This document shows positions 1 through 64,000 of a stretch of DNA of 64,000 nucleotides, piece after piece. Where the stretch lies: positions 21,216-85,215 of the forward strand of contig CAYMOC010000001.1 in NCBI GenBank assembly GCA_964391965.1. The letters run 5' to 3'. Every line of letters begins with the position of its first letter. Within the stretch, counting starts at the first letter, position 1. The DNA is from an uncultured Thermoplasmatales archaeon. GTDB taxonomy: Archaea; Thermoplasmatota; E2; DHVEG-1. The position numbers and the translations under genes were made by a program. The notes under the pieces are model-generated. The model was not told the origin of the DNA. It saw nothing but the letters and a program-made list of their open reading frames with translations, and did not search any database.

Positions 1-3000
1 TGATAATGTTGGGGCCTGGTTACCTGAGCTGATAGTAAATGTAAATGTGTCAGATGCAACTTCGAGATTATCATCAGTGACAGTAATTGTTACATCATAA
101 GTTCCCGTCGAATCAAAACTATGAGATGTGGATTGGACGTTATTATTTTTGTTGCTATATGTGTCTGTTTCTCCGTCACCAAAATCAAATACATAGTCAT
201 AAGGAGCGGTTCTATCACTTCCAGATATCGTTGCAGTGAATTCATATGAAACATCTACTGATCCTTCTCCACTTGGACCTGAAAGATCTACTGACAGATC
301 ATAATCTGGATCATTGTATATTGTAACAGTATGATATTTTGATATTTCATAAGAGTTTTGAAGATCCTTAACCCAAAATTCTGCAGTATACTCTCCAGGT
401 TCAACATACACATGTGTCTCTGAGAAAGGCAACTCAGATTCTGATATGACTGTATGAGTACCATCTCCAAAGTAAAGATACATTAAATAATTTTCAGAAC
501 CGCCAGTTACATCACCCTCAAAAGTAACATCATGATGTTCTGTTCCTGTGTCATCACCATCAAATGTTACTGTCAGATCATCATAACTTATTGTAACTGT
601 CGCTGTATCACTTTCAGTGGTTCCTGAGTCATCGGTTACTGTTATTTCTGCGGTATATGTCCCAGTTGAGGTATAAGTATGAGCAGGATCTTTTTCTGTT
701 GAAGTCCCACCATCTCCAAAAGTCCATAGGTAGCTATAAGGTGGATCCCCTCCACTTACTTCAGGATTGAATTGTACTGGCTCTCCAACAACTCCATAAT
801 AATTGTTAGATGGTGAGTTGTATTTTGCATCGACATATAATGGATCATTTCCTCCTAAAACTGTATACCAGTCGTCTTCATTTTGTCCACCGTTGAACGT
901 TATATCCATGCTGTTAACACCGCCTATGATTCCATCATTGTAAACACTTGGGATCCAAACACCAAGGACTTTATTCATTATAACGCTGTGGTAATGTGCA
1001 CCAAAATCATATCCTGTTATTCTAAATCCTAAATTATCATCTAATAAAACTGCTGTTTGGAAGTATTCGATTGTATCTTCATTATCTGTATCCAAATAGA
1101 ATAGTCTTTTTGAATCGGGGTTGTTTTCATGTTCACCTATACCAACTACGCCGACTGAACTCGATAATAATTGTAGATCAATTGTGGCTAGACCATCGAA
1201 ATCAAGTATCAGCCCATTTCTTGAAACAGTGAACTCTAATTCGCCATTATTTAGTTGGTTTATTCCTTGGTTTCTTGAAAAATCTGTTTGCCATTCTACT
1301 GCTTTTCCATAATAAATTGCACCGGAATAATGATACCAATCTGAGTCTTTGCAGAAACGAACGCTTCCATCAAATGAAACACTTCCAGCGAATTCCCATC
1401 CACCTAGTAAAAGATTAAATGACAGATCTGTTAGACCTTGTGAACTGAACCAAACATATTGCTTGGCTGAATCTGAGGCATGATCTGCCCATCCGATTCT
1501 TGCATTATTAGCATTTATTTCAAATGAGACATCTGTTGTTATTTCAAAAGATGTTGAACCATCTTTTGTAACGATTAGATGGAATGTTCCTGCTGTTGAT
1601 TGCATTTGACCGTTTAATTGTATTTCGTCAGCAGAGTTGATATTACTATCTCCAGACATACTATTCCAATCATATTTTTTAGCATAGAAATTATTTAACA
1701 ATTTTATGTTTAATGCATCAAAGTCAACATCTACACTGTCAAAATCAAGCATCAAATCAAGAGTGTTAAGAGTGTTTGTACCAGTACTTTCAATCCATTT
1801 ACATTCAGTGTTTCCTGAATTCTTGTCTCCAACTCCAAACTCTACATAGTTTGCATCTACATCTATAACTGTTAAATCACATCTTATTTGGCTGTCTTTT
1901 ACTCTTAATACTGATAAGCTGAGTCCACCGGTAAAATAGACATGTTTACTATTTGTATAACCTGTTTTTTCATTTAGTTTATAACCAAATTCTGAACCTG
2001 TATCCACAGTTCCTGTAAGCTCTATTGCTTTTACACCAGAGTTTCTTGATAAATCAAATGAACCTGTTATTCCACTTGGACTTGTTATATAAAATTCTTT
2101 AATTCCATTTAGACCTTGACCGTCTAAACATGTTAATTCTGCATCAACATCACCAGCAAACTCTGTTTCAATTATAACTTCTGTTAAAAATCGTATCGAA
2201 CCGCAACTGCCCGCGTAATCCCATTCTGCATGGAAATCAAGATGCTTTAACTTATCATTAGAAGAATATTGTATATTGTATACTTTTATTTCAAATTCAG
2301 AGAGCTCATGTGAACCATAGATAAGATTAAAGATTTCTTCACTGTTTTTCATAACTTTTATGTAATCATATTGTCCATGGACTCCATTAGTTGTATAAAG
2401 ACGCATTAAGGTTGGTTTCATTCCTAATAGATCTCCTTCCCATTCAAAGGTTAAATCGCCATAGAAATTACGTGAGTTTTCGATTCTGAAATTGAAATTT
2501 TTTCCACCAATAGTGGTATCGATTATGAACCAATCCCAGTTAAGAGAATGACTTCTTACAATTGTTGCATATTTTTGAACCCGGTCAACACATGCATAAA
2601 GTGTTCCTGATGTTTCACCATTTTTTAGATTGAAAGTCGTGTCAAACAGAGCCATATTAAATTCAAATAAGCTCTTTGTAGTTCCATGATTCCAATCAAG
2701 CTCAATTTTATTGAAGCTAAAAGTGTTGAGATTTACACCGGTTGCACTGAAATCTAGACGTGTGTAACTGCTTTTACTTTTCATTCTAGTGACATCGAAG
2801 TATTTTTTCAAACCAAAACCAAATACTGAAACACTAACTTCTAATCCCTGTACAAGTTTTTCAGTAGAACCCTGATGTTGATAAATTAAATCAAGGTTTA
2901 CAACGCTTCCTGAAAGACTTGCTGATAAATCAAAAAATGTTGAACCAGATCCAATCTTTTCCCAGTAATCACGAATTATTTGAACCTCTAGACTTACAGA

Positions 3001-6000
3001 AGGTATTACTACTCCAAGAGTGAAATTATCTATAACTGTTTTACCTGAATGAGCATGATTGAAATTAAAATCAAGTGAACCAGATGACATACTGTTTATT
3101 ACTAAAGCAAAACCAGTAGATGTACTGCCAGAGTTCTGGAAAGTAAAATCTCCATCCATATACACTCTGTTTTGATTTGGACCAGTTGCACCGGCTGAAA
3201 CTTTTAGACTTGTTACACTAGCGCTACTAATAGAACCTGAGAACGCGAATTTTCCACTAAGATCATCAACGGAAACCATTGTACCATCTACTTGTAATAA
3301 AATTGCGCCGCTATTTGTAACAGATCTTACTCGACTAGATGAAACTGCAAGGCCACCAGTGATTCCTGAAACTGTTGCACTAACAGCAAAATCAAGATTT
3401 GTTATCTCCATGATTTTTTGACTAGTATGTTGGTTTTCTAATACTATATCAAATGTTTTTTCATCAAAATCTGCAAATGCATAAATCCTTGTTGATCTGC
3501 CAGTGTTTTGATCCATATGAAACTCGCCAGCAAGCGATACATCAAAAGCACCGGTTCCTACACCAACAGCACCATCTATGTAGAAATTATCCAAAGTAAT
3601 TTTAGCGTTACTTTCAAGTGTGAAACAAATATCACCAGAAATGTCATCAAGTGTTATTCCCTGGCCTTGTAAACTGTTTATAATGCCCATAATGTTCACA
3701 CTAGTTATTTCTAATAACAATGATGAGCCGCTGTCTTTATGGAAATAATCAACACCAGTTGCTGCATGAAGAACACCAGCGACATAAACTTCTAAATCAA
3801 GATGCTCGATAGTTATTTGTGGAGAATTCTCTGTTTCAAATTTCACGGTTAACTCATCGTCTTCTGTATTATAATCAAAATAGAATGTTCTTTGACCGGA
3901 TCCTTGATCTATTGTTCTTTGGAATTTATCACAGCTAAGATCTACACTGAAAACTGTTTCAATACCTACTGAAAACAAAAAGTCTTCCATAAGAAAATCA
4001 AGGTTTCGGTTTACATCTCTATCGATTGTAACCGAGATATATTCTTCTTTAATCCATTCGATAGTTGTTTCTCCATAGGTTTGACCGGTTGAATCCTTGG
4101 ATATATCACCTTGTATTACAAAATTAAAATCACCAGACAATGGATAAAGTTGGTTGTCTTTATCAACATTTAATTCTAAATCTATCTCTAGATCTATATC
4201 AGATGTGGATTGTTTTGTTCTCTCCCAACTAATTGTTCCATCATCTTGACTTATGTCAAACGTGAAATTTGCACCAGCATTATTTGATTTGATTTTCTGA
4301 ATATCAAGAGCAAAGATATCTCTGACTATGAAAGTAGCTGATTGTATATCAACTAATAATGTGCCTTCAGCATTAAAAACAAAATCATCTGTTCCAAGTC
4401 CATTCCATGAAAGATTAAATATACCGTCACCTGAGGAAAACGTAAATATTCCTGAAACTTGGAAAACAAGATCATCACCTTCATATTTGGAGAAATCTAC
4501 ATCCATATATGCTGATCCAGAAGGCCCGACTCTTATCCAACCCTGTGAAAAATCTTGAGCAATATCCCATGTAACATTTTGTACTGTAACATTTAAACCA
4601 AAAGTATACGTTTTTGGACCTATCAAATGCAGTGTTGGTTTATTCCAACTGAACTCATTAGCTCTGATATATAATCCAAATAATTCTAACTGAGATGAAA
4701 GAACTATTTCTCCAGCTAATGATATTCCGCCTCCATCATTTTGGCTGTTAAATTGTAAAAATAACCCACCATCTTTAGGAGTAGTAGTATCATAAACTAG
4801 TTTATCTATATGAATAGTTGAATCGACATCATCAAAACCTTCAATTGGTAAAAATGAAAGATCTAAATTATTAGCTTCAATATGTATATCTTCTATAGTG
4901 AGTTCATTTCCAATTTTACTACGAGTTATATCAACAGAGTTATCTTCAAAATCAAGTTCTACTTCAAAACTAGTGGGTTCATTAGAACTTTTAATTTCTA
5001 AACTACTCCATGAAAAACTACCTTCAAATGGTTCATCATTTCCTCCTTCTTCAGGTAATTTTTCAATTGTAAGATCAACATTAAAATCTCCTATGTTGAC
5101 ATACGTAGATTTTTCTTTATGTATTTCAAATTTGAAAGTTCGATCTCCGAAATCAAAGTTTTTAACAACAACAAGAACGCCTGATCCTGAGGATATTAAC
5201 TCCATTTTAGTTGGAAGAACATTTGAATAATATTCTCCATCGTAACAACGTGCTACAATAAGATAAATACCAGCTGTTATTTCTGATGTATCCCAATCAT
5301 AATTCCAACTACTCCAGTCACTGTTATGATTGGTAACATTCACCCATGAATATTCCGTGTTAGTTCCAGCGAAAGTATTTTGTGGCAACATAGCTAGTTG
5401 AACTTGTTCTATAGATCTACCAGAATAGCCTTTGAAAGCCTGACCTTGGACGTTTACAACATCTTCAACAACTGCATGCAATGAAGGGTTATCTATACGT
5501 ACAGACGGAGGATTAAAAGATGGACCGTTATCAACATTGACATAAATAATATCTGTATCTTCATAGCCCATACTATCTAAGCATCTTGCCTCAATAGGAT
5601 AATAACCATTACAAACTGTTTTAGAATCCCAATCAAAATCCCAAACTTCTTTACCCGACGCATCTTGCCATTCACCATTATTTATTCTTATTTGAACAAG
5701 ACTTATAGGTCTTCCTTGTGTAGCAGCAGTTGCTGTACCATTAATTTTTACGATATCTGAAACATCTGAACCATCAAAGGGACCTGTAATATTTATGACA
5801 GGGTTTTCAACCTCGTCTTCAACATTTAAAGTAATAATATCAGGTGGAGAATGAAAGTTTCCATCAAAACTTCTAGCTCTAACTAAATAAGTACCAGGTT
5901 CAAGATCTGAAGCATCCCAATTATAAGTCCAGGAACTTGTACCAGATGCTGAAGCCCAACCTTCATCATTTCCAATTGATAATTCAACTGATTCAACAGG

Positions 6001-8709
6001 GTGACTGCTTGAACCAGGTGAAGCTGAACCTTTTATCGAAATAACTCCTTTAACAGTTGACCCATCAGATGGTGAATTAATTTGAACAGAAGGTATTTGA
6101 ACCTGTCCTTTTACAACAGTTACTGAATCTATTACAGAGTAACGATATCCATCATAACTACGAGCTTCTATTATATGCTCGCCATTTGAAACAGATGAAG
6201 TATCCCAACTATAATCCCAGTAACTATCTCCATTGGCTTCCATCCAACTTCCTTCATCAACACGAACTTCAACTTTTTCAACAAGCCTAGTATAGATTCC
6301 AGAGTACGCTGTACCCTCAATTGACACCATTCCATCAACTACATCTCCATCTGAAGGTATAATTATTCTAACTGTTGGAACAACATGATTTGCAACTATA
6401 ACAGATAAAACATCTAATGATGAATAACGACTTCCATCATAACTACGAGCCTTAATGATATGTTCACCATCATCTAGTACTGTGGTATCCCAACTGTAAC
6501 TCCATTTCTCGGTTCCAGTGACCTTTTTCCATCCATTGTTATCAATCATCACTTCGACTTTATCAATAGAACTTCCACCTTCACCAGGAGCTGCAGTTCC
6601 AGTTATTGTAACAATATCAGAAACAACTGGAGTTTCAAGTTCATCAGCATTAGGATATGTTATATTAACAGTTGGAACAATTACTTCTTTTATTACTATA
6701 TCAGAGTCGATACTATCTATTGTGAACTCACAATTTTTCGATACAAATATTCTTACAGCAGCCGCATCAACCCTATCAATTATAGATTGCCTTAATGGCA
6801 GAATTGGAGTGAAAGAAACAGTCAACTCGCCACTATCTGAATATGTTTTTGAAAAATCAATATTTCTAACGTCAAGATCAAAATCAACAACTCTATTACC
6901 TAATAAACCACTTAAACCGGTCATATATATTGGTATTTCATTTGCTTCAACAACTAATTTAGATATTGAGAAATCCCAGCCGTTGCTAATACTAACTCCG
7001 ATTCCAGCTTCTGCATCATTTATTGGACCTCTTAGAATGCCGCCTACATCAAGAATAAATGGTTGATCGCTACTTCTCGATATATGCCCATCTAATGAAA
7101 GATAAAGATAGTCGGATGTTACATCTATGAATATGTCTCTTTCTATGTCTAGATTATTTTTTATTTCAAAGTAGCCTGTTAAGAGTTTAAAAACAATGGT
7201 AACATCTAATATTCCATCTGATTCTATCGAAAATTCTGTTGTGCAATCTCCTCCAAGCATTCCTATTGTTTCAAAATAACCATTCAAAGATAGTCTTTTA
7301 TCCGCATATACATGGATTTTGTTTTTTCTAATAATGTTTAAATCATAGTTTATTGTACCGCTTGTTGGAAGATCAGAAAGATAAAGGCATTCTTTTGGAT
7401 TAAATAAATCATCAAACCAACCGATTTGACTTATAGATTCATCCCCTGAATCAAGTTCAATCCATCCTTTCATTATTGACAAACCCAATGAAAAAGAGAA
7501 TTGTTTTGGTAGATACTTAATATAAAAATAATCTAAATCCGAGAAAACATCAATGTTTCCTGCTAATTGTGAGACTAAACCATTATATCTATAAAAAATG
7601 ACATTAACGTTTTCTTTACTTATGCGCTCATAAGATATATCAATTTCAGGGCTGATAATTTTTATATTACTTTTAAAGACTAATTCTGTTTTCTTTGGAA
7701 GATTCTCTATATAAAAACCAAGACGCACAATTTCAAAATCTTCAGTTTCTACATTCCACTGTACATCCACACTCGTTTGTTCATCAACTTGAACTGATAA
7801 TTCTCTATTATTAAAACCAAGAATGTCATTGAGTTTTACAGTACCTTTCACAAATTTTTCAAAATTAAAAGCAAGTTCTCCCTCAAAAAGCCCCAGAACC
7901 AAAGTTAACCTATCATTTTTACTATCCCCTGGATTTATTTCAAAAATATGAGTTGGTTTTTTTACAGGATTTAACAGATTAGGAGCGAGTTTATATGTAA
8001 CAGTGCAACTTGATGGTATCTGTTCACCTTGAAGAGATCTGTATCCAAAATCTACACTTTTACCATCAAGATTACTTAAAAGAAAACCAGGAAAATTCAG
8101 TCTTGCATAAGCCTCTAAAAAATCTTTATTATTAATACTGCTACCACTTAGAAGTTCTATATTCAGGTTAAAATTAATAGTAAAAGACAGGGTTTTAAAA
8201 TCAAAACCAGGCAACACTGTCACACGAGCAGAAACATCATCTCCACCCGTTCCATCAACATCAACCTTAACAGTTTGAAACAAACCTAAACCAGTACTTG
8301 TTTCAACACCAGAATAATTAGTATGAAAAGTAAGCAGATTATCTAAAAAACCAAGTAATCTATGATCTCTGGAACCATCTAACAAACGAAAAGAACTATC
8401 ACTTTCATTATCATCATTTTTATCTCTATTAAAAAAATCTTTGATTTTTTCTTTAGCAGAAGAAAACCTCTGACCAAGCCGGGTATCCTTAAAACCACCA
8501 TTCAACAAACCAGAATTTTCTTTAGTGTCTGTTTGGTTATTTTCATCTAAATTTTCAGTATCTTCTTCTGATTTATCTAAAATAGAAGCATTAACAGTTG
8601 ATGTCGCCACAGACAGCAACATCATTAGGACTGCTAAAATTGATACGATTTTAATTGATTTTTTCCAATAGTTTTTTATTGAAACCTTATCATCTATTAT
8701 CTTTTTCAT
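1..8709 (-). CDS. Giant secreted surface protein, paralog B. It is partial, with the ATG at 8709 and the reading frame leaving the window at position 1, so more than 2900 aa lie in the window. It has a signal peptide, ~95-aa Ig-like repeats, a PKD domain near 640-800 and beta-rich modules.
   Basis: The ORF track shows no stop-delimited minus-strand ORF in 1-8700, consistent with one frame running off the edge. My reverse-complement reading of 8650-8709 gives MKKIIDDKVSIKNYWKK followed by a hydrophobic signal segment. The N-terminal ~250 aa are nearly identical to the gene at 8953-19152. The PKD motif YLWTFGDGGTSTEKDPAHTYTSTGTYTAEITVTDDSG was read from the reverse complement of ~640-800. Confidence 0.7.
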   Translation of the reverse strand, partial: MKKIIDDKVSIKNYWKKSIKIVSILAVLMMLLSVATSTVNASILDKSEEDTENLDENNQTDTKENSGLLNGGFKDTRLGQRFSSAKEKIKDFFNRDKNDDNESDSSFRLLDGSRDHRLLGFLDNLLTFHTNYSGVETSTGLGLFQTVKVDVDGTGGDDVSARVTVLPGFDFKTLSFTINFNLNIELLSGSSINNKDFLEAYARLNFPGFLLSNLDGKSVDFGYRSLQGEQIPSSCTVTYKLAPNLLNPVKKPTHIFEINPGDSKNDRLTLVLGLFEGELAFNFEKFVKGTVKLNDILGFNNRELSVQVDEQTSVDVQWNVETEDFEIVRLGFYIENLPKKTELVFKSNIKIISPEIDISYERISKENVNVIFYRYNGLVSQLAGNIDVFSDLDYFYIKYLPKQFSFSLGLSIMKGWIELDSGDESISQIGWFDDLFNPKECLYLSDLPTSGTINYDLNIIRKNKIHVYADKRLSLNGYFETIGMLGGDCTTEFSIESDGILDVTIVFKLLTGYFEIKNNLDIERDIFIDVTSDYLYLSLDGHISRSSDQPFILDVGGILRGPINDAEAGIGVSISNGWDFSISKLVVEANEIPIYMTGLSGLLGNRVVDFDLDVRNIDFSKTYSDSGELTVSFTPILPLRQSIIDRVDAAAVRIFVSKNCEFTIDSIDSDIVIKEVIVPTVNITYPNADELETPVVSDIVTITGTAAPGEGGSSIDKVEVMIDNNGWKKVTGTEKWSYSWDTTVLDDGEHIIKARSYDGSRYSSLDVLSVIVANHVVPTVRIIIPSDGDVVDGMVSIEGTAYSGIYTRLVEKVEVRVDEGSWMEANGDSYWDYSWDTSSVSNGEHIIEARSYDGYRYSVIDSVTVVKGQVQIPSVQINSPSDGSTVKGVISIKGSASPGSSSHPVESVELSIGNDEGWASASGTSSWTYNWDASDLEPGTYLVRARSFDGNFHSPPDIITLNVEDEVENPVINITGPFDGSDVSDIVKINGTATAATQGRPISLVQIRINNGEWQDASGKEVWDFDWDSKTVCNGYYPIEARCLDSMGYEDTDIIYVNVDNGPSFNPPSVRIDNPSLHAVVEDVVNVQGQAFKGYSGRSIEQVQLAMLPQNTFAGTNTEYSWVNVTNHNSDWSSWNYDWDTSEITAGIYLIVARCYDGEYYSNVLPTKMELISSGSGVLVVVKNFDFGDRTFKFEIHKEKSTYVNIGDFNVDLTIEKLPEEGGNDEPFEGSFSWSSLEIKSSNEPTSFEVELDFEDNSVDITRSKIGNELTIEDIHIEANNLDLSFLPIEGFDDVDSTIHIDKLVYDTTTPKDGGLFLQFNSQNDGGGISLAGEIVLSSQLELFGLYIRANEFSWNKPTLHLIGPKTYTFGLNVTVQNVTWDIAQDFSQGWIRVGPSGSAYMDVDFSKYEGDDLVFQVSGIFTFSSGDGIFNLSWNGLGTDDFVFNAEGTLLVDIQSATFIVRDIFALDIQKIKSNNAGANFTFDISQDDGTISWERTKQSTSDIDLEIDLELNVDKDNQLYPLSGDFNFVIQGDISKDSTGQTYGETTIEWIKEEYISVTIDRDVNRNLDFLMEDFLFSVGIETVFSVDLSCDKFQRTIDQGSGQRTFYFDYNTEDDELTVKFETENSPQITIEHLDLEVYVAGVLHAATGVDYFHKDSGSSLLLEITSVNIMGIINSLQGQGITLDDISGDICFTLESNAKITLDNFYIDGAVGVGTGAFDVSLAGEFHMDQNTGRSTRIYAFADFDEKTFDIVLENQHTSQKIMEITNLDFAVSATVSGITGGLAVSSSRVRSVTNSGAILLQVDGTMVSVDDLSGKFAFSGSISSASVTSLKVSAGATGPNQNRVYMDGDFTFQNSGSTSTGFALVINSMSSGSLDFNFNHAHSGKTVIDNFTLGVVIPSVSLEVQIIRDYWEKIGSGSTFFDLSASLSGSVVNLDLIYQHQGSTEKLVQGLEVSVSVFGFGLKKYFDVTRMKSKSSYTRLDFSATGVNLNTFSFNKIELDWNHGTTKSLFEFNMALFDTTFNLKNGETSGTLYACVDRVQKYATIVRSHSLNWDWFIIDTTIGGKNFNFRIENSRNFYGDLTFEWEGDLLGMKPTLMRLYTTNGVHGQYDYIKVMKNSEEIFNLIYGSHELSEFEIKVYNIQYSSNDKLKHLDFHAEWDYAGSCGSIRFLTEVIIETEFAGDVDAELTCLDGQGLNGIKEFYITSPSGITGSFDLSRNSGVKAIELTGTVDTGSEFGYKLNEKTGYTNSKHVYFTGGLSLSVLRVKDSQIRCDLTVIDVDANYVEFGVGDKNSGNTECKWIESTGTNTLNTLDLMLDFDSVDVDFDALNIKLLNNFYAKKYDWNSMSGDSNINSADEIQLNGQMQSTAGTFHLIVTKDGSTSFEITTDVSFEINANNARIGWADHASDSAKQYVWFSSQGLTDLSFNLLLGGWEFAGSVSFDGSVRFCKDSDWYHYSGAIYYGKAVEWQTDFSRNQGINQLNNGELEFTVSRNGLILDFDGLATIDLQLLSSSVGVVGIGEHENNPDSKRLFYLDTDNEDTIEYFQTAVLLDDNLGFRITGYDFGAHYHSVIMNKVLGVWIPSVYNDGIIGGVNSMDITFNGGQNEDDWYTVLGGNDPLYVDAKYNSPSNNYYGVVGEPVQFNPEVSGGDPPYSYLWTFGDGGTSTEKDPAHTYTSTGTYTAEITVTDDSGTTESDTATVTISYDDLTVTFDGDDTGTEHHDVTFEGDVTGGSENYLMYLYFGDGTHTVISESELPFSETHVYVEPGEYTAEFWVKDLQNSYEISKYHTVTIYNDPDYDLSVDLSGPSGEGSVDVSYEFTATISGSDRTAPYDYVFDFGDGETDTYSNKNNNVQSTSHSFDSTGTYDVTITVTDDNLEVASDTFTFTISSGNQAPTLS
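8150..8520. repeat. Dispersed ~370-bp repeat, copy 1 of 2. It encodes the conserved N-terminal region of the giant proteins and is ~97% identical to 18600-18965.
   Basis: Direct comparison of the two DNA stretches shows only scattered single-base differences. Confidence 0.8.
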
Positions 8710-8952
8710 CTATAAATCCTCCAAAGTATTGGATTAGATTTTTTTTCTCCCTCTATTATTTACTAATCTTTATTAATTTGTAGTTCAAAGTATAAATAGT
8801 TTATTATATATATGTTTTCATTATAATAAATACGAGGTGGATTTTTTCCATTGTCAAAATGAATAAATCTAAGGAGTATTTTAATATTTAAACTAATGAA
8901 TATATAAATGACATTTGTATTTAATTAAATATTTAAGTCATTAATTTTTTAG

Positions 8953-11900
8953 TTATTTTGTTCCTCCATTGTGAACAAGTAGTTCTTCTGCGTAATAAGA
9001 ATGTGTTGTGTTTACTTCAAAATTATAAGTTGGTACTTTCTCATAGATTCTTTCAATTGAAAAAATCCTTTGTTTTTCCCCTTCAATATCTTGCAAGTAG
9101 TCATCTATCTTAACCTTACCAGCAGGAGTCCATTCTTCATTTACATATATTCTATGGTTTGGCGTTATCTTAAGAATATTATTGATTATCATATAATAAT
9201 CAGTCATTTCTTCTTTGGGATGATGATGTATACTTGTTACTACGGAGGTTGTTATCTCACCAGTTTTATCATCATAAGATTTAACCATATCTCCAATTTT
9301 GACATCTTCAATGTTTTTCTTTGCGTTGCCTGCCATTGTAATTTTTGATCCTGAAAGAAGACATGTTCCATCATCTGATATATGTATCGTGAAATCTTCA
9401 TAATCATCATACCAGTCTCCTTGTTCATCTGTTACATGAACTATTATATCATAATATTCATCTTGATCGCCTGAATCAACTTTTGGCTCTACCTTGAAAC
9501 GCACAGAATTGGAATCGTATTGTTTAGCAGATATTGTAACTTGAGAATCATCTTCAATGACATCATAATAACTATCCAAATTATAGTAAGTATATTGATA
9601 TTTAACTCTGAAATACAACGAGTCTCCATCTGCATCGTATGCATCTACATTAAATAAGCTAATAGCTAATTGTTCACTCACTGTTTTCGTGTCAATGTCT
9701 GTTGTAAAATATGGCGGAGATCCATCTGAATCTGTTGTGAAATACATCCAATCAGTATTAGAAGAACCACCAGAATTATCAGCACTAGCAGTCCACTTAT
9801 AAGGAGTAGAAGGCTGAAGATTATAAAACGTATGTGAAAACGTATACGGATCATAATGATCACCGCAATTATACTGAATTGGACCGGGTTTATTATGAAC
9901 CAAAACACCATCAGCAAAATAAGTATGAGTCCCTTCAACCTCAAGATTATAAGTAACAACAGGTTCAAAAACACGATCAACAGATAAAACCTCAATAGAC
10001 TCACCAGAAACATCTAACAAACTATCACCAACAACAACACTATCAGCATCAACCCAATCACCATTAACAAACAAAGGATGATCCGGAGTAACACGAAGTC
10101 TGTTATTGATAACTAAGTAATAATCACCCATCTCAACAGCATCATGAACAAAAACATGACCAACAACACTATCAACCATACTACCAGACGACTCATCATA
10201 TGATTTTACAGAATCTCCGACTTGAATATCTTCAATGCTTTTCAATGAACCATCAGCCATACTAATCAAAGTACCTGCAACAAAACAACTCTCCTGCTCA
10301 AGAATAAGCCAACAAGTAGAAGCTTCACCGCCATCATCTAAAAGCTTACCCGTCAAATAAGCCGAACTATCAGTAACACTAGTATGAGAAACAGAGTCAA
10401 TAACTGGTTTATCGGAATCCGTAGTAAAATCCTCATCGTTACCATGGTTTGAACCAGCGTCATTGCTAGCCCATGCACGGAAATGATAAGTGGTACACTT
10501 AGATAGGCCAGTAACCTGAGTATTAAAATAACCAGTAGACGACACCGATATAGGACTAGTAGAATAACCATACGATGTAGTCAAACCATATTCAAACCAG
10601 ACATTGCAACTATTAGCACCACCCATATCAGAAAGATAACCACGTAAAAACGCAGAATTTTGAGTTACACTAGCAGCATTCTGAGTAGAAAGAGTAGGCT
10701 TATCTAAATCTGAATCTGTTGTGAAATACATCCAATCAGTATTAGAAGAACCACCAGAATTATCAGCACTAGCAGTCCACTTATAAGGAGTAGAAGGCTG
10801 AAGATTATAAAACGTATGTGAAAACGTATACGGATCATAATGATCACCGCAATTATACTGAATTGGACCGGGTTTATTATGAACCAAAACACCATCAGCA
10901 AAATAAGTATGAGTCCCTTCAACCTCAAGATTATAAGTAACAACAGGTTCAAAAACACGATCAACAGATAAAACCTCAATAGACTCACCAGAAACATCTA
11001 ACAAACTATCACCAACAACAACACTATCAGCATCAACCCAATCACCATTAACAAACAAAGGATGATCCGGAGTAACACGAAGTCTGTTATTGATAACTAA
11101 GTAATAATCACCCATCTCAACAGCATCATGAACAAAAACATGACCAACAACACTATCAACCATACTACCAGACGACTCATCATATGATTTTACAGAATCT
11201 CCGACTTGAATATCTTCAATGCTTTTCAATGAACCATCAGCCATACTAATCAAAGTACCTGCAACAAAACAACTCTCCTGCTCAAGAATAAGCCAACAAG
11301 TAGAAGCTTCACCGCCATCATCTAAAAGCTTACCCGTCAAATAAGCCGAACTATCAGTAACACTAGTATGAGAAACAGAGTCAATAACTGGCGGGTCGGC
11401 ATCGGTATTAAATGAAAAATCATTGCCATGGCTTGTACCTGCATTATTACTTGCACAAGCGCGATAATGATAAGCGGTACACTTAGTAAGACCCATTATC
11501 TGCTTATAAAAATTACCAGTGGAGTAAACCGTCACGGGATCAGTAGAACTTCCATAGTTTTCAGTTAAACCATATTCAAACCAAACTTCGCAACTATTAT
11601 CCCCACCCATACTTCCTAGATTACCACGTAAGTAAGCGGTAGTCTGTTCAATATTACCCGGGTTTAAAGTTGAAACAGTAGGAGCACTAACCAAATATAT
11701 AGTATCTAATAATGTATTATCACCATTTTCAACACTTATATCATATAAGTTACCATTGGCATAACCCGTTTTGCTAGCTTCTATGTCATATGTCCCTGCA
11801 GGAAGGTAAAGATCATAAAATCCAACAAGGTGACCGCCGGTTCCATCACTAGTATATGTTGAAAATTCTTCAGAAGTATCTTGATTTGTTGCTACAACTA

Positions 11901-14900
11901 AAACATCACCGATAGGATCCTGGGAGCCATGCTCTTTAACATAACCTCTTACTCTACCAACTGCTTTTTCAACAATAAAATAGATTTCATCATCAACATA
12001 ACCAGATTTTTCAACAGTGACTAAACAATCATTTTCATGAAACGGGTTATCATCACTTACCTCATGAGCGACAAAGTAGACACTGCCAGAGGAATCTGTA
12101 TAACCGGTATCCTCTCCAATTAAAACACCATCATCATATGACTGATAAGTAACAAAGGCATCTTCAACTGGATCTCCAGAAAAACTATCAGTTACATAAA
12201 TTTCAAAATCATCACCTTCAAATAAATCTTCACCTTGATCAACACCATCGTAAATTAATTCTATGTTAAATTCGGATAATACTGCAACATTAACTGTTGT
12301 AGAATCATTATCCTTTTTATGTAAAATGGTGTCTTTTTCTCTTACTTGTAATTTAAGTGTATATGTGCCTTCTGTATCATATATATGATCAACCGTGGGA
12401 GAGTCTAACCATCCTGTATCCCAAAATACATCTAAAGGTCCAGTGTAATCAAAATCCCATCTATATTGTAAAACATCCCCATCAGGATCTGAACTATTTG
12501 ATGCATCAAAAGTAACTGTTTCCCCAACATCTGCAGAGTAAGGTCCACCTATATCAGCATTTGGTTTTTGATTACCATATGGCCAAATTTGATCCCATGA
12601 AGCCCCGCCATCATTTGTTGCCTCAATTACAGGCTGTTCTTCTCCACTACCTATTTCTCCACCGTGATCAAAGTATGGAGGAATCCTTATGAAATCCCAA
12701 TGTATCCATTTTCCATTTGCCCAAATGTTACCGACATCAAGAATTTTAATTGCATCATTTGCACCATACCAAAATTCAAAACTAATATGTTGGATAAATG
12801 AATTAGGTGTAGTATCCATATAGAATTGTTTTATGTCGCTACTTCCACCATCTAGATCAAATGCAATAGAACAGTCACCGCTTCCTAGTGTTCTTGAACC
12901 AATCATGTGGAAATTTCCAACATCTAATGTTGTTGTTCCATCAAATCCATTATTGCTTTGGAAGTAAAACGATTTTCCAGTACCCTGGCCGTCATGCCAG
13001 ATCATATCAAAATATGATCTTAGATCTCCATTCCAATCTACTGAGCCTGCAATATCAACATTTTGTGCTGAAAAGGAAAAACCAGATACAGTACTAATAC
13101 TATCACTTGATTGTATAAGATATATTAAGTTTGAATCGCTATCAAGGCCGCCTCTAGCAATGCGTGCATTATAACCAGTTAAAGTACCTGAAATGTCAAC
13201 GACTTCTCCATTCAATGTAATCCTACAAACAGTAACGGTTATTGAACCGTCAAAATAAAAATCTTTACTCCAATCAAGACCTTCATGGAAAGTATGCCAA
13301 TCTCGATATTCTAAGCTGGAACCCGAGGACATTTCTACATTTAGATCAAGAATGGTTTGAGAGTTAAGTTGAATAGTTGATAGATACCCATCAAAACCAG
13401 CTGAGGTGGTTGCTTTTACACATTTAGCATTACCATCCATATAATCCCATTCAATAGTTATATCACTGTTTGGAGAAATTCCAAAATCAAAAGCTGAAAA
13501 AATTACATCATTATTGACTTTTAGTTGTATTATTGAGCCTTGGAAACCAGATTGAGAGTGTATAGAAAGAGTACTACCCTTTTTCCATTCAATTGTAAAA
13601 TCTCCAGCAGAAATAGATGGTATGCTAAGATAAACATGATTTCCATTTAATTCGATTTCAATATTTATCTCTAAATTCAGACCTGAATTGCTTGTAACGG
13701 TTACACTATCCAAAGTACCTTCATCGTCTTTCTCCCAATATGCACCTAGATCTCCTACTAATTGTCCATTTAATGAAAGTGAAAATGAAAATACATCTTG
13801 TATTGTTATTTCCATTATTCCAACAGATGCATCAAGATTGCTTATAAAATGGAATCCATCAATTTTGGAGTCGCTGTAACTTATTTCATCAATATCAATG
13901 GAACCACTGATACTTATCGTTCCAACATCCATGTAAAATACTTCTTCATTGTTAACATTAATTTTGATATAGCCAAGTGTAAATTGTCCTCCGCCAAAAA
14001 TGAATTTTAGGCTGTCTGGCTTAAGGTTTTTCAAAGCCCCAGTCCATTCCATTCTAATTGAGTTGTCTTCAAACTGCGCTACTCCTAAATCAACATCTAT
14101 TTTTGTATTAGTCTGTAAATCATTGAATTCAATTAAATCAACGCCAAGTACTTCTCCATCTATACCTATTTCTAAGTATTTGCTGCTTGTACTAGCTGCA
14201 AAATTTAGACTTCCTTGAAGTGTTATTTCCTGAAGAGCCGCTATATTCCAACGGTCATAAAAAGTTAATTCCAAACCAGTAATTTTTACAGTTGCTCCAC
14301 CGTTTAGATTTCCAGCTACGTAAAGGCTACCAGGCGTATATGTAAAGTATATAAAACCTTGAACACCGATATCTAGAGATGCTGTTACTATTATATCCTT
14401 AGAATTAGGTTCTACAAAACCAGTTTCAATTAAGTTAATTACACTATTTATAAATGAGCTAAGATCATATGAATCTGTAATGTTATTTATGTAGTTGCCA
14501 ATTGTATTAAGTGTATTACTACAAAATGTATCGATTTGTTCTTCAGTAAATAAAGTTAATCCTTTTGTCATGGATACATCTGCTAATACTGCTCCACTGA
14601 GGTATCCACTTACGCTATTAACTGAAAAACCTCCGTTATCATTACCGATTCCAAGTGTTGCAGATCCAGAAATTGCTCCAGAAAGTTGTAGAGTTCCACC
14701 CACATATAATGTACCAAAAGCAGGCGTACTTATTAATCCTCCTCCAGATATGTGAAGATAGCCTCCAGCATAACCGGAAACTTGTATAACTTGGTCTTCT
14801 CCTGCGATATTCAGATTTCCATATATGTATAGAGCACTAAGATATACAGAAATTTGAGGAGATTTGATAGATAAACCCACAATATGAATTCTACCAGATA

Positions 14901-17900
14901 CCCCGATAGCCCCTGAAAAACCCTCTATTTGAAATTCTTCACCAAAAACAATAGAACCTGTTGCTGATGCTTCAATTGGTAAATCAATTTCTTTACAAGA
15001 AGCAGCTAAACCTGGAGTAACAAGAGATACATCCTCAATACCAAAATCAAGTATAGCTTGTGCATCAATAGTAAGAACATTGTTTTCATTCTTATCAAAT
15101 AGGAATTCAATAAAACCAGCAGCACCAACTGACAATGAACAATAACCCAAAGAACCTGAAAAATTTGGTATAGATCCAACTAATTTTTCAATTTTAATAA
15201 TAGTAATATCTTCAGTTTCAGCATCCAATCTTAATTTAACTTTGTTTTTTGTTAAGAAAATTGTTGGATGAATATCACCATTTATTTCAATATTAGACCA
15301 GGTAACAAATATATTTTTATCAGGATAATTGAAAAGAAAATCTTTTAATGAAATATAGCCTGATAAATCAAGGTCAGCATTACCGGCACCATCTACGATT
15401 TCAAAAGAAGGTGCACCTGTCTCATTAAATTTGACTTTTACACCTAATAAACCACCATCAACATTAAAACCATAATCTAAATCTACGTTTAATAAACCTT
15501 TAATTGTCATAGAAGGGATAAGATTCCCAATTTTTTCTATATCAAAATCAAAATCTATACTTCCTTTTCCGTCACCATCAAGGTTTAAAAAGGCTAAAAC
15601 TTCTCCAGCCCAGATCTTACCCCCTCCAGAGTTGATCTGTTGCAAATTGGCTTCAAATTTACCCTCAAAAGAAAGGTTAGATATCTTTATTACATCTCTT
15701 ATGTGTAACTTAAGATTATCAACTATTATACTGGCATCGCCATCAATGGTGAAATATTTTGTTTCATCTAAAGTTTCCCAGGAGAAAACAAGGCCTTCAT
15801 TTTCACCTTGTAAGTAGAAAACACCAGATAATTCAAAAAGTAGTTCATCGCTTCCCTCTTTTTTTATGTTTAAATCTACAGAAATATAACCCTCACCGCT
15901 GATATTTATCCAACCCCACGACATATCAGGTGCAATTTCCCATGTAACATTTCTTATTGTTACATTCAACTCAAAGGTAAATTCTGTAAATCCCACAAGG
16001 TGAAGTTCCGGTTTTGCATAACTTAAATTGTTAAAGATAAAATAGAAACCAAAAAGTTCCAAATGACTTGAAAGTTCAATTTTTCCGCTTACTGATAAAC
16101 TGCCATTGTTATCATCTAAAAACGGATTGATCTCAAGATAGAAACCGCTGTTTGTAGCAGCAGTATTATCCCAAACAATCCTGTCTACATGTATCCTTGA
16201 ATCTACATTTTTTAAAGCAGGTAAAACAGAAGATAAATTAAGATTAGTTATTTCAAAATGAACATCCTTTAATACGATTTTGCTACCTGTACCGGATCTG
16301 CTTGTACTAACTGAATGATCGTTTTTATCTAAAACAAAAGAAAACTTTGAAGGAGAAGTTGAGCTTGTTATTTCAAGTGATTTCCATGAAAATTTTACTT
16401 CCATTGGATCTGGAGAATTATCATTTTTTTGTAGGAATGTTTTTTTATAATTAATATTAAGATTTGATATATTTACATATGTTGATTTTTCTTTTTCGAT
16501 TTCAAAAATTATTGAATTTTCTATAATATCTACGTTTTTAACTATCAAAGTTATGGATGCATTGTCAGAATAGTTTACACCATCATAACAACGTGCTTTG
16601 ACTATGACTCGGCCTATAGGTTTAGATGAGGAATCCCAGTTATAACTCCAACTTGTTGTACCGCTAAGATTCATCCAAGGTTCATCTGCTATTTGGATTT
16701 GAACAAGTTCAACTGGTCGACCGGATTCTCCTGGAGTTGTTGAACCGCTTATGGTGACTACACCTGAAACAGGTGGTATTACTGGATTTATTGATATAGT
16801 TGGTTTATCAATAATTTCATCATCGTCGTCATCGTCAGATCCGCCGGTTCCATTTATTTTTAGAGTTACGCTGTCTAAAGGTGAATAATATAATCCATCA
16901 TAACTACGAGCTTTTATAACATAATTTCCACCAGGATAATTTGTTGTATCCCATTCGATCATCCAATTATCCCAAGATGTACCTATCTTACTTGCTTTTT
17001 TCCAAGGGTTTTGACCGATTTTTACTTCGACATAATCTACAGAGTGTCCTTTTTGACCCGGGCTGCTTGTACCTTGAATTGTTATTGTGTTTTCAACAAC
17101 AGTTCCCTCAGTAGGAGCTGTAATATTCACATTTGGAACAGCTATCTCTGTTAAATCTAAATCAAAATCTAAACTATCAACTGTTAAACTGCATTCTTTT
17201 GAGACATATGTTTTTACTATTACTGAATCAAGTAGTTCATCCAATCCCAAGTCCCTTAATGGGAAAATTGGCATAAATGAAATAATGCCTTCTCTTGATG
17301 ATGAAGTAGTTCTTTCAAAAATTAGATTTTCTATACTAAATTCCATATCCATCATACTATGGCCTGGTATCATGTTTCCAGAATCCATGATATACACAGG
17401 TGCATCGTCTAACTCAATGTCAAGATTATGTAGAGTGAAACCTCCTCCGTTTTTAATCTCAAAGCCTAAACCAAGATCTATATCATCGACTATTATACCA
17501 TTTACAAAACCATTTAAGTCTAGGACAAAAGGTTCATTTGAGCTCTCTATATGGCCATTTCCTGAAGCATATAGAAAATCTGATTCGAAATTAAAATACG
17601 CTTCTAACTCTATAGGGTCTTTATTATCTATTTCAAATCTTCCTTTTAATAAATTAAAATATATAGTTATATCTAGATTACTTTGTGATTTTATTTGTAA
17701 TTCAAAAGAACTTTCGCTATCTAAAATACTAATTTCTGATCCGAAGGCGTTCAAAGAAAGGCCTTCTGTGTCTGAATAAAAACTGATTTCTGTTTCTCTT
17801 AACAATCCTATTCTGAACTGAAAATCTATACGGTTTGTTGAAGGAAGATCTGATAAATAAACTCCTATTTTTGGTTTAAACAAATCGTCATATAAACCAA

Positions 17901-19152
17901 TTTGGCTTATTGATTCTCCACCTGTGTTTAACTCAAGATATCCTTTTAACATAAAAGATGAAAAAATAAAAGAAACCTCTGAGGGGAGATATTTTACAAA
18001 AAAATAATTAAATTTTCTTTCATTAAATAATTCTTTATAAAACAGAATGTTAACGTTTTGACTGCTTGTTTTTTTATAACCTAATTCAATTTTTTCACCA
18101 GGCAATATTGATATTTTTGTTTTCCAGGCAAATTCTACATTTTTGGGGAGATCTTCAATGTAAAAGCCGACATTGACTGGTTTGCCATTTTTACTTATTC
18201 TTTCATGATGAAATTTTACATTTGTTTTTTCGTCTGTATTTATTGAAAATTCTCGATCATAAGGACCTATTGGGTCTTGTATTTTAATTGTTGATTTTAC
18301 ATAAGAATCATAGGTTGCATAAAAACTCCAACCTAGTGCATCACAAAATAAAGATAATTTATCGTCATCGTTACTACCAGGGTTTATTTGAAAAGAATGT
18401 CCTGGTTTTTTTGCGGGGTTTAATAGATTAGGTGCAAGTTTATATGTTACAGTGCAGCTACTTGGGATTTTTTCTTTGTTTTCAGAGATATATCCAAATT
18501 TTACATTTTGATCTGTTAGGTTTTTTATTAAAAAACCTGGGAAATTTAACTGAGCATATGCTCTTAGATATGCATTTTGATTTATACTGTTTCCACTTAG
18601 AAGTTCTATATTTAGATTAAAATTAATAGTAAAAGACAGGGTTTTAAAATCAAAACCAGGCAATACCATTACACGAGCAGAAACATCATCACCACCCGTT
18701 CCATCAACATCTACCTTAACAGTTTGAAACAAACCTAAACCAGTACTTGTTTCAACACCAGAATAATTAGTATGAAAAGTAAGCAGATCATCTAAAAAAC
18801 CAAGTAATCTATGATCTCTAGAACCATCTAACAAACGAAAAGAACTATCACTTTCATTATCATCATTTTTATTTCTATTAAAAAAATCTTTGATTTTTTC
18901 TTTAGCAGAAGAAAGTCTCTGACCAAGCCGGGTATCCTTAAAACCACCATTCAACAAACCAGAATTGTCTTGATCTTCTGAAGAGTTTGTATCTTCGATA
19001 TTTTCTTCTTTTTTAGTTTCAAATGTTGTTGCGTTTGCTGAAGAAGCTATTGTTGAAAATAGTAGGATAGTTATTATTGTTAGAACCAAAAGCTTTGTTA
19101 AATATATTTTTGAAGAACCCTGGCAGGTATTCTTCTTTAATAATTTTTGCAT
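8953..19152 (-). CDS. Giant secreted surface protein, paralog A, 3399 aa. It has a signal peptide, Ig-like repeats, a PKD domain, FN3-like domains, two internal Hint domains and a C-terminal Hint domain.
   Basis: This is a single 10.2 kb ORF in the track. The N-terminus has a hydrophobic segment ending ASSANA. A PKD motif YRWDFDYTG...GTYTLKLQV is present. The FN3-like pattern C.VWFEYGLT...KCT.YH.RA.ASN.AG recurs. Three Hint domains were identified (see the Hint-domain features at 8968-9363, 9892-10287 and 10876-11271 for the motif evidence). Confidence 0.85.
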   Translation of the reverse strand: MQKLLKKNTCQGSSKIYLTKLLVLTIITILLFSTIASSANATTFETKKEENIEDTNSSEDQDNSGLLNGGFKDTRLGQRLSSAKEKIKDFFNRNKNDDNESDSSFRLLDGSRDHRLLGFLDDLLTFHTNYSGVETSTGLGLFQTVKVDVDGTGGDDVSARVMVLPGFDFKTLSFTINFNLNIELLSGNSINQNAYLRAYAQLNFPGFLIKNLTDQNVKFGYISENKEKIPSSCTVTYKLAPNLLNPAKKPGHSFQINPGSNDDDKLSLFCDALGWSFYATYDSYVKSTIKIQDPIGPYDREFSINTDEKTNVKFHHERISKNGKPVNVGFYIEDLPKNVEFAWKTKISILPGEKIELGYKKTSSQNVNILFYKELFNERKFNYFFVKYLPSEVSFIFSSFMLKGYLELNTGGESISQIGLYDDLFKPKIGVYLSDLPSTNRIDFQFRIGLLRETEISFYSDTEGLSLNAFGSEISILDSESSFELQIKSQSNLDITIYFNLLKGRFEIDNKDPIELEAYFNFESDFLYASGNGHIESSNEPFVLDLNGFVNGIIVDDIDLGLGFEIKNGGGFTLHNLDIELDDAPVYIMDSGNMIPGHSMMDMEFSIENLIFERTTSSSREGIISFMPIFPLRDLGLDELLDSVIVKTYVSKECSLTVDSLDFDLDLTEIAVPNVNITAPTEGTVVENTITIQGTSSPGQKGHSVDYVEVKIGQNPWKKASKIGTSWDNWMIEWDTTNYPGGNYVIKARSYDGLYYSPLDSVTLKINGTGGSDDDDDDEIIDKPTISINPVIPPVSGVVTISGSTTPGESGRPVELVQIQIADEPWMNLSGTTSWSYNWDSSSKPIGRVIVKARCYDGVNYSDNASITLIVKNVDIIENSIIFEIEKEKSTYVNISNLNINYKKTFLQKNDNSPDPMEVKFSWKSLEITSSTSPSKFSFVLDKNDHSVSTSRSGTGSKIVLKDVHFEITNLNLSSVLPALKNVDSRIHVDRIVWDNTAATNSGFYLEINPFLDDNNGSLSVSGKIELSSHLELFGFYFIFNNLSYAKPELHLVGFTEFTFELNVTIRNVTWEIAPDMSWGWINISGEGYISVDLNIKKEGSDELLFELSGVFYLQGENEGLVFSWETLDETKYFTIDGDASIIVDNLKLHIRDVIKISNLSFEGKFEANLQQINSGGGKIWAGEVLAFLNLDGDGKGSIDFDFDIEKIGNLIPSMTIKGLLNVDLDYGFNVDGGLLGVKVKFNETGAPSFEIVDGAGNADLDLSGYISLKDFLFNYPDKNIFVTWSNIEINGDIHPTIFLTKNKVKLRLDAETEDITIIKIEKLVGSIPNFSGSLGYCSLSVGAAGFIEFLFDKNENNVLTIDAQAILDFGIEDVSLVTPGLAASCKEIDLPIEASATGSIVFGEEFQIEGFSGAIGVSGRIHIVGLSIKSPQISVYLSALYIYGNLNIAGEDQVIQVSGYAGGYLHISGGGLISTPAFGTLYVGGTLQLSGAISGSATLGIGNDNGGFSVNSVSGYLSGAVLADVSMTKGLTLFTEEQIDTFCSNTLNTIGNYINNITDSYDLSSFINSVINLIETGFVEPNSKDIIVTASLDIGVQGFIYFTYTPGSLYVAGNLNGGATVKITGLELTFYDRWNIAALQEITLQGSLNFAASTSSKYLEIGIDGEVLGVDLIEFNDLQTNTKIDVDLGVAQFEDNSIRMEWTGALKNLKPDSLKFIFGGGQFTLGYIKINVNNEEVFYMDVGTISISGSIDIDEISYSDSKIDGFHFISNLDASVGIMEITIQDVFSFSLSLNGQLVGDLGAYWEKDDEGTLDSVTVTSNSGLNLEINIEIELNGNHVYLSIPSISAGDFTIEWKKGSTLSIHSQSGFQGSIIQLKVNNDVIFSAFDFGISPNSDITIEWDYMDGNAKCVKATTSAGFDGYLSTIQLNSQTILDLNVEMSSGSSLEYRDWHTFHEGLDWSKDFYFDGSITVTVCRITLNGEVVDISGTLTGYNARIARGGLDSDSNLIYLIQSSDSISTVSGFSFSAQNVDIAGSVDWNGDLRSYFDMIWHDGQGTGKSFYFQSNNGFDGTTTLDVGNFHMIGSRTLGSGDCSIAFDLDGGSSDIKQFYMDTTPNSFIQHISFEFWYGANDAIKILDVGNIWANGKWIHWDFIRIPPYFDHGGEIGSGEEQPVIEATNDGGASWDQIWPYGNQKPNADIGGPYSADVGETVTFDASNSSDPDGDVLQYRWDFDYTGPLDVFWDTGWLDSPTVDHIYDTEGTYTLKLQVREKDTILHKKDNDSTTVNVAVLSEFNIELIYDGVDQGEDLFEGDDFEIYVTDSFSGDPVEDAFVTYQSYDDGVLIGEDTGYTDSSGSVYFVAHEVSDDNPFHENDCLVTVEKSGYVDDEIYFIVEKAVGRVRGYVKEHGSQDPIGDVLVVATNQDTSEEFSTYTSDGTGGHLVGFYDLYLPAGTYDIEASKTGYANGNLYDISVENGDNTLLDTIYLVSAPTVSTLNPGNIEQTTAYLRGNLGSMGGDNSCEVWFEYGLTENYGSSTDPVTVYSTGNFYKQIMGLTKCTAYHYRACASNNAGTSHGNDFSFNTDADPPVIDSVSHTSVTDSSAYLTGKLLDDGGEASTCWLILEQESCFVAGTLISMADGSLKSIEDIQVGDSVKSYDESSGSMVDSVVGHVFVHDAVEMGDYYLVINNRLRVTPDHPLFVNGDWVDADSVVVGDSLLDVSGESIEVLSVDRVFEPVVTYNLEVEGTHTYFADGVLVHNKPGPIQYNCGDHYDPYTFSHTFYNLQPSTPYKWTASADNSGGSSNTDWMYFTTDSDLDKPTLSTQNAASVTQNSAFLRGYLSDMGGANSCNVWFEYGLTTSYGYSTSPISVSSTGYFNTQVTGLSKCTTYHFRAWASNDAGSNHGNDEDFTTDSDKPVIDSVSHTSVTDSSAYLTGKLLDDGGEASTCWLILEQESCFVAGTLISMADGSLKSIEDIQVGDSVKSYDESSGSMVDSVVGHVFVHDAVEMGDYYLVINNRLRVTPDHPLFVNGDWVDADSVVVGDSLLDVSGESIEVLSVDRVFEPVVTYNLEVEGTHTYFADGVLVHNKPGPIQYNCGDHYDPYTFSHTFYNLQPSTPYKWTASADNSGGSSNTDWMYFTTDSDGSPPYFTTDIDTKTVSEQLAISLFNVDAYDADGDSLYFRVKYQYTYYNLDSYYDVIEDDSQVTISAKQYDSNSVRFKVEPKVDSGDQDEYYDIIVHVTDEQGDWYDDYEDFTIHISDDGTCLLSGSKITMAGNAKKNIEDVKIGDMVKSYDDKTGEITTSVVTSIHHHPKEEMTDYYMIINNILKITPNHRIYVNEEWTPAGKVKIDDYLQDIEGEKQRIFSIERIYEKVPTYNFEVNTTHSYYAEELLVHNGGTK
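8968..9363 (-). other. C-terminal Hint (Hedgehog/intein-like) domain of giant protein A. It runs from CLLSGSKIT to ELLVHN and is followed only by GGTK-stop.
   Basis: The Cys codon is at 9361-9363 and the Asn codon at 8968-8970. Block B TPNH and block G HN are present. There is no homing-endonuclease insert. Confidence 0.7.
9892..10287 (-). other. Internal Hint domain, copy 2 (C-proximal). It is inserted within an FN3-like domain of giant protein A.
   Basis: The domain runs CFVAGTLISMADGS...RVTPDHPLFV...GVLVHN. Its Cys is at 10285-10287 and its HN at 9892-9897. The residue after the HN is Lys (KPGP), so a canonical extein +1 nucleophile is absent. Confidence 0.7.
10876..11271 (-). other. Internal Hint domain, copy 1. 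Its amino-acid sequence is identical to copy 2.
   Basis: The DNA and protein match 9892-10287 exactly, offset by 984 bp. Confidence 0.7.
18600..18965. repeat. Dispersed repeat, copy 2. It is the counterpart of 8150-8520.
   Basis: Near-identical DNA. Confidence 0.8.
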
Positions 19153-19448
19153 ATCATTCCCTCTTGCAATTTAAAATTAGGCCCCAATTATTAATATTTG
19201 TTATTTATTATATAAATAGTTTCGCATTTTTATATATTATATTTAATAAATATATCCAAAAATTGGAAGAAAATGATTATAAAATTGTAAAAAAATACTA
19301 CAAAAATCTTTTAAAATATAAATATAAAAATTATTCATAAAATTTAAATAGCCCCCAATGCATAGTGATTTAGGTATTATTATACTAAAATTTGCGTCAC
19401 CGGCGGTTTAGCATAGATAAATACCGTTTGAGGGGCAGTGATAAATAT

Positions 19449-20192
19449 ATGAAAAGGAAGATGCTATTTTCTATAGCAATAGCCTGTTTATTTTTATGCG
19501 TTACAACAACACCAACAATCGGGATTAACCTTTTTGATAAGAAAATAAAAAATTCAGGAAATTCTGATCTTTATATTAGAATGTTTATAGTAAAAAATGG
19601 AAATGTCAATTACATAGAACAAGAAATATCAGAATCAGATTTTGAAGAAATCATATCAGAATTAGAAGATAATGGTATCACTAACACTGTTGAAGAATTA
19701 AAAGATGCTGCTTATAATTATTATCTTGATGGAGGTGGAGATATACAAGGATTGGAAAACGCCGCCGTATCTATTAGCGATAAAATAAATAGTGCTCTAC
19801 CGGATGATTCAACAGATGTAAATCCTAGAGACATCGTAGAATCAATTCCCAATTATGATGGAACAGGTAGTTTAGGCATTTTAATACCAAGTGTGGTAAT
19901 AAGTGCAGGTTTTGCAAAAAGAGCATATACTGTATCATTTGAAGATCCTGAAGCGTTTGCAGGTTTCGTATTTGACCCAATGTTAACAAACTACCAAACA
20001 GGGCACTCAGTAGTTCTAATGTGGCCTTTGATCCGTGATTCACCTAAGTTAAAAGAGAGAATGGGGCCTCATAATCTTCAGACAATAGGTTTCTCAGGAA
20101 TTTATCTAAACATCGGAAAACTTGGATTTGGTCAAGATAACTTCGTATGTTATGCAGGGATATCTCTAATAACTATGCTACCTGCAGAATAA
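19449..20192 (+). CDS. Small secreted hypothetical protein, ~247 aa from the internal ATG. It has an N-terminal signal peptide and is divergent from giant gene A.
   Basis: The ORF at 19392-20192 is in the track. A GAGGGG RBS-like motif lies 8-10 nt upstream of the ATG at 19449. MKRKMLFSIAIACLFLCVTTT is a hydrophobic leader. Confidence 0.5.
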   Translation: MKRKMLFSIAIACLFLCVTTTPTIGINLFDKKIKNSGNSDLYIRMFIVKNGNVNYIEQEISESDFEEIISELEDNGITNTVEELKDAAYNYYLDGGGDIQGLENAAVSISDKINSALPDDSTDVNPRDIVESIPNYDGTGSLGILIPSVVISAGFAKRAYTVSFEDPEAFAGFVFDPMLTNYQTGHSVVLMWPLIRDSPKLKERMGPHNLQTIGFSGIYLNIGKLGFGQDNFVCYAGISLITMLPAE

Positions 20193-20242
20193 AAAAATAA
20201 ATTTAGACTTAGATTTTTTCCATATTTTTTTAAATTTAGAAG

Positions 20243-20316
20243 CGGGCTTGTGGGGATTCGAACCCCAGGCCAATCGGTTAAGAGCCGATTGCTCTACCTA
20301 GCTGAGCTACAAGCCC
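20243..20316 (-). tRNA. tRNA-Lys (anticodon CUU)
   Basis: The reverse complement folds as a cloverleaf. The acceptor is GGGCTTG/CAAGCCC, the D-arm GCTC/GAGC, the anticodon stem ATCGG/CCGAT with loop CTCTTAA, and the T-arm TGGGG-TTCGAAT-CCCCA. Confidence 0.85.
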
Positions 20317-20406
20317 AAAAAAAACTTGATTTTTTTAAGGTTAAAAGTTTTTTTCAGAAAGAAAGGTCATTAATATTTTTTTATTAAGTTTTACTGTTAA
20401 TCCAAT

Positions 20407-21042
20407 TTATTCATCTGCTTTTGAAATGTATTTTGCATCAACTTCATTTGTTATATAAACATCTCTGCCGGCATGATAAATTTTTATTCCATCTTGTTTT
20501 GCTTTTTTACCATCTATTTTTAGTATCATAGGTTCCTCTGTTCTAACTAGACCTGCTTCACGTGCCTTGTGAATTGTTCCACTAAGATGTACTTTTTTTC
20601 TATCTGTTGGATGAAGTCCTCCTTCTATAACCATATCAGCTTCTTCTTCAGTTACAGGGTAAAAAAATTCATCGATTTCTGCTTCTGGAAGGTCATCAAG
20701 ATTAATATCGATTGTATGTCCATATGTAGCTCGAATCATTCCACCGTCAACCTGATAACGTCCTCTTGGATCGGTATCAGCTAATGCTTCGATATGATGT
20801 TTTTTTAACCAATCAAAACCAGAACGACCTGTTCCTATTGCATCAATTAAATCTGAGATTTCAACCCAACCATGTCCATCCATCATTACACCAATTTTTT
20901 CTGGAAAATGACGGAGAGCTCCAGCCATAATACGGCTTAGAGAATTCATCTCTTGAGCATTCATTATAAATTTTCCTTCTCGATTACATATTGGGCATAA
21001 TTCGCCTCGGAAATATCCATGTTCACTACACTTTGCTAACAT
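20407..21042 (-). CDS. kptA: RNA 2'-phosphotransferase (Tpt1/KptA family) with an N-terminal zinc-ribbon extension
   Basis: LSRIMAGALRHFPEKIG...GWVEI, IRATYGHT and a ...VHLS motif match remembered KptA/Tpt1 blocks. The N-terminal CSEHGYFRGELCPIC is a 4-Cys-type ribbon. Confidence 0.75.
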   Translation of the reverse strand: MLAKCSEHGYFRGELCPICNREGKFIMNAQEMNSLSRIMAGALRHFPEKIGVMMDGHGWVEISDLIDAIGTGRSGFDWLKKHHIEALADTDPRGRYQVDGGMIRATYGHTIDINLDDLPEAEIDEFFYPVTEEEADMVIEGGLHPTDRKKVHLSGTIHKAREAGLVRTEEPMILKIDGKKAKQDGIKIYHAGRDVYITNEVDAKYISKADE

Positions 21043-21098
21043 TGTTCCTCAAAGAACTGGTAATAATGAATATTAAGTATAAATTTTTGTACTAAATA

Positions 21099-21809
21099 AT
21101 GCATTACTCTTTTTGGGATGAACCGGTGGATAGAGAACAACTAAAAGAACTGGCTGGTGTAAAAGCCACTGAATATGTAGAAGATGGAATGATTTTAGGA
21201 TTAGGGACAGGATCAACTGTAAAATATACTATATTAAAACTAGGCGAAATGGTAAAAAACGAAAGTTTGGATATTCTTGGTATACCTACTTCAGTTCACA
21301 CAAAAAAACTTGCTAAACAAAATAATATACCTTTAACAACACTTGAAGATAACCCTGAGATTGATCTCACCATTGACGGAGCCGATGAAGTAGATTCTAA
21401 TCTAAATCTAATAAAAGGTGGAGGAGGAGCACTAACCCGGGAAAAAATAATAGCCTATCATTCAAAAAAAATGATAGTAGTAGCAGATGACTCTAAAATA
21501 GTTAAAGCAATAGGAATAAACTTTCCATTACCAGTAGAAATTGTAAAATTTAGTTGGACGGCTACACAAAAAGCAATAGAAGAATTTGAATGTGAAACAG
21601 AACTTAGAAAAATAATGGATCATCCATTTGTAACAGATAACGGAAACTATATCCTTGATTGTGATTTTGGAAGAATAAATGATCCTGCAGAAGTAGAACG
21701 AAACCTTAACTTAATCCCTGGTGTTGTAGAAAATGGATTATTTGTAGGTTTAGCTGATATGGCTATCGTTGGCGGCAAACAAGGAATTACAACTCTTCAG
21801 AACAAATAA
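21099..21809 (+). CDS. rpiA: Ribose-5-phosphate isomerase A
   Basis: GLGTGSTV, IDGADEVD and LIKGGGGALTREKI are classic RpiA motifs. The true start may be the GTG at ~21126. Confidence 0.85.
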   Translation: MHYSFWDEPVDREQLKELAGVKATEYVEDGMILGLGTGSTVKYTILKLGEMVKNESLDILGIPTSVHTKKLAKQNNIPLTTLEDNPEIDLTIDGADEVDSNLNLIKGGGGALTREKIIAYHSKKMIVVADDSKIVKAIGINFPLPVEIVKFSWTATQKAIEEFECETELRKIMDHPFVTDNGNYILDCDFGRINDPAEVERNLNLIPGVVENGLFVGLADMAIVGGKQGITTLQNK

Positions 21810-21856
21810 CACAATCAGCGTTTTATAATACCATCTCCTATTTCATAATTAAAAAC

Positions 21857-22537
21857 ATGGTAAATTTTAAGGAAAAAATACAAAAAACACGGGAAAAAAT
21901 CAATCAGGTTGATTTTGATGCACATTGGTACCGTAGAGTTTTTCATAGTTTCGGAGCGGTTTTTTTAATATATTATGTTTTACCAGATGTCGAATGGGTT
22001 AATCTTTTAAAAATAATTATCCCGCTAATAATTTTAAGTGTAGCTGTAATTATTGAAATATTAAGAGTTAAAGGAAAAATTAGCAGCAGTCATTTTTTTG
22101 GTTTAAGATTTTATGAAAAAAAACGGCTGGGAAGTTATCTTTTTTTTGGATTTGCAATAGTAATTCTCTTACTTTTTTTTCCTCAACAAATAGCGATACC
22201 ATGTATTTTATGTGGATGTTTTGCTGACCCAATTATTGGGGAGTTACGTAGAAAAGTTGATAAAAAAATGTTTTATGTTTCAGGCGTTTTAGTTTGTATG
22301 TTATTTTTTGTTCTCACTTGGTCCTCTTCTGATTTCATTTTTTTAATATCTATTTCTCTAATAGGAGGAATAACTGCTTTTTTTGGAGAGGTAAAAAAAT
22401 TTAGATTGATTGATGATGATTTTATGATACAAATTCTTCCAGCGGTTGTTATTGGTTTAATATGGCTTTCTTTAAAATTTTACGGGATAGATCTTCTACC
22501 AGATCAGATAATTTATGCAGGTGAAATGCCATGGTAG
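21857..22537 (+). CDS. Polytopic membrane protein of unknown function
   Basis: It has multiple hydrophobic segments. I do not recognise a confident family. Confidence 0.4.
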   Translation: MVNFKEKIQKTREKINQVDFDAHWYRRVFHSFGAVFLIYYVLPDVEWVNLLKIIIPLIILSVAVIIEILRVKGKISSSHFFGLRFYEKKRLGSYLFFGFAIVILLLFFPQQIAIPCILCGCFADPIIGELRRKVDKKMFYVSGVLVCMLFFVLTWSSSDFIFLISISLIGGITAFFGEVKKFRLIDDDFMIQILPAVVIGLIWLSLKFYGIDLLPDQIIYAGEMPW

Positions 22538-22812
22538 AAAAAAATAAATCCAAAAAAATGAAATATTTAGATGAAAGAGAAGATGTTGAAAAAATTATTA
22601 GAACCGAGCTTATATTCGCTCCAATTTTAGTAATAATCCCAATAATTGTAGGTTCTTTTTTTATTTATGATTGGTACAATCGTGATATTGTTTTAAATAA
22701 TCTTGATTTAACAGGTGAATTAATAATTGGGATCATTATTTTAGTGGGAAACATTATTTTTGATATTCCTTTTTTGAAATCTCTTAAGGGTTTCTCTTTT
22801 TATAAAAAGTAG
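22531..22812 (+). CDS. Small 2-TM membrane protein, hypothetical
   Basis: The ORF has two hydrophobic helices. It overlaps the 3' end of the convergent MMPL gene. Confidence 0.35.
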   Translation: MVEKNKSKKMKYLDEREDVEKIIRTELIFAPILVIIPIIVGSFFIYDWYNRDIVLNNLDLTGELIIGIIILVGNIIFDIPFLKSLKGFSFYKK

Positions 22813-25084
22813 GTTTTTCTTTTATTATTTTTGAGCAGTAAAAATATGGCAGTATTAAAACAGCTGCAACACATGAAAGAGCAGTCATCATAATTATCAC
22901 TAGTCCGAATTCTTGTAAAGCAGGTATATTAACAAAATAGATTCCTGCAAGACCAGCTATCGTTGTTAATGATGCTTCAACTAAAGATAGACCAGTTTTA
23001 TCTATGGCATCTTTTGTTGCTTCAGTTTTTGATAGGCCTTCTTCGATATTTTCACGTATTCTTTGAGTTATATGAACACCATAATCAATTCCTATACCTA
23101 TCATTATGGAACCTATAGAGATTGTTACAACAGATAGAGAAACATCCATTGCTACAAGAAAACCTGGTTCCCATGCAAGAACAAAAACAACTGGCATTAA
23201 AGTTAAAACTGCATATTTTGACGAATTGAAGATTATTATTAATGCAGATAAAACAAAAAGTAAGGCTACAATCATTGAACGGGTTTGTTCCTCAAAAAGT
23301 ATCTTATTTACTGCTACATTTATTGCATCTTGACCTGTAACTCTAGAAACACGTCCATTATATGGAAGGTTTGAATTTTGAGTAATTTTGTTTATTTGAT
23401 CTATTATTTCTTCATATTCTTGGATACTAAGACCAGTTGGTATTGATATAAGAATAATTGTTTTGGAATGATCTTCATCAACAAGATTTTCTTCAGCGAA
23501 TCTGTTGAATAAAGTTTTTTGAATTGAGGGTATATCTAAGGAACTATTTTCTAATAGATCTCTAAGATTTTCGAGTTTATTACTTATTGTAGTTGAATTC
23601 AATTTTGATAATTCTTTAGTGGTTTCATATATTGGATCTATAACAGAAGTTGCTATTGCTTCTGTTTTACTTTCTATTTCTTCCTCCATTTTATATATTG
23701 CTTCTATGGTTTCAGGTTGTTCTAAACCATTTGTTTCTGTTTCGACTAGTATTCCATTAAAATTAGCCCCTCCTCCAAATTGATTAGAATATTCTACTAT
23801 TGCATCAACCTCAGGAAGACCTTCAGGAGACATGTCAAAATAATTTACATTACTCTCTACTTTGGGTATTAAAACTAGCGACATTATCACAAAAAAAACT
23901 GATATTATAAGGATTCTATGTCTATGTTTTATTATTAATCCTGATGATCTACTCCAACTGGGAAGTTTAGCTTTTGTTTTAAAATCCATTAATAACACAA
24001 GGCATGGAACAATAATTATAGCTGAGATAAAACAGAAAAAGATGCCGATTGCACAGCCGAAACCAAAAGTTATAATTGGTGGCATACTAGATATCATAAG
24101 AGAACCAAAACCAATCATTGTTGTAACCGTTGACAGAAATACTGCTTTACCCGTTGATTTCAATGTTTTATGAACTCTTTCAAGCGGATTATCCGCGTCT
24201 TGTTCTTCAACCATACGATTTATTAAATGTATAGAATAATCTACGCCAAGACCCATCAATAATGCTACAATAGCTACAGATATAATTGTAAGTTGAGGTT
24301 GGACTATACCTAGAACTCCAAAGGTTAGAATTAAAGCTGTTACCGGTGGAAGAAAAGCAATGATTATACCTTTAATAGTGCGATAAAAAAATATAATTAT
24401 CAGTGCAACTAATCCCAATGCAATTGGAAACATAATAACAAGATTACTCATGCTGTCTTCCTGGATTGCTTTTTGCATAGCTGCAGTACCAGTAATGATC
24501 ATTGTTGAGTCAACATTACCTTCGTTTTCAACTGCTTCCTCAGTTTTCTCTAAAATTGCTTCAAAATCTGCATCTGATGAAAGTTGAATTATAACAACAG
24601 CATAATATTTGTCACGAGTGTAAAGTACATCCTCCATAGATTGAAAAACAGAAAGTTTTGCAACCTCATTGTAAACATCATTTTTGTCAAGTTCTTCAAT
24701 ATACTCATAGCTTTTTTCGTTTACAATCAATGATGCTAAACTACGTGTTGATACAACACCATCTTTTAAACCATCATCATTTTTATATTTATTTACCAAA
24801 CTTTCGACTTTATACATTTCCTCTAAAACTTTAGGGGACATAACATCATGGAAACGATCTGTTTGATTTACAAGAATTATTATTGAAGAACCAATGTTGA
24901 ACTCTTCATCTATTCTTTGCCAAAGTTCAAGATTTGGGTCATCCTGCGGTAAATAGCTTGTAAAATCTGATTCCATGTAAATGTTACTGACTTGAAGACC
25001 AGCTAAAGCTGTTAAAATAAAAAAAATTAGAAGAACCATTTTTGGTTTTTTAACTAACAGTTTAGCTAATCTTTTTGAAATCAT
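22784..25084 (-). CDS. MMPL/RND-superfamily exporter (12-TM with two large extracytoplasmic loops)
   Basis: The 766-aa protein has two blocks of TM helices separated by a large hydrophilic domain. This is typical of the MMPL / 'predicted RND exporter' family. Confidence 0.65.
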   Translation of the reverse strand: MISKRLAKLLVKKPKMVLLIFFILTALAGLQVSNIYMESDFTSYLPQDDPNLELWQRIDEEFNIGSSIIILVNQTDRFHDVMSPKVLEEMYKVESLVNKYKNDDGLKDGVVSTRSLASLIVNEKSYEYIEELDKNDVYNEVAKLSVFQSMEDVLYTRDKYYAVVIIQLSSDADFEAILEKTEEAVENEGNVDSTMIITGTAAMQKAIQEDSMSNLVIMFPIALGLVALIIIFFYRTIKGIIIAFLPPVTALILTFGVLGIVQPQLTIISVAIVALLMGLGVDYSIHLINRMVEEQDADNPLERVHKTLKSTGKAVFLSTVTTMIGFGSLMISSMPPIITFGFGCAIGIFFCFISAIIIVPCLVLLMDFKTKAKLPSWSRSSGLIIKHRHRILIISVFFVIMSLVLIPKVESNVNYFDMSPEGLPEVDAIVEYSNQFGGGANFNGILVETETNGLEQPETIEAIYKMEEEIESKTEAIATSVIDPIYETTKELSKLNSTTISNKLENLRDLLENSSLDIPSIQKTLFNRFAEENLVDEDHSKTIILISIPTGLSIQEYEEIIDQINKITQNSNLPYNGRVSRVTGQDAINVAVNKILFEEQTRSMIVALLFVLSALIIIFNSSKYAVLTLMPVVFVLAWEPGFLVAMDVSLSVVTISIGSIMIGIGIDYGVHITQRIRENIEEGLSKTEATKDAIDKTGLSLVEASLTTIAGLAGIYFVNIPALQEFGLVIIMMTALSCVAAVLILPYFYCSKIIKEKPTFYKKRNP

Positions 25085-25482
25085 GAACTGTTCAATCTCT
25101 CCTTCACTATGATTTTAACCATGTTTTGATTAGACTTTTGGGTTTCTAAATTTGCGATTTGGTTAAGTTTATCTTCAACCTCATTTAGATATTCTTTTAA
25201 AAGTTTTAAAGGTTTAATGGAATGATATATATATGGGTTTTTTCCAACAGTTCCATTTTTAATTTTTTCTCTATAGATTATTTTTTGTTCAAACATTTCA
25301 GAGAGGAGTTCTCTAATTGTGCTCGGATGTAAATTTGTTCCTTTTATGATTTCTTCTGTTCTTGCCCCATTTTTTTTTAGTAGAAAAATATAGATTTTTG
25401 ATTTTGCTTTGGATTTTAAAATTATTTTAACTGAATTCTCTAAGTTTTTTGTATTTTTCCCTAATCTCGTTTTATTTGTCAA
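25081..25482 (-). CDS. Winged-helix transcriptional regulator (TrmB/ArsR-like). It is translationally coupled upstream of the MMPL exporter.
   Basis: An HTH-like segment EEIIKGTNLHPSTIRELLSEMFEQKIIYRE is present. There is a 4-bp overlap with 22784-25084. Confidence 0.55.
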   Translation of the reverse strand: MTNKTRLGKNTKNLENSVKIILKSKAKSKIYIFLLKKNGARTEEIIKGTNLHPSTIRELLSEMFEQKIIYREKIKNGTVGKNPYIYHSIKPLKLLKEYLNEVEDKLNQIANLETQKSNQNMVKIIVKERLNSS

Positions 25483-25717
25483 ATAAACACCATTTTTTAT
25501 ATATTTTGTTTTATAAATTTAAATAGTTTTCTATTTTATCGCTTTAGATCCGATAAAAAACAAAGTAAAATATTTTTATAAACAAAAAAGACGTTTTCTG
25601 GTTTTTCTCCCAATTAAATTTTTTTTAAAAATAATAACCTTTTTTAGTTTTTATTGGATTATTATTTCCTTTCGGTTTATATCTTATGCTCTAATCAATT
25701 GCAAAACATTTATATAC

Positions 25718-25792
25718 TATATATTATATAAATAGCCAGCAAATTTAACTCCTTTTAATAAGAAGAGAGAAATACGGGAGGAAAAGAAACAT
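25718..25792 (+). promoter_or_regulatory. Putative TATA-like box (tatatattatataaata) and a GGGAGG RBS upstream of the DUF11 gene
   Basis: An AT-rich TATA-like element lies ~55-75 bp upstream of the ATG. GGGAGG lies 11 nt before the start. Confidence 0.3.
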
Positions 25793-28435
25793 ATGAAAAA
25801 GAAAAATGCAATAAGTATATTTTTGGCGCTATTGATGATCGTTTCAGCTTTTGCTGCATCTACAGCAAACGCGTCTGGATGTGAAGGCGAAGTAGATTTT
25901 AGTAAAAAAGTTTGGGACAGCGGAGATGAACAATGGGTAGAAGAGATAGATGCAGAGTTAGGAGAAACTGTAAGATTTAACATAACAATGACCTATCACA
26001 GACATCCTGAAAACCAACAAGCTTTAAAAGTCTATAATATAAAAGTTTGGGATGTATTACCCGACTGTTTAGAATTTGATAATAATGTTGTAATAGAATC
26101 ACCAGGTAACACTTTTGATTACACACAAGAAGAAGTTGGAAACACAGTTTATTGGAATTTCACGGAAGAAACAAAACTATATCTTGATGACGGAGAAAGC
26201 CTGTATATTGAATTTGATGCAACTGTTGTAGAATCTGAAGAATTAGATAATCAAAACTGGGCTTATTTTACTGCAACTGAATGTGGTCAATATACTCATG
26301 AAGATGAAGATGATGCATGGGTATATGTACAGTTAGACCCTGAACCAAGCATCAGTGTTGAAAAAACAGTAAAAGAATATGAATCTGAAGGTAGTTATGT
26401 AGACGAACTTATTTTACATAAAAAACTTGTAGAAATACCTGAGATGGAATTTACTTTTAATCCAGAAATAACCGTTGCTTTCAAAATAGTAGTTGAAAAC
26501 GATGGAACAGAAGATTTAGTCAATGTAACTGTTATGGATGTTTTACCAGAGGGTTTAACATATGAAGATAATGCAAATATTGAACCAGATTACATAGATG
26601 AAAATAACTACTTTTGGAATTTTTCATCTCTCGATTCAGGTGAATCAGTTACTATTAAATTCCTTGCAAAAACATCAACATGTGGCGAATACTTAAATGA
26701 GGTTTTTGCAGAAGGAGAACATGAAGAGGGAATCGTTGAAGATTCTGATAATGCTTCTCTTATATACAGTGGAATAAATCTTGTGAAAGAAGTATACTAT
26801 GATGGAGAATGGGTAAAAGAAGTCCCTGAAGTAATAAAAGGACAAGACATCCGTTTCAGAATTAGTATAGACTTCATTGGAGATGGAAACATAAGACATT
26901 TTATTGATTGTGGATATGTAGTAGATTTCCTACCAGAAGGATGCTTAGAATATCTTGAAACTGCGTCCATCAAAATGAATGGTGATGTTATAGATCCAGA
27001 GTCAAACGAATATCCATATGTAATACCCGATCATGGTGACATTCTTGAAATCTGCGGAGACACGATAAATATAACTGATTTAATGGAAAACAGCGAAGCT
27101 TGTATCCCTGATGGAGATCTTATAATATGGGAATTCAGCAGTGCCCATCACTGGGAAATGCATGATGGAGATACTCTTGAGATTGAATTCCTTACAAATG
27201 TTACAAACTACTGTGAAGAATGTGATGTAACCAATTATGCAGCAGGTCTAATGTGGAACTGTGATATTTGCTACAACTGGTTCGATTGGGATTCAGCAAT
27301 TGTAAACTGTGACCAACCAGATAACAAATTTGAGAAAAAAATAAGTCTTGATGGAGAAACATGGGAAGACGAAATAGAAACTTTCCAAGGTGACACTGTT
27401 GAATTCAAAATCGAATTTGAATACTATGGTAATGAAATGATAAATGATACACGCATAAAAGACGAACTTCCATGTGTTCTTGAATATGTAGAAGGAAGCG
27501 CAAATGTTGAACCAACCAGTGTTTCAGATGATAAAAAAACAATCTGGTGGAACTTAACTGAGGAAATAGAAGACGGTGAAACACTTGTGATAACCTTTGA
27601 TGCATACGTTGAAGGATACACTGGAACATGTCCAGAATGCAGCATTGTTTACAATCATGCATGGATATATGCATATTACAACCCTGGCGGATGCGCAGAA
27701 CCTGTATTAGTATTTGAAGATCATGACACTGCTGGACTTGGAGCAAGTGTAAACAATAAACCATGTATAACACTAATTGGGGAAGACGGTCAAGAAGGAG
27801 ATGAAGACAAAGAGTTAACATATCAAGTTGTTGCTGAAGACCCTGAAGAAGACGATGTATATTATCAAATCAACTGGGGAGACGAAACCAGTGGATGGCT
27901 TGGACCATACACATCTGGTGTTGAAACAGATATCACTCACAGCTGGGATGAAGAAGGAGAATACACAATTAAAGCCAGAGCTAAAGACGTCTACGGTAAA
28001 GTTGGCAGCTGGGGTCCAGAGATAAATGTAACAATTAATCCTGGTGAAGAACCAGAACCTGATTTAAGCGCAAAAATAGACAGCGGCCTACTTAGTGGCG
28101 GAATAAAATGGAATGCAATAGGTGTAACTGTTACAAACAACATGGAAGGAAACCTTACAAATGTAACCTTCAATGGAACCATAAACTATGGTATTCTTTT
28201 GAAGAAAACAGTAGACGTATACAGTGACAACAACACAGCTGAAGAAGGAGCAAACGGATTTAATTTCCCTGTTGTACAAGGAATCCTAAAAGGAAGACTA
28301 TTCTCAACAATAAACGTTAACTTGACAATGACCTGCGATGAAGGATATGAACTTCCAAATATAACCGGTTCAGGTTTTATGTTACTTGGAAGACTTGTGT
28401 TCATAAACAACGCAACACCGGTAGAACTAGAATAA
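25793..28435 (+). CDS. Secreted surface protein with repeated DUF11 ('conserved repeat') domains and a C-terminal PKD-like module
   Basis: It has a signal peptide. The motifs GETVRFNITM...IKVWDVLPDCLEFD and FKIVVENDGTEDLVNVTVMDVLPEGLTYED recur. The PKD-like block is YYQINWGDETSGWLGPYTSG...YTIKARAKDVYGKVGSW. An RBS GGGAGG lies upstream. Confidence 0.7.
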   Translation: MKKKNAISIFLALLMIVSAFAASTANASGCEGEVDFSKKVWDSGDEQWVEEIDAELGETVRFNITMTYHRHPENQQALKVYNIKVWDVLPDCLEFDNNVVIESPGNTFDYTQEEVGNTVYWNFTEETKLYLDDGESLYIEFDATVVESEELDNQNWAYFTATECGQYTHEDEDDAWVYVQLDPEPSISVEKTVKEYESEGSYVDELILHKKLVEIPEMEFTFNPEITVAFKIVVENDGTEDLVNVTVMDVLPEGLTYEDNANIEPDYIDENNYFWNFSSLDSGESVTIKFLAKTSTCGEYLNEVFAEGEHEEGIVEDSDNASLIYSGINLVKEVYYDGEWVKEVPEVIKGQDIRFRISIDFIGDGNIRHFIDCGYVVDFLPEGCLEYLETASIKMNGDVIDPESNEYPYVIPDHGDILEICGDTINITDLMENSEACIPDGDLIIWEFSSAHHWEMHDGDTLEIEFLTNVTNYCEECDVTNYAAGLMWNCDICYNWFDWDSAIVNCDQPDNKFEKKISLDGETWEDEIETFQGDTVEFKIEFEYYGNEMINDTRIKDELPCVLEYVEGSANVEPTSVSDDKKTIWWNLTEEIEDGETLVITFDAYVEGYTGTCPECSIVYNHAWIYAYYNPGGCAEPVLVFEDHDTAGLGASVNNKPCITLIGEDGQEGDEDKELTYQVVAEDPEEDDVYYQINWGDETSGWLGPYTSGVETDITHSWDEEGEYTIKARAKDVYGKVGSWGPEINVTINPGEEPEPDLSAKIDSGLLSGGIKWNAIGVTVTNNMEGNLTNVTFNGTINYGILLKKTVDVYSDNNTAEEGANGFNFPVVQGILKGRLFSTINVNLTMTCDEGYELPNITGSGFMLLGRLVFINNATPVELE

Positions 28436-28521
28436 AAAAACAAACACAAAAAAAATCTCTATTTTTTTTTCTTTTTTTTATCCACATTTTTAATAACATG
28501 TTTTCCTATTTTGTATGCTGA

Positions 28522-28755
28522 GTGTTTATGGTTTTAGATGAAAAAACAAGGATACAAAAAGATATAGTAATGTTTGAAGAAAACATTCCTCAATTAAAAA
28601 AATTGACTCTTTCTGATTCTGAAAATAAAACAGTTGAACTTGCATCTCAGTATTATGAAGACAGTAAGTATTATTTAGAAAAAAAAGATTTTTTTACAGC
28701 CTTCGGTTGTATTAACTATGCTCATGGACTTTTGGATGCAATTATAAAGTTTTAA
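28522..28755 (+). CDS. Hypothetical small protein
   Basis: ORF only. Confidence 0.3.
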   Translation: MFMVLDEKTRIQKDIVMFEENIPQLKKLTLSDSENKTVELASQYYEDSKYYLEKKDFFTAFGCINYAHGLLDAIIKF

Positions 28756-28799
28756 TAAAACCAATTGCCATATGGTTATTTGGAGGCGTAAAAGATTTT

Positions 28800-29348
28800 A
28801 TGAATAAAGTTAAAGGAAATATGAGCAAGTTTTATTATTATGGTTTTCCGATGCAGGCTGCTCTTGTAACATGTAAAAATGATGAAAAGGTTAATGTGAT
28901 AACTGTTGCTTGGCATACAACAATTAGTAAAAAACCACCGCTTTTCGGAATTTCTATTGCACCTATTAGATACTCTCATGGTTTAATTGAAAAAAGTAAA
29001 GAATTCGTTGTGAATTTTGCTTCAATTGATTTGGTTGACAAAGTAAATTTCTGCGGAACACATTCTGGAAGGAAAACTGATAAAATTAAAGAAGCAGGGC
29101 TTAATCTTTTAGATTCGGAAAAAATTGATACTCCTGGTTTAAAAGAATGTTATAGTCATTTGGAATGTAAGTTATTTGATCAGAAAACATTGGGAGATCA
29201 TACTTTTTTTATTGGCGAAGTATTAAATGTTAGATTTGATGAAAATGCTTTTGTTGATGGTATGGTGGATAACAAAAAAACAAAGCCTTGTCTTTATCGT
29301 GGTGGAAGTACTTATACAACACTTGATGAAACTGTTAAAAAATTTTAA
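28800..29348 (+). CDS. Flavin reductase-like (FMN-binding split-barrel) protein
   Basis: AALVTCKNDEKVNVITVAWHT...LFGISI and the surrounding pattern match the flavin reductase-like domain. Confidence 0.65.
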   Translation: MNKVKGNMSKFYYYGFPMQAALVTCKNDEKVNVITVAWHTTISKKPPLFGISIAPIRYSHGLIEKSKEFVVNFASIDLVDKVNFCGTHSGRKTDKIKEAGLNLLDSEKIDTPGLKECYSHLECKLFDQKTLGDHTFFIGEVLNVRFDENAFVDGMVDNKKTKPCLYRGGSTYTTLDETVKKF

Positions 29349-30136
29349 TCTAAGTTTATTTTAATATTTTCTCCTGGTTTTGTTTTTAGTTTTTCTGCTG
29401 CATTTCCCTGGTTGATACTTATTTCCAAATAGTTGTTACTACCTATTGTAGTAAGTAGTTCTTTTGGTTTTACAAAATCATATGATTGTACAAATGGTAT
29501 TCGATGTTTTTTTCTGTTAATGGAAATATTTAAAACATCATTGAATAGCAGATTTTTTTGTAAATCTTGTTTTTTTATATTTGTTATTATGTTTCCAAAA
29601 CTATCGATGTGCAGTATTTTTCCTTTTATTTCTTTTTCATTAACAGTTGAATCATCTATTTTTATTTTTTTATAGTCATCTATTTTTGGACCAATTTCTT
29701 CAAAGTTTATTCCGTTAAGAATATGTGCTGCTACAGGTGTGAATATATCTCGTCCATGAAAAGTATTTGAAATGTTTTCTAGCATTAGTTTTTTGTTTGT
29801 GATTTTGAATACTTGATAGTTATCTTTTGTTTCTGCAGCAGGTATCATAAGACCATTATCCGGTCCTACAAATACTTCTTCTGGTGTTACAACAACTATT
29901 CCTTTTCTTTTTGTTCCAACACCCGGGTCTACGACTGCAACATGAACTGTTCCAACTGGGAAGTATTTAATTGTGTTTTTTAATAAGAATGCTCCTTCTA
30001 TTATATTGTGAGGAGTGACATTATGGGTTATATCTATTATCTGTGCATCTGTTATTGATAGGGCTGTTGCTTTCATCTGTGCAGGATAGTTACTTCTTAA
30101 TCCGAAGTCTGTTAGGAAAGTAATAATTTTTTTCAT
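29345..30136 (-). CDS. SAM hydroxide adenosyltransferase (DUF62, fluorinase/chlorinase-like family)
   Basis: The N-terminal TDFG, IDITH, EGAFLL and VHVAVVDPGVG match the DUF62 signature. Confidence 0.75.
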   Translation of the reverse strand: MKKIITFLTDFGLRSNYPAQMKATALSITDAQIIDITHNVTPHNIIEGAFLLKNTIKYFPVGTVHVAVVDPGVGTKRKGIVVVTPEEVFVGPDNGLMIPAAETKDNYQVFKITNKKLMLENISNTFHGRDIFTPVAAHILNGINFEEIGPKIDDYKKIKIDDSTVNEKEIKGKILHIDSFGNIITNIKKQDLQKNLLFNDVLNISINRKKHRIPFVQSYDFVKPKELLTTIGSNNYLEISINQGNAAEKLKTKPGENIKINLD

Positions 30137-30255
30137 TTTATTTTTACCATTGTGTTTTTTTGAAGGATTATATTTTAATTAGTTATTTTGTTTTTTTGGT
30201 TTAATTTTTTTTTTAGAAAAAGGTTTTATATATGGACGGTACATAATATTATGGT

Positions 30256-30663
30256 TTGATCTCTGTGCAATCGGGTTATAATAAAAATAATGTTAAGCTT
30301 GTCGCAAGTATTTGGGATAATAAGACGAGGAGTATGAAGTGTCCTAAGTGTGGCGGTGAGATGGTTTTGATTCAGGTTGAACAAATTGAGGATCAGGAGA
30401 ATCCTTATGTTCCTTATGATACGATTATTGAGTGTAATTCTTGTAATTTTAAGGTGAGAACTGAATCTTTTACTATTTTAGGTAGTATTAAAGATTTTGA
30501 TATGAGAAATATTGAGATTGGTAGTTGGTCTCCTAGTGGCAGCAGGGTTGTTTCAAAGTATGAACATGTTTTGGATTATAATGTTTTAAAGAATTTGAAG
30601 AAATCTGGTGAACTTGTTGAGTTTCTGGTTGTAAATAATCAAGTTGTTCAGGTAATTGGTTAA
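30256..30663 (+). CDS. Zinc-ribbon protein, hypothetical
   Basis: It has the Cys pairs CPKCGG...CNSCNF. The true start is probably the internal M at ~30334. Confidence 0.4.
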   Translation: MISVQSGYNKNNVKLVASIWDNKTRSMKCPKCGGEMVLIQVEQIEDQENPYVPYDTIIECNSCNFKVRTESFTILGSIKDFDMRNIEIGSWSPSGSRVVSKYEHVLDYNVLKNLKKSGELVEFLVVNNQVVQVIG

Positions 30664-30764
30664 AATTATTCTAAATTTTTTTTTGTAACATTTGTTAGAA
30701 AGGTTTATTTACTATTATCGCATTTGGTAATTAACAACTGTTAACCATTTTGGGGGCTTAAAAA

Positions 30765-32960
30765 ATGAGGAAGATAGTGCCACTTCTAGTGGTAGGAATA
30801 TTTTTAGCAAGTGCTTTTGTAACCATAGGAAACGCAGAACCAATAGAAAAACAAAAATTTGAAAAAATAGAAATTGAAAAAATATTTTCAAACATGCAAA
30901 TAGAAAAAAAAGAAGAATATCTAACTATCGAATTTTCACAAGCAAATTCCTATCTAATAGAAACAGGTAAACCAGTACTACCCACATATGAACAAACATT
31001 TACCTTTCCACTAAACACAAAAATAAAAAATGTTGAAGTCAAACAAAGTAACATTCAAAAAACATTTTTAGAAGATGAATTAAAAACTGCACCCGCTCCA
31101 CAAATCGCAAATAACATACAAACAGAAAAAAAGAATTATGAAAAGATAGAACTACCCACTATTTACCCAGAGAAAAACTTTGAATACACGATTGGAAGAG
31201 GAATCGATAACGACGAAAGATGCTTGTTTTTAAAAATAACAGTTTATCCAGTAAGATACCAGTCTAATGAAAAAATTTTAGAATGTGCTGAAAACATTGA
31301 AATAAATGTTGAATATGAAGAACCAAAAAAGATTGCTTCTTTTGAGGATGATTATTCCTTTTTGATTATAACACCAGGAGAATATTCTCCAGATTTATCT
31401 GATCTGGTTGATCATAAAAACAGTCGAGGAATCTCTACTAAAGTTGTAGTATTATCTGAAATTTATAACAGTTTTTATTTCCCAACAGAGGGAAGAGATG
31501 AAATTGAAGAAATCAAATATTTTATTAAAAATGCTTATGATAACTGGGGTACAACAGATGTAATGCTTATAGGTGGAGCTGAAGATTTTCCAGCAAGAGA
31601 AGCCCATATCCTTACATTTGAAGAAGATGATGAAATCTTTCTTACAGATCTTTATTATGCAGATCTTTACGACGAAAATAACAATTTCCAAACATGGGAC
31701 ACTAATGAAAACGATGTTTTTGCAGAATACGACTGGGAGGACAATTTTGATGAAATGGATCTTTACCCAGACATTAGAATCGGTAGAATCGCATGTATAA
31801 ACAGCGAACAAGTAGAGACCGTTGTTGAAAAAATCATTGATTATGAGAACAACGAACCATGGACTTCAAACTGGTTTAACAACATTATGGTAATCGGAGG
31901 AGACACCTTTCCAAATGAAAACGATGAAGGACCCGATATTGATGAAGGAGAATTTGTTAATCAAGCTGTTTTAGATATAATGGATGGATTTTTAGCCGAT
32001 AAAATATGGTATTCAAACGGTAGACTAGGAGGTTTTAATCCAACAGGTGTTGAAACGATAAATAATGGATTCCATGAAGGACGTGGTTTTGTACATTGGT
32101 CTGGGCATGGAGCACCAAACGTATGGACTACTTATCCTCATAATGGAAATAGACAAACACTACCATCTCCTTTAGGTAAGTATACTAATACTTATATTAG
32201 TGATTTAGAAAATGGTGAAAAACTACCTATAGCAATAAACGGTGGTTGCAGTCTTGGCAAATATGTTGCTAATGAAAACTGTTTCGCCTGGGCTTATCTT
32301 TCTAACCCAGATGGTGGAGGAATAGCCTCTACTGGATGTACAGGTCTTGGTTGGATATATGGTGGAGAATATGCTTCAGAAGGACTAGTTGAAGGAATGG
32401 CCGTTGGCATGTTTCAGGCATACAAAGATGGTGCTTTAACATTCGGAAGAATGTGGTCTGATGCAATAAATGAATACATCTATAGAAATATGAATTCAGG
32501 AGATTATAAAACTCTTCTCGAATGGCAGCCATTTGGAGATCCAACCCTTCAGATACAAAAAGAATCCCAACCGCCTCTGAAACCAGAAACACCAACAGGT
32601 GAAAACGAAGGTACTATTGATCAAGAATACACATATACTACTGTTACAACTGACCCGGAAGGAGATGATATATATTATCGATTCGATTGGGGAGATGAAA
32701 CATACAGTGAATGGCTTGGACCTTATAATTCCGGGGAAACTTGTGACGATGGTAAAAAAACCTGGGATTCAAGAGGAAGCTATGATGTAAGAGTACAGGC
32801 AAAAGATACTAACGGTAAACTAAGTGAGTGGTCTGAATCTAAACCTGTAACGATGCCGGTAAACAATGACTTTGAAAGGTTTCATTGGTTGAATAATCTT
32901 TTAGAAAAAATACCATTACTCAAATTGTTGTTTGAGTTTATACAGAATATGATTTTCTAA
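30765..32960 (+). CDS. Secreted peptidase C25 (gingipain-like) with a C-terminal PKD-like module
   Basis: It has a signal peptide. FLIITPGEYSPDLSDLVDHKNSRGISTKVVVLSEI matches the C25 N-terminal block. The His motif is HWSGHGAPNVW and the Cys motif INGGCSLGKY. The PKD-like block is YYRFDWGDETYSEWLGPYNSG...VRVQAKDTNGKLSEWS. Confidence 0.65.
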   Translation: MRKIVPLLVVGIFLASAFVTIGNAEPIEKQKFEKIEIEKIFSNMQIEKKEEYLTIEFSQANSYLIETGKPVLPTYEQTFTFPLNTKIKNVEVKQSNIQKTFLEDELKTAPAPQIANNIQTEKKNYEKIELPTIYPEKNFEYTIGRGIDNDERCLFLKITVYPVRYQSNEKILECAENIEINVEYEEPKKIASFEDDYSFLIITPGEYSPDLSDLVDHKNSRGISTKVVVLSEIYNSFYFPTEGRDEIEEIKYFIKNAYDNWGTTDVMLIGGAEDFPAREAHILTFEEDDEIFLTDLYYADLYDENNNFQTWDTNENDVFAEYDWEDNFDEMDLYPDIRIGRIACINSEQVETVVEKIIDYENNEPWTSNWFNNIMVIGGDTFPNENDEGPDIDEGEFVNQAVLDIMDGFLADKIWYSNGRLGGFNPTGVETINNGFHEGRGFVHWSGHGAPNVWTTYPHNGNRQTLPSPLGKYTNTYISDLENGEKLPIAINGGCSLGKYVANENCFAWAYLSNPDGGGIASTGCTGLGWIYGGEYASEGLVEGMAVGMFQAYKDGALTFGRMWSDAINEYIYRNMNSGDYKTLLEWQPFGDPTLQIQKESQPPLKPETPTGENEGTIDQEYTYTTVTTDPEGDDIYYRFDWGDETYSEWLGPYNSGETCDDGKKTWDSRGSYDVRVQAKDTNGKLSEWSESKPVTMPVNNDFERFHWLNNLLEKIPLLKLLFEFIQNMIF

Positions 32961-33264
32961 AAAAAAATATTCATAAAAGCTTTCCAAAAAACAACAAATT
33001 ATTCATTTTTTTTATTTTTACATAATAAGAATAATTGGATATATGTAAAAATTACAGAGAATGTTTAAGTACTAAAAGAAGGAAAAATAGTTGACAAGAA
33101 GGTTTCTTTCTATGAAGAAAAGAAAACATTCAAAAAAAGCACCCAAAGAAATACAAATAATTTGGGTCAACGTTGTCGAATCATTTTGATAACCCTTTTG
33201 ATTACCAAGATATAATTGAAAAGCTTATCTTCTATTAATACTCAGAATAAAAAATTGTTTTTTT

Positions 33265-34704
33265 TTATTTCATTATACCATATGCTCTTTTAGTTTCCTC
33301 TTTATGTTCCTCATACAAGGATTCTATATCATTTCGCATGCCTGGAGGATAACCATCAGGGAAATTTAAACATCCATGACAAAAATCAAAACCAATTGCT
33401 TCTTTCAAATCATCAATACTTGTATATGCAAGAGAATCAGCTCCAATGTCTTTGTTGATTTCATCCCAGGTTTTAATCTCTCCGTTTTTCTTACTTGCTA
33501 TAAACTCTTTTTTACTTCGCATATCAATTCCAAGATAACAAGGAGCAATCAAAGGCGGGCAACCAATTCTTACATGAACCTCTTTTGCTCCGGCATCTCG
33601 AACACCTTCTACAAGTTTTCGCATGTTGGTACCTCTTACAATTGAATCATCTACAAGGACTACACGTTTGTCAGATAGAACAGATCTAATATATGACAAT
33701 CCTTCCTCAACAACTTGATCACGGCTTTCCTGGGTTTGTTGTATAAAACTACGTTCATCCTTGTCTTTTATCAAACCTTCATCCAGAGGAATACCTGATT
33801 CACGAGAGAAACCAACTGCATACCGTCGACCTGACTCTGGAACTGGAACAACGATGTCTGCATCAACGGGATGATGTTTTGCAAGAAGACGGCCAAGATC
33901 AACCCTGGTGTTATGAACTGAACGATCATTTATACGAGAATCTGGTTTTGCAAAATAAACAAATTCAAACATACAAGGAGTCTCAGGTTTTTTAACTACT
34001 TGTTTTTCATGTATATCTCCCTCAGGATCAATTATAACAATTGAACCACCAGGTATATCTTTAATATATTCAAAACCTATTTTTTTAAAAACACGTGTTT
34101 CACTGGTGAGACAATACATTCCATTTTTTTTACCTAAAACCAAAGGTCGAACTTTAAATGGATCAGTTATTGCAAAAAGATAAGGATATCTTCCCGAATC
34201 AGCAAGGAAAATTGCTGAATAACTTCCTTTAGCAACCTTCATTACCTTCTTACAGGCATCAAGAATATTTTCAGGACTAAGTTCTTTCTTATATAATTGA
34301 TCAGCCATAGGTAGAAGAAGACATTGAATATCACAATCCGTACGAGGCGTACGATCAGTTTTATCACCAATTTCTCTACAGTTGTAAATATTACCATTAT
34401 GAACTGATGCAAGAAACGGGTTAACAAGATATTCAGGTTGAGCATTTTTTTTCAACGAATCAAGATCATCTAATCCAGCTGTTGAATATCTAGTATGACC
34501 GATTCCAACATTCCCAGGTGTATTTATCTTTTTTTCATCATCAAAAACTTCACGTACAAGGCCTGCATCTTTGTAAACATGAATATTTCCATCATAGGTT
34601 AATTTACCAGTAGAAGATTGCCCACGGTGCTGAATCGAAAAAAGACTATGATATATAAAACTTGAAACTGGTTTATTACCGATAATTCCAACTATTCCAC
34701 ACAT
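33265..34704 (-). CDS. purF: Amidophosphoribosyltransferase
   Basis: MCGIVGI is the Ntn Cys. The PRTase motif VVLVDDSIVRGTNM is present. The C-terminal Cys cluster is typical of PurF. Confidence 0.9.
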   Translation of the reverse strand: MCGIVGIIGNKPVSSFIYHSLFSIQHRGQSSTGKLTYDGNIHVYKDAGLVREVFDDEKKINTPGNVGIGHTRYSTAGLDDLDSLKKNAQPEYLVNPFLASVHNGNIYNCREIGDKTDRTPRTDCDIQCLLLPMADQLYKKELSPENILDACKKVMKVAKGSYSAIFLADSGRYPYLFAITDPFKVRPLVLGKKNGMYCLTSETRVFKKIGFEYIKDIPGGSIVIIDPEGDIHEKQVVKKPETPCMFEFVYFAKPDSRINDRSVHNTRVDLGRLLAKHHPVDADIVVPVPESGRRYAVGFSRESGIPLDEGLIKDKDERSFIQQTQESRDQVVEEGLSYIRSVLSDKRVVLVDDSIVRGTNMRKLVEGVRDAGAKEVHVRIGCPPLIAPCYLGIDMRSKKEFIASKKNGEIKTWDEINKDIGADSLAYTSIDDLKEAIGFDFCHGCLNFPDGYPPGMRNDIESLYEEHKEETKRAYGIMK

Positions 34705-34796
34705 ATCAAAAACAGGAATGATGAGGGGTTATTTAACGCTTTTTTATTAAAAAATAAAATGTTTTATATCATAAATTAAAAAATTAGAGAAAAACT

Positions 34797-36044
34797 TTAG
34801 ATATCTTCCCATTCTTTTAGAACAGATTCCCATTTGAAGTTTTCAATTGCATCAATTTGTTCTATTTTTTTAAGAATTTTTTCATAGCCTTTTACAAGAG
34901 CTCGTGTTCTAATTTTTACAATAAAGTCGTATTTTCCAGCTACCGCAGTAACCCTGGTTATACCATTTATATTCCATATTTTTTTCATGGTTTCTTCAAT
35001 ATCATACCCAGGTTTTATGTTGATAAAAATATAGGCTTTAACCAAGTTTAATGCAAAGGATGCTATCCCTAGAATCATTATTATTACTCCTATTCCTTTG
35101 ATTAAAAGCATAGTTGGATCCATTGAGAATGGTTCGATTATTCCAAGATATGCTATAAACAAAGATACAGGTATAGAGAAAATAATTATTGAGGATCTGA
35201 CTGCTTGTACGATACTTGCTTTTCCGATACCAAGAGCCCGTATGTAAAATACAAAAGCAAAAAAAGCTCCTACCGCAATAATTGCTGCCCAGCTAAATTG
35301 ATTAACTGAAGCATTTATTCCAGCTATTAAATGATTTGTGTTAAGAATCGTATCATAGATTAGAACCAAAATTATTGTAAAAAAACAGGCAAATATTACA
35401 TTCCAGAAACGAATATTAATTGAATCATTTGATTTTTCTTTTATTTTCATTCTTTTAAGTTTACGTTGATAGATAGTAAGAACAACCCATGAGGGGTTAA
35501 TAACAAGAAAGACTATAGCTAAAGCTGTAAGATTTAAACTTCCACTTAGACTAATTGATCCGAGGATAGCGCCAAATGTTACAATGAGTATCGATTGTAT
35601 CTCAGATAAAGTAGGTGCATCTTTTTCGCTAACTGATTCGACTAATACAAGATACAAAATAACTGCTTGAGTGAAAGGAAGAACAACCGAGGGGTCTTCT
35701 ATAAGAGTAAATAAAGCAAAATATCCAACTGTGTATGCTGCATTTCCAAAACCTGATAACAGTTGTGGTTTAATTTCTTCTTTTTTTATTAGACGAATTT
35801 TTTCAAAAGACGGATCTGCCATTCTTGCTCCAAGACTTTTGCCTTTGATTTTTAAAGAAAAAACGAGTCCAAAAAGTAATGTTATTGGGATTCCTAAGAT
35901 AAAGATTGATAATCCTAAAGCCCAGGGATCTGTAATAAAAAGCTTACTGACTGATGCATCAACACCAGCATTTATAGCTGATATTATTGCTGTTGAAAAA
36001 GCAAGAACGTAAAACAAGTATTTTTTACGTATTCTTATTTTCAT
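34797..36044 (-). CDS. EamA/DMT-type permease fused to a C-terminal Lrp/AsnC-type RAM (ligand-binding) domain
   Basis: There are ~10 TM helices in two halves. The C-terminal ~75 aa are ITRVTAVAGKYDFIVKIRTR...IENFKWES. This resembles the AsnC C-terminal domain and the downstream stand-alone RAM protein. Confidence 0.55.
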   Translation of the reverse strand: MKIRIRKKYLFYVLAFSTAIISAINAGVDASVSKLFITDPWALGLSIFILGIPITLLFGLVFSLKIKGKSLGARMADPSFEKIRLIKKEEIKPQLLSGFGNAAYTVGYFALFTLIEDPSVVLPFTQAVILYLVLVESVSEKDAPTLSEIQSILIVTFGAILGSISLSGSLNLTALAIVFLVINPSWVVLTIYQRKLKRMKIKEKSNDSINIRFWNVIFACFFTIILVLIYDTILNTNHLIAGINASVNQFSWAAIIAVGAFFAFVFYIRALGIGKASIVQAVRSSIIIFSIPVSLFIAYLGIIEPFSMDPTMLLIKGIGVIIMILGIASFALNLVKAYIFINIKPGYDIEETMKKIWNINGITRVTAVAGKYDFIVKIRTRALVKGYEKILKKIEQIDAIENFKWESVLKEWEDI

Positions 36045-36304
36045 GCTGATACTTCTTTTTCAATTACCTGTGTTGTTGTTCTTTGTACTCCTTTGATTTT
36101 CTGGATTTTATTAGTAACATTAAGTAGATTACTAAGATTTTTTACTTGAACTCTTAGTACTATATCATATTCTCCGGCTACTACAGAAATTTTTGCAAGA
36201 TTTTCTACTTTTCTCATTTGAGATATTGCTTGGCTTGAATCACCTGGTTCCATGCTTACTAACATGTATGCGTTTATCATTTTTTTTCCTCTGTTTAGTT
36301 TCAA
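36041..36304 (-). CDS. Stand-alone RAM-domain (Lrp/AsnC C-terminal) protein
   Basis: NAYMLVSMEPGD...VAGEYDIVLRVQVKNLSNL is the AsnC_trans_reg pattern. There is a 4-bp overlap with the permease gene. Confidence 0.6.
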   Translation of the reverse strand: MKLNRGKKMINAYMLVSMEPGDSSQAISQMRKVENLAKISVVAGEYDIVLRVQVKNLSNLLNVTNKIQKIKGVQRTTTQVIEKEVSA

Positions 36305-36417
36305 CCCGGATTATGAGGCATTATTTAAAACTAACTGATTATGCTATATTTTTATGAAAAATTTTGTTAAAAATATATAAAAAAGATATTTTTTGTTATA
36401 AAAAATAAAAAAATTTT

Positions 36418-37203
36418 TTATTTTTTGTGGGATTTGAATATATCGTATGCTTCTTTTGGTGTTGCTTTCTTGTGAACAATCGAATTCACTGCCTTCATCA
36501 TACCTACAGGATCAGTACTTTGGAAAATATTCCGACCCATGTCAACACCAATAGCTCCTGCTTGTATTGCATCATAAGCCATTTTAAGTGCATCTTTTTC
36601 TGGTTGTTTCTTGCCACCAGCAATAACAATTGGTACAGGGCAGGTATCAACAACGCGTTCAAAGTTTTCACAAAAATAAGTTTTAACTACATGAGCGCCA
36701 AGTTCGGCAGCCATACGACTTGCAAGACTTAAATATTTAGCATCTTTACCAAGACCTCGTCCTACTGCAGTCACTGCAAGAACTGGTATTCCATATCTTT
36801 CGCATTTGTCAATATATTCGGTCATTCCCAGGAGTGTATCTCTTTCATATGGTTGACCTACAAGTATTGAAAAAGCAACTCCTGAAACATTGAGTCTTAT
36901 TGCATCCTCGATATCTACAACAGTTCCCTCATGTAACAGGTTTTCTTTGTTTAGAATACTTGTTCCGCCTGAAACACGCAGTACTATCGGTATTTTGGTT
37001 TCAGGCACTATATAATTTCTAAGTGATCCACGTGTAAGCATTAGAGTATCAGCATATCTTATCAAAGGTTTAGTAACCTCAGTTATATTCTCAAGACCTG
37101 TTGTAGGGCCCATAAAATATCCATGATCAACCGCTAGCATTACAGTATGTCCATCTTTTGGATTAATTATTTTTGAAAGTCTATTTTTCATACCCCAGTT
37201 CAT
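36418..37203 (-). CDS. DhnA-family class I aldolase (archaeal fructose-bisphosphate aldolase or ADH synthase AroA')
   Basis: LAVDHGYFMGP, ADTLMLTRG, VKTYF and VIAGG match archaeal class I FBA. Confidence 0.75.
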   Translation of the reverse strand: MNWGMKNRLSKIINPKDGHTVMLAVDHGYFMGPTTGLENITEVTKPLIRYADTLMLTRGSLRNYIVPETKIPIVLRVSGGTSILNKENLLHEGTVVDIEDAIRLNVSGVAFSILVGQPYERDTLLGMTEYIDKCERYGIPVLAVTAVGRGLGKDAKYLSLASRMAAELGAHVVKTYFCENFERVVDTCPVPIVIAGGKKQPEKDALKMAYDAIQAGAIGVDMGRNIFQSTDPVGMMKAVNSIVHKKATPKEAYDIFKSHKK

Positions 37204-37370
37204 AAAACAATTTTCGCCTCCAAATATTATAAATTCTTATTTTTTTGTAAAACAAAGAGTGTTATATAAATTGTTACTACAGAAAAACAATGTTTTGAAA
37301 AATCTTATATTTGATGTATTTATACATGATTTACTAATTTAACAATTAGTTAGGGAGGCGTTAAGAGTTT

Positions 37371-38810
37371 ATGTCTGTAATTGAAAATTTAGAACCAAAG
37401 CTTTTGTGGAACCAGTTTGATGAGATTAGAAAGATTCCACGGTGCAGCAAACACGAAGAAAAGATAAGGGAATATGTAATTGATTTTGCTAAAAATCATG
37501 GCCTAGAATATAAAACAGATGATGCAGGAAATGTAGTAATAAAAAAACCTGCAAGCTCTGGTATGGAGGACAAACCCACAGTTGTGCTTCAAGGGCATAT
37601 GGATATGGTATGTGAAAAAAATAGTGATGTTGATTTTGATTTTTCTAAAGACCCGATTCAGCTTCAGAAAGATGGAGATAAAATCCTAGCTAAGGGTACA
37701 ACTCTTGGAGCTGACAACGGTATGGGCCTGGCAACTTCTCTTGCAATTATGGAAGATAAAGACTTAAAATTAGGTCCAATCGAAGCGCTTTTTACAGTTG
37801 ATGAAGAAACTGGTCTCACGGGTGCTTTTGCTCTAGATGAAAATATGCTCACAGGTAAAATGCTATTTAATCTAGATAGTGAAGACTGGGGAGTTCTAAC
37901 TGTAGGTTGCGCAGGTGGTGGAAACTCAGATATAACTCTTCCTATCAAAAAAGAAAAAGCCTCTAAAAAAGGCCTAAAGATTAATATCTCAGGTCTTAGA
38001 GGAGGTCATTCTGGAGTCGATATTCATGAACAACGTGCAAATGCAGTAAAAATTCTTACAAGAATCCTTTTTAAAGCAGCTGAAAAATATGATATACAGA
38101 TTTCATCAATTATGGGTGGAGATAAACATAATGCGATACCACGTGAAGCAAACGCAGAAATTGCTGTTGATGAATCAAAGAAAAAAGACCTTGAAAAAAT
38201 GATAAAAGAAGAAGAAAAACAGATTCTTTTTGAAATTAAACCAATAGATCCCGGTTTTAAAGTAAAAATTTCTGATGTTGATGTGGAATCTGTTCTAGAT
38301 AGCAACTCTCAGACCAAAATTTTGAATCTTTTAAATGGTCTTCCACATGGTGTATACAAAATGAGCTATGACATAGAAGGACTTGTTCAGACTTCTACGA
38401 ATCTAGCAAAGGTTACAACAGAGGATGACAAAGCAAATGTTCTTTTAAGCTCTAGAAGTTCTATTATGTCTGAACTTGAATACTTGCGCGATCAAATAAG
38501 ATCTATTGCAAAACTTACAGGAGCTGAAGTTGAAGAAGAAGAGCCATACCCAGGTTGGAAACCTGATATGGATTCAGAAATTTTAAAAATTTCAAAAAAA
38601 GTCTATAAAGACAGGTATGGTAAAGAACCAAAAGTTGAAGCTATTCATGCAGGCCTTGAATGTGGTATTATTGGTGAAAAATACCCAGGTATGGAAAAGA
38701 TTAGCATTGGACCTACAATAAAGTATCCTCATTCACCAGAAGAACAAGTTCATATAAGTACAGTTGAAAAATTCTATGATTATTTGTTAGCGATATTAAA
38801 AGAGGTATAA
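37371..38810 (+). CDS. pepD: Aminoacyl-histidine (Xaa-His) dipeptidase, M20C
   Basis: The N-terminus LWNQF..I..IPR.S..E and the HMDMV...DNG..DEETG pattern fit PepD. The length is 479 aa. Confidence 0.8.
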   Translation: MSVIENLEPKLLWNQFDEIRKIPRCSKHEEKIREYVIDFAKNHGLEYKTDDAGNVVIKKPASSGMEDKPTVVLQGHMDMVCEKNSDVDFDFSKDPIQLQKDGDKILAKGTTLGADNGMGLATSLAIMEDKDLKLGPIEALFTVDEETGLTGAFALDENMLTGKMLFNLDSEDWGVLTVGCAGGGNSDITLPIKKEKASKKGLKINISGLRGGHSGVDIHEQRANAVKILTRILFKAAEKYDIQISSIMGGDKHNAIPREANAEIAVDESKKKDLEKMIKEEEKQILFEIKPIDPGFKVKISDVDVESVLDSNSQTKILNLLNGLPHGVYKMSYDIEGLVQTSTNLAKVTTEDDKANVLLSSRSSIMSELEYLRDQIRSIAKLTGAEVEEEEPYPGWKPDMDSEILKISKKVYKDRYGKEPKVEAIHAGLECGIIGEKYPGMEKISIGPTIKYPHSPEEQVHISTVEKFYDYLLAILKEV

Positions 38811-38928
38811 ACTCTCTTTTTTTCCTTTCTTTTAAATAACTAATCCAGAGTGGATTATAATATATTTAGATATTTTTCCAATATTTATAAAAACTATGTT
38901 TTCTTTACATTTTTTGGGTTTTATATAA

Positions 38929-40350
38929 ATGAGATTTAGAATTAAAAAAACAGTTATAGTTTTTATTGCAATATTATTATCATCATCTGTCTTAAGTGTC
39001 GGAGAAAAGATTAATGAATATGAATATTCTGAGTCTTTTGCAATTACCATCTATTCTTGTAATTATTTAGAAAATGTGCAAGAATTCGCAAATCATTCAT
39101 TTCTAATAAAAGTAAATTCTACATATACAACTTCAGAACCAAGCTTTATTATACATAATAGATACAATTACTCTGACTTTTCAATAGATCTTGATCCATG
39201 CGGATATAGATATTTAAACATAACTTTTGAAGTATATGAGATAGTTGATGAAGAATACTTTCCCTGTGACCTTGACAAAGACGAGGGTATCGGATTTGGG
39301 GAGATAATATATGATTCATATACAGGTCACTGGAACGGAGATGATGAAATAAACGATGACAGCGGATATGGTCGTTTGAATGGCTGTGATGATGGAAGTT
39401 TTTATGAATTTGAAAGAGATTTTGAACTATGTTTCTCAATAGATGTAATAGATCCTGATAACGACAATATACCTAGATGGATCGAAGAAAATGTATATTT
39501 TACAGACCCGCTTTCTGACGATTCTCAAAGCGATGAAGACAAAGACGATATCCCCCTATTTTGGGAACACAAATGGGGCTATGATCCATTGACTTGGGAT
39601 GATCATCACACCCTCGATCCAGATAAAGATGGGCTTTCCAATTATGAAGAATATCTTACCTCACAATGGAAATCAGATCCATTTCGTCAAGACATTTTTC
39701 TCGAACTTGATCAAATGGAAATAGGACCCAATGGCGAAGGTGCATATGTTCCTAAAAGTTCTCTCATACAGGTCGGTCAAACATATGCTAAAAGAAACAT
39801 AGTTTTTCATGTAGATGACGGATGCATGGATGGTGGAGAAATTCTACCATATAAAGAAACTATTTGGATGGGAGACGGAAGAAAATATTATAGAGAACAT
39901 TTCTTAAATAACGATCCTGAAAACTGGAGAAGAGGTGTTTTTAGATATGTATTATTTGTTTACAATCATCTACCAATTAGAGGTATGGAATTTCCTGGAG
40001 AAAAAAATATAATATTCTTTTTTTTACCTGGTTTAAACTCTTTTGTGTTATCAACTTCGATTTATGAGATGACAGATAGATCACCTGAAGAATCAACTGC
40101 TTTTATGATTCTTCACGAGCTAGGTCACACTTTAGGAATGTGTATGGGGAGGCCACTTGGCTGCGATAACCAACTAATGAGATTTAAATTTAGTTTGCAA
40201 AGGATACTTTTCAAAAATTATAAATCTGTAATGAACTACAAATACGCATATTCAATACTTGATTATTCAGATGGAAGTCACGGTATAGGAGATTATGATG
40301 ATTGGGGTAATTTGGATTTAACCTATTTTCAGCCAAGAGGAGCAAGATAA
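38929..40350 (+). CDS. Secreted HExxH zinc-metalloprotease-like protein with a thrombospondin-type-3-like Ca-binding motif
   Basis: It has a signal peptide. HELGHTLGM is an HExxH motif. DPDKDGLSNYEEY fits DxDxDG. The protein is acidic and Cys-containing. Confidence 0.4.
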   Translation: MRFRIKKTVIVFIAILLSSSVLSVGEKINEYEYSESFAITIYSCNYLENVQEFANHSFLIKVNSTYTTSEPSFIIHNRYNYSDFSIDLDPCGYRYLNITFEVYEIVDEEYFPCDLDKDEGIGFGEIIYDSYTGHWNGDDEINDDSGYGRLNGCDDGSFYEFERDFELCFSIDVIDPDNDNIPRWIEENVYFTDPLSDDSQSDEDKDDIPLFWEHKWGYDPLTWDDHHTLDPDKDGLSNYEEYLTSQWKSDPFRQDIFLELDQMEIGPNGEGAYVPKSSLIQVGQTYAKRNIVFHVDDGCMDGGEILPYKETIWMGDGRKYYREHFLNNDPENWRRGVFRYVLFVYNHLPIRGMEFPGEKNIIFFFLPGLNSFVLSTSIYEMTDRSPEESTAFMILHELGHTLGMCMGRPLGCDNQLMRFKFSLQRILFKNYKSVMNYKYAYSILDYSDGSHGIGDYDDWGNLDLTYFQPRGAR

Positions 40351-40802
40351 CAAAATATTTTTGTAAATTCCAAATAATCAGAGATACTTACTCCAAGATT
40401 TTAAGAATAGAAAACATATTTTGTTAATTTATAGTACGCTGATATGATTTAGTGGTTAATATTCTTCTATTACGGACAAATATTTCATCGAAAAATTCAA
40501 CGAAATTTTAGGCGATATTTCACACTCTAACTAAACCCATTTTTTTCTTTAATATTTGAAATTGCCTATCATCAAATTATTTATAAAGAAAGCTATAATT
40601 ATATTTTTAACATGGTTATTTGTGAAATTAATATATATCGGATCTGTGAGATTCAAACATAAAATTCAATCATTCTAACATCTATTAGACACGGCTAAAT
40701 ATAACAGATCTTGTCAAAAACTTGCTGATTCTAATCGTTTCAGCTACTATCATAAAACACACAAAAATATAAAAATAATGACTTGATTTTTCCTCTGTTG
40801 AA

Positions 40803-40874
40803 GCGGGTATGATCTAGTGGCTATGATAATAGCTTCCCAAGCTATTTACCCGGGTTCAAATCCCGGTACCCGCA
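40803..40874 (+). tRNA. tRNA-Gly (anticodon CCC)
   Basis: The acceptor is GCGGGTA/TACCCGC, the anticodon stem ATAGC/GCTAT with loop TTCCCAA, and the T-arm CCGGG-TTCAAAT-CCCGG. The D-stem has one T·T mismatch. Confidence 0.75.
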
Positions 40875-40903
40875 TAAGTCTTATTTCATTCAATATTTAA
40901 AAT

Positions 40904-41386
40904 TTATATTGGTATAACTGTATTTATCGGTATTACCAATGAGCCGATTCTAATAATTATAAAATATATTTTATCCAGACGTTCATCAAAATCCCCGTCG
41001 CCATCTGAATCCCACCATAACTCTGCGCTGTTGCCACGAACGAAATCAAATCCTGTGGATTCTAAATACCAATAATAAGTTACCCGATCCCATAAATTAC
41101 TACTGCCGCCTGATAAATGTTTATTCCAGCAATTTATAGAAGGTTTTACCTTTAATACTGTATAATCACTCCAACGGCCGACTATAGAGATACCTAAAAA
41201 TGCAGTACTTCCATCATCAGATGTAGCACCTGAAACTTCGAGGTGAAGATTCGGTGAGCCTGTTGGAATATTTGTATAATTTTTTTCTTCTGCGTCATTT
41301 TCAATTTTATTAGCACTTGTATTGACACTAATTGCACTGCAAATAAATATCAATACCATTATTGTTGCAAATACTATTTTTTTCAT
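40904..41386 (-). CDS. Small secreted protein with a DSDGDGDFDE acidic motif, hypothetical
   Basis: It has a signal peptide, and the ORF is in the track. Confidence 0.4.
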   Translation of the reverse strand: MKKIVFATIMVLIFICSAISVNTSANKIENDAEEKNYTNIPTGSPNLHLEVSGATSDDGSTAFLGISIVGRWSDYTVLKVKPSINCWNKHLSGGSSNLWDRVTYYWYLESTGFDFVRGNSAELWWDSDGDGDFDERLDKIYFIIIRIGSLVIPINTVIPI

Positions 41387-41563
41387 CTATATCACTTTTT
41401 TTATAATGTTACAATAATATATAAACCTTTTTCTATAATAATACTTTAATCTTATAAAAAGCAAAGTTTACAATCATTATTTCATAATTATGCATAATCA
41501 AAAAAAATAGATAATTATATTTATTAACTTACTATCTTATGTAGGATAAAGGATGGTGATTCT

Positions 41564-42112
41564 ATGAGTGTTTATATTACAGATAAAGTAAAAATGTTAA
41601 ATGAGAATTTAGAAAAAGGATTGAGAAACAAAGATTCAGATGCACTTGAGGAAGCAAAAGTTCCTCTTAGACAACTTCAAGACCATATAAGAGAATCAAT
41701 ACAAGCTAGCATGCGTGAATCAGCAACAGAGCTTATTAAGAAATTAAAAAGAGGGAAAGATCTAACTGGAGAAGATTTAAGAATTCTTGAAAAATGGATT
41801 GTCGGAGATGCAGAATATTATACAGAAATTGAGAATAATTTCAAAGAATGGGTAAACGAATGTGAAAGGTTAAACAACCTTCTTGCAAGTTATAACTCAC
41901 CAGATTTTAAAGAAAATGAATCTGAGTTGTTTAAATTAAATGCTTTTCTTACAGATTTGGAATTCACTCTAAGCGATGTTATAAGATACATCGAATCATC
42001 TAACAGAGTAAAAAGATTCAGAGACCAAGCTACCTCTGGAAGAATAGATGATGAAGATAAAAAATGGTTAGCAGATCTAATAGGTAGACAACTTTATTCT
42101 GAAGAATTTTAA
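41564..42112 (+). CDS. Hypothetical coiled-coil cytoplasmic protein
   Basis: ORF; charged and helical. Confidence 0.35.
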   Translation: MSVYITDKVKMLNENLEKGLRNKDSDALEEAKVPLRQLQDHIRESIQASMRESATELIKKLKRGKDLTGEDLRILEKWIVGDAEYYTEIENNFKEWVNECERLNNLLASYNSPDFKENESELFKLNAFLTDLEFTLSDVIRYIESSNRVKRFRDQATSGRIDDEDKKWLADLIGRQLYSEEF

Positions 42113-42145
42113 AAAAAATAAAAAGAGAAAAAAAATCTCTTTTTT
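42113..42145. terminator. Bidirectional hairpin plus oligo-T/A terminator between convergent genes
   Basis: An AGAGA-aaaaaaa-TCTCT hairpin at 42124-42140 is flanked by an A-run on the left and a T8 run on the right. It lies between the stop codons at 42112 and 42146. Confidence 0.45.
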
Positions 42146-43072
42146 TTATTCCTCTACTTGCTTATTTTCATCTTTATTTTTTTCGATTGGTAATATCCCT
42201 GCCATACGTTCAGCGATAACATTTGTTATTTCCGTGTTTGGATCAATTACATACTTAGAACCGTTTTTTAATGAATTTTCAACAGTTTCAAGCTTTTTAA
42301 ACAACTGAGCTTCATCTTTAAAGTACATTCTTATTGCTGTGTTAACTCTCTGAATTTTTTCTGCTTCTGCTTTTGCAACATGTATTATAGCTTGAGCTTT
42401 TCCTTCGGCTTCAAGGATGAGTCCTTGTTTTTTACCCTCTGCTTTTTTGATTTCTGATCTTCGTTCTCCATCTGCTTTAGTTTCTACTGCTGTTGCAAAA
42501 TCAATTGCTGCTTTTTTATCACGCTCAGCAATAACTACATTATTCATTGCTTCTTGTACATCTGGCGGAGGTTCTATACGCTGTAATTCAACACGAATAA
42601 CATCTATCCCCCATGCATCAGTTTGCTTATCTAGCTCTTTTTCAAGAACTGCATTTAAAGCATCTCTTTTACTATTAGCCTCTGTGAGCGTCATCTTACC
42701 GATAATATCTCGAAGCGTTGTTCTAGCAAGACTTGTAATCTGAGATCTATAATCCTGTGCTTCATAAACAGCCTTCATAGGTTCAATTACTCTAAAATAA
42801 ACAACAGCATCAACTGTAGCATTCAAATCATCCTTTGTAATAATTTTTTGAGGTAAAACATCAACCATGTTCTCAGTGACATCAACTTTATACATTTTAT
42901 CAATAACAGGAACAATCCAATGAAAACCTTGACCTGCAGTTTTTTTGTATTTACCTAAACGTTCTATTAGACCTTTTTGAGTTGGTCTTATAATTCTGAT
43001 ACCAATAGAAAAAACAAAAAATAGAAAAAGTATCAGAATAACAATTGGAATTGCCAACAATTCTAACATCAT
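42146..43072 (-). CDS. SPFH/band-7 (stomatin/prohibitin-like) membrane protein
   Basis: The N-terminal TM is followed by a [17 protein letters not shown]...[14 protein letters not shown] pattern and a C-terminal coiled coil. Confidence 0.8.
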
Positions 43073-43275
43073 ATTTGTCCTCTCCTCATATTTTATATAA
43101 AATTTTTAAAATTTGTAATATTTGTTTCTATAAAAAATCATCTAATTTTTTAATAATCAAGAAAAATAAAAAAAGCTATCAATTTTCAAGGTTGTCATAA
43201 TTTATACAAAATTTGATAAATAACGTTGTAATAATCTATAATCATTAAAAATCTTAAGAGGGCAGATAGAGACTT

Positions 43276-43617
43276 ATGATTGATGAACGTTTAAAAGAAT
43301 TAGGGGAATATGCTGAAAAAATTCAAAAAAAAGAACCGATAGAACTTTTAGATAAATATCTTAAAGATATAGAATCTGAAATTAAAGATTCTTCTCAAGA
43401 AAGTATTAATTTAGGAAATAATTTCGGTGAAGATCTTGTTGATATTATAGATAAATACAAAAAAAAGGGCATATCTGATATTCAAATTTCATATCATATG
43501 CTTAGTTTACTAGTAAGTTATATTAAAAAATCATTGATTGAGGAAAAAGCTGCGATATTAAATATTGATAAAAGATTATATAAGAAAGATATGCGTTTTT
43601 TGTTTAAAGGAAAATAA
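43276..43617 (+). CDS. Hypothetical protein
   Basis: ORF only. Confidence 0.3.
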   Translation: MIDERLKELGEYAEKIQKKEPIELLDKYLKDIESEIKDSSQESINLGNNFGEDLVDIIDKYKKKGISDIQISYHMLSLLVSYIKKSLIEEKAAILNIDKRLYKKDMRFLFKGK

Positions 43618-43637
43618 ATATATTTATTAGGAGAAAT

Positions 43638-44354
43638 ATGATGAAAAGAAATCTATTATTGATAAGTAATTCAACATTACACGGCAGTGGTTATTTAGAT
43701 CATTGCGCTGAAGAAATAAAGCAGTTTTTAAAAAATAAAAAAAGTATACTTTTTATTCCCTATGCTCGACCTAGCGGCATGACCCATGAAGAATACACAA
43801 AGATTGCTAAAGAACGTTTTAAAAAAATAGGAATAGAATTAACAGGCATACATGAATATTCTGATTCTAAAAAAGCAGTCAGAAAGGCTGAAGCAATCTT
43901 TATTGGCGGTGGAAATACCTTTGTTCTTCTTTCACAACTTTATAAAAAAGATGTTTTAGATACAATTAGAGAAAGAGTGTCAGAAGGTATGCCATATATT
44001 GGTACTAGTGCCGGATCTAATGTTGCCTGTAAAAACATAAAAAATACAAATGATATGCCGATAATGTACCCTCCAAGTTTTAATGGATTAAACCTTGTAC
44101 CATTCAACATAAATCCCCATTATCTTGACCCCGACCCAAACTCAACACATAAAGGTGAAACGAGAGAAACAAGGATTAAAGAATTTCATTTTTATAATAG
44201 TGAATATGTCGTTGGACTTAGAGAAGGTTGCATGTTATATATTGATAATGACAAAATTATTTTGAAAGGTAGCACAGGAGCACGTGTATTTAAAAATGAA
44301 AAAGAACCTGTTGAATACAAACCTGGCGACGATATGAGTTTTCTTATGAAATAA
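43638..44354 (+). CDS. pepE: Peptidase S51 (dipeptidase E-like)
   Basis: LLLISNS, FIGGGNTF and GTSAGS match the S51 signature. Confidence 0.75.
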   Translation: MMKRNLLLISNSTLHGSGYLDHCAEEIKQFLKNKKSILFIPYARPSGMTHEEYTKIAKERFKKIGIELTGIHEYSDSKKAVRKAEAIFIGGGNTFVLLSQLYKKDVLDTIRERVSEGMPYIGTSAGSNVACKNIKNTNDMPIMYPPSFNGLNLVPFNINPHYLDPDPNSTHKGETRETRIKEFHFYNSEYVVGLREGCMLYIDNDKIILKGSTGARVFKNEKEPVEYKPGDDMSFLMK

Positions 44355-44452
44355 AAAAAAATAATTCAAAAGATTAATGAATAGAATACTAATTTGTGTC
44401 TAAAAAAAAAATTAGGTTTTCAGGATAAATAGAGATTAAGGAGTTGGAATAG

Positions 44453-44650
44453 ATTAGTAAAAAAAATGTCAAAGTTGGAGATAGAGTAGAATTAGTTGAA
44501 ATGAATGACACTATGACTAGTCTAAGAAAAGGATCTAAAGGGACTGTTAAGAAGATAGATGATGAACAAGACATGATCTGGGTTGAATGGGACAATGGTG
44601 AAAAATTAGCTCTTTTAACCAATTTTGACAAATTTAAAATAATAAAATAA
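44453..44650 (+). CDS. DUF4314-like small protein. The conserved KVGDRVELVEM N-terminus lies upstream of the first in-frame ATG (44501), so this may be a start-site indel or a non-canonical start.
   Basis: The frame is open from 44453. (I)SKKNVKVGDRVELVEMNDTMTSLRKGSKGTVKKIDDEQDMIWVEWDNGEKLALLTNFDKFK matches the remembered DUF4314 pattern GD.V.L..M.D...G..GTV..ID..G.I.V.WDNG..L.L...D.F. The ATG at 44466 is in another frame (MSKLEIE-stop). Confidence 0.45.
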   Translation: MSKKNVKVGDRVELVEMNDTMTSLRKGSKGTVKKIDDEQDMIWVEWDNGEKLALLTNFDKFKIIK

Positions 44651-44660
44651 TAAATTTTTT

Positions 44661-45683
44661 TTAGAAAAGAGTTTGTTGTTTTAGAATTTCATCAATATTA
44701 GCATATTTTTTTAAAGTATTATCAACCCGTTCTTCACTGAATTGATGTTTGTCACATAGAAATTTTTTGACGTTTTCTGTGTTAGGTGATGAAAAATTTA
44801 TATCATATTTTTTTGTGACTTTAGGGTTAAGAAATAAATTCCTTATTTCTTTGATTTCCTCAAAAGTTGGAGCATTTGAATCACCCAATGTGGCTATAGC
44901 ATTTTCAGCGTTACCATTTTTTTTAATCAATTTTAATGCTGTTTTAGGACCAATTCCTTTTATGCCTTCATTGAAATCTGTTCCGATAAGAAGCCCCATA
45001 TCTACAAGTTGTTCTCGAGAGATACCTATTCTTTTAAGATTGGGTTCAAGCCGTATTATTTCTGGGTTTATTTTTGTATAGGCGTTTTTCCCAGGTAATT
45101 TTCTCCTACCAGATAAAGTTAAGTTTCTAACAAAAACAGGAGCTCCAATGAGAAGACAATCAAAATCTTGGGATGCTACAGCGAAAGCATGATCTTTTTT
45201 AACCATATAGCTTGCTTGAGCTTCGCCTTCACAGGGAGCCTGAATAAACGGGACACCTAAAAATTCTAGAAGTTCTTTGGTTTGAGCTACAATTTCATCG
45301 GTCACTTTTGAGGTTTGTTGTGCTTTAGAACGAGCTTTTTTAAGATCTCCTGCTTCCAATGCTTTCTGATATTCCCCCTCAGCTTTTATTTTTCTTTCCT
45401 TTCTTTTTTGAAGAGTTTCAGCTTTAAATTCTGGAGGTTCTCCATCAAAAACATAAACCGGGCGTATTCCTGATTCTATAAGATTACCGGTTCTATAAAA
45501 AATACCTGAAAGATGAGAAGTGACACGACCTTTTGAATCCTTAAGAGGGCTACCATCTCTTCCACGTATTATTGAAAGAAATTGATGGAGAACATTATGT
45601 GCATCAATTACAATAACTCTATCTTTTAAATCATTTACAGAAATTTTTTCTTTTTTAAATAAGCTCCCAATTTCTACACCCAT
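44661..45683 (-). CDS. fen1: Flap endonuclease 1
   Basis: MGVEIGSL...RVIVIDAHNVLHQFL and the XPG N/I pattern are present. The length is 340 aa. Confidence 0.9.
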   Translation of the reverse strand: MGVEIGSLFKKEKISVNDLKDRVIVIDAHNVLHQFLSIIRGRDGSPLKDSKGRVTSHLSGIFYRTGNLIESGIRPVYVFDGEPPEFKAETLQKRKERKIKAEGEYQKALEAGDLKKARSKAQQTSKVTDEIVAQTKELLEFLGVPFIQAPCEGEAQASYMVKKDHAFAVASQDFDCLLIGAPVFVRNLTLSGRRKLPGKNAYTKINPEIIRLEPNLKRIGISREQLVDMGLLIGTDFNEGIKGIGPKTALKLIKKNGNAENAIATLGDSNAPTFEEIKEIRNLFLNPKVTKKYDINFSSPNTENVKKFLCDKHQFSEERVDNTLKKYANIDEILKQQTLF

Positions 45684-45796
45684 ATATTCAAACCTATCCT
45701 CAAACTAAAAAAGGTTAATGTAATTATTTAGGTTAAATATTTTGTTTGATTTTAACCATAATATTAAAGAACCAAACACGTTTTCCCATTTTCTTG

Positions 45797-46711
45797 ATGA
45801 AACGAGATCTTATTTCAATGTTAGATGTAAAAGATGACCTTGAAGAAATTATTGATTTAGCGATTGATATAAAAAAGAAATCTAAATCTGGTAAAAAAAT
45901 TGAGTATTTAGAAGGAAAAACTCTTGGCATGATTTTTGAAAAAAGTAGTACTCGAACTCGTGTTAGTTTTGAAACAGGTATGACTAAACTTGGAGGTCAT
46001 GCTATTTTCCTTGGAAAAAATGATATCCAACTTGGAAGAGGGGAAACAATTGAGGATACTGCAATTGTTCTTTCCCGTTATGTTGATATTATTATGTATC
46101 GTGCTATGAAAAATAAAGACATGAAAGAACTTGCTGAAAATGCTACTGTACCAGTTATATCAGGTCTTGATGATAAAGAACACCCCTGCCAGGTTATTAC
46201 AGATCTTATGACAATAAAAGAACATAAAGGAAAACTCAAAGGACTTAATTTTGTATATCTTGGAGATGGAGCAAACAATATGGCTAATTCATATCTTCTT
46301 GGTTGCGCAATTGCAGGTATGAATATTAAAATTGTATCACCCAAGAAATATTGGCCTGATGAGTACTATGTTTCTGAAGCAAAAAAGTTTGGTGTAAATG
46401 TTGAGATAACTGATGAAGTACAAGATTCAACAAAGGACGCAGATGTTGTTGCAACAGACACTTGGGTTTCAATGGGTGATGAAGAAGAGAAAGAAAAAAG
46501 ACTCAAAGAATTCAAAGGATACACTGTAAATGATGATCTTATGAGTATGGCAAACCCGGATGCGATATTCATGCATTGTCTACCAGCATATTATGATTAT
46601 GAGGTGACAAAAAAAGTAGCTCATGGCCCGCAAAGCGTCATCTTTGATGAAGCAGAGAATCGTATGTGGGCACAAAACGCAATAATGATTACTCTTTCTA
46701 AAAACCACTAA
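45797..46711 (+). CDS. argF: Ornithine carbamoyltransferase
   Basis: STRTRVSFE, HPCQ and FMHCLPA are present. The start is probably the MKRDLISML at 45797 rather than the track start at 45746. Confidence 0.85.
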   Translation: MKRDLISMLDVKDDLEEIIDLAIDIKKKSKSGKKIEYLEGKTLGMIFEKSSTRTRVSFETGMTKLGGHAIFLGKNDIQLGRGETIEDTAIVLSRYVDIIMYRAMKNKDMKELAENATVPVISGLDDKEHPCQVITDLMTIKEHKGKLKGLNFVYLGDGANNMANSYLLGCAIAGMNIKIVSPKKYWPDEYYVSEAKKFGVNVEITDEVQDSTKDADVVATDTWVSMGDEEEKEKRLKEFKGYTVNDDLMSMANPDAIFMHCLPAYYDYEVTKKVAHGPQSVIFDEAENRMWAQNAIMITLSKNH

Positions 46712-46783
46712 AGGACAACAATAAAAAACTATATAAGAAAAAAATCTTTATTTCTTTATAAAAAAACAAGGAGAACTAACTCT

Positions 46784-47812
46784 ATGAAAAAAATAATAAC
46801 GTTAACAGTATTAGCAATTTTTTTATTTACTTTTATAACTATATCCTTCAATGTCGAACATTGCAAAGCATCAACTGCAAATGAATCAGTTTTTGTAGAC
46901 CAAAGTAACACCCAAGGACCATGGGATGGAACAATTAATAACCCTTATAGAACAATTCAAGAAGGTATTAACGCAGCAAATGATGTAAAGAAAACTGTGT
47001 ATGTTTCAGAAGGAATTTACAATGAAGATATTGTTGTGAACAAAACAATAAATCTTGTAGGTCAAAATAAAACAATAACTATAATCAATGGTTCAGGTAA
47101 CGGACATACTGTTCATGTTACAAAAAATAATGTAAATATAACAGGTTTTACAATTAAAAACAGTGGCGATGGTTTTTCGGATGCGGGAATACGAATTGCT
47201 TCAAGACATGTGAATATATCAAACAATAATATCACTGACAATCATTATGGCATATATGTTAACTCGGATTATAACATGATTTATGGTAACATAATAATAT
47301 CAAACTGGAAAGGAATTAGAATACCTCGAAATGAAAACATTGTCACAAGAAATATTATAAAAAATAATACTGTGGGCGTATATTTTTGTTGTAGCTCAAC
47401 AAAGAATTTAGTATATTACAACAACTTCTATAAAAGCAACGGCAGAAACGGTGATGACAACAATAACGGCAACAAATGGTGTAATTATTCATCTAAATTG
47501 GGGAACTATTGGGAAGACTATAGTGGATTAGACGGTAATGGCGATGGTATAGGAGATACTGCATATATTGTAGATCCAAGTTCAGATAGTAACGACAGTT
47601 ATCCGTTAATGGAACCTGTAAGTATTTTTGAAAAAACTTCAAATATTATTGATGATAACCATGAAAATAACAATAATTCTCAAAATATAACAAACGGAGT
47701 GAATAATTCTAAACCTAAAAATGAGGACGATGGGTTTTTATTACCAGGATTTGAAATCATAGCTCTGATTATATCTATAGCCGCATTAATAGTAGTCAAA
47801 AAAAGATTTTAA
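46784..47812 (+). CDS. Secreted right-handed beta-helix (PbH1 repeat) protein with a PGF-CTERM archaeosortase sorting signal
   Basis: It has a signal peptide and repeated ..I..N.I..N..GI.. beta-helix turns. The C-terminus is LPGFEIIALIISIAALIVVKKRF-stop. Confidence 0.65.
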   Translation: MKKIITLTVLAIFLFTFITISFNVEHCKASTANESVFVDQSNTQGPWDGTINNPYRTIQEGINAANDVKKTVYVSEGIYNEDIVVNKTINLVGQNKTITIINGSGNGHTVHVTKNNVNITGFTIKNSGDGFSDAGIRIASRHVNISNNNITDNHYGIYVNSDYNMIYGNIIISNWKGIRIPRNENIVTRNIIKNNTVGVYFCCSSTKNLVYYNNFYKSNGRNGDDNNNGNKWCNYSSKLGNYWEDYSGLDGNGDGIGDTAYIVDPSSDSNDSYPLMEPVSIFEKTSNIIDDNHENNNNSQNITNGVNNSKPKNEDDGFLLPGFEIIALIISIAALIVVKKRF

Positions 47813-47828
47813 AAAAATCTTTATCTTT

Positions 47829-48911
47829 CTATGTTAGAATTTCTTCTAATTTATCTTTTTTATTTGCATATTTTATTTCCTGAGCAATACGTCGCCCTGT
47901 ACTAAGATCGGGTTGAACAAGTTCTGAATAAGCTGAACCAGAGACATATGGGTTTGTTCCAGCTACAATACGAGCACTTATTTCAAATACTTTAAAATCA
48001 AGGTCTTCAGTAACAACGGTTTCTAAACAAAAAGAACCGAATATTCCACCAAATATTTCATATGATTTCTCAACAACAGATTTACCCATTTCAAAAACTT
48101 TTGGTAGAAGACTTTCTCGTATTACTATTGGTATATTACCTGTTACAACAAAAGTGGGATGTATGCCAAGTTCTTCCAGTTCTGAAATACTTCCAATTCG
48201 TTGTACTTCATCAATAGTTGTTTCATCACGACGATCAATACTAAGAAGTTGAAGACTTCCTTTATCCATTTTATAGGCATCTTTTTTGATTGGTGAATAA
48301 AAATAATGAAGATAATAACGAGTGCCCATTACAAATTCTTGAATAGTATAAGATTTTCTTTTATCTATACGTTTTTTGAATTCTTCATAGGTTTTTGCAA
48401 TAAAAAAACCTTTACCACCCTTTGCACCATGATATTTAACTATAACTGGTTGCTCGATATAATGAGGATCTTTTATCTCACGAGGCATCGTAAGCCCTGC
48501 AGCTTCAAGCCATTCGCGTTCTTTATCCCTGTCTGACTCCCACATTAGAACATCACGGTTTCCATAGGTGGGAAGATCAAGTTTCATAAAATTTTTAGCA
48601 CCCAAGTATTCAACAAAGCTTCCATGAGGAATAACTATTACATTTTTTTTACGTAGTTCCTCGGTGTGACTTAGTATTTCTTTATACTCATCTACAATTA
48701 AAAAATCGTCAGGTTTACCAAGTGGAAAAGCATCATACATTTTTTTTCTTTTTTCGCCGACAACTATACCCAGTGTTTTAAATCCTTCTTTTCTTGCACC
48801 ATTAAAAATCTGAAGAGAAGAATGACTGCAAACAGTGCAAATAGTCAAGTTATTTTTATCATAATTTGCAAGTATGTCATCTACATTTATTTTAGACATT
48901 ATTTCTGACAC
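47829..48911 (-). CDS. purP: FAICAR synthetase PurP (5-formaminoimidazole-4-carboxamide ribonucleotide synthetase)
   Basis: CSHSSL..GA..EGF, PHGSF, YGNR, HYFYSP, TGNIPIVIRESLLPKVFEMG and ARIVAGTN match archaeal PurP. Confidence 0.8.
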   Translation of the reverse strand: MSEIMSKINVDDILANYDKNNLTICTVCSHSSLQIFNGARKEGFKTLGIVVGEKRKKMYDAFPLGKPDDFLIVDEYKEILSHTEELRKKNVIVIPHGSFVEYLGAKNFMKLDLPTYGNRDVLMWESDRDKEREWLEAAGLTMPREIKDPHYIEQPVIVKYHGAKGGKGFFIAKTYEEFKKRIDKRKSYTIQEFVMGTRYYLHYFYSPIKKDAYKMDKGSLQLLSIDRRDETTIDEVQRIGSISELEELGIHPTFVVTGNIPIVIRESLLPKVFEMGKSVVEKSYEIFGGIFGSFCLETVVTEDLDFKVFEISARIVAGTNPYVSGSAYSELVQPDLSTGRRIAQEIKYANKKDKLEEILT

Positions 48912-49498
48912 CTTGCAGTTTCCTTATATAACGGGGTTTTTTATTAGTTTCGATGAAAAATTAAAAAAGAGTAGAATGAAAAAATTTGTAAATTATTATT
49001 TTTAGATAAACAAATTAAATTTATTTCACCAATCTTCTTCCTCTTCTTAATCTTCAGTTCTTGAGGTATAATTCGTCGATTTAATTAAACAAATGTTTTT
49101 TTGGTGATTTATTATTTATATTAAAAAAATTTTTAGGGTTTTCTAAAGATTAAAGAGATAGAATTCTAGTTAAACAAGGATAATATTTATCCATATGTGA
49201 AAAAAAAATCACTTATCCTATTTGATTTTTTGGTAATAGTTATCAAACAAAGTTGACAACGTTTGTACAACAACTTCTTTTAAACTTGAAATAAAAAGTA
49301 ATGGTTGATAATTATGATGATTGTAGGACAAGTATCAAATAAATCTGAGGCTAAAGAAATTTCTTTTATCGCAAAACTTTTCGTAGTAGGACAAAGAGCT
49401 AGGGATCTTGCTCATCAAAAAGAAAAAAATTGATTTTTTTATAATAATTTTTATTAAGCTGTGATACTTTAGAATAAGTATCATGGTGATTTTGTAAC

Positions 49499-50968
49499 TT
49501 GGTTGAATTAACTTTTTATGGCGGAGTAGGTCAAATAGGTGGAAACAAAATCCTATTTGAAGACAATGATACTAAGATTTTTTTAGATTTCGGTATGAAT
49601 TTTACTGAGCATTCTAACTTTTTTACTGAATACATGCCACCTAGAAAAAACAGTTGTATCAAAGATTTTATAGATCTTGGCCTGCTCCCTGATTTAAAAG
49701 GATTATATAGACGAGATTACTGTAAACATATGGACCTTGATTATAAAGAAGGAAATAGTATTGATGGTGTTTTGATATCTCATGCTCATGTTGACCATGT
49801 GGGTTATGTTCATTTTTTAAGATCTGATATCCCTGTTTATGTTAGCAGTGAAACAAAAGCTGTGATGGATCTTTTTAGTAGACTTGGAACCGCTGGTTTT
49901 GAAGAGTTTTCATGTTTCAAACCAACTTTTCAGTTGATTCCTAAAAAAAGAGGAGAAGGTTATAAGAGACGAGATGCACGTGATGGAATAGAAAAACGTA
50001 ATATTAAGATTTTTAAGTTTGGAAAAAAGTTTAAAATTGGAAATCTTGAAATTGAACCTTGTAGAGTGGATCATTCACTACCGGGTGCAACAGGTTTTAT
50101 TATTTACTCATCTGAAGGACCGGTAGTATACACAGGTGATCTCCGTTTTCATGGTAGACATAATGAATGGAGTTATAATTTTGTTGAAAGAGCTGCTGAA
50201 ACTGAACCAATGGCGATGCTTTCTGAGGGGACAAGAGTAGAAGAAAAACAGGCTAGAACAGAAGAATATGTTCAGAAAGAAAGTACTAAATATATTGAAG
50301 GAAAAAATGGTCTTGCTATTGTAAATTTTCCAATACGTGACACTGAAAGACTTTTAACTTTTTATAGTACAGCAATTAAAAATAATCGTAAGCTTGTTAT
50401 TGAATACCGTCAGGCTATGCTTCTTGATTTGATGAAAAATTGTAAAACCAGTAATTTACCTGAATCAAACGATGAAAATATTAGGATTTTTTTCCCAAAA
50501 AAAAGCTGGGGGCTTATAGGTCGTGATGATTTTCCCGAGGATCAAATAGAAAAAGATTATAGTTCCTGGGAGAAAAACTATCTTTCTAGAAATAATGTTA
50601 TAGATGCTAGAGAAATAAGAAAAAATCAACAGAAATATGTTATGTTTATGAATTATTTCCAACTAAATAATCTCCTTGACATTAAACCAAAGAAAGGCAG
50701 TGTTCATATCCGTAGTATTTGCGAACCTTTTTCTGAAGAGATGGAACTTGATCAATTAAGAATTGATAACTGGCTTAAACTCCTTGGTTTGTACCCTGAA
50801 CGTAGAATTCATTCATCAGGTCATGCATCTGGACCAGATATTTTTAATATGATCGAAAAAATTAGTCCAAAAAAGTTGTTTCCAATACATACCGAGCATC
50901 CTGATAAATTTAAAAAACTCGATATTGAAACAACTATAGTAAAAGAAGGAAAAACCTATAAACTATAA
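49499..50968 (+). CDS. rnj: Metallo-beta-lactamase/beta-CASP ribonuclease (RNase J-like). It has a TTG start.
   Basis: LTFYGGVGQIGGNKILFEDNDTKIFLDFGM and SHAHVDHVGY are present, along with beta-CASP-like downstream motifs. Confidence 0.7.
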   Translation: MVELTFYGGVGQIGGNKILFEDNDTKIFLDFGMNFTEHSNFFTEYMPPRKNSCIKDFIDLGLLPDLKGLYRRDYCKHMDLDYKEGNSIDGVLISHAHVDHVGYVHFLRSDIPVYVSSETKAVMDLFSRLGTAGFEEFSCFKPTFQLIPKKRGEGYKRRDARDGIEKRNIKIFKFGKKFKIGNLEIEPCRVDHSLPGATGFIIYSSEGPVVYTGDLRFHGRHNEWSYNFVERAAETEPMAMLSEGTRVEEKQARTEEYVQKESTKYIEGKNGLAIVNFPIRDTERLLTFYSTAIKNNRKLVIEYRQAMLLDLMKNCKTSNLPESNDENIRIFFPKKSWGLIGRDDFPEDQIEKDYSSWEKNYLSRNNVIDAREIRKNQQKYVMFMNYFQLNNLLDIKPKKGSVHIRSICEPFSEEMELDQLRIDNWLKLLGLYPERRIHSSGHASGPDIFNMIEKISPKKLFPIHTEHPDKFKKLDIETTIVKEGKTYKL

Positions 50969-51032
50969 AAAAGATAAGAAGCATCTTATAAGATAAGAAA
51001 AAATTTAATGAGTCGGGGGAATAAATAAGAGA

Positions 51033-52121
51033 ATGTCAGATTTATATGATTACAATAAGAAAAAAAATGATGAGCAAGTCATGATTAAAACAGATTCAGG
51101 TAGAAGAAAAAAAGAACAATTCATTGAAAACCTTAAGGAAGGAGACACTGTTAATGATTTTTTTGCAGTAAAAATCAAAAGTCCTCCCAGACCTTACAAA
51201 AACGGCACATGGTTTAACATTTTAACTAGTGATAAAACAGGTGAAATAAGTGTTAAATTCTGGGGTGGCGACAACCAAGAACATGTTAAAAGACTTTACA
51301 ATAGTTTCCAAGTTGGGGATGTAATCCAGGTACGTCAAGGGAATGTTGAGGTATATGAAGACAAACCGCAGATTTCAGTTAATGAAAAAAAAGGCGGTTT
51401 AAGACGTTGTAGCCCTGAAGAATATGATGTAGCTGATTTTGTATCAGCTCTTCCAGAAGAAAAAATAGATGAACTTCTTTGGGAGATAAAACAAGAAATT
51501 GAAAACTTTGAGAATATTCAACTGAAAAACTTGCTGAAAACATTTTTTGATAATCCTGATTTTGTTAAAGAATTCAGTCGTTGTCCATCAGCTGTAACTC
51601 ATCATCATAACTACATAGGTGGAAACCTTGAACACACAGCTAGTGTTGTTAAACTTTGTAAAAAAATATGTGAAACATATCCTAAAATCAACCAAGATCT
51701 TTTGGTAACTGGTGCAATACTTCATGATATTGGAAAACTCAAAGAATATCATACAACAGCAGCAATAGACCGGTCAAGTATTGGTAACTTCATCGGGCAT
51801 ATTGTTATTGGTGATCGATGGATTAAAGAAAAAATTGAAATGCTTAGAGAAAAAAACATAGATTTTGATGAAGAACTAGAAACTCATCTGTCACATATGA
51901 TCCTTAGTCATCATGGAAAATATGAATACGGAAGCCCGCGTATGCCGAAAACACTTGAAGCAAACATACTTCATCATGCAGATAATATGGATGCGCAGGT
52001 AAAAAATTTTATACAAGTCATTGAGGAAGGAAGGCAGATTTTTGAGGATGAAGAATGGGGTTTTATGTGGGATTCTGAATCTGGAAGGAAAAGACCTTTC
52101 TTTTTAAAAGAAGGATACTAA
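51033..52121 (+). CDS. OB-fold plus HD-domain phosphohydrolase (YhaM-like 3'-5' exonuclease family)
   Basis: There is an N-terminal OB-like region. The HD motifs are HHHNYIGGNLEHT, LHDIGK and SHHGKYEYGSP. Confidence 0.65.
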   Translation: MSDLYDYNKKKNDEQVMIKTDSGRRKKEQFIENLKEGDTVNDFFAVKIKSPPRPYKNGTWFNILTSDKTGEISVKFWGGDNQEHVKRLYNSFQVGDVIQVRQGNVEVYEDKPQISVNEKKGGLRRCSPEEYDVADFVSALPEEKIDELLWEIKQEIENFENIQLKNLLKTFFDNPDFVKEFSRCPSAVTHHHNYIGGNLEHTASVVKLCKKICETYPKINQDLLVTGAILHDIGKLKEYHTTAAIDRSSIGNFIGHIVIGDRWIKEKIEMLREKNIDFDEELETHLSHMILSHHGKYEYGSPRMPKTLEANILHHADNMDAQVKNFIQVIEEGRQIFEDEEWGFMWDSESGRKRPFFLKEGY

Positions 52122-52126
52122 AATCG

Positions 52127-52312
52127 GTGTTAATAAGTCCTATGAAAAAAGATGTTATCGATATTTTGTGCTGCCCTGATTGTAAGGGATCGCTTTCGGT
52201 TGAAATTGAAAGTGAGAAAGATGATGAAATAGTCAATGGAATTTTAAAATGTAGTAATTGTGAAAAAAAATATATAATTAATCAGGGTATAGCCGATCTT
52301 AGACCTAAGTAG
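52127..52312 (+). CDS. Trm112-like zinc-ribbon protein
   Basis: LCCPDCKGSL...LKCSNCEKKYIINQGIADL matches the Trm112/DUF343 pattern. Confidence 0.65.
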   Translation: MLISPMKKDVIDILCCPDCKGSLSVEIESEKDDEIVNGILKCSNCEKKYIINQGIADLRPK

Positions 52313-52316
52313 AAAA

Positions 52317-54296
52317 TCAGCCGATAAAATCTTTAATATCTTTAATCAAGTTTTTTGATTCTTTCATATCTTTTATATATTTTTTAAAACGAGCGGCACG
52401 ACTATCAAGAATTACTGCTACTCCACGATCATTTTCATCACGAATCAAACGACCAATAGATTGCAAAAGTTTACGAGCAGTTGGTGCAACAACCGTGTAT
52501 TCCCATCCTTTATTGAATTTTAGATCATAATAATGTTGCAGTCCTCTTTGTCGTGCTGTTGGTTTAGGATAAGGTATACCCACTATGACTGCTATTTCAA
52601 GTTGCTCTGCTGGGAAATCCATCCCTTCACTTATTCGACCTCCCATCACGGAAAACATAGCAGCGGTTTCATCATTAGCTGAATCCTTAAAATCTGATAC
52701 TACATCCATCAAAGCAGCTTGACTCATACCTTGTTTTTCCATGTAAAGACAGCGATCTATATCGCTTTTTAGACCGTTTTTAACAAAAGAAGACATTGTG
52801 TTAAAACTTGGGAAGAAAACTATAGTATTTTTTGGAAAACTATTACAGATTCCAGAGACATAGTTATTCATACGTTCCAAAATTTTGTCGTTTTTCATCA
52901 TCTCAGAATATTTAGTAGTTACATCTCTAACAAACAAAATCCTTCGGTTTTTTTCTGAAAAAGGAGAAGGATATGCGACAAGATCTGTTTTTACACCAAG
53001 ACCTATTGAATCTCTGTATTCTTCTAATGGTTCAAGTGTTCCTGACATGTGAACTGTGCTATAAAATTTTTTAAGAATATCTGTTTCAAAAGAAGGATCC
53101 AAACAAAAAGCCTCAATTCGAGGGTTTTTTCCATCATAGGAATCAACCACAAGTTTAGCATACTGATCAAGTTCTAGATTTAACCAGAAATCAAGAAACA
53201 ATCCAAGCTTGTGAAGATACGACCGAGGTAGTTTCCCTTCTTTTTCACGGTACTCCTGTATTTTTTCTCCATAAGCAACTAGATCTCCTACTATATCATG
53301 TAATGATCTACTAGTTGCCTTAATTCGAGAAAGAATCTCTGTTTCGAATTCCTTTGATGGGATAAAAGCATCTTTTTTACCAGAATTCAAACGACGGATT
53401 TCATTTTCTTTTATGTTATAAACATATGTATCACGTAAATCCATCAATATATCACTTAAGATATTACAAAACTCGGAAACACTATAACGACCATCAAGCA
53501 TTGATGGATCGCCATATTTTTTTGCTTCAGAGATACAGTTTTTAAGCATCCAGAAACTTAGTTCAGCTGAAAACAAATCACGGATATAATCCGGAAGATT
53601 ATGCGCCTCGTCAACAACAAGGATAAGCTCGTTTTCAGAAACACCAAGCCAGTCAAAAAGCATATTACGAATGGTTATATCAAAAACATAAATATAGGGC
53701 ACAACAACCAAAGAAGATTCTTTAATCAATTCCTTGTTTAACTCATAAGGACAAAGTTGTTTTTTATCACAGTAATCAATGAATTCTTCAGCAGTTGGGA
53801 GATTTTCCCGCAACCAATCCTTTGCATCATTTACTTTTTCTTCATCTCTTAAAAAATTACTAAAATAAACACAGCCTCTAGCGTTGTCTACACTGCCTCT
53901 GGCTTTCTTTTTTTCATTTGAACAAAAACGTGAAAGTTCTTCTGAAGTACCATGTTCCAAATCAGGGTCATTTTTTGAGAGAAGACACATGTTACTACGT
54001 CCTTGAATGCCTACTCCAAAAATTTTGTGTTTAAACTCTGGGTTTTTATCTCGGATTGCACGAAGTTCCAGTATCACCTGACGTTGCTGAGCATTAGTTC
54101 GAGTTGTATATACTATTTTTTTATCATTCTCTAAAGCATACTCTAAACAAGAAGAAATAGTGCAAATTGTTTTACCAGAACCTGTGCCGGATTCGAAAAC
54201 TATGTTTTCTCCTGATCTAAGCACTCTTTTGATATTTTGCATTATCGCTATTTGATTTTTACGTGGTTTGTAAGGAAAAAGATCCATAGGGTACAA
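52317..54296 (-). CDS. xpd: XPD/Rad3-family 5'-3' DNA helicase with a 4-Cys FeS domain
   Basis: The Walker A is GTGSGKT. VVDEAHNLPDY is the DEAH box. Four Cys lie in the FeS-insert region, and helicase C-terminal motifs are present. Confidence 0.8.
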   Translation of the reverse strand: MYPMDLFPYKPRKNQIAIMQNIKRVLRSGENIVFESGTGSGKTICTISSCLEYALENDKKIVYTTRTNAQQRQVILELRAIRDKNPEFKHKIFGVGIQGRSNMCLLSKNDPDLEHGTSEELSRFCSNEKKKARGSVDNARGCVYFSNFLRDEEKVNDAKDWLRENLPTAEEFIDYCDKKQLCPYELNKELIKESSLVVVPYIYVFDITIRNMLFDWLGVSENELILVVDEAHNLPDYIRDLFSAELSFWMLKNCISEAKKYGDPSMLDGRYSVSEFCNILSDILMDLRDTYVYNIKENEIRRLNSGKKDAFIPSKEFETEILSRIKATSRSLHDIVGDLVAYGEKIQEYREKEGKLPRSYLHKLGLFLDFWLNLELDQYAKLVVDSYDGKNPRIEAFCLDPSFETDILKKFYSTVHMSGTLEPLEEYRDSIGLGVKTDLVAYPSPFSEKNRRILFVRDVTTKYSEMMKNDKILERMNNYVSGICNSFPKNTIVFFPSFNTMSSFVKNGLKSDIDRCLYMEKQGMSQAALMDVVSDFKDSANDETAAMFSVMGGRISEGMDFPAEQLEIAVIVGIPYPKPTARQRGLQHYYDLKFNKGWEYTVVAPTARKLLQSIGRLIRDENDRGVAVILDSRAARFKKYIKDMKESKNLIKDIKDFIG

Positions 54297-54410
54297 GAGG
54301 GAATTGTAAAACCCGTTAAAAGACTTGTTGAAGGGCTGACTAAAACTATTAACAGATAAACTACATCAGGGTAAAGTTTAATATTAAAAAAACAAATGAA
54401 GAAAAATTAG

Positions 54411-55262
54411 TTGAAAAAAAATATGAAACAATCTCCTTTTGAAAAAATAAAAGAGAAACTATCAAGAATTCTTCCAAAGAATTTGATAGATTTTTTACCG
54501 TCAAAATGGGAAAAAATTGGTGATGTTTTAATTCTTGTTTTACCAGAAAAACTAGAAAAATTTCAGTTTTTAGTTGCTGAAGAATATGCAAAGGTTTTGG
54601 ATTGTAAAACGGTTTTAAGAAACAAAGGACCTGTGAAGGGAGAACTGAGAGTTCCTGATATGGAGATTATTTTTGGTTCTAAAAACACTGAAACAGTTCA
54701 TAAAGAAAATAAAATTAAGTATAAACTTGACCCGACTAAAGTTATGTTTTCATCTGGAAATATGGATGAAAGAATACGGATGAGTAAAATAGATATTAAA
54801 GATGAAACTATTGTTGATTTGTTTGCCGGTATTGGTTATTTTTCTCTTCCTATGGCAGTTTATGGATCCCCGAAACAAATATTTGCTGTTGAAAAAAATC
54901 CAGATGCTTTTTCCTATTTATCTCAGAATATTAGTTTGAATCATGTTACTGATAAAATAACAGCAATTGAGGGTGATAATCGTTTGAAATCACCGAAGAA
55001 TATTGCTGATCGAGTTCTTCTCGGGTATTTTGGTAAAACCCATGAGTTTATTCCTACAGCTATTGAAACATTAAAGAATAATTCGGGTGTTATTCATTTT
55101 CATGATAAAATACCTGATAAAAATATTCCGGATACAAAGATGAATGAGATACAAAAAATTGTTGAAGTTTATGATAAAAAAGCAGAGTTGGTTGATTACA
55201 ATCGAGTTAAATCTTATGCACCAGGTATTGGTCATTATGTTTTAGATGTTAGATTACGGTGA
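54411..55262 (+). CDS. Met-10+ family tRNA modification enzyme. The length and motif IV favour Taw2 (acp transferase) over Trm5.
   Basis: VDLFAGIGYFSLPMA...FAVEKNP is a class-I SAM fold. The protein is 283 aa with no obvious Trm5 D1 domain or NLP motif. Confidence 0.6.
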   Translation: MKKNMKQSPFEKIKEKLSRILPKNLIDFLPSKWEKIGDVLILVLPEKLEKFQFLVAEEYAKVLDCKTVLRNKGPVKGELRVPDMEIIFGSKNTETVHKENKIKYKLDPTKVMFSSGNMDERIRMSKIDIKDETIVDLFAGIGYFSLPMAVYGSPKQIFAVEKNPDAFSYLSQNISLNHVTDKITAIEGDNRLKSPKNIADRVLLGYFGKTHEFIPTAIETLKNNSGVIHFHDKIPDKNIPDTKMNEIQKIVEVYDKKAELVDYNRVKSYAPGIGHYVLDVRLR

Positions 55263-55791
55263 AACAAGGATTATGAATAATACAATTAGTCTTTATGTTT
55301 ATCATGCAAATGAGGATGATCCGAAGAAGTGTAGTGCTCGTAAACTTGAAAGAAAAGGTTACGCCAAATTGGAGGCTAATATTCGAAAGACTCCTCGTAA
55401 AACTATTCTTTTAAATCCTTTTGCTGAAAAAAGTATTTCAAAAGAGGATCTTGATGTTGCTTTAAAAAATGGGATTCTTGCTGTTGATTGTTCTTGGAAA
55501 AATGCTGAACAAAGTTTTGATTTTTTAGATAAAAGAAACTATTCACGTGCTCTACCCTTTGTAGTTGCTGCTAATCCTGTGAATTATGGTAAACCTTTCA
55601 AGCTTTCAACTTTGGAGGCTTTTGCAGCAGCACTTTATATTTTGGGTGAGAAAAAACATTCTGAGGAAATCTTGCAGTTGTACAAATGGAGCCCTCATTT
55701 TATAACTCTTAATAAAAATCCTCTTAATGATTATAGTAAAGCTGAGAACAGTAAACAAGTAGTTGAGATTATGAAGGAATACATACAATAA
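55246..55791 (+). CDS. tsr3: rRNA aminocarboxypropyltransferase Tsr3 (DUF367)
   Basis: The ILAVDCSW motif and the overall pattern are present. It overlaps the previous gene by 17 nt. Confidence 0.7.
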   Translation: MLDYGETRIMNNTISLYVYHANEDDPKKCSARKLERKGYAKLEANIRKTPRKTILLNPFAEKSISKEDLDVALKNGILAVDCSWKNAEQSFDFLDKRNYSRALPFVVAANPVNYGKPFKLSTLEAFAAALYILGEKKHSEEILQLYKWSPHFITLNKNPLNDYSKAENSKQVVEIMKEYIQ

Positions 55792-55795
55792 TTTT

Positions 55796-56101
55796 TTATT
55801 CTACCCATTCAACACCTAGTTTTTCTTCCCAATCTGGAACGCTTCCATCCCATTTACCAGCAACTTCTTTGGGTACACATTTTTTACATACATTGATGAG
55901 TTTGAAATAACAGGATTTGCAGACGTTTCTTCCACATTTTATACATACACTTGTTGCTTTTTTCTCACCACATATTTCGCAGAAACCTTCAGGTTTTTTG
56001 TTAGAATAATCTGTTTCTTCATCTTCATCGATTTCTTTTTTGGTGTCTTTAAGCCATTCTTTTAGTTCTTCGTTTATACTACCTGTTTTTTTTTCAGTCA
56101 T
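55796..56101 (-). CDS. Cys-rich zinc-finger protein, hypothetical
   Basis: CEICGEKK...CIKCGRNVCKSC...CKKC. Confidence 0.4.
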   Translation of the reverse strand: MTEKKTGSINEELKEWLKDTKKEIDEDEETDYSNKKPEGFCEICGEKKATSVCIKCGRNVCKSCYFKLINVCKKCVPKEVAGKWDGSVPDWEEKLGVEWVE

Positions 56102-56151
56102 AAAGTATCCCCCTAATTGTTTAGAAACAAAAAACTTTTGTTTTCTTTATT

Positions 56152-56748
56152 TTAAGTAGTTTTAGGTTTTTTTGCTTTTCGGTGTACAAAATTTGAAAAC
56201 AAATGAAAAAATGGAGTCAGAACTAATAATACTACTATATGCCAAATTGTGAAATTTCTGAAAAACCAGTTGTACTCCATTAAACCAGTCAGATGTAAAA
56301 ATGAAGACACAATAAAGCTAAAAAAAAGTACTCCTAGAATAAAATCAAGTTGATCAAATGGGATCCAATCTTTACCTCTTTCTATACCGGTTCTTCTTTT
56401 AAAAAAGCTTTCTGTGACATCACCTAGTAAGGCTCCTATACAGAGTGAAAATATTAATGGTATCATTAAAGGAAAACCTGTGAAATCATCTATACCAAGA
56501 AACTGATAGTCTGGTGTTGCAGCTGCATATTTTGCAACTATTGAAAGTCCGAAACCTCCTATCATTCCAATTAGTGTTCCAAAAAGAAGACCTGACCAGG
56601 TTTTACCATCACCAAGAATTCTTTTACCATCTTTCCAGTTTTTTCCGAAATCAACGGGTGTTCCACCACCAAGTAGTAATGCACTAGCATTGGCTATGTA
56701 TGCTGGTAGTATAAGCCATAAGGCTTGTATTATGATTAATGGATCCAT
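56152..56748 (-). CDS. carS: CDP-archaeol synthase
   Basis: This is a DUF46-pattern membrane protein with PVDFGKNWKDGKRILGDGKTWSG. Confidence 0.7.
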   Translation of the reverse strand: MDPLIIIQALWLILPAYIANASALLLGGGTPVDFGKNWKDGKRILGDGKTWSGLLFGTLIGMIGGFGLSIVAKYAAATPDYQFLGIDDFTGFPLMIPLIFSLCIGALLGDVTESFFKRRTGIERGKDWIPFDQLDFILGVLFFSFIVSSFLHLTGLMEYNWFFRNFTIWHIVVLLVLTPFFHLFSNFVHRKAKKPKTT

Positions 56749-56828
56749 TGTTGAAATGTTGAATATAGTTTTTGTTATAAAAAACAGTAATGTTTAAAAA
56801 AAATTTTTTGAAAAAAAATGGATTTGTT

Positions 56829-57362
56829 TTATTTTTTTCTACTTAGTTTTAATCCTTTATAGCAGAATTTGTTTGAACGTTTGACAAGTCCTTTAAGAGA
56901 TAGATTTGAAAGATTAAAAGTTTCAGCAACGCGATTTCCGAATTTGCCATCTTCACCAATATAGGTATAGATGTCTTCTTCGAGTTTACGGAATTCATTT
57001 TTGTTTAATGATGCTACACTAAAAATTTCACTTATCTCATTTATTGGACATGATATTTTTATGCTGAAAGAAGAGTAATATGATCTGTATTTTTTCTGAG
57101 GTCTCCCGTTTATTCCTTCGTCGGGTGTGGTCCATCTTGTTTCTACTAGTTTCATTTCATCAAAATATTCTAAGGCTTCTGCTCCATCTGCTCCATATTT
57201 TTCCTGAATTTCACTGAAACATTTCCATTCCCCGGATATTTCATTGAAAACTTCTTTTTTGATTTTGTCGTTAAAAGCTCGGAGTAGAGGAACAAGATCA
57301 GTTGAATCATTTACTACTTTTGTACGCATCATAGTTTTTTTTCGCCTTATCTTTATATACAA
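56829..57362 (-). CDS. Hypothetical protein, possibly winged-helix, lying between the DGGGPS and CarS genes
   Basis: ORF; no confident family. Confidence 0.35.
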   Translation of the reverse strand: MYIKIRRKKTMMRTKVVNDSTDLVPLLRAFNDKIKKEVFNEISGEWKCFSEIQEKYGADGAEALEYFDEMKLVETRWTTPDEGINGRPQKKYRSYYSSFSIKISCPINEISEIFSVASLNKNEFRKLEEDIYTYIGEDGKFGNRVAETFNLSNLSLKGLVKRSNKFCYKGLKLSRKK

Positions 57363-57456
57363 AAAGTCGAATATTTAAGCTTTTTGTATAAAAATAAATT
57401 TATGAAAATAATTTTAAAAGTTTTTATGAATTTTTTATCTTACAAAAAGTCTTTTT

Positions 57457-58296
57457 TTATATCAGAAGTAATAGTATAAAAACAACTATTACTTCAACCA
57501 TTGTAAAACGAAGAACATCAGTCGTTCGAGCTGAATTTTCTACTTTGATCAACGGTAAAATTGAAGCATATGATGTTGTTATTAAAACAGGAGTTATCAA
57601 CAATAGATACCATATACTGTCAAAAACATAAAAGCCAGGATAGAAAAACAAAAAAATACTTGCAAACAAACAAATAACACCTATATATGCCGCATTTTTT
57701 TTACCGACTCTACCTGGAAGGGTTTTTCTTGTAATTTTATCTCCTTCATAATCTCTTACATCAAGAAGGATTTCTCTTCCAAATAAAATAAAAAAAGATA
57801 CAACCGTATAAAATGCTGGCGTTAATAAGCTACCGGCAGCGGAACCACCATACATGAAAGAGATCGATACAGTGAATGCTACTACAAAATTTCCGAGCAG
57901 CCCTATTTTTTTAGTTACAAGTTCGTATAATACAATCAAAGTTACTCCAAATATTGAAAAGAAGAAAACTTGTAGGTTGATAAAAATGGAGAGTAGTATA
58001 CCAATTGAGAATAGGGTTATTCCCATGTATAACGCGGTGTTAGGTTTGATTAACCCTAAAGGGAGAGCTCTATTTGGATGTATAATTTTATCTATTTCAT
58101 AGTCGAAATAATCATTAAATGGTGAACTTCCGGCAGCAATAAAAAATACTGCAAACATAGCAAGAACTACAGGTATAGAAAAAAGTGGTGAACCTGCTGC
58201 TAACGCTCCAATATAAACAGTAAAAAACGCGAGTGGGCTTACTTCAGGTCGTATTAGTTTTACTAGTGCTATTATTTTTTTCTTATTTTCTGACAT
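57457..58296 (-). CDS. UbiA-family prenyltransferase, probably digeranylgeranylglyceryl phosphate synthase
   Basis: NDYFDYEIDKIIHPNR and a second Asp-rich motif LDVRDYEGDK are present. It is a 279-aa polytopic protein next to carS. Confidence 0.6.
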   Translation of the reverse strand: MSENKKKIIALVKLIRPEVSPLAFFTVYIGALAAGSPLFSIPVVLAMFAVFFIAAGSSPFNDYFDYEIDKIIHPNRALPLGLIKPNTALYMGITLFSIGILLSIFINLQVFFFSIFGVTLIVLYELVTKKIGLLGNFVVAFTVSISFMYGGSAAGSLLTPAFYTVVSFFILFGREILLDVRDYEGDKITRKTLPGRVGKKNAAYIGVICLFASIFLFFYPGFYVFDSIWYLLLITPVLITTSYASILPLIKVENSARTTDVLRFTMVEVIVVFILLLLI

Positions 58297-58375
58297 TTTT
58301 ACAAATCTTCTAATTATTTTCTTTTAAATATAAATCTGGTTAATATATATTTAAAGATTTGTATTCAAAAAAGTA

Positions 58376-58648
58376 TTATTTATTTTTTAGTTTTTCATAT
58401 TCTTTTTCTGTCTGATGTTCAATATATCCCTCTCCGCGGAATGCAGAGATTCCATGTGCTGCAACTCCGATACCCCAGCCAAATAAAACAAAAATAGGCC
58501 ATGGAGCTACATCCCCACCTGTTATAAGCCACCATTGAGCAAAAAGGAAAGCATTAACAGCGATGTAAATTACCAGATGAATATAAAAATCAGATTTTTC
58601 CTTAGCGATTTTTCTTGCTTTTTTCCTTAATTCCTCATCAGTTGGCAT
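58376..58648 (-). CDS. Small 2-TM membrane protein
   Basis: ORF with two hydrophobic helices. Confidence 0.4.
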   Translation of the reverse strand: MPTDEELRKKARKIAKEKSDFYIHLVIYIAVNAFLFAQWWLITGGDVAPWPIFVLFGWGIGVAAHGISAFRGEGYIEHQTEKEYEKLKNK

Positions 58649-58691
58649 ATTAGTAATTATAATATTTTAGTATAAAAAATTAACACATAGT

Positions 58692-58712
58692 AAGTATGGA
58701 CTGTCGGGATTT
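58692..58712. repeat. Putative attL, a 21-nt direct repeat of the tRNA-Ala 3' end plus 5 nt of flank
   Basis: aagtatggactg-tcgggattt here versus aagtatggactggtcgggattt at 60295-60316, a 21/22 match. Confidence 0.55.
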
Positions 58713-58811
58713 ATTACTCAAATAATGAGTTTGTTTTTTTAATTTTTTTAAGTGCGATAAAAAATGATCATTTTTTAAACTATTAGTCGATCAGTATTTT
58801 TCGATCTATAA

Positions 58812-59370
58812 ATGATTTTAGATAGCGAAATAAAAGAATACATCTTTCTTACAACCGAGGGAACTACATTTCAGCCAGGATCTCATTTTCTTGAACCAGA
58901 TATAGAAAATCTACAAGTGATCGGATTTTCAAGGGGTGAAACATCAAAAGAAGCGTTTGAAAAACTGATTTTTGATAATTCCTATCTTCTTGAAACTAGC
59001 TTCAATGAAATATTCGGCTTGGAGTTAGCTAATTTTTCAAAAAGAGATTTTTATTTTTTAAGAGAAGAGGTGGATTAATCTGGCAATAGTAATTAATATG
59101 GGTGATGAATACTTTTTAAGAGCCAGTAAAGAAAAAGTTGGAACATTTGACATTGTTGCAATAGACTGAGAGCATCCTAACTATGGTTATTTTACAGATG
59201 CAATGCTTTGGTATAGATCTCATCATAGCATAAACTGGATTCCAATTCACATAGTAAATTGGTCTGATAAATATTCAGAATTATCGATGTTTTTAGAAGA
59301 TTTCCCTGAATTAAGAGTTCTTTTTGATGGTGGTTTTGATTATCCGATGATTCAGACAAAAAAGAATAGT
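58812..59370 (+). pseudogene. Disrupted ORF in three pieces. 58812-59078 is joined to the ORF starting at 59098 by a +1 frame change, and there is an in-frame TGA at 59167-59169.
   Basis: Contiguous coding-like sequence continues across a frame shift and an internal TGA (...VGTFDIVAID-stop-EHPNYGYFTDAML...). Confidence 0.45.
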
Positions 59371-59450
59371 TAAGATATCATCAAAAATATTTTTGATCAA
59401 GTTTTATAAGCTTATTATCTATCTTTAAATTAGTTTAGGGTAGATACATA

Positions 59451-60224
59451 ATGAATACAATACTCTATAATGAGAGGGTTTTGAACAAATACCATAGTAA
59501 ATCTCAGATAGCGCGAGTTTTGACTGAAAGTTGGTTTAAAGAAGAAATGTATTGTCCTAATTGTTTGAATTATAATCTATTAAAAAATCCAGATAATACA
59601 AAGGTAGTAGATTTCGTTTGCAATAATTGTAATAATAAATTTCAACTTAAAGCCCAGTCAAAACCTTTTTACTCAAAAGTTGTAGATGGTGCATTTCTTC
59701 CTATGATTAATTCTATTCAACGCAGAACAAATCCAAATTTTTCATTTATGCAGTATTCTTTTGAAGATTGGAAAATTCAAAATCTCATCATGGTTCCTAA
59801 ATTCTTTTTTTCCTCATCAATCATAGAAAAAAGAAAACCTTTATCTCAAAATGCGCGAAGAGCTGGTTGGGTAGGATGTAATATATTATTATCAAATCTA
59901 CCTGAATTAGGTAAAATCAAAATTATTGATAACGGCAAATCAATATCGAAGACAGATGTGCAAAAAACATGGAAAAAATTATCTTTTATGGAGGATGAGT
60001 ATCCTGGACGTAGAGCATGGTTATCTGATATATTATATTGTATACAAAAACTAAATAAAAAAGAATTTACACTATCAGAGATGTATGATTTTGAAAATTA
60101 TTTATCAAGATTGCATCCCAAAAATAAAAATGTAAAACCAAAAATTAGACAGCAGCTACAAATTTTAAGAGACAAGGGTATCGTTGAATTTAAATCTAGA
60201 GGACTTTATGTTTTTAAAGAATAA
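59451..60224 (+). CDS. DpnI-family methylation-dependent (GmATC) restriction endonuclease, Type IIM
   Basis: KSQIARVLTESWFKEEMYCPNC...DFVCNNC...FQLKAQS, RKPL...ARRAGWVGCNI and the C-terminal KIRQQLQILRDKGIVEFKSRGLY closely match the remembered S. pneumoniae DpnI sequence. Confidence 0.7.
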   Translation: MNTILYNERVLNKYHSKSQIARVLTESWFKEEMYCPNCLNYNLLKNPDNTKVVDFVCNNCNNKFQLKAQSKPFYSKVVDGAFLPMINSIQRRTNPNFSFMQYSFEDWKIQNLIMVPKFFFSSSIIEKRKPLSQNARRAGWVGCNILLSNLPELGKIKIIDNGKSISKTDVQKTWKKLSFMEDEYPGRRAWLSDILYCIQKLNKKEFTLSEMYDFENYLSRLHPKNKNVKPKIRQQLQILRDKGIVEFKSRGLYVFKE

Positions 60225-60294
60225 TGAAGTTATATATTGCACTATGTTGGATAATAACTGCAAAACCTGATAGGTATTGCTCCAATATTTTAAA

Positions 60295-60316
60295 AAGTAT
60301 GGACTGGTCGGGATTT
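60295..60316. repeat. Putative attR overlapping the tRNA-Ala 3' end
   Basis: See 58692-58712. Confidence 0.55.
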
Positions 60317-60373
60317 GAACCCGAGGCCTCTTCCATGCCAAGGAAGCGATCTTCCGAGCTGATCTACCAGCCC
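60300..60373 (-). tRNA. tRNA-Ala (anticodon GGC)
   Basis: The cloverleaf has the G3·U70 identity pair. The D-arm is GATC/GATC, the anticodon loop TTGGCAT, and the T-arm TCGGG-TTCAAAT-CCCGA. Confidence 0.85.
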
Positions 60374-60453
60374 AACAGGACTTTCTGAGAACCACAAATA
60401 GAATTATCCTATAAAAAACTATTAGATATAAAACCCACATTATCGAGTGTAAC

Positions 60454-61056
60454 ATGAAACAAAAAGAACTTGAAATACTTCTTCAGAAAATTCCTGATTT
60501 CAAAAAACCAAAACCAGGTTTAGAACAATATATAACACCAGCACCAATCGCAGCTGATATTCTTTTTAAAGCATTTCAACTAGGTGATATTAAAGATAGA
60601 ATAGTTGTTGATCTTGGCTGTGGAACCGGTATTTTTGCATATGGAGCATATTTATTAGAAGCTCAAAAAGTTGTAGGAGTCGATAATGACAGAGATTGTA
60701 TAGATACTGCTCGTGATTTTGTATTCAAAAACAATCTATGTATAAATTATGGTATAAATGAGATTAGAAACGTTAACATTGTTTGTGACACTGTTTTGAT
60801 GAACCCGCCTTTTGGAGCGCAAAAAACCAACATTAGAGCTGACAGAAAATTTATTGAGAAAGCATTTGAAATATCTCAGGTATTCTATTCACTTCATCTT
60901 TCAAACACTATGGAGTTTATAAAAAAAATTATTTCATCATTAAACGGAAAAATAACTCATATACAGGAATATGATTTCCCAATAAAACATGCTTTTTCTT
61001 TTCATAAAAAACCAGTAAAAAAATATAAGATTTCCATGATTAGAGTAGAAAAATAG
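60454..61056 (+). CDS. METTL5-like N6-adenine methyltransferase (class I SAM, NPPF motif)
   Basis: VDLGCGTGIF and VLMNPPFG are present. Confidence 0.65.
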   Translation: MKQKELEILLQKIPDFKKPKPGLEQYITPAPIAADILFKAFQLGDIKDRIVVDLGCGTGIFAYGAYLLEAQKVVGVDNDRDCIDTARDFVFKNNLCINYGINEIRNVNIVCDTVLMNPPFGAQKTNIRADRKFIEKAFEISQVFYSLHLSNTMEFIKKIISSLNGKITHIQEYDFPIKHAFSFHKKPVKKYKISMIRVEK

Positions 61057-61144
61057 TTGTAAAATCAAAAAAGATATTAAGTAGAGTTTTATCTAAAAAA
61101 ACCAAGATTAGATTAAATTTCTAAATTTTCGGGGTAAAAAATTT

Positions 61145-61651
61145 ATGATAAAATCAAGACATAAAAATCAGAGAATAGGTGTTTTTGTAGACGTACAAAA
61201 CATGTACTATTCAGCAAAAAACTTATACAAATCCAAAGTAGATTTTAAAACAATTCTAAGAGAATCTGTAAACAACCGCAAAATTATACGAGCTATAGCA
61301 TATGTTATAAAAGCAGATGTTAAAGACGAAAATACTTTTTATGAAGCACTTGAAGACATGGGTTTTGAAGTAAAAGCAAAAGATTTGCAAATATTCTATG
61401 GAGGAGACAAAAAAGGAGATTGGGATGTAGGAATCGCTATGGATGTGATGCGTCTAGCACCTAAACTTGATACGATAGTACTAGTAAGTGGCGATGGAGA
61501 TTTCTCAGACCTATTAGAACATGCAAAAAGCCTTGGTTGTAGAACAGAAGTAATAGCTTTTGGAAAAACAACATCTCATAAACTCAAAGAAGTAGCTGAT
61601 CTTTTTATAGATCTAGATGACAACAAAAAATATCTTTTCAATAAAAAATAA
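61145..61651 (+). CDS. NYN/LabA-like (DUF88) domain protein
   Basis: RIGVFVDVQN...IVLVSGDGDFSDLL is present. Confidence 0.7.
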   Translation: MIKSRHKNQRIGVFVDVQNMYYSAKNLYKSKVDFKTILRESVNNRKIIRAIAYVIKADVKDENTFYEALEDMGFEVKAKDLQIFYGGDKKGDWDVGIAMDVMRLAPKLDTIVLVSGDGDFSDLLEHAKSLGCRTEVIAFGKTTSHKLKEVADLFIDLDDNKKYLFNKK

Positions 61652-61739
61652 AAACTTTTTGAGCAAATTAACAGTTGGTTTTAAAAACTAAAAAATAATT
61701 GATAATTTAAAAAAAGATTATTCAGGGTGAAGAATTTAA

Positions 61740-61913
61740 ATGAAATATATCAAAAGCAAAGCTACAGAATACGTTATTGATGACGGAGAAAACATCAATG
61801 ATCTGGGCAATGTCAAGTTAGAAGAAGCAAAAAAACAAGCTAAAACTGCTGCTTTAAAAACGAATAGACCCGTTTTTATAATGAAAACAGTAGGTTATAT
61901 GGATCCTGAATAA
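61740..61913 (+). CDS. Hypothetical 57-aa protein
   Basis: Short ORF upstream of uL15. It is not recognised. Confidence 0.25.
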   Translation: MKYIKSKATEYVIDDGENINDLGNVKLEEAKKQAKTAALKTNRPVFIMKTVGYMDPE

Positions 61914-62020
61914 ATAAAAATTTTAAAAAACATTGTATTATTATCCGAAAGTATAATAATAGGTTTCCTTATCTGGTCTTTCAACCTTTAAATAAAAAAA
62001 GCAATTAAAAGTGATATAAA

Positions 62021-62419
62021 ATGGCACGAAAGAAGGCAAAGAAAAACAGAGGATCAAAAACTCACGGACGCGGCAGTATGAAAAACGGACGCGGAGCAGG
62101 AGAACGCGGTGGCAGAGGAAAAGCCGGCTGGGATAAACATAGAAGAATGCATATGAAAAAAGTCGATCCCAATCATTTCGGAAGACATGGTTTTAAAAGA
62201 CCACAATCAGTTATAGAAAAAGATACAGTTATAAACATTGGAAACCTCGAAGAAAAATTTCCTAAAAAAAACACTATTGATTTAACAGAACAAGGCTATA
62301 CAAAACTTTTAGGTGCCGGTAATGTATCTAAGAAATTAAAAATAAAGGTTGAAAAAGCTTCAGAGAAGGCTATCCAAAAAGTTAAAGATGAAGGTGGAGA
62401 GGTAGTTCTTCCAGAGTGA
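62021..62419 (+). CDS. rpl15: Ribosomal protein uL15
   Basis: The N-terminus is KKNRGSKTHGRGSMKNGRGAGERGGRGKAG. Confidence 0.85.
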   Translation: MARKKAKKNRGSKTHGRGSMKNGRGAGERGGRGKAGWDKHRRMHMKKVDPNHFGRHGFKRPQSVIEKDTVINIGNLEEKFPKKNTIDLTEQGYTKLLGAGNVSKKLKIKVEKASEKAIQKVKDEGGEVVLPE

Positions 62420-62460
62420 AAAGTTTTTTCATTACAAAAAATATTTCAGGGTTAGATTAG

Positions 62461-64000
62461 ATGGCTGAGGAAAAAAAAAGTAGACTTTATGCATTTAAGC
62501 CCCTTATAGAGAGATGGCCTGCTGTAACAAGGCCGGAGGGGCATGTTCAGTTCCGAACAAAACTACTCTGGACTCTCTTATGTTTAATTTTCTATTTCAT
62601 TTTAACAAATATCATCATTTTAGGTTTAGGAAGCGGAACTCTCGACTTATTTGAACAGTACCGGTTTATTATGGCTGGAGCTTCAGGTTCAGTAGTGCAC
62701 CTGGGCATAGGTCCTATCGTTACAGCTTCAATTATAATGCAGCTTTTTGTTGGTGCAAAAATTATTAATCTTGATCTGCAGGATTCTGATGACAAAGCAG
62801 TCTATCAAGGTTTTCAGAAAGTACTTGTAGCAGTAATGATTTTTGTGGAATCAATTCCTCAGGTTTTTGGTTATCTTAGTCCAAGTGAGGGTTTACTAGG
62901 ACTTCTAGGTGGTAATGAACTTGCGGCTAATTCTATAATTATTGTTCAACTTGTCATCGGTTGTTTCCTTGTATTTTTCATGGACGAACTTATTTCCAAG
63001 TGGGGAATAGGTTCAGGTATCTCACTTTTTATTGCTGCAGGTGTATCTCAACAGATTTTCACGGGTTTGTTTAACTGGTTACCCATAACAGGTGTTGGAG
63101 AATGGAGTCTGACAAATCCACCTGCAGGAGTTATACCTGGTACATATTATCTCTCTACTGAGATGACTATGTCAGACTTGGTTGGCGGGGGTTATCAAAC
63201 TATTTTCCTTGGAAATCCAGGTTTAGGCGGCGTAGGATATACTAATTGTATTGTAGCTCTCTTGGGTACTTTGTTTATCTTTTTCCTTGTAGTTTACATA
63301 GAATCTTCTCGTATAGAACTGCCACTTGCACATGGCCGTGTCCGTGGAGCTCGAGGCAGGTATCCAATCAGATTAATGTATGCTTCTGTTATTCCGGTAA
63401 TTTTAGTTTCTGCACTTCTAGCAAATATAAACATGTTTTCGATGCTTCTATGGCGTTCGGATCTGCCAATAATTGGAAATGCTTGGTGGATTGGAAAGTT
63501 TTCTGAAACTGCCACCCAACCTTTAGCAGGTGGAGCATGGTATTTATCGAGACCTAATGGAATCAACAGCTGGTTAATGCCTATACTTAGCGGAGGCTAT
63601 GGTGGGCATGATGCTTGGCAGTTTGCTTTAAAAGTAATTATTTATTTTGCTGTAATGATCATTGGTTCTATTTTATTTGCAAAGTTTTGGATAGAAACTA
63701 CAAATATGGGTCCACGTGATGTAGCTCGTCAGATACAAAGTAGCGGCATGCAGATTCCGGGTTTCAGACGAGATCCACGTGTGTTAAAAAAGGTCCTGGA
63801 GCGTTATATCCCAGTTATCACAGTTATAGGTGGAGCACTGGTAGGTGCTCTCGCTGGTTTTTCCGATGCTATTGGAACTGTAGGAAATGTAAGCGGCACT
63901 GGTGTCTTGTTAGCAGTAAGTATTATTATCCAACTTTATGAAGAAATTGGTAAAGAACAAGCTATGGAGATGCATCCCGTACTACGTGGATTCTTCGGAA
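62461..64000 (+). CDS. secY: Preprotein translocase SecY (partial, 3' end beyond the window)
   Basis: It has 10 TM segments and the conserved SecY blocks GIGPIVTASIIMQL and SGISLFIAAGV. It follows uL15. Confidence 0.9.
   Translation, partial: MAEEKKSRLYAFKPLIERWPAVTRPEGHVQFRTKLLWTLLCLIFYFILTNIIILGLGSGTLDLFEQYRFIMAGASGSVVHLGIGPIVTASIIMQLFVGAKIINLDLQDSDDKAVYQGFQKVLVAVMIFVESIPQVFGYLSPSEGLLGLLGGNELAANSIIIVQLVIGCFLVFFMDELISKWGIGSGISLFIAAGVSQQIFTGLFNWLPITGVGEWSLTNPPAGVIPGTYYLSTEMTMSDLVGGGYQTIFLGNPGLGGVGYTNCIVALLGTLFIFFLVVYIESSRIELPLAHGRVRGARGRYPIRLMYASVIPVILVSALLANINMFSMLLWRSDLPIIGNAWWIGKFSETATQPLAGGAWYLSRPNGINSWLMPILSGGYGGHDAWQFALKVIIYFAVMIIGSILFAKFWIETTNMGPRDVARQIQSSGMQIPGFRRDPRVLKKVLERYIPVITVIGGALVGALAGFSDAIGTVGNVSGTGVLLAVSIIIQLYEEIGKEQAMEMHPVLRGFFG

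Follow-up and report, generated by a model that had tools for sequence, protein, structure and literature searches.

To our knowledge, work on Hint domains of the bacterial intein-like (BIL) type has been limited to a handful of bacterial proteins. The type-A examples cited in PMC4031507 and PMC7765530 are a Clostridium thermocellum BIL domain (PDB 2LWY) and domains of FhaB-like and RTX-type secreted bacterial proteins (Amitai 2003, Dassa 2004); their definition includes a conserved C-terminal His-Asn, their mechanism has been published (PMC4031507, PMC7765530), and BIL domains have been reviewed as spread among bacterial proteins (PMC7765530). Polymorphic toxins (CdiA, Rhs, UmbC) are giant secreted proteins with a variable C-terminus that is released autoproteolytically by a Hint of the PT-HINT family, while in Hedgehog proteins a C-terminal Hint (Hog), followed by a sterol-recognition region and devoid of a terminal His-Asn, uses an N-S acyl shift to place a thioester at the end of the secreted part. 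Self-cleavage within a folded extracellular beta domain, with the two fragments held non-covalently, is known from the SEA and GAIN domains of mucins and adhesion GPCRs. The adhesin-like proteins (ALPs) of the gut methanogens Methanobrevibacter and Methanosphaera, which are described through known adhesin-type repeats, are very large, repeat-rich archaeal surface proteins with signal peptides and Ig-like modules that form multi-copy paralog families and are presumed to act in cell-cell contact (PMC11532034, bioRxiv 10.64898/2026.08.03.742440).

The locus analysed here, a pair of giant genes termed A and B, lies in a window of 64,000 nucleotides from an uncultured Thermoplasmatales archaeon. 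The Hint domains of A share with type-A BIL domains the Hint family, the Cys1, TxxH and His-Asn residues, the lack of a +1 nucleophile and of an endonuclease, and a location within the hypervariable portion of a secreted protein that is not conserved. However, their host is an archaeon, two of them are nested within a folded FN3-like domain and not between modules, the third ends the protein with a tail of four residues, and Lys predominates at position +1 in their clade (35/91). A and B resemble the methanogen ALPs in their size, repeats, putative signal peptides, Ig-like modules and occurrence as paralogs, but a Pfam-level comparison found no sequence relationship, and the N-terminal module and body of A and B match no Pfam model. 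A has in common with the polymorphic toxins the Pfam Hint family, the giant secreted format, the variable C-terminus and, as predicted, autoproteolytic release, but a post-Hint toxin domain and an immunity gene are absent. The likeness to Hedgehog proteins lies in the C-terminal Hint and in the thioester that its N-S acyl shift would leave where a secreted portion with a signalling or adhesive role ends; Hint 3 of A nevertheless keeps its His-Asn and is followed by GGTK only. The SEA and GAIN domains offer an analogy of mechanism alone, their fold and chemistry being unrelated to those of Hints and the two groups not homologous.

Both genes are on the minus strand, as are all features given below. 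Gene A (8953..19152) is a complete ORF with an ATG start and a single stop at the ORF end; its product, a predicted giant secreted protein of 3399 aa, is identical to the database protein P0121. Gene B (1..8709) is represented by the 5' 2903 codons of the paralog, the window edge cutting the rest, and its expected full length is about 3150 aa. Its frame opens with an ATG at 8709 and runs for 2903 codons to the window edge with zero stops and zero frameshifts, the features by which the first-pass annotation would have recognized a pseudogene; the other two minus-strand frames of 1-8709 contain at most 64 stop-free codons. Since about 7% of codons are expected to be stops at 33% GC, ORFs of the length of A and B are not due to chance. 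The database protein P0122 (3148 aa) is 74% identical to B across all 2903 aa and then runs about 245 residues further, which indicates that B is shortened by the window edge and not by mutation. The spacer between the genes (8710..8952; 243 bp, read directly from the sequence) contains a AACTATTTATA box at 8791-8801, and GGAGG stands immediately upstream of the ATG of B; an identical AACTATTTATA box occurs upstream of A at 19211-19221, and each gene might have a promoter of its own. Neighbouring genes encode an archaeal FEN-1, a DGGGP synthase, PurP and an RNA 2'-phosphotransferase, that is, an archaeal chromosomal context. A syntenic ortholog of A is found in a MAG labelled 'uncultured Thermoplasmatales archaeon' (CAYLLH010000030.1), and a B-like gene begins downstream of it; the A/B pair is, on this comparison, conserved in a related Thermoplasmatales MAG. 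No same-family tandem pair was found in the surroundings of four other family members, where the adjoining giants belong to other families; this argues that the tandem pair is specific to the A/B lineage. The ORFs, the alignment and the related MAG thus bear out two same-strand, tandem paralogous giant genes 243 bp apart, as first annotated, and the proposed richness in Thr, Ser, Asn, Asp and Gly agrees with the composition of A (S 10.2%, D 8.9%, G 8.8%, T 6.9%, N 6.4%).

Both proteins seem to begin with putative Sec-type signal peptides spanning aa 1-41 (19030..19152 in A, ending ASSANA before Thr; 8587..8709 in B, ending TSTVNA before Ser). Judged by eye and from hydrophobicity, each N-terminus combines a Lys-rich n-region with a hydrophobic core of 18 residues (Kyte-Doolittle 2.3) and an AxA-type cleavage motif after residue 41, A-N-A before Thr in A and V-N-A before Ser in B; nearly all long family members have a hydrophobic segment at the N-terminus. 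No cell anchor in the form of a C-terminal TM segment, a PGF-CTERM-like end or a lipobox was found in A and P0122, which have no hydrophobic segment besides the signal peptide (maximum C-terminal hydrophobicity 0.1-0.2), and no long family member has a C-terminal TM segment. N-glycosylation sequons are depleted, with 24 in A against 36±5 expected and 13 in B against 33±5 expected. Such depletion is unusual for archaeal surface glycoproteins. The absent C-terminal anchor and the depletion, rather than enrichment, of sequons lend no support to an 'S-layer-associated' nature of these proteins, as initially suggested.

An exhaustive search among 1.84 billion representatives placed A and B in an unannotated family of 86 clusters; a word-index search for homologs of the N-terminal 880 aa and a profile of nine module sequences had returned zero matches. 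The hallmark of the family is a beta module of about 500 aa directly behind the signal peptide, present in A and B and always N-terminal in the 86 clusters. In A, this all-beta module occupies 17143..18783 (about aa 124-670); its structural model (pLDDT 71) is confident for about aa 124-550, and a comparison with the PDB found no real structural relative. The all-beta, unannotated body of A (12583..16542; aa 871-2190) has no Pfam match, and the AF2 model of aa 870-1620 is of low confidence (pLDDT 48). Self-BLAST of the body found no internal repeats; these are visible only with an iterated profile, by which the A-type body region recurs several times per protein in 63 family proteins. Altogether, stretches without a Pfam match amount to some 2000 aa in A (1-670 and 870-2190) and some 2200 aa in B. 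The annotated modules, namely Big_7, PKD, CarboxypepD_reg-like and FN3-like, make up about one quarter of each protein, so that the 'beta-sandwich' proteins with Ig-like, PKD and FN3-like modules of the first-pass annotation contain such modules, but consist for the remainder of unannotated all-beta body. In A, Pfam recognizes Big_7 (bacterial Ig-like) at 16543..17136 (two domains, about aa 673-870, the second inferred from internal A/B alignments), a PKD domain at 12292..12573 (aa 2194-2287; PKD_4, E 2e-14) and a CarboxypepD_reg-like domain at 11704..11952 (aa 2401-2483), which is the last part colinear with the ortholog. B carries a Big_7 array of at least four Ig-like domains (5200..6402; about aa 770-1170; E 6.7e-33, four stretches) and three PKD domains that reach the window edge (1..822; about aa 2630-2903; PKD_4, E 2.7e-31, three stretches).

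The N-terminal regions of the two paralogs (A aa 20-876, B aa 20-872) are 47.6% identical overall. Near-identity is confined to about 130 aa (A aa 59-192, B aa 61-194; 93% aa and 94.9% nt identity), beyond which identity is 65% up to about aa 270 and then about 40%; the near-identical region of about 250 aa claimed previously was therefore rightly placed but generously measured. The corresponding stretches of about 400 nt, 18578..18976 in A and 8129..8527 in B, align without gaps at 90-95% nt identity. Since third codon positions are 91% identical within this tract and only 44-49% in its flanks (about 45% elsewhere), recent gene conversion between A and B is pointed to. Third-codon identity between A and its ortholog is 81.5%, and over the 84 nt that are comparable in both genomes the within-genome paralogs are closer to each other than the orthologs are. 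Recombination at the 5' end, as had been proposed, is borne out by these figures, but it homogenizes A and B in concerted evolution and does not diversify an antigen or adhesin; diversification falls to the 3' cassette.

A is colinear with its ortholog, at 83% identity, as far as aa 2483; beyond this point the two proteins have different numbers and orders of domains, and their Hints differ in both count and position. The ortholog tail has a single, intact Hint at a position different from those in A, followed by a beta domain of about 130 aa that also occurs internally elsewhere and forms the end of at least 12 Hint-less family members; a Pfam search with this common C-terminal domain of the family gave no match. 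The comparison of domain content with a related strain, put forward in the first-pass annotation, thus reveals a wholly different tail with one Hint against three, and diversification is, as judged from this pair, concentrated in a completely rearranged 3'/C-terminal cassette. Part of this region in A (9724..11685; aa 2490-3143), with the order FN3, FN3[Hint], FN3, FN3[Hint], is compositionally distinct: its four-fold degenerate sites have T at 0.74 and A at 0.11, compared with 0.45 and 0.42 in the rest of A and B (chi-square p = 3e-12). The deviant codon usage is evidence that the cassette has a history different from that of the rest of gene A. Its use as proof of foreign origin was dropped because two small native ORFs in the window share the same T-ending bias. 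The cassette includes an exact repeat of 684 nt (10708..11391 and 9724..10407; 100% nt identity), each copy being an FN3-like domain with a nested Hint. A metagenome scan for a donor or a second copy of this FN3[Hint] module gave at best 56% identity, confined to the Hint, and candidate matches of wider extent did not reach convincingly into the FN3 flanks. The number of nested Hints, one or two, could be affected by assembly error, as the copies are nucleotide-identical and known from one assembly, and the ortholog has a single Hint. Between the cassette and the last Hint, aa 3144-3263 of A have a weak Pfam match only.

The three Hint domains occur in A and in neither B nor its full-length relative P0122, just as had been annotated; the first-pass annotation gave them no interpretation. 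Hint 1 (10876..11271; aa 2628-2759; Cys1, TPDH and a final VHN followed by Lys) is nested in a loop of the first FN3-like copy (10708..11391; aa 2588-2815), and Hint 2 (9892..10287; aa 2956-3087), identical to Hint 1, in the second (9724..10407; aa 2916-3143). Hint 3 (8968..9363; aa 3264-3395) is terminal: DDGT precedes a domain of the form CLLSG..TPNH..LLVHN, and GGTK and the stop codon follow. The nucleophiles are Cys2628, Cys2956 and Cys3264, the block-B motif is TPDH in Hints 1 and 2 and TPNH in Hint 3, and all three domains end in VHN followed by Lys2760, Lys3088 and Gly3396, respectively, so that a +1 Cys, Ser or Thr is missing; each has 132 aa and no endonuclease insert or remnant. They match Pfam PT-HINT in three stretches (E 5.8e-44) and also the TIGR models of intein N- and C-termini. 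The best match among solved structures is 2LWY, the 'bacterial intein-like domain', aligned end to end (E 2e-13; query 2-132, chain 5-138), whereas canonical inteins appear only at E >= 3e-4. Cys1, TxxH and the terminal His-Asn, together with the missing +1 nucleophile and the best match to 2LWY, identify the three Hints as type-A BIL domains whose catalytic residues are intact, and they sit in the hypervariable region of a non-conserved secreted protein, as in the definition of this type. Among 91 homologous Hints, Cys1 is present in 90 and the terminal HN in 84, while +1 is Cys, Ser or Thr in 11 and Lys in 35; tails of 10 aa or fewer are found in 16. Three further family members end in a Hint, and the closest relatives of Hint 3, in P0128 (73% identity), P0024 (58%) and P0179 (53%), are all terminal Hints with tails of 3-4 residues; A and P0128 share 73% identity in this domain but only 35% in their N-terminal modules. 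The nesting of Hints 1 and 2 is apparent from the FN3 flanks, which, once joined, align full-length to intact neighbouring domains (E 2e-8 and 5e-8), and P0007 is an independent second case of a Hint nested in the same FN3 loop. Roughly 60 Hint-bearing relatives were recovered. Together with the A/B locus, they show Hints of this type, with intact catalytic residues, to be common in the large secreted proteins of archaeal MAGs, among them Thermoplasmatota and Nanoarchaeota. The Hints are either nested within a folded domain, lined up back to back in arrays, or placed at the extreme C-terminus.

The genes and their paralogy, the tract of gene conversion, the identified domains with their catalytic motifs, the nested Hints and the hypervariable tail are observations. 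On this basis, the locus probably represents tandem adhesin-like surface giants of an uncharacterised archaeal family, with a variable distal tip that would be autoprocessed; the surface location, the adhesion and the autoprocessing are the parts inferred. A and B would be located on the cell surface of an uncultured Thermoplasmatales-type archaeon, as acidic proteins that are exported by the Sec pathway and beta-stranded over almost their whole length. In each, the signal peptide is followed by the N-terminal beta module of the family, then by a body in which large, divergent, beta-rich repeats fill more than 1300 aa, and finally by the C-terminal cassette, in which Ig-like modules (Big_7, PKD, CarboxypepD_reg-like and FN3-like) are shuffled. 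The first mature residues, about 130 of them kept near-identical by gene conversion, could act as a constant end contacting a shared partner or the cell, and the cassette as the variable, outward-facing end. In the Hints, if the known BIL-A pathway applies, an N-S acyl shift at Cys1 would generate a thioester, the terminal Asn would cyclise and cut the C-terminal junction, and the thioester would then be attacked by the freed amine, which gives splicing, or by water or a different nucleophile, which gives cleavage. For the nested Hints, the FN3-like halves would be re-joined or a nicked domain would be left; the re-joining is the less certain branch, since published BIL-A domains mostly cleave rather than splice (PMC4031507). 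The terminal Hint 3 would remove itself and leave a processed C-terminus, and one gene could thereby give rise to several post-translationally processed forms of the distal tip.

Other explanations of the locus account for part of the same evidence. It is very unlikely that A is a polymorphic toxin or contact-dependent effector of the CdiA, Rhs or UmbC kind, with pre-toxin Hints that discharge a C-terminal toxin into a competitor. PT-HINT is indeed the best Pfam match, the UmbC protein of the Streptomyces umbrella toxin particle is a solved relative (8W20, E 3e-8), and a giant, secreted protein with a variable C-terminus is typical of these systems; however, what follows Hints 1 and 2 is the remaining half of an FN3-like domain, and Hint 3 is followed by GGTK and a stop, the downstream gene is the paralog B and not a small immunity gene, and the beta domain behind the Hint of the ortholog, found internally and at the end of Hint-less family members, is not a variable toxin tip. 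Moreover, no T5SS, T6SS, T7SS or Umb partner genes were found in the window. A structural function of A and B in the S-layer or cell envelope, in place of adhesion, is very unlikely too, although they are very large, acidic, all-beta and signal-peptide-bearing, and the homogenized N-terminal module common to both paralogs could be an anchoring or lattice-forming element. Against it stand the tiny and patchy family of 86 clusters, the lack of a C-terminal membrane anchor, the depleted sequons and a tail that is hypervariable between close strains, which would be unexpected for a lattice protein; in addition, cultured Thermoplasmatales are reported to be without a paracrystalline S-layer (PMC12448462).

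Two further alternatives concern the Hints and the tail that bears them. Ordinary (mini-)inteins, selfish, precisely spliced and without host function, would match the TIGR models, retain Cys1, TxxH and HN and interrupt a folded domain as Hints 1 and 2 do, and the Hint-containing module was copied recently within gene A. Yet this explanation is unlikely: with Lys or Gly at +1 the branched intermediate of canonical splicing cannot form (PMC4031507), the 132-aa domains hold no trace of a homing endonuclease, the host is a hypervariable, secreted, non-conserved protein instead of a conserved housekeeping site, the similarity to the BIL domain (2e-13) is far above that to inteins, and a genuine C-extein for ligation is missing behind the terminal Hint. 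The tail could instead be a decaying or chimeric region, an assembly artefact or in-frame junk, only the first 2480 aa or so being of consequence; the exact 684-nt repeat in one assembly only, the deviant codon usage, the missing close donor or second copy in the metagenome scan (best 56%, Hint only) and the different tail of the ortholog would all fit. Such decay is nonetheless improbable, given that the frame stays open across 1.96 kb of deviant composition, the catalytic residues of all three Hints are intact, Hint 3 and the domain preceding it have native codon usage, and the ortholog tail also has an intact Hint; the 73% identity between Hint 3 and its terminal counterpart in a distant family member further implies purifying selection. 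A Hog-like reading of Hint 3 was discarded, as only four residues follow it and His-Asn is retained.

Autoprocessed, adhesin-like surface giants remain the preferred interpretation, to which a more speculative and unlikely extension can be added. The terminal Hint might be a ligation device whose C-terminal thioester is caught by a foreign amine or hydroxyl, and the FN3-nested Hints might serve as force-sensitive release points. Possible acceptors are the head group of a membrane lipid, a surface molecule of a partner cell and the N-terminus of another subunit; a covalent anchor or cross-link would result, in a lineage whose proteins otherwise show no anchor. In the nested Hints, cleavage without ligation would leave a nicked FN3 domain, an outcome for which SEA and GAIN domains would be a possible parallel, and the predominant +1 Lys may act as a nucleophile. 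If true, ligation by Hint 3 would be a prokaryotic counterpart of Hedgehog cholesteroylation.

The A/B locus is real, but features of its kind have precedents, and its practical importance would be modest unless the covalent-ligation idea is true. The Hint domains are its most informative part, and they suggest that BIL-type Hints with intact catalytic residues are common in large secreted archaeal proteins, beyond bacteria. The locus is also a compact test case for whether a +1-Lys Hint re-joins a split FN3 domain and for the role of a terminal Hint. Moreover, the gene pair seems to combine two opposite evolutionary regimes, concerted evolution at the 5' end and cassette shuffling at the 3' end, and it bears on how a lineage reported to be without a paracrystalline S-layer may process and hold its giant surface proteins.

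Genes A and B are intact, expressed-looking, paralogous genes for giant proteins with predicted signal peptides, a homogenised N-terminus and a shuffled C-terminus, and A encodes three catalytically complete Hint domains of the type-A bacterial intein-like (BIL) kind. Gene A (8953-19152, minus strand) is an ATG-started open reading frame of 3399 aa in the ORF list, and gene B (1-8709, minus strand) lies 243 bp from it, so that the tandem of same-strand giant ORFs described in the first-pass annotation is borne out. Stops or frameshifts that would make B a pseudogene were looked for in the minus strand of 1-8709, and the frame that starts with the ATG at 8709 stays open through 2903 codons, up to the edge of the window; the two other frames of this strand hold at most 64 stop-free codons. 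P0122, a database protein of 3148 aa, matches B with 74% identity across all 2903 residues and continues for ~245 more, thus B is shortened by the window and not by mutation; the ~0.75 kb of B beyond the window would be expected to encode a C-terminal domain of ~130 aa but no Hint. A and B align with 47.6% identity in their first ~870 residues, with fainter similarity deeper in, and Pfam finds three Hints in A and none in B or P0122, as had been noticed for A and B. The earlier description is largely accurate and the finding is real. A AACTATTTATA box is common to both genes (minus strand, 8791-8801 and 19211-19221), 82 nt upstream of the ATG for B and 59 nt upstream for A, and a purine-rich GGAGG or GAGGGA directly precedes each start codon; the common box and purine-rich motifs suggest separate, similar promoters.

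The remaining window is an ordinary archaeal chromosome, including genes for an archaeal flap endonuclease, a digeranylgeranylglyceryl-phosphate synthase-type prenyltransferase, PurP, PurF, RpiA, an RNA 2'-phosphotransferase and an HAE3-type RND transporter, together with three tRNAs. The genome collection gave a single match, a contig from an 'uncultured Thermoplasmatales archaeon' MAG on which the neighbouring genes are the same. O, the ortholog of A on the related MAG contig L001 (CAYLLH010000030.1), has 3541 aa and 83% identity to A across aa 1-2483, and a B-like gene (B') begins 271 nt downstream of it; the tandem pair is thus conserved in at least two related genomes. A protein with Peptidase_C25 (gingipain/PorU-like) and PKD domains (30765-32960, plus strand) and a DUF11/isopeptide-forming-domain protein (25793-28435, plus strand) are encoded 7-12 kb from gene A. 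Four further members of the family were placed on their contigs, and very large secreted proteins surround three of them: multi-kilobase Peptidase_C25 proteins adjoin two (L002, 1-9826 and 19953-21326; L004, 14976-19901), and the neighbours of the third are a CLIPPER/DUF11 giant, a Peptidase_C1 and another giant of >2300 aa. The fourth, on contig L005, has small neighbours only, and none of the large neighbours tested at the four loci belongs to the A/B family. The C25 and DUF11 surroundings are suggestive of a candidate neighbourhood for surface-protein processing or attachment. A 342-aa protein with a NosD-like (beta-helix) match (46784-47812, plus strand; E 1.7e-32) may be another secreted or surface protein, unrelated to the giant pair.

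The N-termini of A and B each combine a Lys-rich stretch with a hydrophobic core of 18 residues and a motif after residue 41 (A-N-A|T in A and V-N-A|S in B) and, judged by eye, are predicted classical Sec signal peptides; neither protein has a further hydrophobic segment. Both are strongly acidic (D+E 495 versus K+R 213 in A), and N-x-S/T sequons are rarer than in shuffled sequences (24 versus 35.9±5.4 expected in A, 13 versus 32.5±4.9 in B), a depletion that would not be expected of archaeal surface proteins. Segment-wise Pfam scans recognise in A a Big_7 domain (aa 673-748), a PKD domain (aa 2194-2287), a CarboxypepD_reg-like domain (aa 2401-2483), FN3-like matches and the Hints, and internal A/B alignments point to a second Big_7-like copy reaching ~aa 870; B contains at least four Big_7 domains (aa ~770-1170) and three PKD domains (aa ~2630-2903). 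These modules amount to about one quarter of each protein, and A aa 1-670 and 870-2190 and the corresponding ~2200 aa of B have no Pfam or NCBIfam match.

When 1.84 billion representatives were searched exhaustively with HMMER for A aa 40-670, only 86 clusters matched, A itself included (100% identity). The match is N-terminal in every cluster, complete members have 1500-3600 aa, and nearly all long members carry an N-terminal hydrophobic segment and none a C-terminal one; judging from these matches, it is the N-terminal module that defines the family. BLAST shows no repeats within the body, and an iterated body profile matches 63 family proteins several times each, which indicates a body built of large repeats that have diverged very far; the AF2 model of the body is all-beta and unreliable (pLDDT 48). 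A C-terminal domain of ~130 aa, without a Pfam match and with an end resembling '...LYEFDF.KV', is common to at least 12 family members (P0122, P0124, P0136, P0141, P0143, P0145, P0171 and others) and is missing from A. It occurs twice in O (aa 2589-2723 and 3408-3541; L001 17765-18169 and 20222-20626), directly follows a Hint both in O and in the database protein P0052, and could be the attachment or recognition domain of the family.

In alignment columns 61-190, A and B share 93% of residues and 94.9% of nucleotides, with a third-codon identity of 0.91 (0.815 between A and O), whereas their flanks fall to 21-65% at the amino acid level and 0.26-0.49 at third-codon positions. The ungapped conversion tract covers 8129-8527 in B and 18578-18976 in A. 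In the 84 nt comparable in both genomes, A and B differ at 2 positions, O and B' at 7, A and O at 7, and B and B' at 12, and three sites, counted by hand, are alike within each genome and unlike between genomes, a signature of concerted evolution. Through conversion, the first ~130 mature residues stay alike in A and B. The 5' module had been read as a recombining source of surface diversity; its recombination stands, but the effect is homogenisation, and variability resides at the 3' end. The constant N-terminal end would contact something common to A and B, e.g., the cell or a shared partner.

A and O are colinear up to aa 2483, after which O has a different series of modules, with one Hint between an FN3-like domain and the usual C-terminal domain of the family. 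In A, a unit of one plain FN3 and one Hint-bearing FN3 occurs twice; the plain copies are ~60% identical, and the 684-nt Hint-bearing modules (9724-10407 and 10708-11391) have 100% nucleotide identity, which points to very recent conversion or duplication. Four-fold degenerate sites of A aa 2490-3143 (9724-11685), the deviant part of this C-terminal cassette, have T 0.74 and A 0.11, versus T 0.45 and A 0.42 in the remainder of A and in B (chi-square p = 3e-12); for Val, GTT and GTA are used 29 and 1 times in the unit of aa 2490-2815, versus 57 and 56 times in A aa 1-2290. Native codon usage resumes abruptly at the module boundary aa 3143/3144 and is found in Hint 3, in the domain preceding it and in the Hint of O. 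A T-biased block of its own is also present in O, directly past the breakpoint (aa 2478-2800; L001 17432-18400), and the blocks of A and O have T 0.72-0.74 and A 0.11-0.15 at four-fold sites, versus ~0.45 and ~0.42 in the remainder of both genes. The same T-ending bias is present in two small native ORFs on the plus strand, 30256-30663 (A 0.09, T 0.70), which has a weak zinc-ribbon match, and 55246-55791 (A 0.21, T 0.71), hence bias alone is no proof of foreign origin; since, moreover, a search for a cassette donor found none, a foreign genome is not claimed as the source. Altogether, the breakpoint and codon usage suggest that ~aa 2480 is a hot spot of recombination, at which cassettes of a different history are taken up.

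Hints 1, 2 and 3 (A aa 2628-2759, 2956-3087 and 3264-3395) each have 132 aa without an endonuclease, start with Cys, contain a block-B Thr-x-x-His (TPDH or TPNH) and end in Val-His-Asn, followed by Lys, Lys and Gly, respectively. The best solved match is 2LWY, a 'bacterial intein-like domain' aligned end to end (E 2e-13), ahead of the Hint domains of 6Y75 and 6TMM (E ~3e-10), the UmbC toxin scaffold 8W20 (E 3e-8) and canonical inteins (E 3e-4 or weaker). Type-A BIL domains are defined by a terminal His-Asn, the lack of a +1 nucleophile and a hypervariable site in a non-conserved secreted protein; they are capable of N- and C-terminal cleavage, and splicing is possible but less efficient, through attack of the amine freed by Asn cyclisation on the N-terminal thioester (PMC4031507, PMC7765530). 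The Hints of A show exactly these traits in their His-Asn end, missing +1 nucleophile and hypervariable secreted host. With the last 910 aa of A as query, 411 proteins were retrieved, and 62 of the best 120 of these 411 contain 91 full-length Hints of this type, with Cys1 in 90, a His-Asn end in 84 and, at position +1, Lys 35 times and C/S/T only 11 times; 16 back-to-back pairs occur, and 16 Hints are at most 10 residues away from the C-terminus. The few named carriers are Thermoplasmatota, Nanoarchaeota and Methanobacteriota MAGs and a few bacteria, and the Hint type is, on this survey, widespread. In some archaeal proteins (P0022, P0043, P0041 and P0009, one of them from a Nanoarchaeota MAG), three or four Hints directly adjoin one another, joined for instance as ...VHNKG/CFLPGT..., and some of the proteins that start with a prepilin-type sequence (P0082) likewise end in a Hint.

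Hints 1 and 2 are nested inside an FN3-like domain, in the loop after the strand '..CWLILEQ', and the flanks joined in silico after removal of the Hint align full-length to two intact neighbouring domains (E 2e-8 and 5e-8). Among 103 Hints examined, one further nested case was found, in P0007, where the Hint interrupts this loop in another FN3-like domain and likewise has Lys at +1. Hint 3, 45% identical to Hint 1, ends A as ...DDGT/C...VHN/GGTK-stop, and its nearest relatives are terminal Hints with tails of 3-4 residues (P0128, 73%; P0024, 58%; P0179, 53%). In P0128, which also belongs to the family, the N-terminal module has just 35% identity to that of A; conservation is thus stronger in the terminal Hint than elsewhere in the protein, and this speaks for function and not decay.

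A tail that is artefactual or decaying is contradicted by this conservation, by the open frame and by the intact motifs, although the copy number of the 684-nt repeat, known from one assembly, could alternatively be an assembly error. The reading of the Hints as canonical inteins fails on the Lys/Lys/Gly at +1, on the type of host protein and on the weak similarity (E 3e-4 or weaker), and that of A as a polymorphic toxin fails since none of the Hints is followed by a toxin or immunity module. An S-layer role for A and B has nothing in its favour beyond their size, and the depletion of sequons (24 versus 36±5 expected in A, 13 versus 33±5 in B) speaks against it.

The giant proteins would instead be exported and displayed as adhesin-like molecules with the variable Ig-like tip outward, and the Hints would process this tip post-translationally. 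At the nested Hints, the FN3 domain could be re-joined (splicing by aminolysis) or the chain nicked or severed, and the terminal Hint 3 would be removed via a C-terminal thioester. In bacteria, the same role has been proposed: BIL domains would add post-translational variability to hypervariable secreted proteins (PMC7765530). We consider this overall picture of display and Hint processing probable, and hold any particular processing outcome of the predicted-active Hints with much lower confidence.

Giant Ig-module surface proteins and BIL domains in hypervariable secreted proteins are both known kinds, thus the locus is a new archaeal member; the FN3-nested Hint, the conserved terminal Hint and the N-terminal module without a structural relative are unusual. 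Its most informative element is the set of type-A BIL Hints. Hypothetically, the thioester of the terminal Hint may serve to attach the giant protein by a covalent bond, be it to a lipid, to a partner or to a further subunit, which, if true, would make the locus important.

Follow-up and report, generated by a model that had tools for sequence, protein, structure and literature searches.

Candidate BIL-type Hint domains in a giant secreted protein of a Thermoplasmatota archaeon

Three Hint domains are carried by a single giant secreted protein in the archaeal locus studied here, two of them inside FN3-like domains and one at the extreme C-terminus, and this arrangement raises the question of where in the Hint superfamily they belong and what they may do to the protein that carries them. 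Descriptions and tests of BIL and PT-HINT domains come from bacteria and ciliates, where these domains mostly release a C-terminal piece, and the A-type BIL domains are said to have been described by Amitai et al. in 2003 and Dassa et al. in 2004. In our study, the whole stretch of 64,000 nucleotides (the window) was taken as the basis, and all protein features given below lie on its reverse strand.

The giant protein and its repeat units

The gene was identified by its open reading frame and translation (positions 8953-19152) and encodes a secreted protein of 3,399 residues, whose sequence is identical to the database protein P0120. A Sec-like signal peptide is predicted at its N-terminus, MQKLLKKNTCQGSSKIYLTKLLVLTIITILLFSTIASSANA, with the apparent cleavage point directly before TT, and inspection of the sequence found no C-terminal membrane anchor. 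Upstream of the repeat units, Pfam has identified a PKD domain (residues 2194-2287) and a CarboxypepD_reg-like domain (residues 2401-2483; together 11704-12573), which appear to be adhesin-type and extracellular. Nucleotides 9724-11691 correspond exactly to residues 2488-3143 and form two units of 984 nt or 328 residues each, and every unit contains one intact FN3-like domain (FN3a) together with one FN3-like domain (FN3b) that is interrupted by a Hint of 132 residues. An acidic beta-rich domain of 120 residues (residues 3144-3263; 9364-9723), with weak Pfam matches only, lies between the second interrupted domain and the C-terminal Hint.

No toxin domain was found by Pfam downstream of any Hint; FN3 halves, an FN3 domain, the acidic beta domain or the residues GGTK are present there instead. 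An immunity gene was also not found directly downstream, where the next gene is a paralogous giant open reading frame of more than 2,903 residues. A protein database search returned no ortholog of the giant protein above 56% identity over the module, and on the sequence comparisons it is a non-conserved, lineage-specific surface protein and not a housekeeping one. The host genome is archaeal (Thermoplasmatota); it carries the archaeal marker genes FEN-1, PurP, Taw2 and DGGGP synthase, and the FEN-1 relatives that bear a name are all from Thermoplasmatota. Close relatives of the host share 79-86% identity with it in FEN-1, and reads of the genome are present in SRR15425350.

Self-comparison of the DNA has revealed a repeat of 684 nt, with one copy at 10708-11391 and the other, 100% identical to it, at 9724-10407, and each copy is precisely one FN3b[Hint] module. 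This exact duplication had not been mentioned in the earlier, sequence-only reading of the locus. Since both modules are identical in DNA, they provide only one independent example of nesting. An origin of the exact repeat as a strain variant or by assembly collapse is unlikely, because the FN3a copies that alternate with the modules are about 30% divergent in DNA.

The Hint domains and their FN3-like hosts

Hint1 (residues 2628-2759; 10876-11271) was recognized from its sequence, Pfam and TIGR models, a PDB match and a structure model, and Hint2 (residues 2956-3087; 9892-10287) was found to be identical to it on sequence comparison. Both start with CFVAGT, carry TPDH as block B and end in VHN, which is followed by K; moreover, Hint1 has no Cys besides Cys1 and no endonuclease. 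The description in the sequence-only reading of a Hint with a Cys start, TPDH as block B and an HN end, occupying 132 residues per 328-residue unit, followed by Lys and free of any endonuclease insert at this length, is therefore confirmed for both copies. That reading had only two Hints, and a third is added here at the C-terminus. Hint3 (residues 3264-3395; 8968-9363; sequence, Pfam and PDB match) starts with CLLSGS, carries TPNH, ends in LLVHN and shares 45% identity with Hint1 in an ungapped alignment. In the translation its entire C-extein consists of the four-residue tail GGTK, followed by the stop codon (8953-8967); residue +1 is Gly after Hint3 and Lys after Hint1 and Hint2. The catalytic positions (Cys1, T-x-x-H and H-N) are retained in Hint1/Hint2 and in Hint3 despite the 45% identity, and across 76 homologues these are invariant or near-invariant columns. 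The GC3 of the Hints (0.17-0.23) equals that of the host genes, which suggests that they are long-resident; a recent horizontal arrival was rejected on the same values.

A profile search and a structure comparison, both proposed in the sequence-only reading, agree on the nature of these domains. The PT-HINT family (Pfam PF07591) matched three stretches of the giant protein, with 150 bits and E 6e-44 against a cut-off of 27.7. The Pfam models Hint, Vint and Intein_splicing likewise exceeded their cut-offs, Intein_splicing with 70 bits and Hint (PF01079) with a match confined to profile positions 10-95 of 213, and the TIGR intein N-terminal and C-terminal models were above cut-off as well. The AlphaFold model of the 328-residue unit has a pLDDT of about 97 over the Hint, for which the best Foldseek matches are exclusively Hint folds. 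Over the FN3 parts the pLDDT is below 50, and the loop geometry discussed below is hence taken solely from the profile alignment.

The host domains were analyzed with an external FN3-family HMM, built solely from 406 domain copies in other organisms. The intact FN3a1 (residues 2488-2586; 11395-11691) matches positions 2-98 of this profile (iE 1e-33), and the intact FN3a2 (residues 2816-2914; 10411-10707), also matched by the HMM, is 59% identical to FN3a1 in amino acids and about 70% in nucleotides. The N-half of FN3b1 (residues 2587-2627; 11272-11394) ends in ...STCWLILEQES, with a Cys at -9 from the junction, and matches positions 2-34 (iE 3e-5; also BLASTP of the spliced form), whereas the C-half (residues 2760-2815; 10708-10875) starts with KPGPIQYNCGDHYDPY, with Lys at +1 and Cys at +9, and matches positions 60-98 (iE 6e-7). 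The corresponding halves of FN3b2 (residues 2915-2955, 10288-10410; residues 3088-3143, 9724-9891) were located by HMM match. The two flanks thus match complementary stretches of the profile, and the gap of 25 profile positions between the two matches is filled exactly by the 25 intervening residues. When spliced in silico, the FN3b flanks align over their full length to both intact neighbours (BLASTP E 2e-8, 28-34% identity), and deletion of exactly 132 residues restores an FN3-like domain of 99 residues, the canonical length (Hint1 and Hint2 only). The host fold appears to be maintained in FN3b, because this exact excision restores the canonical domain with its halves matching the profile in register. 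The proposal that the Hint is inserted into an FN3-like domain is borne out by both the BLASTP of the spliced flanks and the independent family HMM. Among the 294 other Hint proteins retrieved, none has its Hint nested in the FN3-like family.

Profile comparisons show the host-domain family to be genuinely related to FN3. The family profile matches the FN3 domains of titin, contactin, DCC, neogenin and fibronectin in the PDB, and Pfam fn3 was detected in 16/36 family members and Pur_ac_phosph_N in 24/36; the copies of the window, taken alone, are sub-threshold in Pfam. An exhaustive HMMER search gave a family size of 40,059 representatives, so the lack of homologues in a word-index search with a single intact FN3a copy reflects a limit of that method. 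The insertion site adjoins the hallmark FEYG...YG motif, the most conserved one of the domain, which is degenerate in FN3b; this degeneration could mean that an intact hairpin is no longer needed. The FN3b cysteines lie symmetrically about the junction, at -9 and +9. A switch of disulfide partner from strand F to C' was considered and dropped, as Cys 34 and Cys 71 of FN3a would be at opposite poles in the FN3 topology.

Placement among BIL domains, inteins and other Hint families

The best PDB sequence match of Hint1 is the Clostridium thermocellum BIL 2LWY (E 2e-13, full length), with the best intein at E 3e-4, and that of Hint3 is the Tetrahymena BIL2 (E 2e-10), the inteins being weaker as for Hint1. 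The same order was obtained from the fold, where BIL2 of Tetrahymena BUBL and 2LWY lead the Foldseek matches (TM 0.82-0.84) ahead of all inteins, with TM 0.84 and an rmsd of 1.9 Å for 2LWY and TM 0.82 for BIL2. This ranking in sequence and fold, the higher score of PT-HINT over Intein_splicing (150 vs 70 bits) and the Lys or Gly at +1 uphold the earlier suggestion of a BIL-type rather than an intein-type Hint. Within the Hint superfamily, these sequence and model comparisons support a place of the three Hints in the A-type BIL / PT-HINT branch.

With the A-type BILs they share a Hint fold of about 130-140 residues, Cys1, T-x-x-H, the terminal His-Asn, the absence of a +1 Cys/Ser/Thr and of an endonuclease, and a variable, non-conserved secreted host. 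On the other hand, the host here is an archaeon and not a bacterium, two copies lie within a folded FN3-like domain whereas BILs lie between domains, and a further copy closes the protein at its C-terminus. The claim of a BIL architecture made in the sequence-only reading therefore holds for the non-conserved secreted host, but nesting in a folded domain is intein-like and not the usual BIL or PT-HINT position; in the retrieved bacterial relatives the Hint lies between domains, 80-200 residues from the C-terminus.

In bacteria, polymorphic toxins carry PT-HINT (PF07591) as their pre-toxin Hint (Zhang et al. 2012, PMC3482391). PT-HINT is the top-scoring Pfam family for the Hints of the window and the type of most of their database relatives. 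Unlike these systems, the giant protein has neither a C-terminal toxin domain nor an immunity gene, and the polymorphic-toxin reading was rejected for this reason. Moreover, the toxin-type relatives, with their Hint 80-200 residues from the C-terminus, nearly always have a Cys at +2/+3, whereas the Hints of the window have none at these positions and fall in a separate small clade.

The BIL2 of the Tetrahymena thermophila BUBL1 polyubiquitin-like locus (6Y75/6TMM) is the top structural match and likewise occurs with several Hints per polypeptide, whereas it is eukaryotic and cytoplasmic, flanks ubiquitin-like domains and is not nested. It ligates via a lysine amine, forming a Lys isopeptide (PMC8616854), and the lysine that accepts the bond lies elsewhere than at +1. 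Class 1 mini-inteins share the fold and the catalytic blocks with the Hints of the window, and show the same clean in-frame insertion beside the most conserved motif of a host domain, the excision of which restores the canonical length (Hint1 and Hint2). However, they differ from the present case, in which there is no +1 Cys/Ser/Thr, no homing endonuclease or remnant of one and no conserved housekeeping enzyme as host, and their similarity in sequence and structure is far below that of the BILs. Hedgehog (Hog) resembles Hint3 in that the Hint is the final domain of a secreted protein, so that N-junction chemistry alone matters, and 1AT0 is a significant fold match; yet Hint3 is without a sterol-recognition region, keeps His-Asn and has a tail of four residues, and the match is far more distant than those to the BILs.

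In a neighbour-joining tree, Hint1 and Hint3 fall in a clade of six members, the others being Hints from MAG proteins of Thermoplasmatales and Methanobacteriota and from two further large secreted proteins. The Hints of the window are thus placed by sequence in an archaeal-dominated sub-clade which resides in large secreted multidomain proteins. At +1, the Hint family has Lys more often than any other residue (19/72), and all four tandem Hints of one Nanoarchaeota protein have it there. Many relatives end 0-6 residues after the HN, and only the chemistry of the N-terminal junction can matter in these. The sequence-only reading knew of no BIL domains in archaeal surface giants. Such domains are indeed undescribed, but not unseen, since related Hints are already present, without a name, in public archaeal MAG proteins.

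Possible processing of the giant protein and its meaning

The reading that we prefer, at somewhat less than an even chance, is that the three Hints are active A-type-BIL-like domains which self-excise after export; the FN3 halves would become re-joined or stay together, and the Hint at the C-terminus would be shed. After Sec export each Hint would fold and Cys1 would form a thioester in place of the peptide bond upstream of it, whereas the terminal Asn would cyclise and cut the downstream bond, whereby the 132-residue Hint would be excised. In the case of Hint1 and Hint2, the FN3-like halves would probably be kept side by side, because the hairpin after strand C carries the Hint at its tip, and the freed Lys+1 amine would attack the thioester and re-join the halves by the nucleophile-free route of type A BILs, with simple N- or C-terminal cleavage products as side products. 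Hint3 would act on its N-terminal junction only, its C-extein being just GGTK, and would shed itself, leaving a mature protein that ends in ...HISDDGT, at Thr3263. In type A BILs the thioester is formed, the Asn cyclises and the flanks can become ligated via the freed amine, with cleavage dominant (PMC4031507). The sequence-only reading had considered canonical splicing unlikely; the canonical +1 nucleophile is indeed missing, but the statement is too strong, since type A BILs splice without it (PMC4031507). Re-joining may nevertheless be a minor outcome, because cleavage exceeds splicing in the tested type A BILs.

The same predominance of cleavage (PMC4031507) is consistent with pure autoproteolysis, in which the exported giant would be cut by PT-HINT-style chemistry into three or four pieces with no re-ligation. 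The pieces would then either dissociate, with the distal part shed, or be held non-covalently by the nicked FN3 sandwich, as in SEA/GAIN. PT-HINT as the best Pfam family, the non-nucleophilic +1 residue and the degenerate motif at the insertion site also point in this direction. However, no toxin or releasable effector lies downstream, just FN3 halves and adhesin-like domains, and the FN3b halves retain the family signatures and the exact canonical length, as one would predict for a domain that still has to form. We regard this explanation as having perhaps half the weight of the preferred one.

Ligation of the Cys1 thioester elsewhere, which is unlikely, would involve an external amine or hydroxyl (a lipid, the S-layer or the lysine of a neighbouring protein) or the Lys+1 side chain as an isopeptide, and the Hints, Hint3 especially, would anchor or cross-link the giant in the manner of Hedgehog cholesterol transfer or BIL2 ubiquitin-like conjugation. 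The cleavable-looking signal peptide and the presence of a Hint at the very end of a protein with no C-terminal anchor speak for it, as do the recurrence of terminal Hints with tails of 0-6 residues in the relatives, the Lys isopeptide made by the closest structure, BIL2 (PMC8616854), and the frequency of Lys at +1. Yet there is no sterol- or lipid-recognition extension past Hint3, Lys at +1 may have other reasons, and the reading is entirely inferential.

It is slightly less likely still that the Hints are permanent, non-catalytic insertions which remain in the protein and project from the FN3 hairpin as additional globular domains; the Hint termini are adjacent, so a loop placement need not disrupt the host fold, but every catalytic residue is kept in two paralogues that are 45% identical, and no structural role suggests itself for a Hint that four residues separate from the C-terminus. 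Canonical class 1 mini-inteins or a pre-toxin module are very improbable and already contradicted by the sequence, for although the Hint is nested in a conserved domain with blocks A, B, F and G present and PT-HINT exceeds its Pfam cut-off, the +1 residue is Lys or Gly instead of Cys/Ser/Thr, inteins match far more weakly than BILs, the host lies outside the conserved housekeeping proteins, none of the Hints is followed by a toxin, and a giant paralogue, not an immunity gene, comes next.

A more far-reaching reading can also be put forward, to which we attach a low probability. Here the nested Hints would cis-splice with Lys+1 as the acceptor (alpha or epsilon amine), the FN3 hairpin perhaps being pre-stapled by Cys(-9)/Cys(+9), and the Hint3 thioester would attach the C-terminus of the giant covalently to a cell-surface acceptor. 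If true, Lys+1 splicing and Hint3 anchoring would constitute an ATP-independent and sortase-independent system for the maturation and anchoring of archaeal surface giants. If the domains merely cut, the locus would be an archaeal case of a known autoproteolytic module, which helps annotation and is unsurprising. The FN3-Hint-FN3 module of about 230 residues offers a compact natural substrate on which nucleophile-free splicing could be judged as a biological outcome or as a side reaction.

Our study places the BIL / PT-HINT branch in an archaeon of the Thermoplasmatota, where one protein carries such domains both inside FN3 domains, a placement reminiscent of inteins, and as its last domain. 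With the terminal Hints, a thioester-based attachment becomes conceivable, and the findings suggest that one Hint clade may serve the maturation of large surface proteins in uncultivated archaea.

The giant protein and its three Hint domains

The 3,399-aa giant protein (ORF 8953-19152, (-)) contains two consecutive repeat units of 984 nt (328 aa) at 9724-11691 (-), corresponding to aa 2488-3143. Each unit is formed by an intact FN3-like domain of ~99 aa (FN3a) and a second one (FN3b) that is broken by a 132-aa segment, Hint1 at aa 2628-2759 and Hint2 at aa 2956-3087, which starts with CFVAGT, contains TPDH, ends in VHN and is followed by Lys. These coordinates and residues match exactly those of the sequence-only reading, and its assignment of the segments to the Hint family has been borne out by profiles as well as by predicted structure. 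Pfam PT-HINT was found in three stretches of the giant protein (150 bits, E 6e-44), the Hint, Vint, Intein_splicing and Hom_end_hint models likewise exceeded their cut-offs, and the NCBIfam intein N- and C-terminal splicing models also matched. In the AlphaFold2 model of one unit, for which 76 sequences were used, the Hint was predicted with a pLDDT of ~97, and the Foldseek comparison with PDB returned Hint folds only.

HMM scans of the six-frame translation of the 64-kb window identified three Hints and no more, each of them within the giant protein, a count that covers only the in-window part of a second giant ORF whose C-terminal part lies outside. The third domain, Hint3 (aa 3264-3395, nt 8968-9363, (-), 132 aa), was absent from the sequence-only reading and lies outside the region that it covered. 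It runs from CLLSGS through TPNH to LLVHN, is 45% identical to Hint1 without gaps, and has only GGTK and the stop codon downstream. The second giant ORF is located directly downstream (window 1-8709, (-), >2,903 aa, running past the window edge) and is a paralogue, with 48% amino acid identity over the first ~880 aa and 87% nucleotide identity over ~590 nt near the 5' end.

The N-terminus of the giant protein (MQKLLKK...LLVLTIITILLFSTIASSANA, then TT) resembles a Sec signal peptide, direct inspection of the sequence revealed no C-terminal hydrophobic anchor, and PKD and CarboxypepD_reg-like domains precede the repeat units in the Pfam scan. An identical counterpart of the protein exists as a database entry (NCBI contig). 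The window also encodes an archaeal FEN-1 (461 bits, exceeding the equivalog cut-off), PurP, Taw2, a DGGGP-synthase-type prenyltransferase and XPD; every FEN-1 relative with a source name (66-73% identity) belongs to Thermoplasmatota, Thermoplasmata or Thermoplasmatales, SG8-52-4 among them. The Hints have the same GC3 (0.17-0.23) as the host genes and hence did not arrive recently. A gene close by, at 30765-32960 (+), codes for a 731-aa Peptidase_C25 (gingipain-like) protein; extracellular cysteine peptidases of this type are typical of sediment Thermoplasmatota (MBG-D).

The split FN3-like host domain

The FN3b flanks, when joined in silico, give 99 aa that align over their full length with each of the intact neighbours (BLASTP E 2e-8, 28-34% identity). 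An exhaustive HMMER search seeded with the two FN3a copies retrieved 40,059 representatives of the host-domain family at E<=1e-3, a single protein containing as many as 40 copies, whereas a word-index homologue search with a single copy gave zero matches. To prevent circularity, a profile was built from 406 copies in other proteins only. It matched FN3a1 and FN3a2 over positions 2-98 (iE 1e-33 and 2e-34), the N-flank of FN3b over positions 2-34 (iE 3e-5) and the C-flank over positions 60-98 (iE 6e-7). The 9 and 16 residues adjoining the Hint account exactly for the 25 profile positions lacking in FN3b, therefore precise removal of Cys1 to Asn132 gives back a domain of canonical length. The earlier suggestion that the Hint sits inside an FN3-like fold has thus been upheld, the two halves matching complementary parts of the profile. 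The insertion point is immediately C-terminal to the position of the family hallmark FEYG motif (LILEQES in FN3b), which by the profile alignment would be the turn following strand C.

The window's own FN3-like copies are below the Pfam threshold and the FN3 portions of the AlphaFold2 unit model are of low confidence, so the fold assignment rests on the family profile. A profile from 36 external copies matches PDB FN3 domains of titin, contactin, DCC, neogenin and fibronectin, and Pfam fn3 and Pur_ac_phosph_N are found in 16 and 24 of these 36 members, respectively. The family consensus (P0077-P0226) reads ...SAtLnG...vsFeYGtttsYG...TtYHfRa.a.N..G...G.d.tFtT. Two features may matter for the chemistry: Cys1 is the sole cysteine of each Hint, and the FN3b cysteines are placed exactly at -9 (aa 2619 / 2947) and +9 (aa 2768 / 3096) from the Hint junctions; a disulfide between them, if formed, may staple the Hint-bearing hairpin.

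The two FN3b modules with their Hints form a 684-nt direct repeat of 100% identity (9724-10407 and 10708-11391) bounded precisely by the FN3b domain edges, and the FN3a copies before and between them share only ~70% DNA identity. A simple, ancient tandem duplication of the whole 984-nt unit cannot produce this pattern, which indicates that the Hint-bearing module alone was recently duplicated or gene-converted; an assembly problem is less likely. Since the nested modules are identical, they effectively represent a single independent example of nesting.

BIL affinity and relatives of the Hints

Among solved structures, Hint1 is closest in sequence to 2LWY (E 2e-13, full length), a bacterial intein-like domain from Clostridium thermocellum. 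BIL2 from the BUBL1 locus of Tetrahymena and a Hint-containing protein of 1,368 aa come next, whereas the best intein match reaches only E 3e-4; Hint3 ranks its relatives in the PDB sequence comparison in the same order. BIL2 (TM 0.82) and 2LWY (TM 0.84, rmsd 1.9 A, 34% identity) also head the Foldseek list, with the DnaB, RecA and gp41-1 inteins and Hedgehog below them. The Hints are followed by Lys (Hint1 and Hint2) or Gly (Hint3), carry no endonuclease and reside in a host that is not a conserved enzyme. Over 72 homologous Hints the +1 residue varies, Lys being the commonest (19/72) and Cys, Ser or Thr occurring in 10/72. Type A BILs are defined by a variable non-nucleophilic +1 residue, the lack of an endonuclease and a non-conserved host (PMC4031507, PMC7765530). 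The proposal that these are BIL modules rather than inteins is therefore supported at the level of sequence and predicted structure.

The polymorphic toxin reading was rejected, as nothing toxin-like is present 3' of the Hints and the next gene is the paralogous giant ORF; Pfam scans detected no toxin-like domain after any Hint of the giant protein. In the bacterial toxin-type PT-HINT relatives from GTDB genomes and metagenomes, by contrast, the Hint is placed 80-200 aa before the C-terminus. In these proteins (among L004-L158) T, A, S, N or D usually follows HN, with Cys almost always at +2/+3; in non-toxin Hints (internal, tandem or terminal) Lys is the most frequent +1 residue. Such spacing and flanks constitute the pre-toxin arrangement, and classical polymorphic toxin-like systems were found in only ~15 of >225 archaeal genomes examined (Zhang et al. 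2012, PMC3482391).

Unnamed proteins from Thermoplasmata/Thermoplasmatales and Methanobacteriota MAGs are among the nearest Hint homologues, which show 46-56% identity. When 228 Hints were placed in a neighbour-joining tree, a six-member clade united Hint1 and Hint3 with a Thermoplasmatales giant (L002, >4,450 aa, HN then S), a Methanobacteriota protein whose N-terminus is pilin-like (L001), a beta-helix protein from a sediment metagenome (L079, HN then K) and a 1,858-aa protein (P0186, HN then K) that has the same FN3-like family in six copies, with its Hint after an intact FN3. Archaeal and bacterial proteins (L001:1015-3777, P0003, P0004) combine a type IV pilin-like N-terminal helix with an internal Hint that belongs to the same sub-family. 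A 1,322-aa secreted Cys-rich protein of a Nanoarchaeota MAG (JAHIYL010000094.1, L005:7254-11219) has four tandem Hints that begin just past the signal peptide, each ending in HN then K with the next Cys1 within 1-3 residues. In alpha-2-macroglobulin-like proteins of 1,825-1,858 aa (L087:367-5841, L088, L083, L003) a Hint separates the bait-region domain from the A2M domain, and many retrieved proteins have one 0-6 residues from the C-terminus. A 210-kb viral contig (L160, IMG/VR UViG_3300025141_000020) encodes a Cys-rich protein of >1,741 aa with an internal Hint (HN then K) 43% identical to Hint1; L161, by contrast, is a true intein (HN then C, with insert) in a radical-SAM QueE-like gene.

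The host FN3-like family is present in three of the 294 retrieved Hint-bearing proteins, and in none of the 294 is a Hint nested in it. The sequence-only reading knew of no BIL domains described in archaeal surface giants, and our literature search likewise found no published account of such archaeal proteins with BIL, PT-HINT or Hint, although related sequences sit unnamed in public data. Overall, the observation is confirmed and extended: a toxin-free Hint of the BIL-A / PT-HINT clade occurs in an archaeon, both nested in intein-like fashion and in a terminal position.

Proposed processing of the giant protein

Cys1, T-x-x-H and H-N, the columns of the family that vary little or not at all, are kept in both paralogous Hints despite their 45% identity. 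This argues for retained catalysis and against inert insertion, an unlikely rival explanation. In type A BILs, a thioester forms at Cys1 and the terminal Asn then cyclises; the amine released on the downstream fragment may then optionally attack the thioester, and cleavage products dominate (PMC4031507). The Hints of the giant protein may cleave only, the fragments then parting or being held by the nicked sandwich. Alternatively, the thioester may be passed to another acceptor, leading to anchoring or cross-linking; in BIL2, the domain structurally closest to the window Hints, it is resolved by a lysine amine (PMC8616854). The maintenance of both FN3 halves and the exact-length fit, on the other hand, suggest that folding of the host domain is still required, which favours excision with re-joining for Hint1 and Hint2. 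A plausible mechanism is thus that Hint1 and Hint2 would excise themselves and the FN3b halves would be re-joined, the pre-folded sandwich assisting and cleavage occurring as a side reaction, and that Hint3, of which only the N-junction can be affected, would shed itself from the mature protein.

Follow-up and report, generated by a model that had tools for sequence, protein, structure and literature searches.

A giant open reading frame encoding 3399 residues (8953..19152, minus strand, as are all features given below; identical to P0006) ends in a Hint domain of the A-type BIL (bacterial-intein-like)/PT-HINT type, not of the Hedgehog type, and this domain probably excises itself from the protein via a thioester at Thr3263-Cys3264, which water or an amine would then resolve. 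The gene lies in a window of 64,000 nt, which is the whole stretch of DNA that was analyzed. Both junctions of the domain are complete, and the stop codon that follows it is genuine and conserved. With an active terminal Hint, giant proteins of the archaeal envelope would mature by self-cleavage at a thioester, a reactive intermediate through which Hedgehog achieves lipidation and BUBL protein conjugation. If the domain is inactive or only hydrolyzes, the arrangement would be a routine architectural variant of PT-HINT.

The C-terminal 136 residues start with Cys3264, and the domain ends in LLVHN (Asn3395, codon 8968..8970), after which only GGTK follows. The Hint proper (residues 3264–3395, 8968..9363) was delimited from profile, sequence, AlphaFold2 and Foldseek matches. 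Its position 1, Cys3264 (9361..9363), is the predicted thioester nucleophile; block B is TPNH (T-x-x-H; residues 3330–3333, 9154..9165), and His3394-Asn3395 (8968..8973) form the C-terminal cleavage dyad for Asn cyclization. The four-residue tail GGTK (8956..8967), a mini C-extein, precedes the TAA stop (8953..8955). Taken alone, the 136 residues scored 43.8 bits against the Pfam model PT-HINT (PF07591; cut-off 27.7, E = 4e-11) and 35.3 bits against Hint (PF01079; cut-off 29.7), and phmmer, run against 1.84 billion representatives, returned 8732 matches at E <= 1e-3. The AlphaFold2 model reached a pLDDT of ~90 across the terminal Hint and matched BIL and intein structures in Foldseek at a probability of 1.00. 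By Cys3264, TPNH, the profile scores and the predicted fold, the terminal domain belongs to the Hint superfamily. An earlier note on this DNA had described a complete Hint as the last domain of the protein, which is borne out, and had placed a thioester at its N-terminal Cys; because the catalytic Cys1 and TxxH are present, a thioester at Thr3263-Cys3264 is indeed the expected chemistry.

The closest solved relatives of the terminal Hint, in sequence as well as in fold, are BIL domains (6y75/6tmm and 2lwy), with mini-inteins next. The best PDB matches by sequence were BUBL BIL2 (E = 2.4e-10) and CthBIL (2lwy; E = 3.4e-8), and no Hog structure was present among the PDB sequence matches at E <= 0.01. 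In Foldseek, 6y75 gave a TM score of 0.80 at 31% identity and 2lwy a TM score of 0.85; BIL domains occupied ranks 1–5 (27–32% identity), while the Hedgehog structures 1at0 and 6tyy were found at ranks 26–27 (16–17% identity). A-type BILs are defined by a C-terminal His-Asn without Cys, Ser or Thr at +1 (PMC4031507, PMC7765530). Here, as in the orthologues, VHN is followed by Gly (Gly3396 in the query), the PF07591 score of 43.8 bits stands against a cut-off of 27.7, and the host is a variable, secreted and non-conserved protein with a signal-like N-terminus, Ig/PKD/FN3-like repeats and variable relatives. The domain shares with A-type BILs such as Clostridium thermocellum BIL4 (2lwy) the Cys1, TxxH and His-Asn, the lack of Cys, Ser or Thr at +1, the variable secreted hosts and the Pfam family, which is the best one for the present domain. 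It differs in its archaeal host, its position at the extreme C-terminus and its four-residue C-flank, whereas known A-type BILs have a sizeable polypeptide on either side or are placed ahead of a toxin. Canonical mini-inteins resemble it in fold and in where their catalytic motifs lie; however, the terminal copy has Gly instead of a +1 nucleophile, lies at no conserved essential host site and scores below both NCBIfam intein cut-offs (TIGR01445, 13.8 versus 24.5; TIGR01443, 12.9 versus 15.6). The internal Hints of the same protein exceed the N- and C-terminal intein cut-offs; the terminal Hint is further diverged from inteins than the internal copies are, which is a point against the self-excision preferred here.

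Besides a signal-like segment at its N-terminus, the 3399-residue protein comprises a large beta-rich body, modules of the Big_7, PKD, CarboxypepD_reg and FN3-like kinds, and the Hint domains, which number three. A Kyte–Doolittle scan found a single strongly hydrophobic segment, at residues 16–39 (19036..19107). The sequence ASSANA|TT behind it offers a putative AXA-like cleavage site, and the segment probably serves for Sec export, either as signal peptide or as signal anchor. The same scan found no C-terminal transmembrane segment or PGF-type anchor in the protein or in its relatives, and the hydrophobic helix after a sorting motif that marks PGF-CTERM/archaeosortase-type anchors is missing, the only hydrophobic segment being the N-terminal one. 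An unusual fate of the C-terminus is therefore conceivable. Directly upstream of the terminal Hint lies a last module (9364..9723) ending in ...FTIHISDDGT, which is assigned as Ig-like (cadherin/He_PIG-like) from its sequence pattern alone, its Pfam match being weak and its AlphaFold2 pLDDT <50.

The end of the protein had earlier been read as Hedgehog-like: a lipid or cell-envelope nucleophile would attack the Thr3263-Cys3264 thioester, the new C-terminus would be anchored covalently and the Hint would be released. Hog (1at0) likewise places a Hint fold at the end of a secreted protein, begins with a Cys, contains TxxH and shares the expected release of the upstream part via a thioester, and the terminal position and intact Cys1 and TxxH of the present domain would suit such a transfer. 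It would also account for retention at the cell, which is otherwise unexplained in a protein family with an N-terminal hydrophobic segment only. Thermoplasmatota commonly lack a cell wall, and a lipid anchor would be useful to them. However, the Hedgehog reading is borne out only in part. By the comparison given above the domain is not Hog-like, its sequence and fold lying nearest to BIL domains and inteins, and the retained His-Asn (15/15 terminal Hints) with a short Lys tail constitutes a full intein/BIL C-terminal junction, which Hog chemistry does not require. Hedgehog requires a sterol-recognition region (SRR) after its Hint (PMC2362128), whereas here only four residues and no sterol- or adduct-recognition region lie C-terminal to the domain, and the junction is T|C and not the G|C of Hog. 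Furthermore, the Hints of the nearest non-terminal relatives are embedded in PKD or FN3-like domains, a setting in which transfer to a lipid would be pointless. Transfer of the Hedgehog kind is thus an unlikely account of this terminus.

Two internal Hints, which are absent from the earlier note, sit within FN3-like modules of the same protein. The first (residues 2628–2759, 10876..11271), with Cys1, TPDH, VHN and Lys at +1, is inserted into a loop of its FN3-like module, and the second (residues 2956–3087, 9892..10287) is 100% identical to it. Both are contained in an exact 684-nt direct repeat of the split FN3-like module with its Hint (copy 1, 10708..11391; copy 2, 9724..10407), the copies being spaced 984 nt apart. 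The GC3 of the Hints (0.17–0.22) is that of the gene body (0.19), on which ground a foreign origin of these domains was rejected.

An exact repeat within a gene is the type of region prone to assembly error, and the terminal position of the Hint could in principle result from a frameshift or mis-join that shortens an open reading frame continuing into a further domain. Such an artefact is extremely improbable. The stop is followed by an AT-rich spacer (8710..8952; GC content 0.19, or 19%) with ggagg at its end, and all three frames are closed over these 243 nt up to the ribosome-binding site and the ATG at 8709. This ATG begins the next giant gene, paralogue B (1..8709), which has its own ribosome-binding site, start codon and signal peptide and runs without a stop through 2903 codons as far as the window edge; its visible part contains no Hint, its C-terminus lies outside the window, and it is absent from the best 150 Hint matches, so that it either has no close Hint or is missing from the proteins searched. 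Three assemblies independent of that of the query keep the identical stop position: P0029 (L002, a Thermoplasmatales MAG) ends in HN-GDQK, P0001 (L001) in HN-GNQK and L057 in HN-GDQK, each with a stop and a separate gene downstream. The closed downstream frames and the stop conserved in L001, L002 and L057 rule out a frameshift or read-through and establish the terminal position as genuine. These three homologues also have in common with the query the upstream junction D-x-G-T|C.

The layout is recurrent, not exceptional. When a terminal Hint was defined as one with <=8 residues after HN, 15 of the 153 proteins analyzed, the query included, possessed one, and tails of this length were also found in seven bacterial loci (L014, L023, L029, L034, L037, L038 and L046); the earlier remark that it is unusual for nothing to follow the domain was therefore overstated. 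A group of bacterial proteins that end in a Hint-like domain has been noted previously (PMC2362128), and such proteins (Buerglin 2008, PMC2362128; Dassa and Pietrokovski) are likewise secreted and prokaryotic with a Hint-like last domain, although the present domain is a clear BIL-A/PT-HINT member with HN intact. A literature search returned nothing specific on terminal Hints in archaea. Cys1 is present in 15/15 terminal and 131/136 internal Hints, and HN in 15/15 and 129/136, respectively; catalytic residues are conserved alike in the two groups, and their conservation is thus no proof of selection for activity of the terminal ones. At +1, the 15 terminal Hints have K, G, I, D or S (Ser once); a Cys, Ser or Thr nucleophile is thus mostly lacking there, in keeping with how A-type BILs are defined. 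Directly behind HN, Lys is over-represented in the clade as a whole (43% of +1 and 20% of +2 positions, versus a background of 5%) and occurs in 13 of the 15 terminal tails, the remaining two ending with Cys. The Hint identity among the four orthologues, which are independent sequences with the same stop, is 58–73%, and Gly+1 and Lys+4 of their G-x-x-K tail are invariant (in only these four related sequences). P0061, P0087 and P0115, relatives of the giant family, have the N-terminal ~500 residues in common, and each has a Hint at or <=56 residues from its end. A search for homologous proteins did not return the query's own protein, and with the N-terminal 501 residues it gave no matches. The architectures of the relatives are highly variable (1–13 Hints each), and no conserved partner gene was found adjoining the homologues.

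PT-HINT domains usually stand directly before a toxin domain (PMC3482391). In the present case, GGTK alone follows the Hint, the next gene is the 2903+-residue paralogue instead of an immunity gene, and a polymorphic-toxin context was rejected, no toxin, immunity gene, cassette or conserved downstream gene being present among the homologues. Moreover, with two further Hints inside FN3-like modules, the domain occurs in this lineage without any link to toxins. The missing toxin could nevertheless mark the terminal Hint as the inert remnant of a decayed toxin-like or domain-inserted arrangement that has lost a downstream toxin or half-domain, or as a structural or adhesive end-domain that does not cleave. 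Close internal relatives have a ~50-residue PKD half-domain after HN, which makes truncation a plausible origin, and terminal Hints have several separate origins. However, decay is hard to reconcile with a stop and tail length that four orthologues keep, together with every catalytic residue, even at 58% identity, with the native GC3 and with a downstream region that holds no remnant of a toxin, immunity gene or cassette in any frame. An inert domain is rather unlikely.

In the preferred reading, a self-excising C-terminal domain, the occurrence of cleavage, the dominant products and any benefit to the cell are all inferred, and the expected course is as follows. The terminal BIL domain would have been inherited vertically along with a family of giant proteins that Thermoplasmatota archaea export via Sec and either keep at the surface or secrete. 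Once the protein is exported and folded, Cys3264 would attack the carbonyl of Thr3263 (an N-to-S acyl shift) to form the thioester, assisted by the block-B Thr and His of TPNH, and Asn3395 would cyclize with the aid of His3394, cutting off the tetrapeptide GGTK. The thioester would be resolved mostly by hydrolysis, releasing an ectodomain of ~3263 residues that ends in ...ISDDGT, and less often by an amine, either the freed alpha-amine of Gly3396 or the epsilon-amine of Lys3399, which would give ...DDGT-GGTK. A-type BILs are known to act mainly by cleavage, with splicing by (alpha-amine) aminolysis possible (PMC4031507). In net terms, the ~15 kDa Hint would remove itself as a self-excising C-terminal pro-domain, leaving the C-terminus transiently activated. 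Since a terminal domain that removes itself brings no obvious benefit, room is left for a transfer function.

One such function, suggested by analogy, would be covalent coupling: by way of the thioester, the giant protein would become joined at its C-terminus to a different protein, through a Lys or the N-terminal amine of the latter. The partner might be paralogue B, a target cell or a protein nearby on the surface. The closest solved homologue by sequence (~31% identity) and by fold, Tetrahymena thermophila BUBL BIL2 (6tmm/6y75), activates the domain preceding it at the C-terminus, which is then handed to a Lys epsilon-amine in an isopeptide bond (PMC8616854), and a comparable ubiquitin-like conjugation would fit the Lys enrichment at the junction. 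The terminal Hints of the bacterial pilin-like proteins P0132 and P0134 also hint at covalent assembly of surface polymers. BUBL BIL2 itself is eukaryotic and flanked by two ubiquitin-like domains, whereas here a 3263-residue surface protein lies upstream and GGTK downstream. However, the basis of the proposal is pure analogy, no conserved partner gene stands beside the homologues, and the Lys may be catalytic or a mere clade signature. Coupling to another protein is quite improbable. A broader version, also a long shot, would treat terminal BIL-type Hints, whose conserved short tails have Lys or Cys at the end, as ATP-independent 'C-terminus activators'. Giant surface proteins of archaea and pilin-like proteins of bacteria would be ligated covalently by them to an acceptor that offers an amine or a thiol, be it the head group of a lipid, a second surface protein or a target cell. 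If true, it would represent a new route of surface anchoring or cross-linking, parallel to Hedgehog cholesteroylation and BUBL conjugation. The locus provides a compact, testable construct of ~250 residues, for which the orthologues define the junctions D-x-G-T|C and HN|G-x-x-K, and which could tell whether prokaryotic terminal Hints just fall off or transfer cargo.

Among uncultured Thermoplasmatota, Hints of the BIL type have multiplied within surface proteins, where they sit inside Ig-like domains; a genomic locus of this group has up to nine per reading frame. Up to 13 matched stretches were counted in a related protein. This proliferation is relevant to the diversification of the envelope in these wall-less archaea. 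As a separate observation, the window also encodes PurF, and its Rfam matches were three tRNAs only.

The minus-strand ORF at 8953..19152 (10.2 kb) encodes a giant protein of 3399 amino acids, and the last 136 of these form a complete Hint domain that starts with Cys3264 (codon 9361-9363), carries TPNH at residues 3330-3333 and ends in ...LLVHN at Asn3395, with only GGTK and a TAA stop (8953-8955) behind it. This agrees exactly with the earlier note, in which a complete Hint closing the giant protein had been described. Taken alone, these residues score 43.8 bits against Pfam PT-HINT (cut-off 27.7) and 35.3 bits against Pfam Hint PF01079 (cut-off 29.7), and a phmmer search of 1.84 billion representatives returned 8732 relatives at E<=1e-3. 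In an AlphaFold2 model of the last 256 residues, the pLDDT is ~90 across residues 121-253, whereas the fold of the module upstream of the Hint is uncertain. The same protein sequence is found in an NCBI assembly on a 119-kb contig (P0006).

The C-terminus of the protein is genuine. In the 243 nt past the TAA, stops close all three frames; this spacer has a GC content of 19% and ends in ggagg and an ATG at 8709, the start codon of another giant gene, paralogue B, whose product has a signal-like N-terminus of its own and whose frame runs uninterrupted over 2903 codons as far as the window edge. A terminal Hint, which the earlier note had proposed to seek in homologues from other genomes, is present with the identical stop point in three proteins from other assemblies, namely P0029 (2807 aa; Thermoplasmatales MAG GCA_964638155.1, locus L002; tail GDQK), P0001 (a JGI fragment, locus L001; tail GNQK) and the protein of JGI locus L057 (tail GDQK); in every case a stop and then a distinct gene come next downstream. 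Against the terminal Hint of the window protein, identity is 73% for P0029 and 61% for P0001, and Gly at +1 and Lys at +4 of the tail (numbered from the C-terminal His-Asn, HN), as well as the upstream junction D-x-G-T|C, are invariant among all four. The closed frames and the stop common to three homologues thus rule out, within the reach of comparative data, an ORF continuing past 8953 through a frameshift, and an assembly artefact behind the terminal position of the Hint is highly improbable. It is also fairly unlikely that the domain is an inert leftover from an insertion or a toxin arrangement that became truncated, since the stop, the tail and the catalytic residues are conserved and no downstream remnant is present.

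By every criterion that can be tested on sequence, the terminal Hint is a bacterial-intein-like (BIL) domain, a PT-HINT/A-type BIL member with predicted activity, and not a Hedgehog C-terminal autoprocessing (Hog) domain. The best sequence matches in the PDB were Tetrahymena BUBL BIL2 (6tmm/6y75; E 2.4e-10) and the Clostridium thermocellum BIL (2lwy; 3.4e-8), with no Hedgehog chain at E<=0.01. Foldseek likewise placed BIL2 (TM 0.80, 31% identity) and 2lwy (TM 0.85) at the top, followed by mini-inteins, while Hedgehog (6tyy/1at0) appeared at rank 26-27 with 16-17% identity. Furthermore, the domain leaves no room for a sterol-recognition region (SRR) and its junction is T|C, compared with G|C in Hog domains. 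The Hedgehog-like character put forward previously is not supported, given the BIL-nearest sequence and fold, the missing SRR and this junction; a Hog assignment fails on both SRR and similarity. The hallmarks of A-type BILs, which are Cys1, a C-terminal His-Asn and the lack of a +1 nucleophile (PMC4031507, PMC7765530), are all present. Two further assignments were rejected: a canonical intein, on the +1 nucleophile and the curated models, and, on architecture, a pre-toxin Hint, as no toxin lies behind the domain. Across the Hint junctions of 153 related proteins, Lys is strikingly frequent behind HN, with 43% at +1 and 20% at +2 against a background of 5% (raw values, kinship ignored), which may reflect a role of this Lys as nucleophile or in catalysis, or a mere clade signature.

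The best-supported reading is that the terminal Hint is a self-excising terminal BIL, for which we infer every step from conserved residues and precedents. An N-to-S acyl shift at Thr3263-Cys3264 would generate a thioester, cyclization of Asn3395 would release GGTK, and the thioester would be resolved chiefly by hydrolysis. Alternatively, the released tail might attack the thioester through its amine, a reaction reported for A-type BILs (PMC4031507), or the epsilon-amine of a Lys might do so, for which BUBL BIL2 is the precedent (PMC8616854); protein-protein ligation in the BUBL manner is quite unlikely here. Hedgehog-like transfer of the activated C-terminus to a lipid or envelope acceptor is unlikely: an envelope acceptor would be compatible with the lone N-terminal hydrophobic segment of the window protein (residues 16-39, followed by ASSANA|TT) and with the finding of no C-terminal anchor in this protein or its relatives, whose hydrophobic segments are N-terminal only, but no sequence feature specifically supports such transfer. 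The terminal Hint is a real feature that poses a clean, testable biochemical question; it is not categorically new.

Two further Hints, on which the earlier note is silent, and no others in the whole window, lie inside the same protein (residues 2628-2759, 10876-11271; residues 2956-3087, 9892-10287; minus strand). They are mutually identical, each with Cys first, TPDH, and VHN last followed by Lys. Their flanks (residues 2588-2627 and 2760-2815) align over their full length with uninterrupted FN3-like neighbours (residues 2490-2587 and 2816-2915), and the internal Hints are therefore inserted in a loop inside a domain, as inteins are, but without a +1 nucleophile. Despite this lack they score above the cut-offs of the NCBIfam models for intein N- and C-termini, whereas the terminal Hint falls below both and, as judged by these models, has diverged further from inteins. 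Each split FN3-like module and its Hint are encoded by one copy of an exact 684-nt direct repeat (10708-11391 and 9724-10407, minus strand; 984 nt apart, 0 mismatches). Either this repeat arose very recently, through duplication or gene conversion, or the assembly deserves checking at this site. Over the region of FN3-like and Hint repeats (10001-12000), GC content (0.38) and AT skew (+0.21) rise locally; since GC3 shows no increase, the rise is explained by amino-acid composition rather than foreign origin.

The earlier view that a Hint with nothing behind it is unusual was overstated. Including the query, 15 of the 153 proteins analyzed have no more than eight residues behind HN, with the tails KLA, KVA, KIA, KLI, GKG, GKR, G-x-x-K, DKAY, SKDAYP, IIGGC, IPGGC, K and KILAIPEF. 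All 15 retain Cys1 and HN, and 13 tails contain Lys while the other two end in Cys (raw counts, kinship ignored). The layout also occurs at seven bacterial loci (L014, L023, L029, L034, L037, L038 and L046) in Saccharibacteria, Mycoplasmatota, Bacilli and Clostridium, and Buerglin (PMC2362128) had earlier noted a divergent group of bacterial proteins that have a Hint-like domain at the C-terminus. Terminal Hints form no clade of their own and interleave with internal ones, and are thus scattered over several lineages, with a few small groups kept at 56-73% identity. Their diverse hosts include disintegrin-like, tandem-Hint and pilin-like proteins, and in bacterial P0132 and P0134 a prepilin-type N-terminal methylation motif is combined with a last Hint followed by IIGGC or IPGGC, which suggests that pilin-like proteins are processed or coupled by a Hint. 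P0002 and P0003 have an archaeal pilin-type-looking N-terminus followed by a Hint. No characterization of the recurrent layout in archaea and bacteria was found in the literature searched; the archaeal giant-protein host, the conserved extreme C-terminal placement with a 3-8-residue tail containing Lys or Cys, and the recognition of its recurrence across both domains are new.

The closest relatives are from uncultured Thermoplasmatales/Thermoplasmatota MAGs. The N-terminal ~500 residues of the window protein are common to the giants P0029, P0061, P0087 and P0115, all of which carry a Hint at the end or within 56 residues of it. Paralogue B (1-8709, minus strand; >2903 aa visible) is 48% identical to the window protein across the N-terminal ~880 residues and contains numerous Big_7-like repeats as well as PKD domains. 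The part of it that is visible carries no Hint; the C-terminus is beyond the window. In about ten relatives (P0041, P0052, P0053, P0058, P0064-P0067, together with P0087 and P0115 of the giant family) the last Hint lies in the middle of the final PKD domain, and the C-terminal half of this PKD (...Y-x-V-T-L-x-V-R-D-N-x-G...) makes up the ~50 residues behind HN, which suggests a preferred insertion point within Ig-like folds. Related proteins contain from one to 13 Hints, with nine in a single reading frame of L044 (a Thermoplasmatales MAG) and 13 Hint stretches in P0016, and such extreme multiplication could yield self-cleaving polyproteins.

A Peptidase_C25 (gingipain/PorU-like) gene lies at 30765-32960 (plus strand), 12 kb from the giant Hint gene, and Peptidase_C25 genes directly flank P0029 (L002, 1-5826 and 15953-17326); this proximity may be a surface-protein-island coincidence or a functional link. 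L002 additionally has an archaeal Hjc gene. An 880-residue ORF at 25793-28435 (plus strand) combines an isopeptide-forming fimbrial domain of the RrgB type with a DUF11 repeat, and its product is a covalently stabilized pilus-like surface protein in an archaeal setting.

Follow-up and report, generated by a model that had tools for sequence, protein, structure and literature searches.

RAM domains are familiar almost exclusively from Lrp/AsnC transcription factors, in which they sense amino acids. In Grp, the amino group of the ligand is bound by D102 of the G99-x-x-D102 loop, and T132 and T134, contributed by the adjacent dimer, bind its carboxylate (PMC2504300). In addition, archaea have many stand-alone RAM proteins, whose physiological role has been described as unclear; one of them, DM1, forms hetero-octamers with FL11, and pockets are poorly conserved in those RAM proteins for which amino-acid binding is considered unlikely (PMC2995911). 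At the archaeal locus described here, the partner would be a transporter instead of a DNA-binding protein. Pfam family and fold are shared with the RAM proteins DM1/PHS023 (2cvi, 2e1a), STS042 (2zbc), TTHA0845 (2djw), FL11 (2cyy) and Grp/ST1022, and the G-x-x-D and T-x-T ligand contacts are common to Grp and the small protein of this locus. The HTH of Lrp/AsnC (FFRP) regulators, however, is found in neither of the two proteins and, unlike in the stand-alone RAMs, one of the RAM units is joined directly to a membrane protein of ten helices and carries aromatic residues in place of T-x-T.

Among transporters, the C2 domain of MetNI mediates trans-inhibition, and its logic, which we invoke as an analogy only, is that of a small cytoplasmic fused domain, an amino acid bound at a domain-domain interface, and transport being stopped (PMC10710835). 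MetNI is a primary ABC importer with a non-RAM domain, of which two identical fused copies pair without a separate soluble subunit, whereas the system considered here would be a secondary carrier of DMT fold with a heterologous sensor encoded by two genes. A 2023 review of transporter trans-inhibition mechanisms contains no RAM, AsnC or DMT example (PMC10710835). The genes PA2577/PA2576 of Pseudomonas aeruginosa likewise link a RAM-containing sensor to an EamA-type transporter (PMC8707732), but there the sensor binds DNA through a domain of its own and regulates the transporter gene at the level of transcription, whereas here the sensor has no such domain and is located on the transporter itself.

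A further likeness may exist to AmtB-GlnK, in that a small soluble metabolite sensor is encoded with a transporter and would, in our case, act at its cytoplasmic face. AmtB-GlnK involves a PII trimer, has no sensor domain fused to AmtB, and is controlled by covalent modification and by 2-oxoglutarate and ATP; its sensor family and oligomer are thus unlike the RAM system. The predicted fold, the helix number and the topology with both termini inside are shared with ten-helix DMT/EamA transporters, above all with bacterial exporters and uniporters of amino acids such as YddG (5i20). YddG is a uniporter and carries aromatic and other amino acids. What sets the protein described here apart from DMT/EamA transporters is its C-terminal sensor domain, together with strongly conserved cytoplasmic loops which its unfused relatives lack. 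A literature search for a RAM or AsnC domain on a transporter or permease returned nothing relevant, and we found no paper describing a design of a RAM-fused transporter with a free RAM protein.

Organization of the two-gene locus

In the window, that is, the whole stretch of 64,000 nucleotides that was analysed, both genes lie on the minus strand. The fusion gene (34797..36044) encodes 415 aa, and the stand-alone RAM gene (36041..36280) encodes 79 aa, extendable to a TTG at 36304 which yields an ORF of 87 aa (36041..36304). Both ORFs are present as the original prediction had given them, and so is the overlap between the genes, an ATGA at 36041..36044 in which the stop of the small gene meets the start of the fusion gene. 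Their order had been misread: the small gene, taken to be downstream, is on this strand located upstream (5') of the permease gene. The length of 87 aa was correct insofar as the ORF from the TTG exists, but translation of the small protein most likely begins at the ATG at 36280, since this codon, Met9 in the 87-aa numbering, is the start in 77 of 78 homologues. A Shine-Dalgarno-like AGAGGA, as read from the sequence (36287..36292, minus strand), precedes this ATG by 6 nt, GGTG/GGAG-like motifs occupy the corresponding position in homologous loci, and the TTG at 36304 falls within a conserved promoter-proximal box.

The two-gene unit is preceded on the minus strand by a TATA-like box, TTTTAAATAA (36321..36330), which may constitute its archaeal promoter. 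Most of the 78 homologous loci have a TTTATATA-like box approximately 45-50 nt 5' of the conserved ATG. Where transcription is expected to start, there is a conserved GC-rich box, CCGGGTTGA (36301..36309, minus strand), which contains the TTG of the 87-aa ORF and follows a family consensus of approximately ATAT[TA][GC]CGG[CG]TGA. In 43 of the 58 loci with a measured distance, the GC-richest hexamer is located 18-20 nt 3' of the TATA start (18-22 nt in 47). The ATGA overlap and the conserved promoter before the small gene would fit one transcript and coupled translation; of the 77 loci with the pair, 66 share this overlap of 4 nt, while a gap of 12-13 nt is found in 10 and one of 9 nt in a single locus. 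Judged from these features, the stand-alone RAM gene and the fusion gene are very probably co-transcribed. The stop of the fusion gene is followed by a T-rich spacer with several visible oligo-T runs (34705..34796, minus strand), a putative terminator, and then by purF on the same strand (33265..34704).

The membrane domain

Residues 1-335 of the fusion protein (35040..36044, minus strand) form the membrane domain, for which the AF2 model of the protein (pLDDT 83, pTM 0.80) predicts 10 TM helices. In the Foldseek search of the PDB, ranks 1-38 are all DMT transporters (E 9e-6 to 3e-3), among them LicB, TPT, SLC35B1, Vrg4, CST, YddG and PfCRT, with a TM-score per target of about 0.53-0.80, mostly at least 0.6, and a sequence identity of 9-16%. 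The fold match implies two five-helix repeats of the kind that an internal duplication yields, and an hhalign comparison of the N-terminal with the C-terminal half aligns TM3-5 with TM8-10 in register, albeit weakly (E 0.089, probability below 1%).

The original prediction of a DMT/EamA-type permease is borne out by the predicted fold and by EamA matches among relatives, but the EamA HMM misses the protein itself. Pfam EamA (PF00892) gave no match to the 415-aa protein even at E<=1, Pfam and NCBIfam together identified neither EamA nor any other transporter family in its membrane part, and the EamA profile did not match any of ten unfused relatives at E<=0.1. Since EamA matches are found in 18 of 44 diverse family members (best E 2.5e-9) while the 415-aa protein gives none, the link to EamA is a transitive one. 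A PDB sequence search with a profile of the membrane domain gave as its sole match a cbb3 oxidase, which is spurious (E 0.68).

The predicted cytoplasmic loops contain 15 lysine and arginine residues and the external loops none, and both termini of the membrane domain are predicted to be cytoplasmic. In solved DMT structures, TM10 is peripheral and lies outside the gating helices (TPT preprint 10.1101/169169), and in one DMT transporter the dimer seen in the crystal is held together through TM5 and TM10. In the present model, the helix of TM10 (residues 310-334) runs without a linker into the first strand of the tail (336-343), so that the RAM tail should face the cytoplasm and be rigidly attached.

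The fused RAM tail

The tail comprises residues 336-415 (34800..35039, minus strand). It had been proposed that the C-terminal ~75 aa are a RAM domain, and PF01037 (AsnC_trans_reg) indeed matches residues 340-410 with 29.2 bits (E 8.9e-7), above the gathering cut-off of 25 bits. The same family matches 27 of the 44 diverse family members, and a profile built from all 44 matches solved stand-alone RAM proteins with an E of 1.8e-12. DSSP of the AF2 model assigns strands to 336-343, 362-367, 374-378 and 400-408 and helices to 349-357 and 380-395, which corresponds to the ferredoxin-like order beta-alpha-beta-beta-alpha-beta. Foldseek matches of the tail are Lrp/AsnC proteins and stand-alone RAMs, including 2znz, 1ri7, 2djw and 2cvi, at an rmsd of 2.4-3.2 A over 78-80 columns.

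The Pfam score of the tail in the 415-aa protein exceeds the threshold by just 4 bits, and one may therefore ask whether the RAM match is due to chance, or the fusion to a frameshift, an assembly chimera or a mis-called ORF. We consider this exceedingly improbable, given the family profile, the modelled RAM fold and its structural matches, and given that the fusion recurs intact in independent assemblies: of 81 loci, 78 carry a continuous reading frame of 409-425 aa, while the remaining three, with shorter frames, are situated at contig ends, and 119 of the best 120 database matches have 412-416 aa, the remaining one being partial. The claim that the fusion is genuine thus holds.

The ligand motifs of the tail, evaluated over 80 loci, are preserved in part. 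In G370-x-Y-D373, the glycine is kept in 80 of 80 and the aspartate in 79 of 80 loci. At the position of T-x-T, as set by alignment to T132/T134 of Grp, the tail has F403-K-W405; the pattern across loci is [YF]-K-W, with the tryptophan in 79 of 79, and T-x-T is kept in 2 of about 27 distant fused tails. The fused tail is therefore a RAM domain by fold and profile, with a non-canonical half-site. As the T-x-T contacts have been described as highly conserved in Lrp/AsnC proteins, a tail without them may not bind ligand itself. The mean frequency of the majority residue is 0.80 in the RAM tail versus 0.73 in the membrane domain.

The stand-alone RAM protein

The small protein matches PF01037 with 43.5 bits (E 3e-11), and its best PDB sequence matches are FL11 (2cyy) and STS042 (2zbc). 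In the 87-aa numbering, G44-E-Y-D47 and T76-T-T78 correspond to the canonical contacts to the ligand backbone; G44, D47, T76 and T78 are invariant in 78 of 78 loci, and both motifs are kept in all seven lineages. Because every canonical amino-acid backbone contact is retained, the sequence favours the view that the small RAM protein is a real ligand sensor. The retention of T-x-T in the small protein and its loss from the fused tail fit a hetero-assembly of the two.

The two RAM units could alternatively serve a purely structural purpose, in which they oligomerise or stabilise the transporter, for instance as a dimer beneath the TM5/TM10 interface seen in the crystal mentioned above, without any switching by a ligand. 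RAM domains are oligomerisation modules (PMC2995911), and the absence of T-x-T from the tail would be in line with such a role. The invariance of the four ligand-backbone contacts in the small subunit is, however, hard to explain without ligand binding, and the tail itself retains G-x-x-D, so that we regard a purely structural role as unlikely.

Distribution and linkage of the pair

Within Thermoplasmatota, 148 species genomes encode the fusion at full length, and more distant versions of it are found in Asgard archaea and Thermoproteota. Co-occurrence of the fusion with the small RAM gene was observed almost throughout: in 77 of 78 evaluable species loci the small gene is a direct neighbour of the fusion, the exception being one locus (L033) with no small gene upstream of the fusion, and it is found beside six of six distant fused relatives (Asgard archaea, Thermoproteota and others), whereas none was found near the four unfused relatives examined. 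A Thorarchaeota contig has the two genes in the opposite order, yet still as a pair. The linkage of the RAM gene to the fusion, almost always as direct neighbours, is thus strongly supported over three archaeal phyla, and support for the domain architecture is equally strong. A Rosetta-stone protein of DMT-RAM-RAM type, expected at about 490-500 aa, was not found among 86 family representatives.

This linkage would be equally compatible with signalling to transcription, whereby the transporter anchors or releases the small RAM protein depending on substrate flux or amino-acid level, and the free protein joins Lrp-type oligomers and alters expression. DM1 and FL11 form their hetero-octamers in vitro, and such mixing has been proposed as the reason for stand-alone RAMs (PMC2995911). 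Yet across 81 loci a full-length Lrp gene is not a consistent neighbour of the pair, the small gene occurs beside fused transporters only, as expected of a dedicated partner, and the ATGA overlap points to subunits that assemble in fixed stoichiometry more than to a messenger that diffuses away. We therefore think a transcriptional role quite improbable.

At nine positions, the conserved residue is shared by 84% or more of 25 fused representatives but by no more than 35% of 17 unfused ones. Seven of these nine (P144, E148, R212, Y267, R269, L271 and K275) are cytoplasmic, versus 39% of all positions, which fits a docking surface for the RAM assembly on the loops of the transporter. As fused and unfused proteins form separate clades, the fusion-specific residues could also reflect other differences between them.

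Genomic neighbours and the possible substrate

In Thermoplasmatota the pair has several conserved neighbours. It is followed by purF on the same strand in 56 of 81 loci and preceded by thiC in 24, a SAM hydroxide adenosyltransferase gene (SAM hydrolase-type) is located nearby in 33, and a gene for an M29 aminopeptidase lies directly downstream in 40 of 81; C25, M20 and S51 peptidases are encoded within the window. The conservation of purF, thiC and the M29 peptidase, C25 peptidase and SAM hydrolase-type genes is confined to Thermoplasmatota and does not extend to distant fused relatives. In other relatives, trpS is found directly upstream of three of the four unfused genes that have no small RAM gene nearby and, in one fused case, upstream of the small RAM gene. 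The peptidase and trpS context is consistent with amino-acid traffic; the conserved neighbours do not fix the substrate of the transporter. Scans of the window for tRNAs and Rfam families gave three tRNAs and no match near the RAM-fusion locus.

As the trpS hint comes from distant relatives only, and as purF, thiC and the SAM hydrolase-type gene surround the pair in the main clade, the same architecture could operate with another chemistry, the substrate, the effector or both being 2-oxoglutarate, a purine or thiamine precursor, or an S-adenosylmethionine-related compound. DMT transporters comprise many substrate classes, a response of DM1 to 2-oxoglutarate has been reported, and the ligands of some archaeal RAMs may not be amino acids (PMC2995911). 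Nevertheless, the conserved G-x-x-D and T-x-T contact an amino acid at its alpha-amino and alpha-carboxylate groups, trpS adjoins the unit in four relatives, and synteny within a single order, from which the distant fused relatives depart, may be inherited rather than functional. To a chemistry other than that of amino acids we accordingly give a low probability.

Proposed mode of action

The reading that we prefer, with a probability of roughly one half, is that a two-part cytoplasmic RAM sensor allosterically gates an amino-acid transporter. The two genes would encode one membrane machine, in which the large protein acts as a DMT-fold secondary transporter, most likely for an amino acid or a close derivative, and the small protein, translated from the shared transcript in matching quantity, supplies a second RAM subunit. 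The small subunit would assemble with the tethered RAM domain at the cytoplasmic face of the transporter, and a cytoplasmic amino acid would bind at the RAM-RAM interfaces, where the small subunit would contribute the Thr-x-Thr half-site and either subunit the Gly-x-x-Asp loop. Ligand binding would alter how the subunits assemble or how they dock onto the cytoplasmic loops. Because TM10, the helix that carries the RAM domain, is peripheral and non-gating in DMT structures, any coupling would have to pass through these loops. Transport could thereby be switched on or off within seconds, with transcription unchanged. As to direction and sign, we envisage two options: an efflux route may open as amino acids from peptide breakdown accumulate, or an uptake route may be closed by trans-inhibition.

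A more specific version is tentative, and we hold it to be possible rather than probable. The sensor would be an asymmetric, membrane-anchored RAM hetero-oligomer with composite sites, each formed by Gly-x-x-Asp of the tail and Thr-x-Thr of the soluble subunit, such that the amino acid clamps the soluble subunit to the transporter and thereby switches transport. It would represent an ancient module of Thermoplasmatota, Asgard archaea and Thermoproteota, and a first defined role of stand-alone RAMs, outside of transcription.

If the proposed gating is correct, a RAM sensor acts directly on a membrane carrier, and stand-alone RAM proteins, or at least one class of them, acquire a testable role. 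A new regulatory domain, in a two-subunit form, would join the 'plug-on' domains that control transporters post-translationally, and this would be the first such case found for the DMT superfamily. The hosts are sediment archaea, uncultured and with an abundance of peptidase genes, and a fast amino-acid valve would be central to their physiology.

Annotation of the family

In public databases, the family is annotated as 'DNA-binding Lrp family transcriptional regulator', which is wrong, or as 'Lrp/AsnC ligand binding domain-containing protein', which is uninformative. No HTH family matched either protein, and the NCBIfam models LysM, AsnC and Lrp match via their C-terminal halves only, far below the cut-off. 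An Lrp-type transcription factor, as implied by the former of these names, which is that used by JGI, is ruled out, since there is no HTH and the N-terminal 335 residues consist of ten TM helices instead.

A DMT-fold membrane protein with a RAM tail

The fusion gene (34797..36044, minus strand) encodes a 415-aa protein whose C-terminus had been predicted from its residue pattern to be a RAM domain, partnered by a stand-alone RAM protein from the adjoining small gene (36041..36304, minus strand). Both assignments hold at profile level, as PF01037 scores 29.2 bits on the large protein (residues 340-410) and 43.5 bits on the small one (Pfam cut-off 25). The NCBIfam LysM, AsnC and Lrp regulator models match only the C-terminal halves, far below cut-off, and a DNA-binding domain is absent from both proteins in Pfam and NCBIfam. 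Database entries such as P0001 and P0007 are named 'DNA-binding Lrp family transcriptional regulator' by JGI, although they are ten-helix membrane proteins; that identity is ruled out because the DNA-binding domain is absent, and the name is a propagated mis-annotation.

Residues 1-335 of the large protein have no family match in Pfam or NCBIfam. AlphaFold2, given 54 homologues, models ten long helices followed by a beta-alpha-beta-beta-alpha-beta domain (mean pLDDT 83, pTM 0.80), helix 310-334 continuing into strand 336-343 with nothing between. A Foldseek search of the PDB returned exclusively DMT-superfamily transporters at ranks 1-38 (E 9e-6 to 3e-3; TM-score per target about 0.53-0.80), including LicB, the triose-phosphate translocator, SLC35B1, Vrg4, the CMP-sialic acid transporter, YddG and PfCRT, and thereafter Lrp/AsnC proteins and stand-alone RAM structures as matches for the tail. 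Searches of 44 diverse family members gave Pfam EamA matches in 18, with a best E of 2.5e-9, and PF01037 matches in 27. Together with the modelled fold, the EamA matches in relatives indicate that the label 'DMT/EamA-type' of the original prediction is right at fold and superfamily level, but the window protein itself has no EamA profile match, its branch being too divergent. Lysine and arginine number 15 in the predicted cytoplasmic loops and 0 in the external loops, so both termini, and hence the RAM tail, are predicted to lie on the cytoplasmic side. We regard the architecture of the pair as virtually certain, and the large protein is very probably a transporter.

The protein database holds 721 relatives, the best 120 of which, from Thermoplasmatota assemblies and at least 61% identical, are all 412-416 aa long except one partial sequence; a frameshift or annotation artefact is thereby excluded. 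The fusion is a genuine, conserved family: scanning a single genome for each species turned up relatives in 148 species, every one named Thermoplasmatota or something related. When the membrane domain alone was used in an exhaustive profile search, just 86 of 1.84 billion representative clusters matched, comprising fused proteins of about 396-426 aa, found down to E about 1e-28, and unfused proteins of 319-352 aa (E 1e-13 to 1e-5). Where members of the distant fused clusters are named, they belong to Baldrarchaeia, Odinarchaeota, Thorarchaeota, Hermodarchaeota and a 'Thermoprotei archaeon'. Conservation is higher in the tail than in the membrane domain (mean majority frequency 0.80 vs 0.73). 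Some assemblies carry two fusion paralogues (loci L026 and L030 in one MAG, L025 and L079 in another).

A small RAM gene that accompanies the tail

Read 5' to 3' on the minus strand, the small gene comes first and the fusion gene second, the TGA of the former and the ATG of the latter sharing an ATGA overlap; the small gene is therefore not downstream of the permease, as originally stated, but precedes it. Its product, previously given as 87 aa (the length from a TTG), is almost certainly a 79-aa protein starting at the ATG at 36280, judging by the equivalent Met, which is the start in 77 of 78 homologues; AGAGGA lies 6 nt 5' of this ATG. The TTG falls within a conserved GC-rich box (CCGGGTTGA, 36301-36309, minus strand; consensus about ATAT[TA][GC]CGG[CG]TGA), where transcription start is expected. 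This box occupies the same position in the homologous loci L004-L083, 18-20 nt 3' of a TATA-like box (36321-36330, minus strand, preceding the pair in the window) in 43 of the 58 loci with a measured distance and 18-22 nt in 47, in otherwise AT-rich spacers, and could be a start-site region or an operator. A T-rich sequence follows the large gene, and a single transcript carrying both genes would be the most economical reading.

Linkage was assessed in 80 species loci plus the window, of which 78 were evaluable and two were cut by contig ends. The small RAM gene lies directly 5' of the fusion in 77 of the 78, mostly with the ATGA overlap and otherwise with a 9-13 nt gap; the only exception, L033 (4700-5010), has 300 nt of non-coding sequence upstream. 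All six distant fused relatives examined have the small gene, which in a Thorarchaeota contig (L100:3501-5017; 81 aa) lies 3' rather than 5' of the fusion gene, so that the pair survived rearrangement. None of the four unfused relatives examined has a RAM gene nearby. The presence of the small gene, the sole universal neighbour of the fusion gene, thus tracks that of the tail, the pattern expected if both RAM units work together.

The ligand-contact residues differ between the two RAM units. In Grp, an Lrp/AsnC-type RAM protein with bound glutamine, the ligand amino group contacts D102 of the G99-x-x-D102 loop, and the carboxylate contacts the G99 backbone together with the T132 and T134 side chains of the neighbouring dimer, threonines described as highly conserved within the family (PMC2504300); RAM ligand sites are located at dimer-dimer interfaces (PMC2995911). 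The motifs of the small protein are A-G-[ED]-[YF]-D and T-T-T, in which the G, the D and the first and third T are invariant in 78/78 loci; G-x-[FY]-D and T-x-T recur in the small partners of six other lineages. In the fused tail, G370 (80/80) and D373 (79/80) persist, and the threonine positions are taken by [YF]403-K-W405 with an invariant tryptophan; T-x-T is intact in just two of about 27 distant fused tails and degenerate in the rest. By these residues, the small subunit appears to be a complete canonical sensor and the tail a half-site, and functional sites may lie where a small subunit meets a tail, or where tail-docked small subunits meet each other. The same positions bear on a rival explanation, in which the RAM units are purely structural: the threonines are given up in the tail, and the full set of contacts is retained in its partner.

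Possible control of an amino-acid carrier

When 25 fused representatives were compared with 17 unfused ones, nine positions of the membrane domain proved to be conserved in 84% or more of the former and in 35% or less of the latter. The cytoplasmic face, which holds 39% of all positions, accounts for seven of these (chance probability about 0.02, binomial estimate): P144 and E148 in the TM4-5 loop, R212 at the start of TM7, and Y267, R269, L271 and K275 at the end of TM8 and in the TM8-9 loop. Positions conserved in fused and unfused proteins alike, D29, G72, D77, Y131, G158, D207 and G319 among them, are evenly spread. The fusion-specific residues would fit a surface on which the RAM module docks, with the reservation that fused and unfused proteins are also separate clades. 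Since TM5 and TM10 of solved DMT structures are peripheral, lie outside gating and form the crystal dimer interface (10.1101/169169), control through cytoplasmic loops or dimerisation seems more likely than TM10 movement.

That the membrane domain may handle tryptophan or a similar substrate is hinted at repeatedly, but only by distant relatives. Three unfused relatives from different clusters (L084:2959-5041, L093:1774-3841 and L096:2455-4511; 326-346 aa, no Pfam family) have trpS, the tryptophan--tRNA ligase gene, directly 5', either overlapping by 4 nt or no more than 10 nt away, and look like an undescribed trpS-linked transporter; a BtpA-family gene lies near two of them and a TrpD-like gene near one. 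In the fused relative L088 (2603-7075), trpS is followed after 56 nt by the small RAM gene, the fusion and a second trpS, so that the pair lies between differing paralogues of 367 and 370 aa within 4.5 kb. The trpS genes near relatives score 196-249 bits against TIGR00233 (cut-off 176.75). An identical design in which ligand or substrate is not an amino acid is a rival to be weighed against this linkage.

We propose that a two-part cytoplasmic RAM sensor sits on a DMT-fold amino-acid carrier and would switch it in response to the internal amino-acid level, and give this mechanism as a whole about even odds (roughly 0.5). The carrier might act as an efflux safety valve, a role in keeping with a cell that degrades peptides and has aminopeptidases in its cytoplasm, or in uptake under trans-inhibition, which would suit the trpS-linked relatives. 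A rival explanation is that the small subunit, once released, relays to Lrp-type regulators, comparable to the hetero-octamers of DM1, a stand-alone RAM protein, and the full-length regulator FL11. RAM domains, stand-alone RAM proteins and DMT/EamA carriers are already known as component parts. Lrp/AsnC regulators are known to control EamA genes, in that case at the level of transcription (PMC8707732), and sensor domains fused to transporters are known from MetNI and others (PMC10710835), MetNI sharing its regulatory logic with the proposed mechanism. The review cited for MetNI mentions no RAM, AsnC or DMT example, and no account of a transporter carrying a RAM domain turned up in the literature searched, most subscription journals being outside its coverage.

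Genomic neighbourhood

The usual order in Thermoplasmatota is a C25 peptidase gene, thiC (opposite strand), the small RAM gene, the fusion gene, an M29 aminopeptidase gene (40 loci), purF (56 loci), a small opposite-strand gene and a SAM hydroxide adenosyltransferase gene; neighbours differ in distant fused relatives. The M29 gene is missing from the window, which holds a gingipain-like C25 peptidase with a PKD domain (30765-32960), an M20 dipeptidase (37371-38810) and an S51 peptidase (dipeptidase; 43638-44354), a peptidase-rich content that fits a protein-degrading sediment archaeon. A 473-aa protein (38929-40350, plus strand) without a Pfam match has an HELGH motif and so may be a zinc metalloprotease; in related contigs (L001:4050-5471) a 473-aa ORF, alike in length and in having no Pfam match, lies directly 5' of the small RAM gene. 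Just 5' of the pair in the window, a DeoC/LacD-family aldolase (36418-37203, minus strand) scores 387 bits (cut-off 297) against the NCBIfam equivalog LsrF, a 3-hydroxy-5-phosphonooxypentane-2,4-dione thiolase and an unexpected top match for an archaeal aldolase, and about 200 bits, below cut-off, against archaeal ADH synthase models. Elsewhere in the window, a single 3399-aa ORF spans 8953-19152 (minus strand), with higher G+C and a strong AT skew at 10-12 kb.
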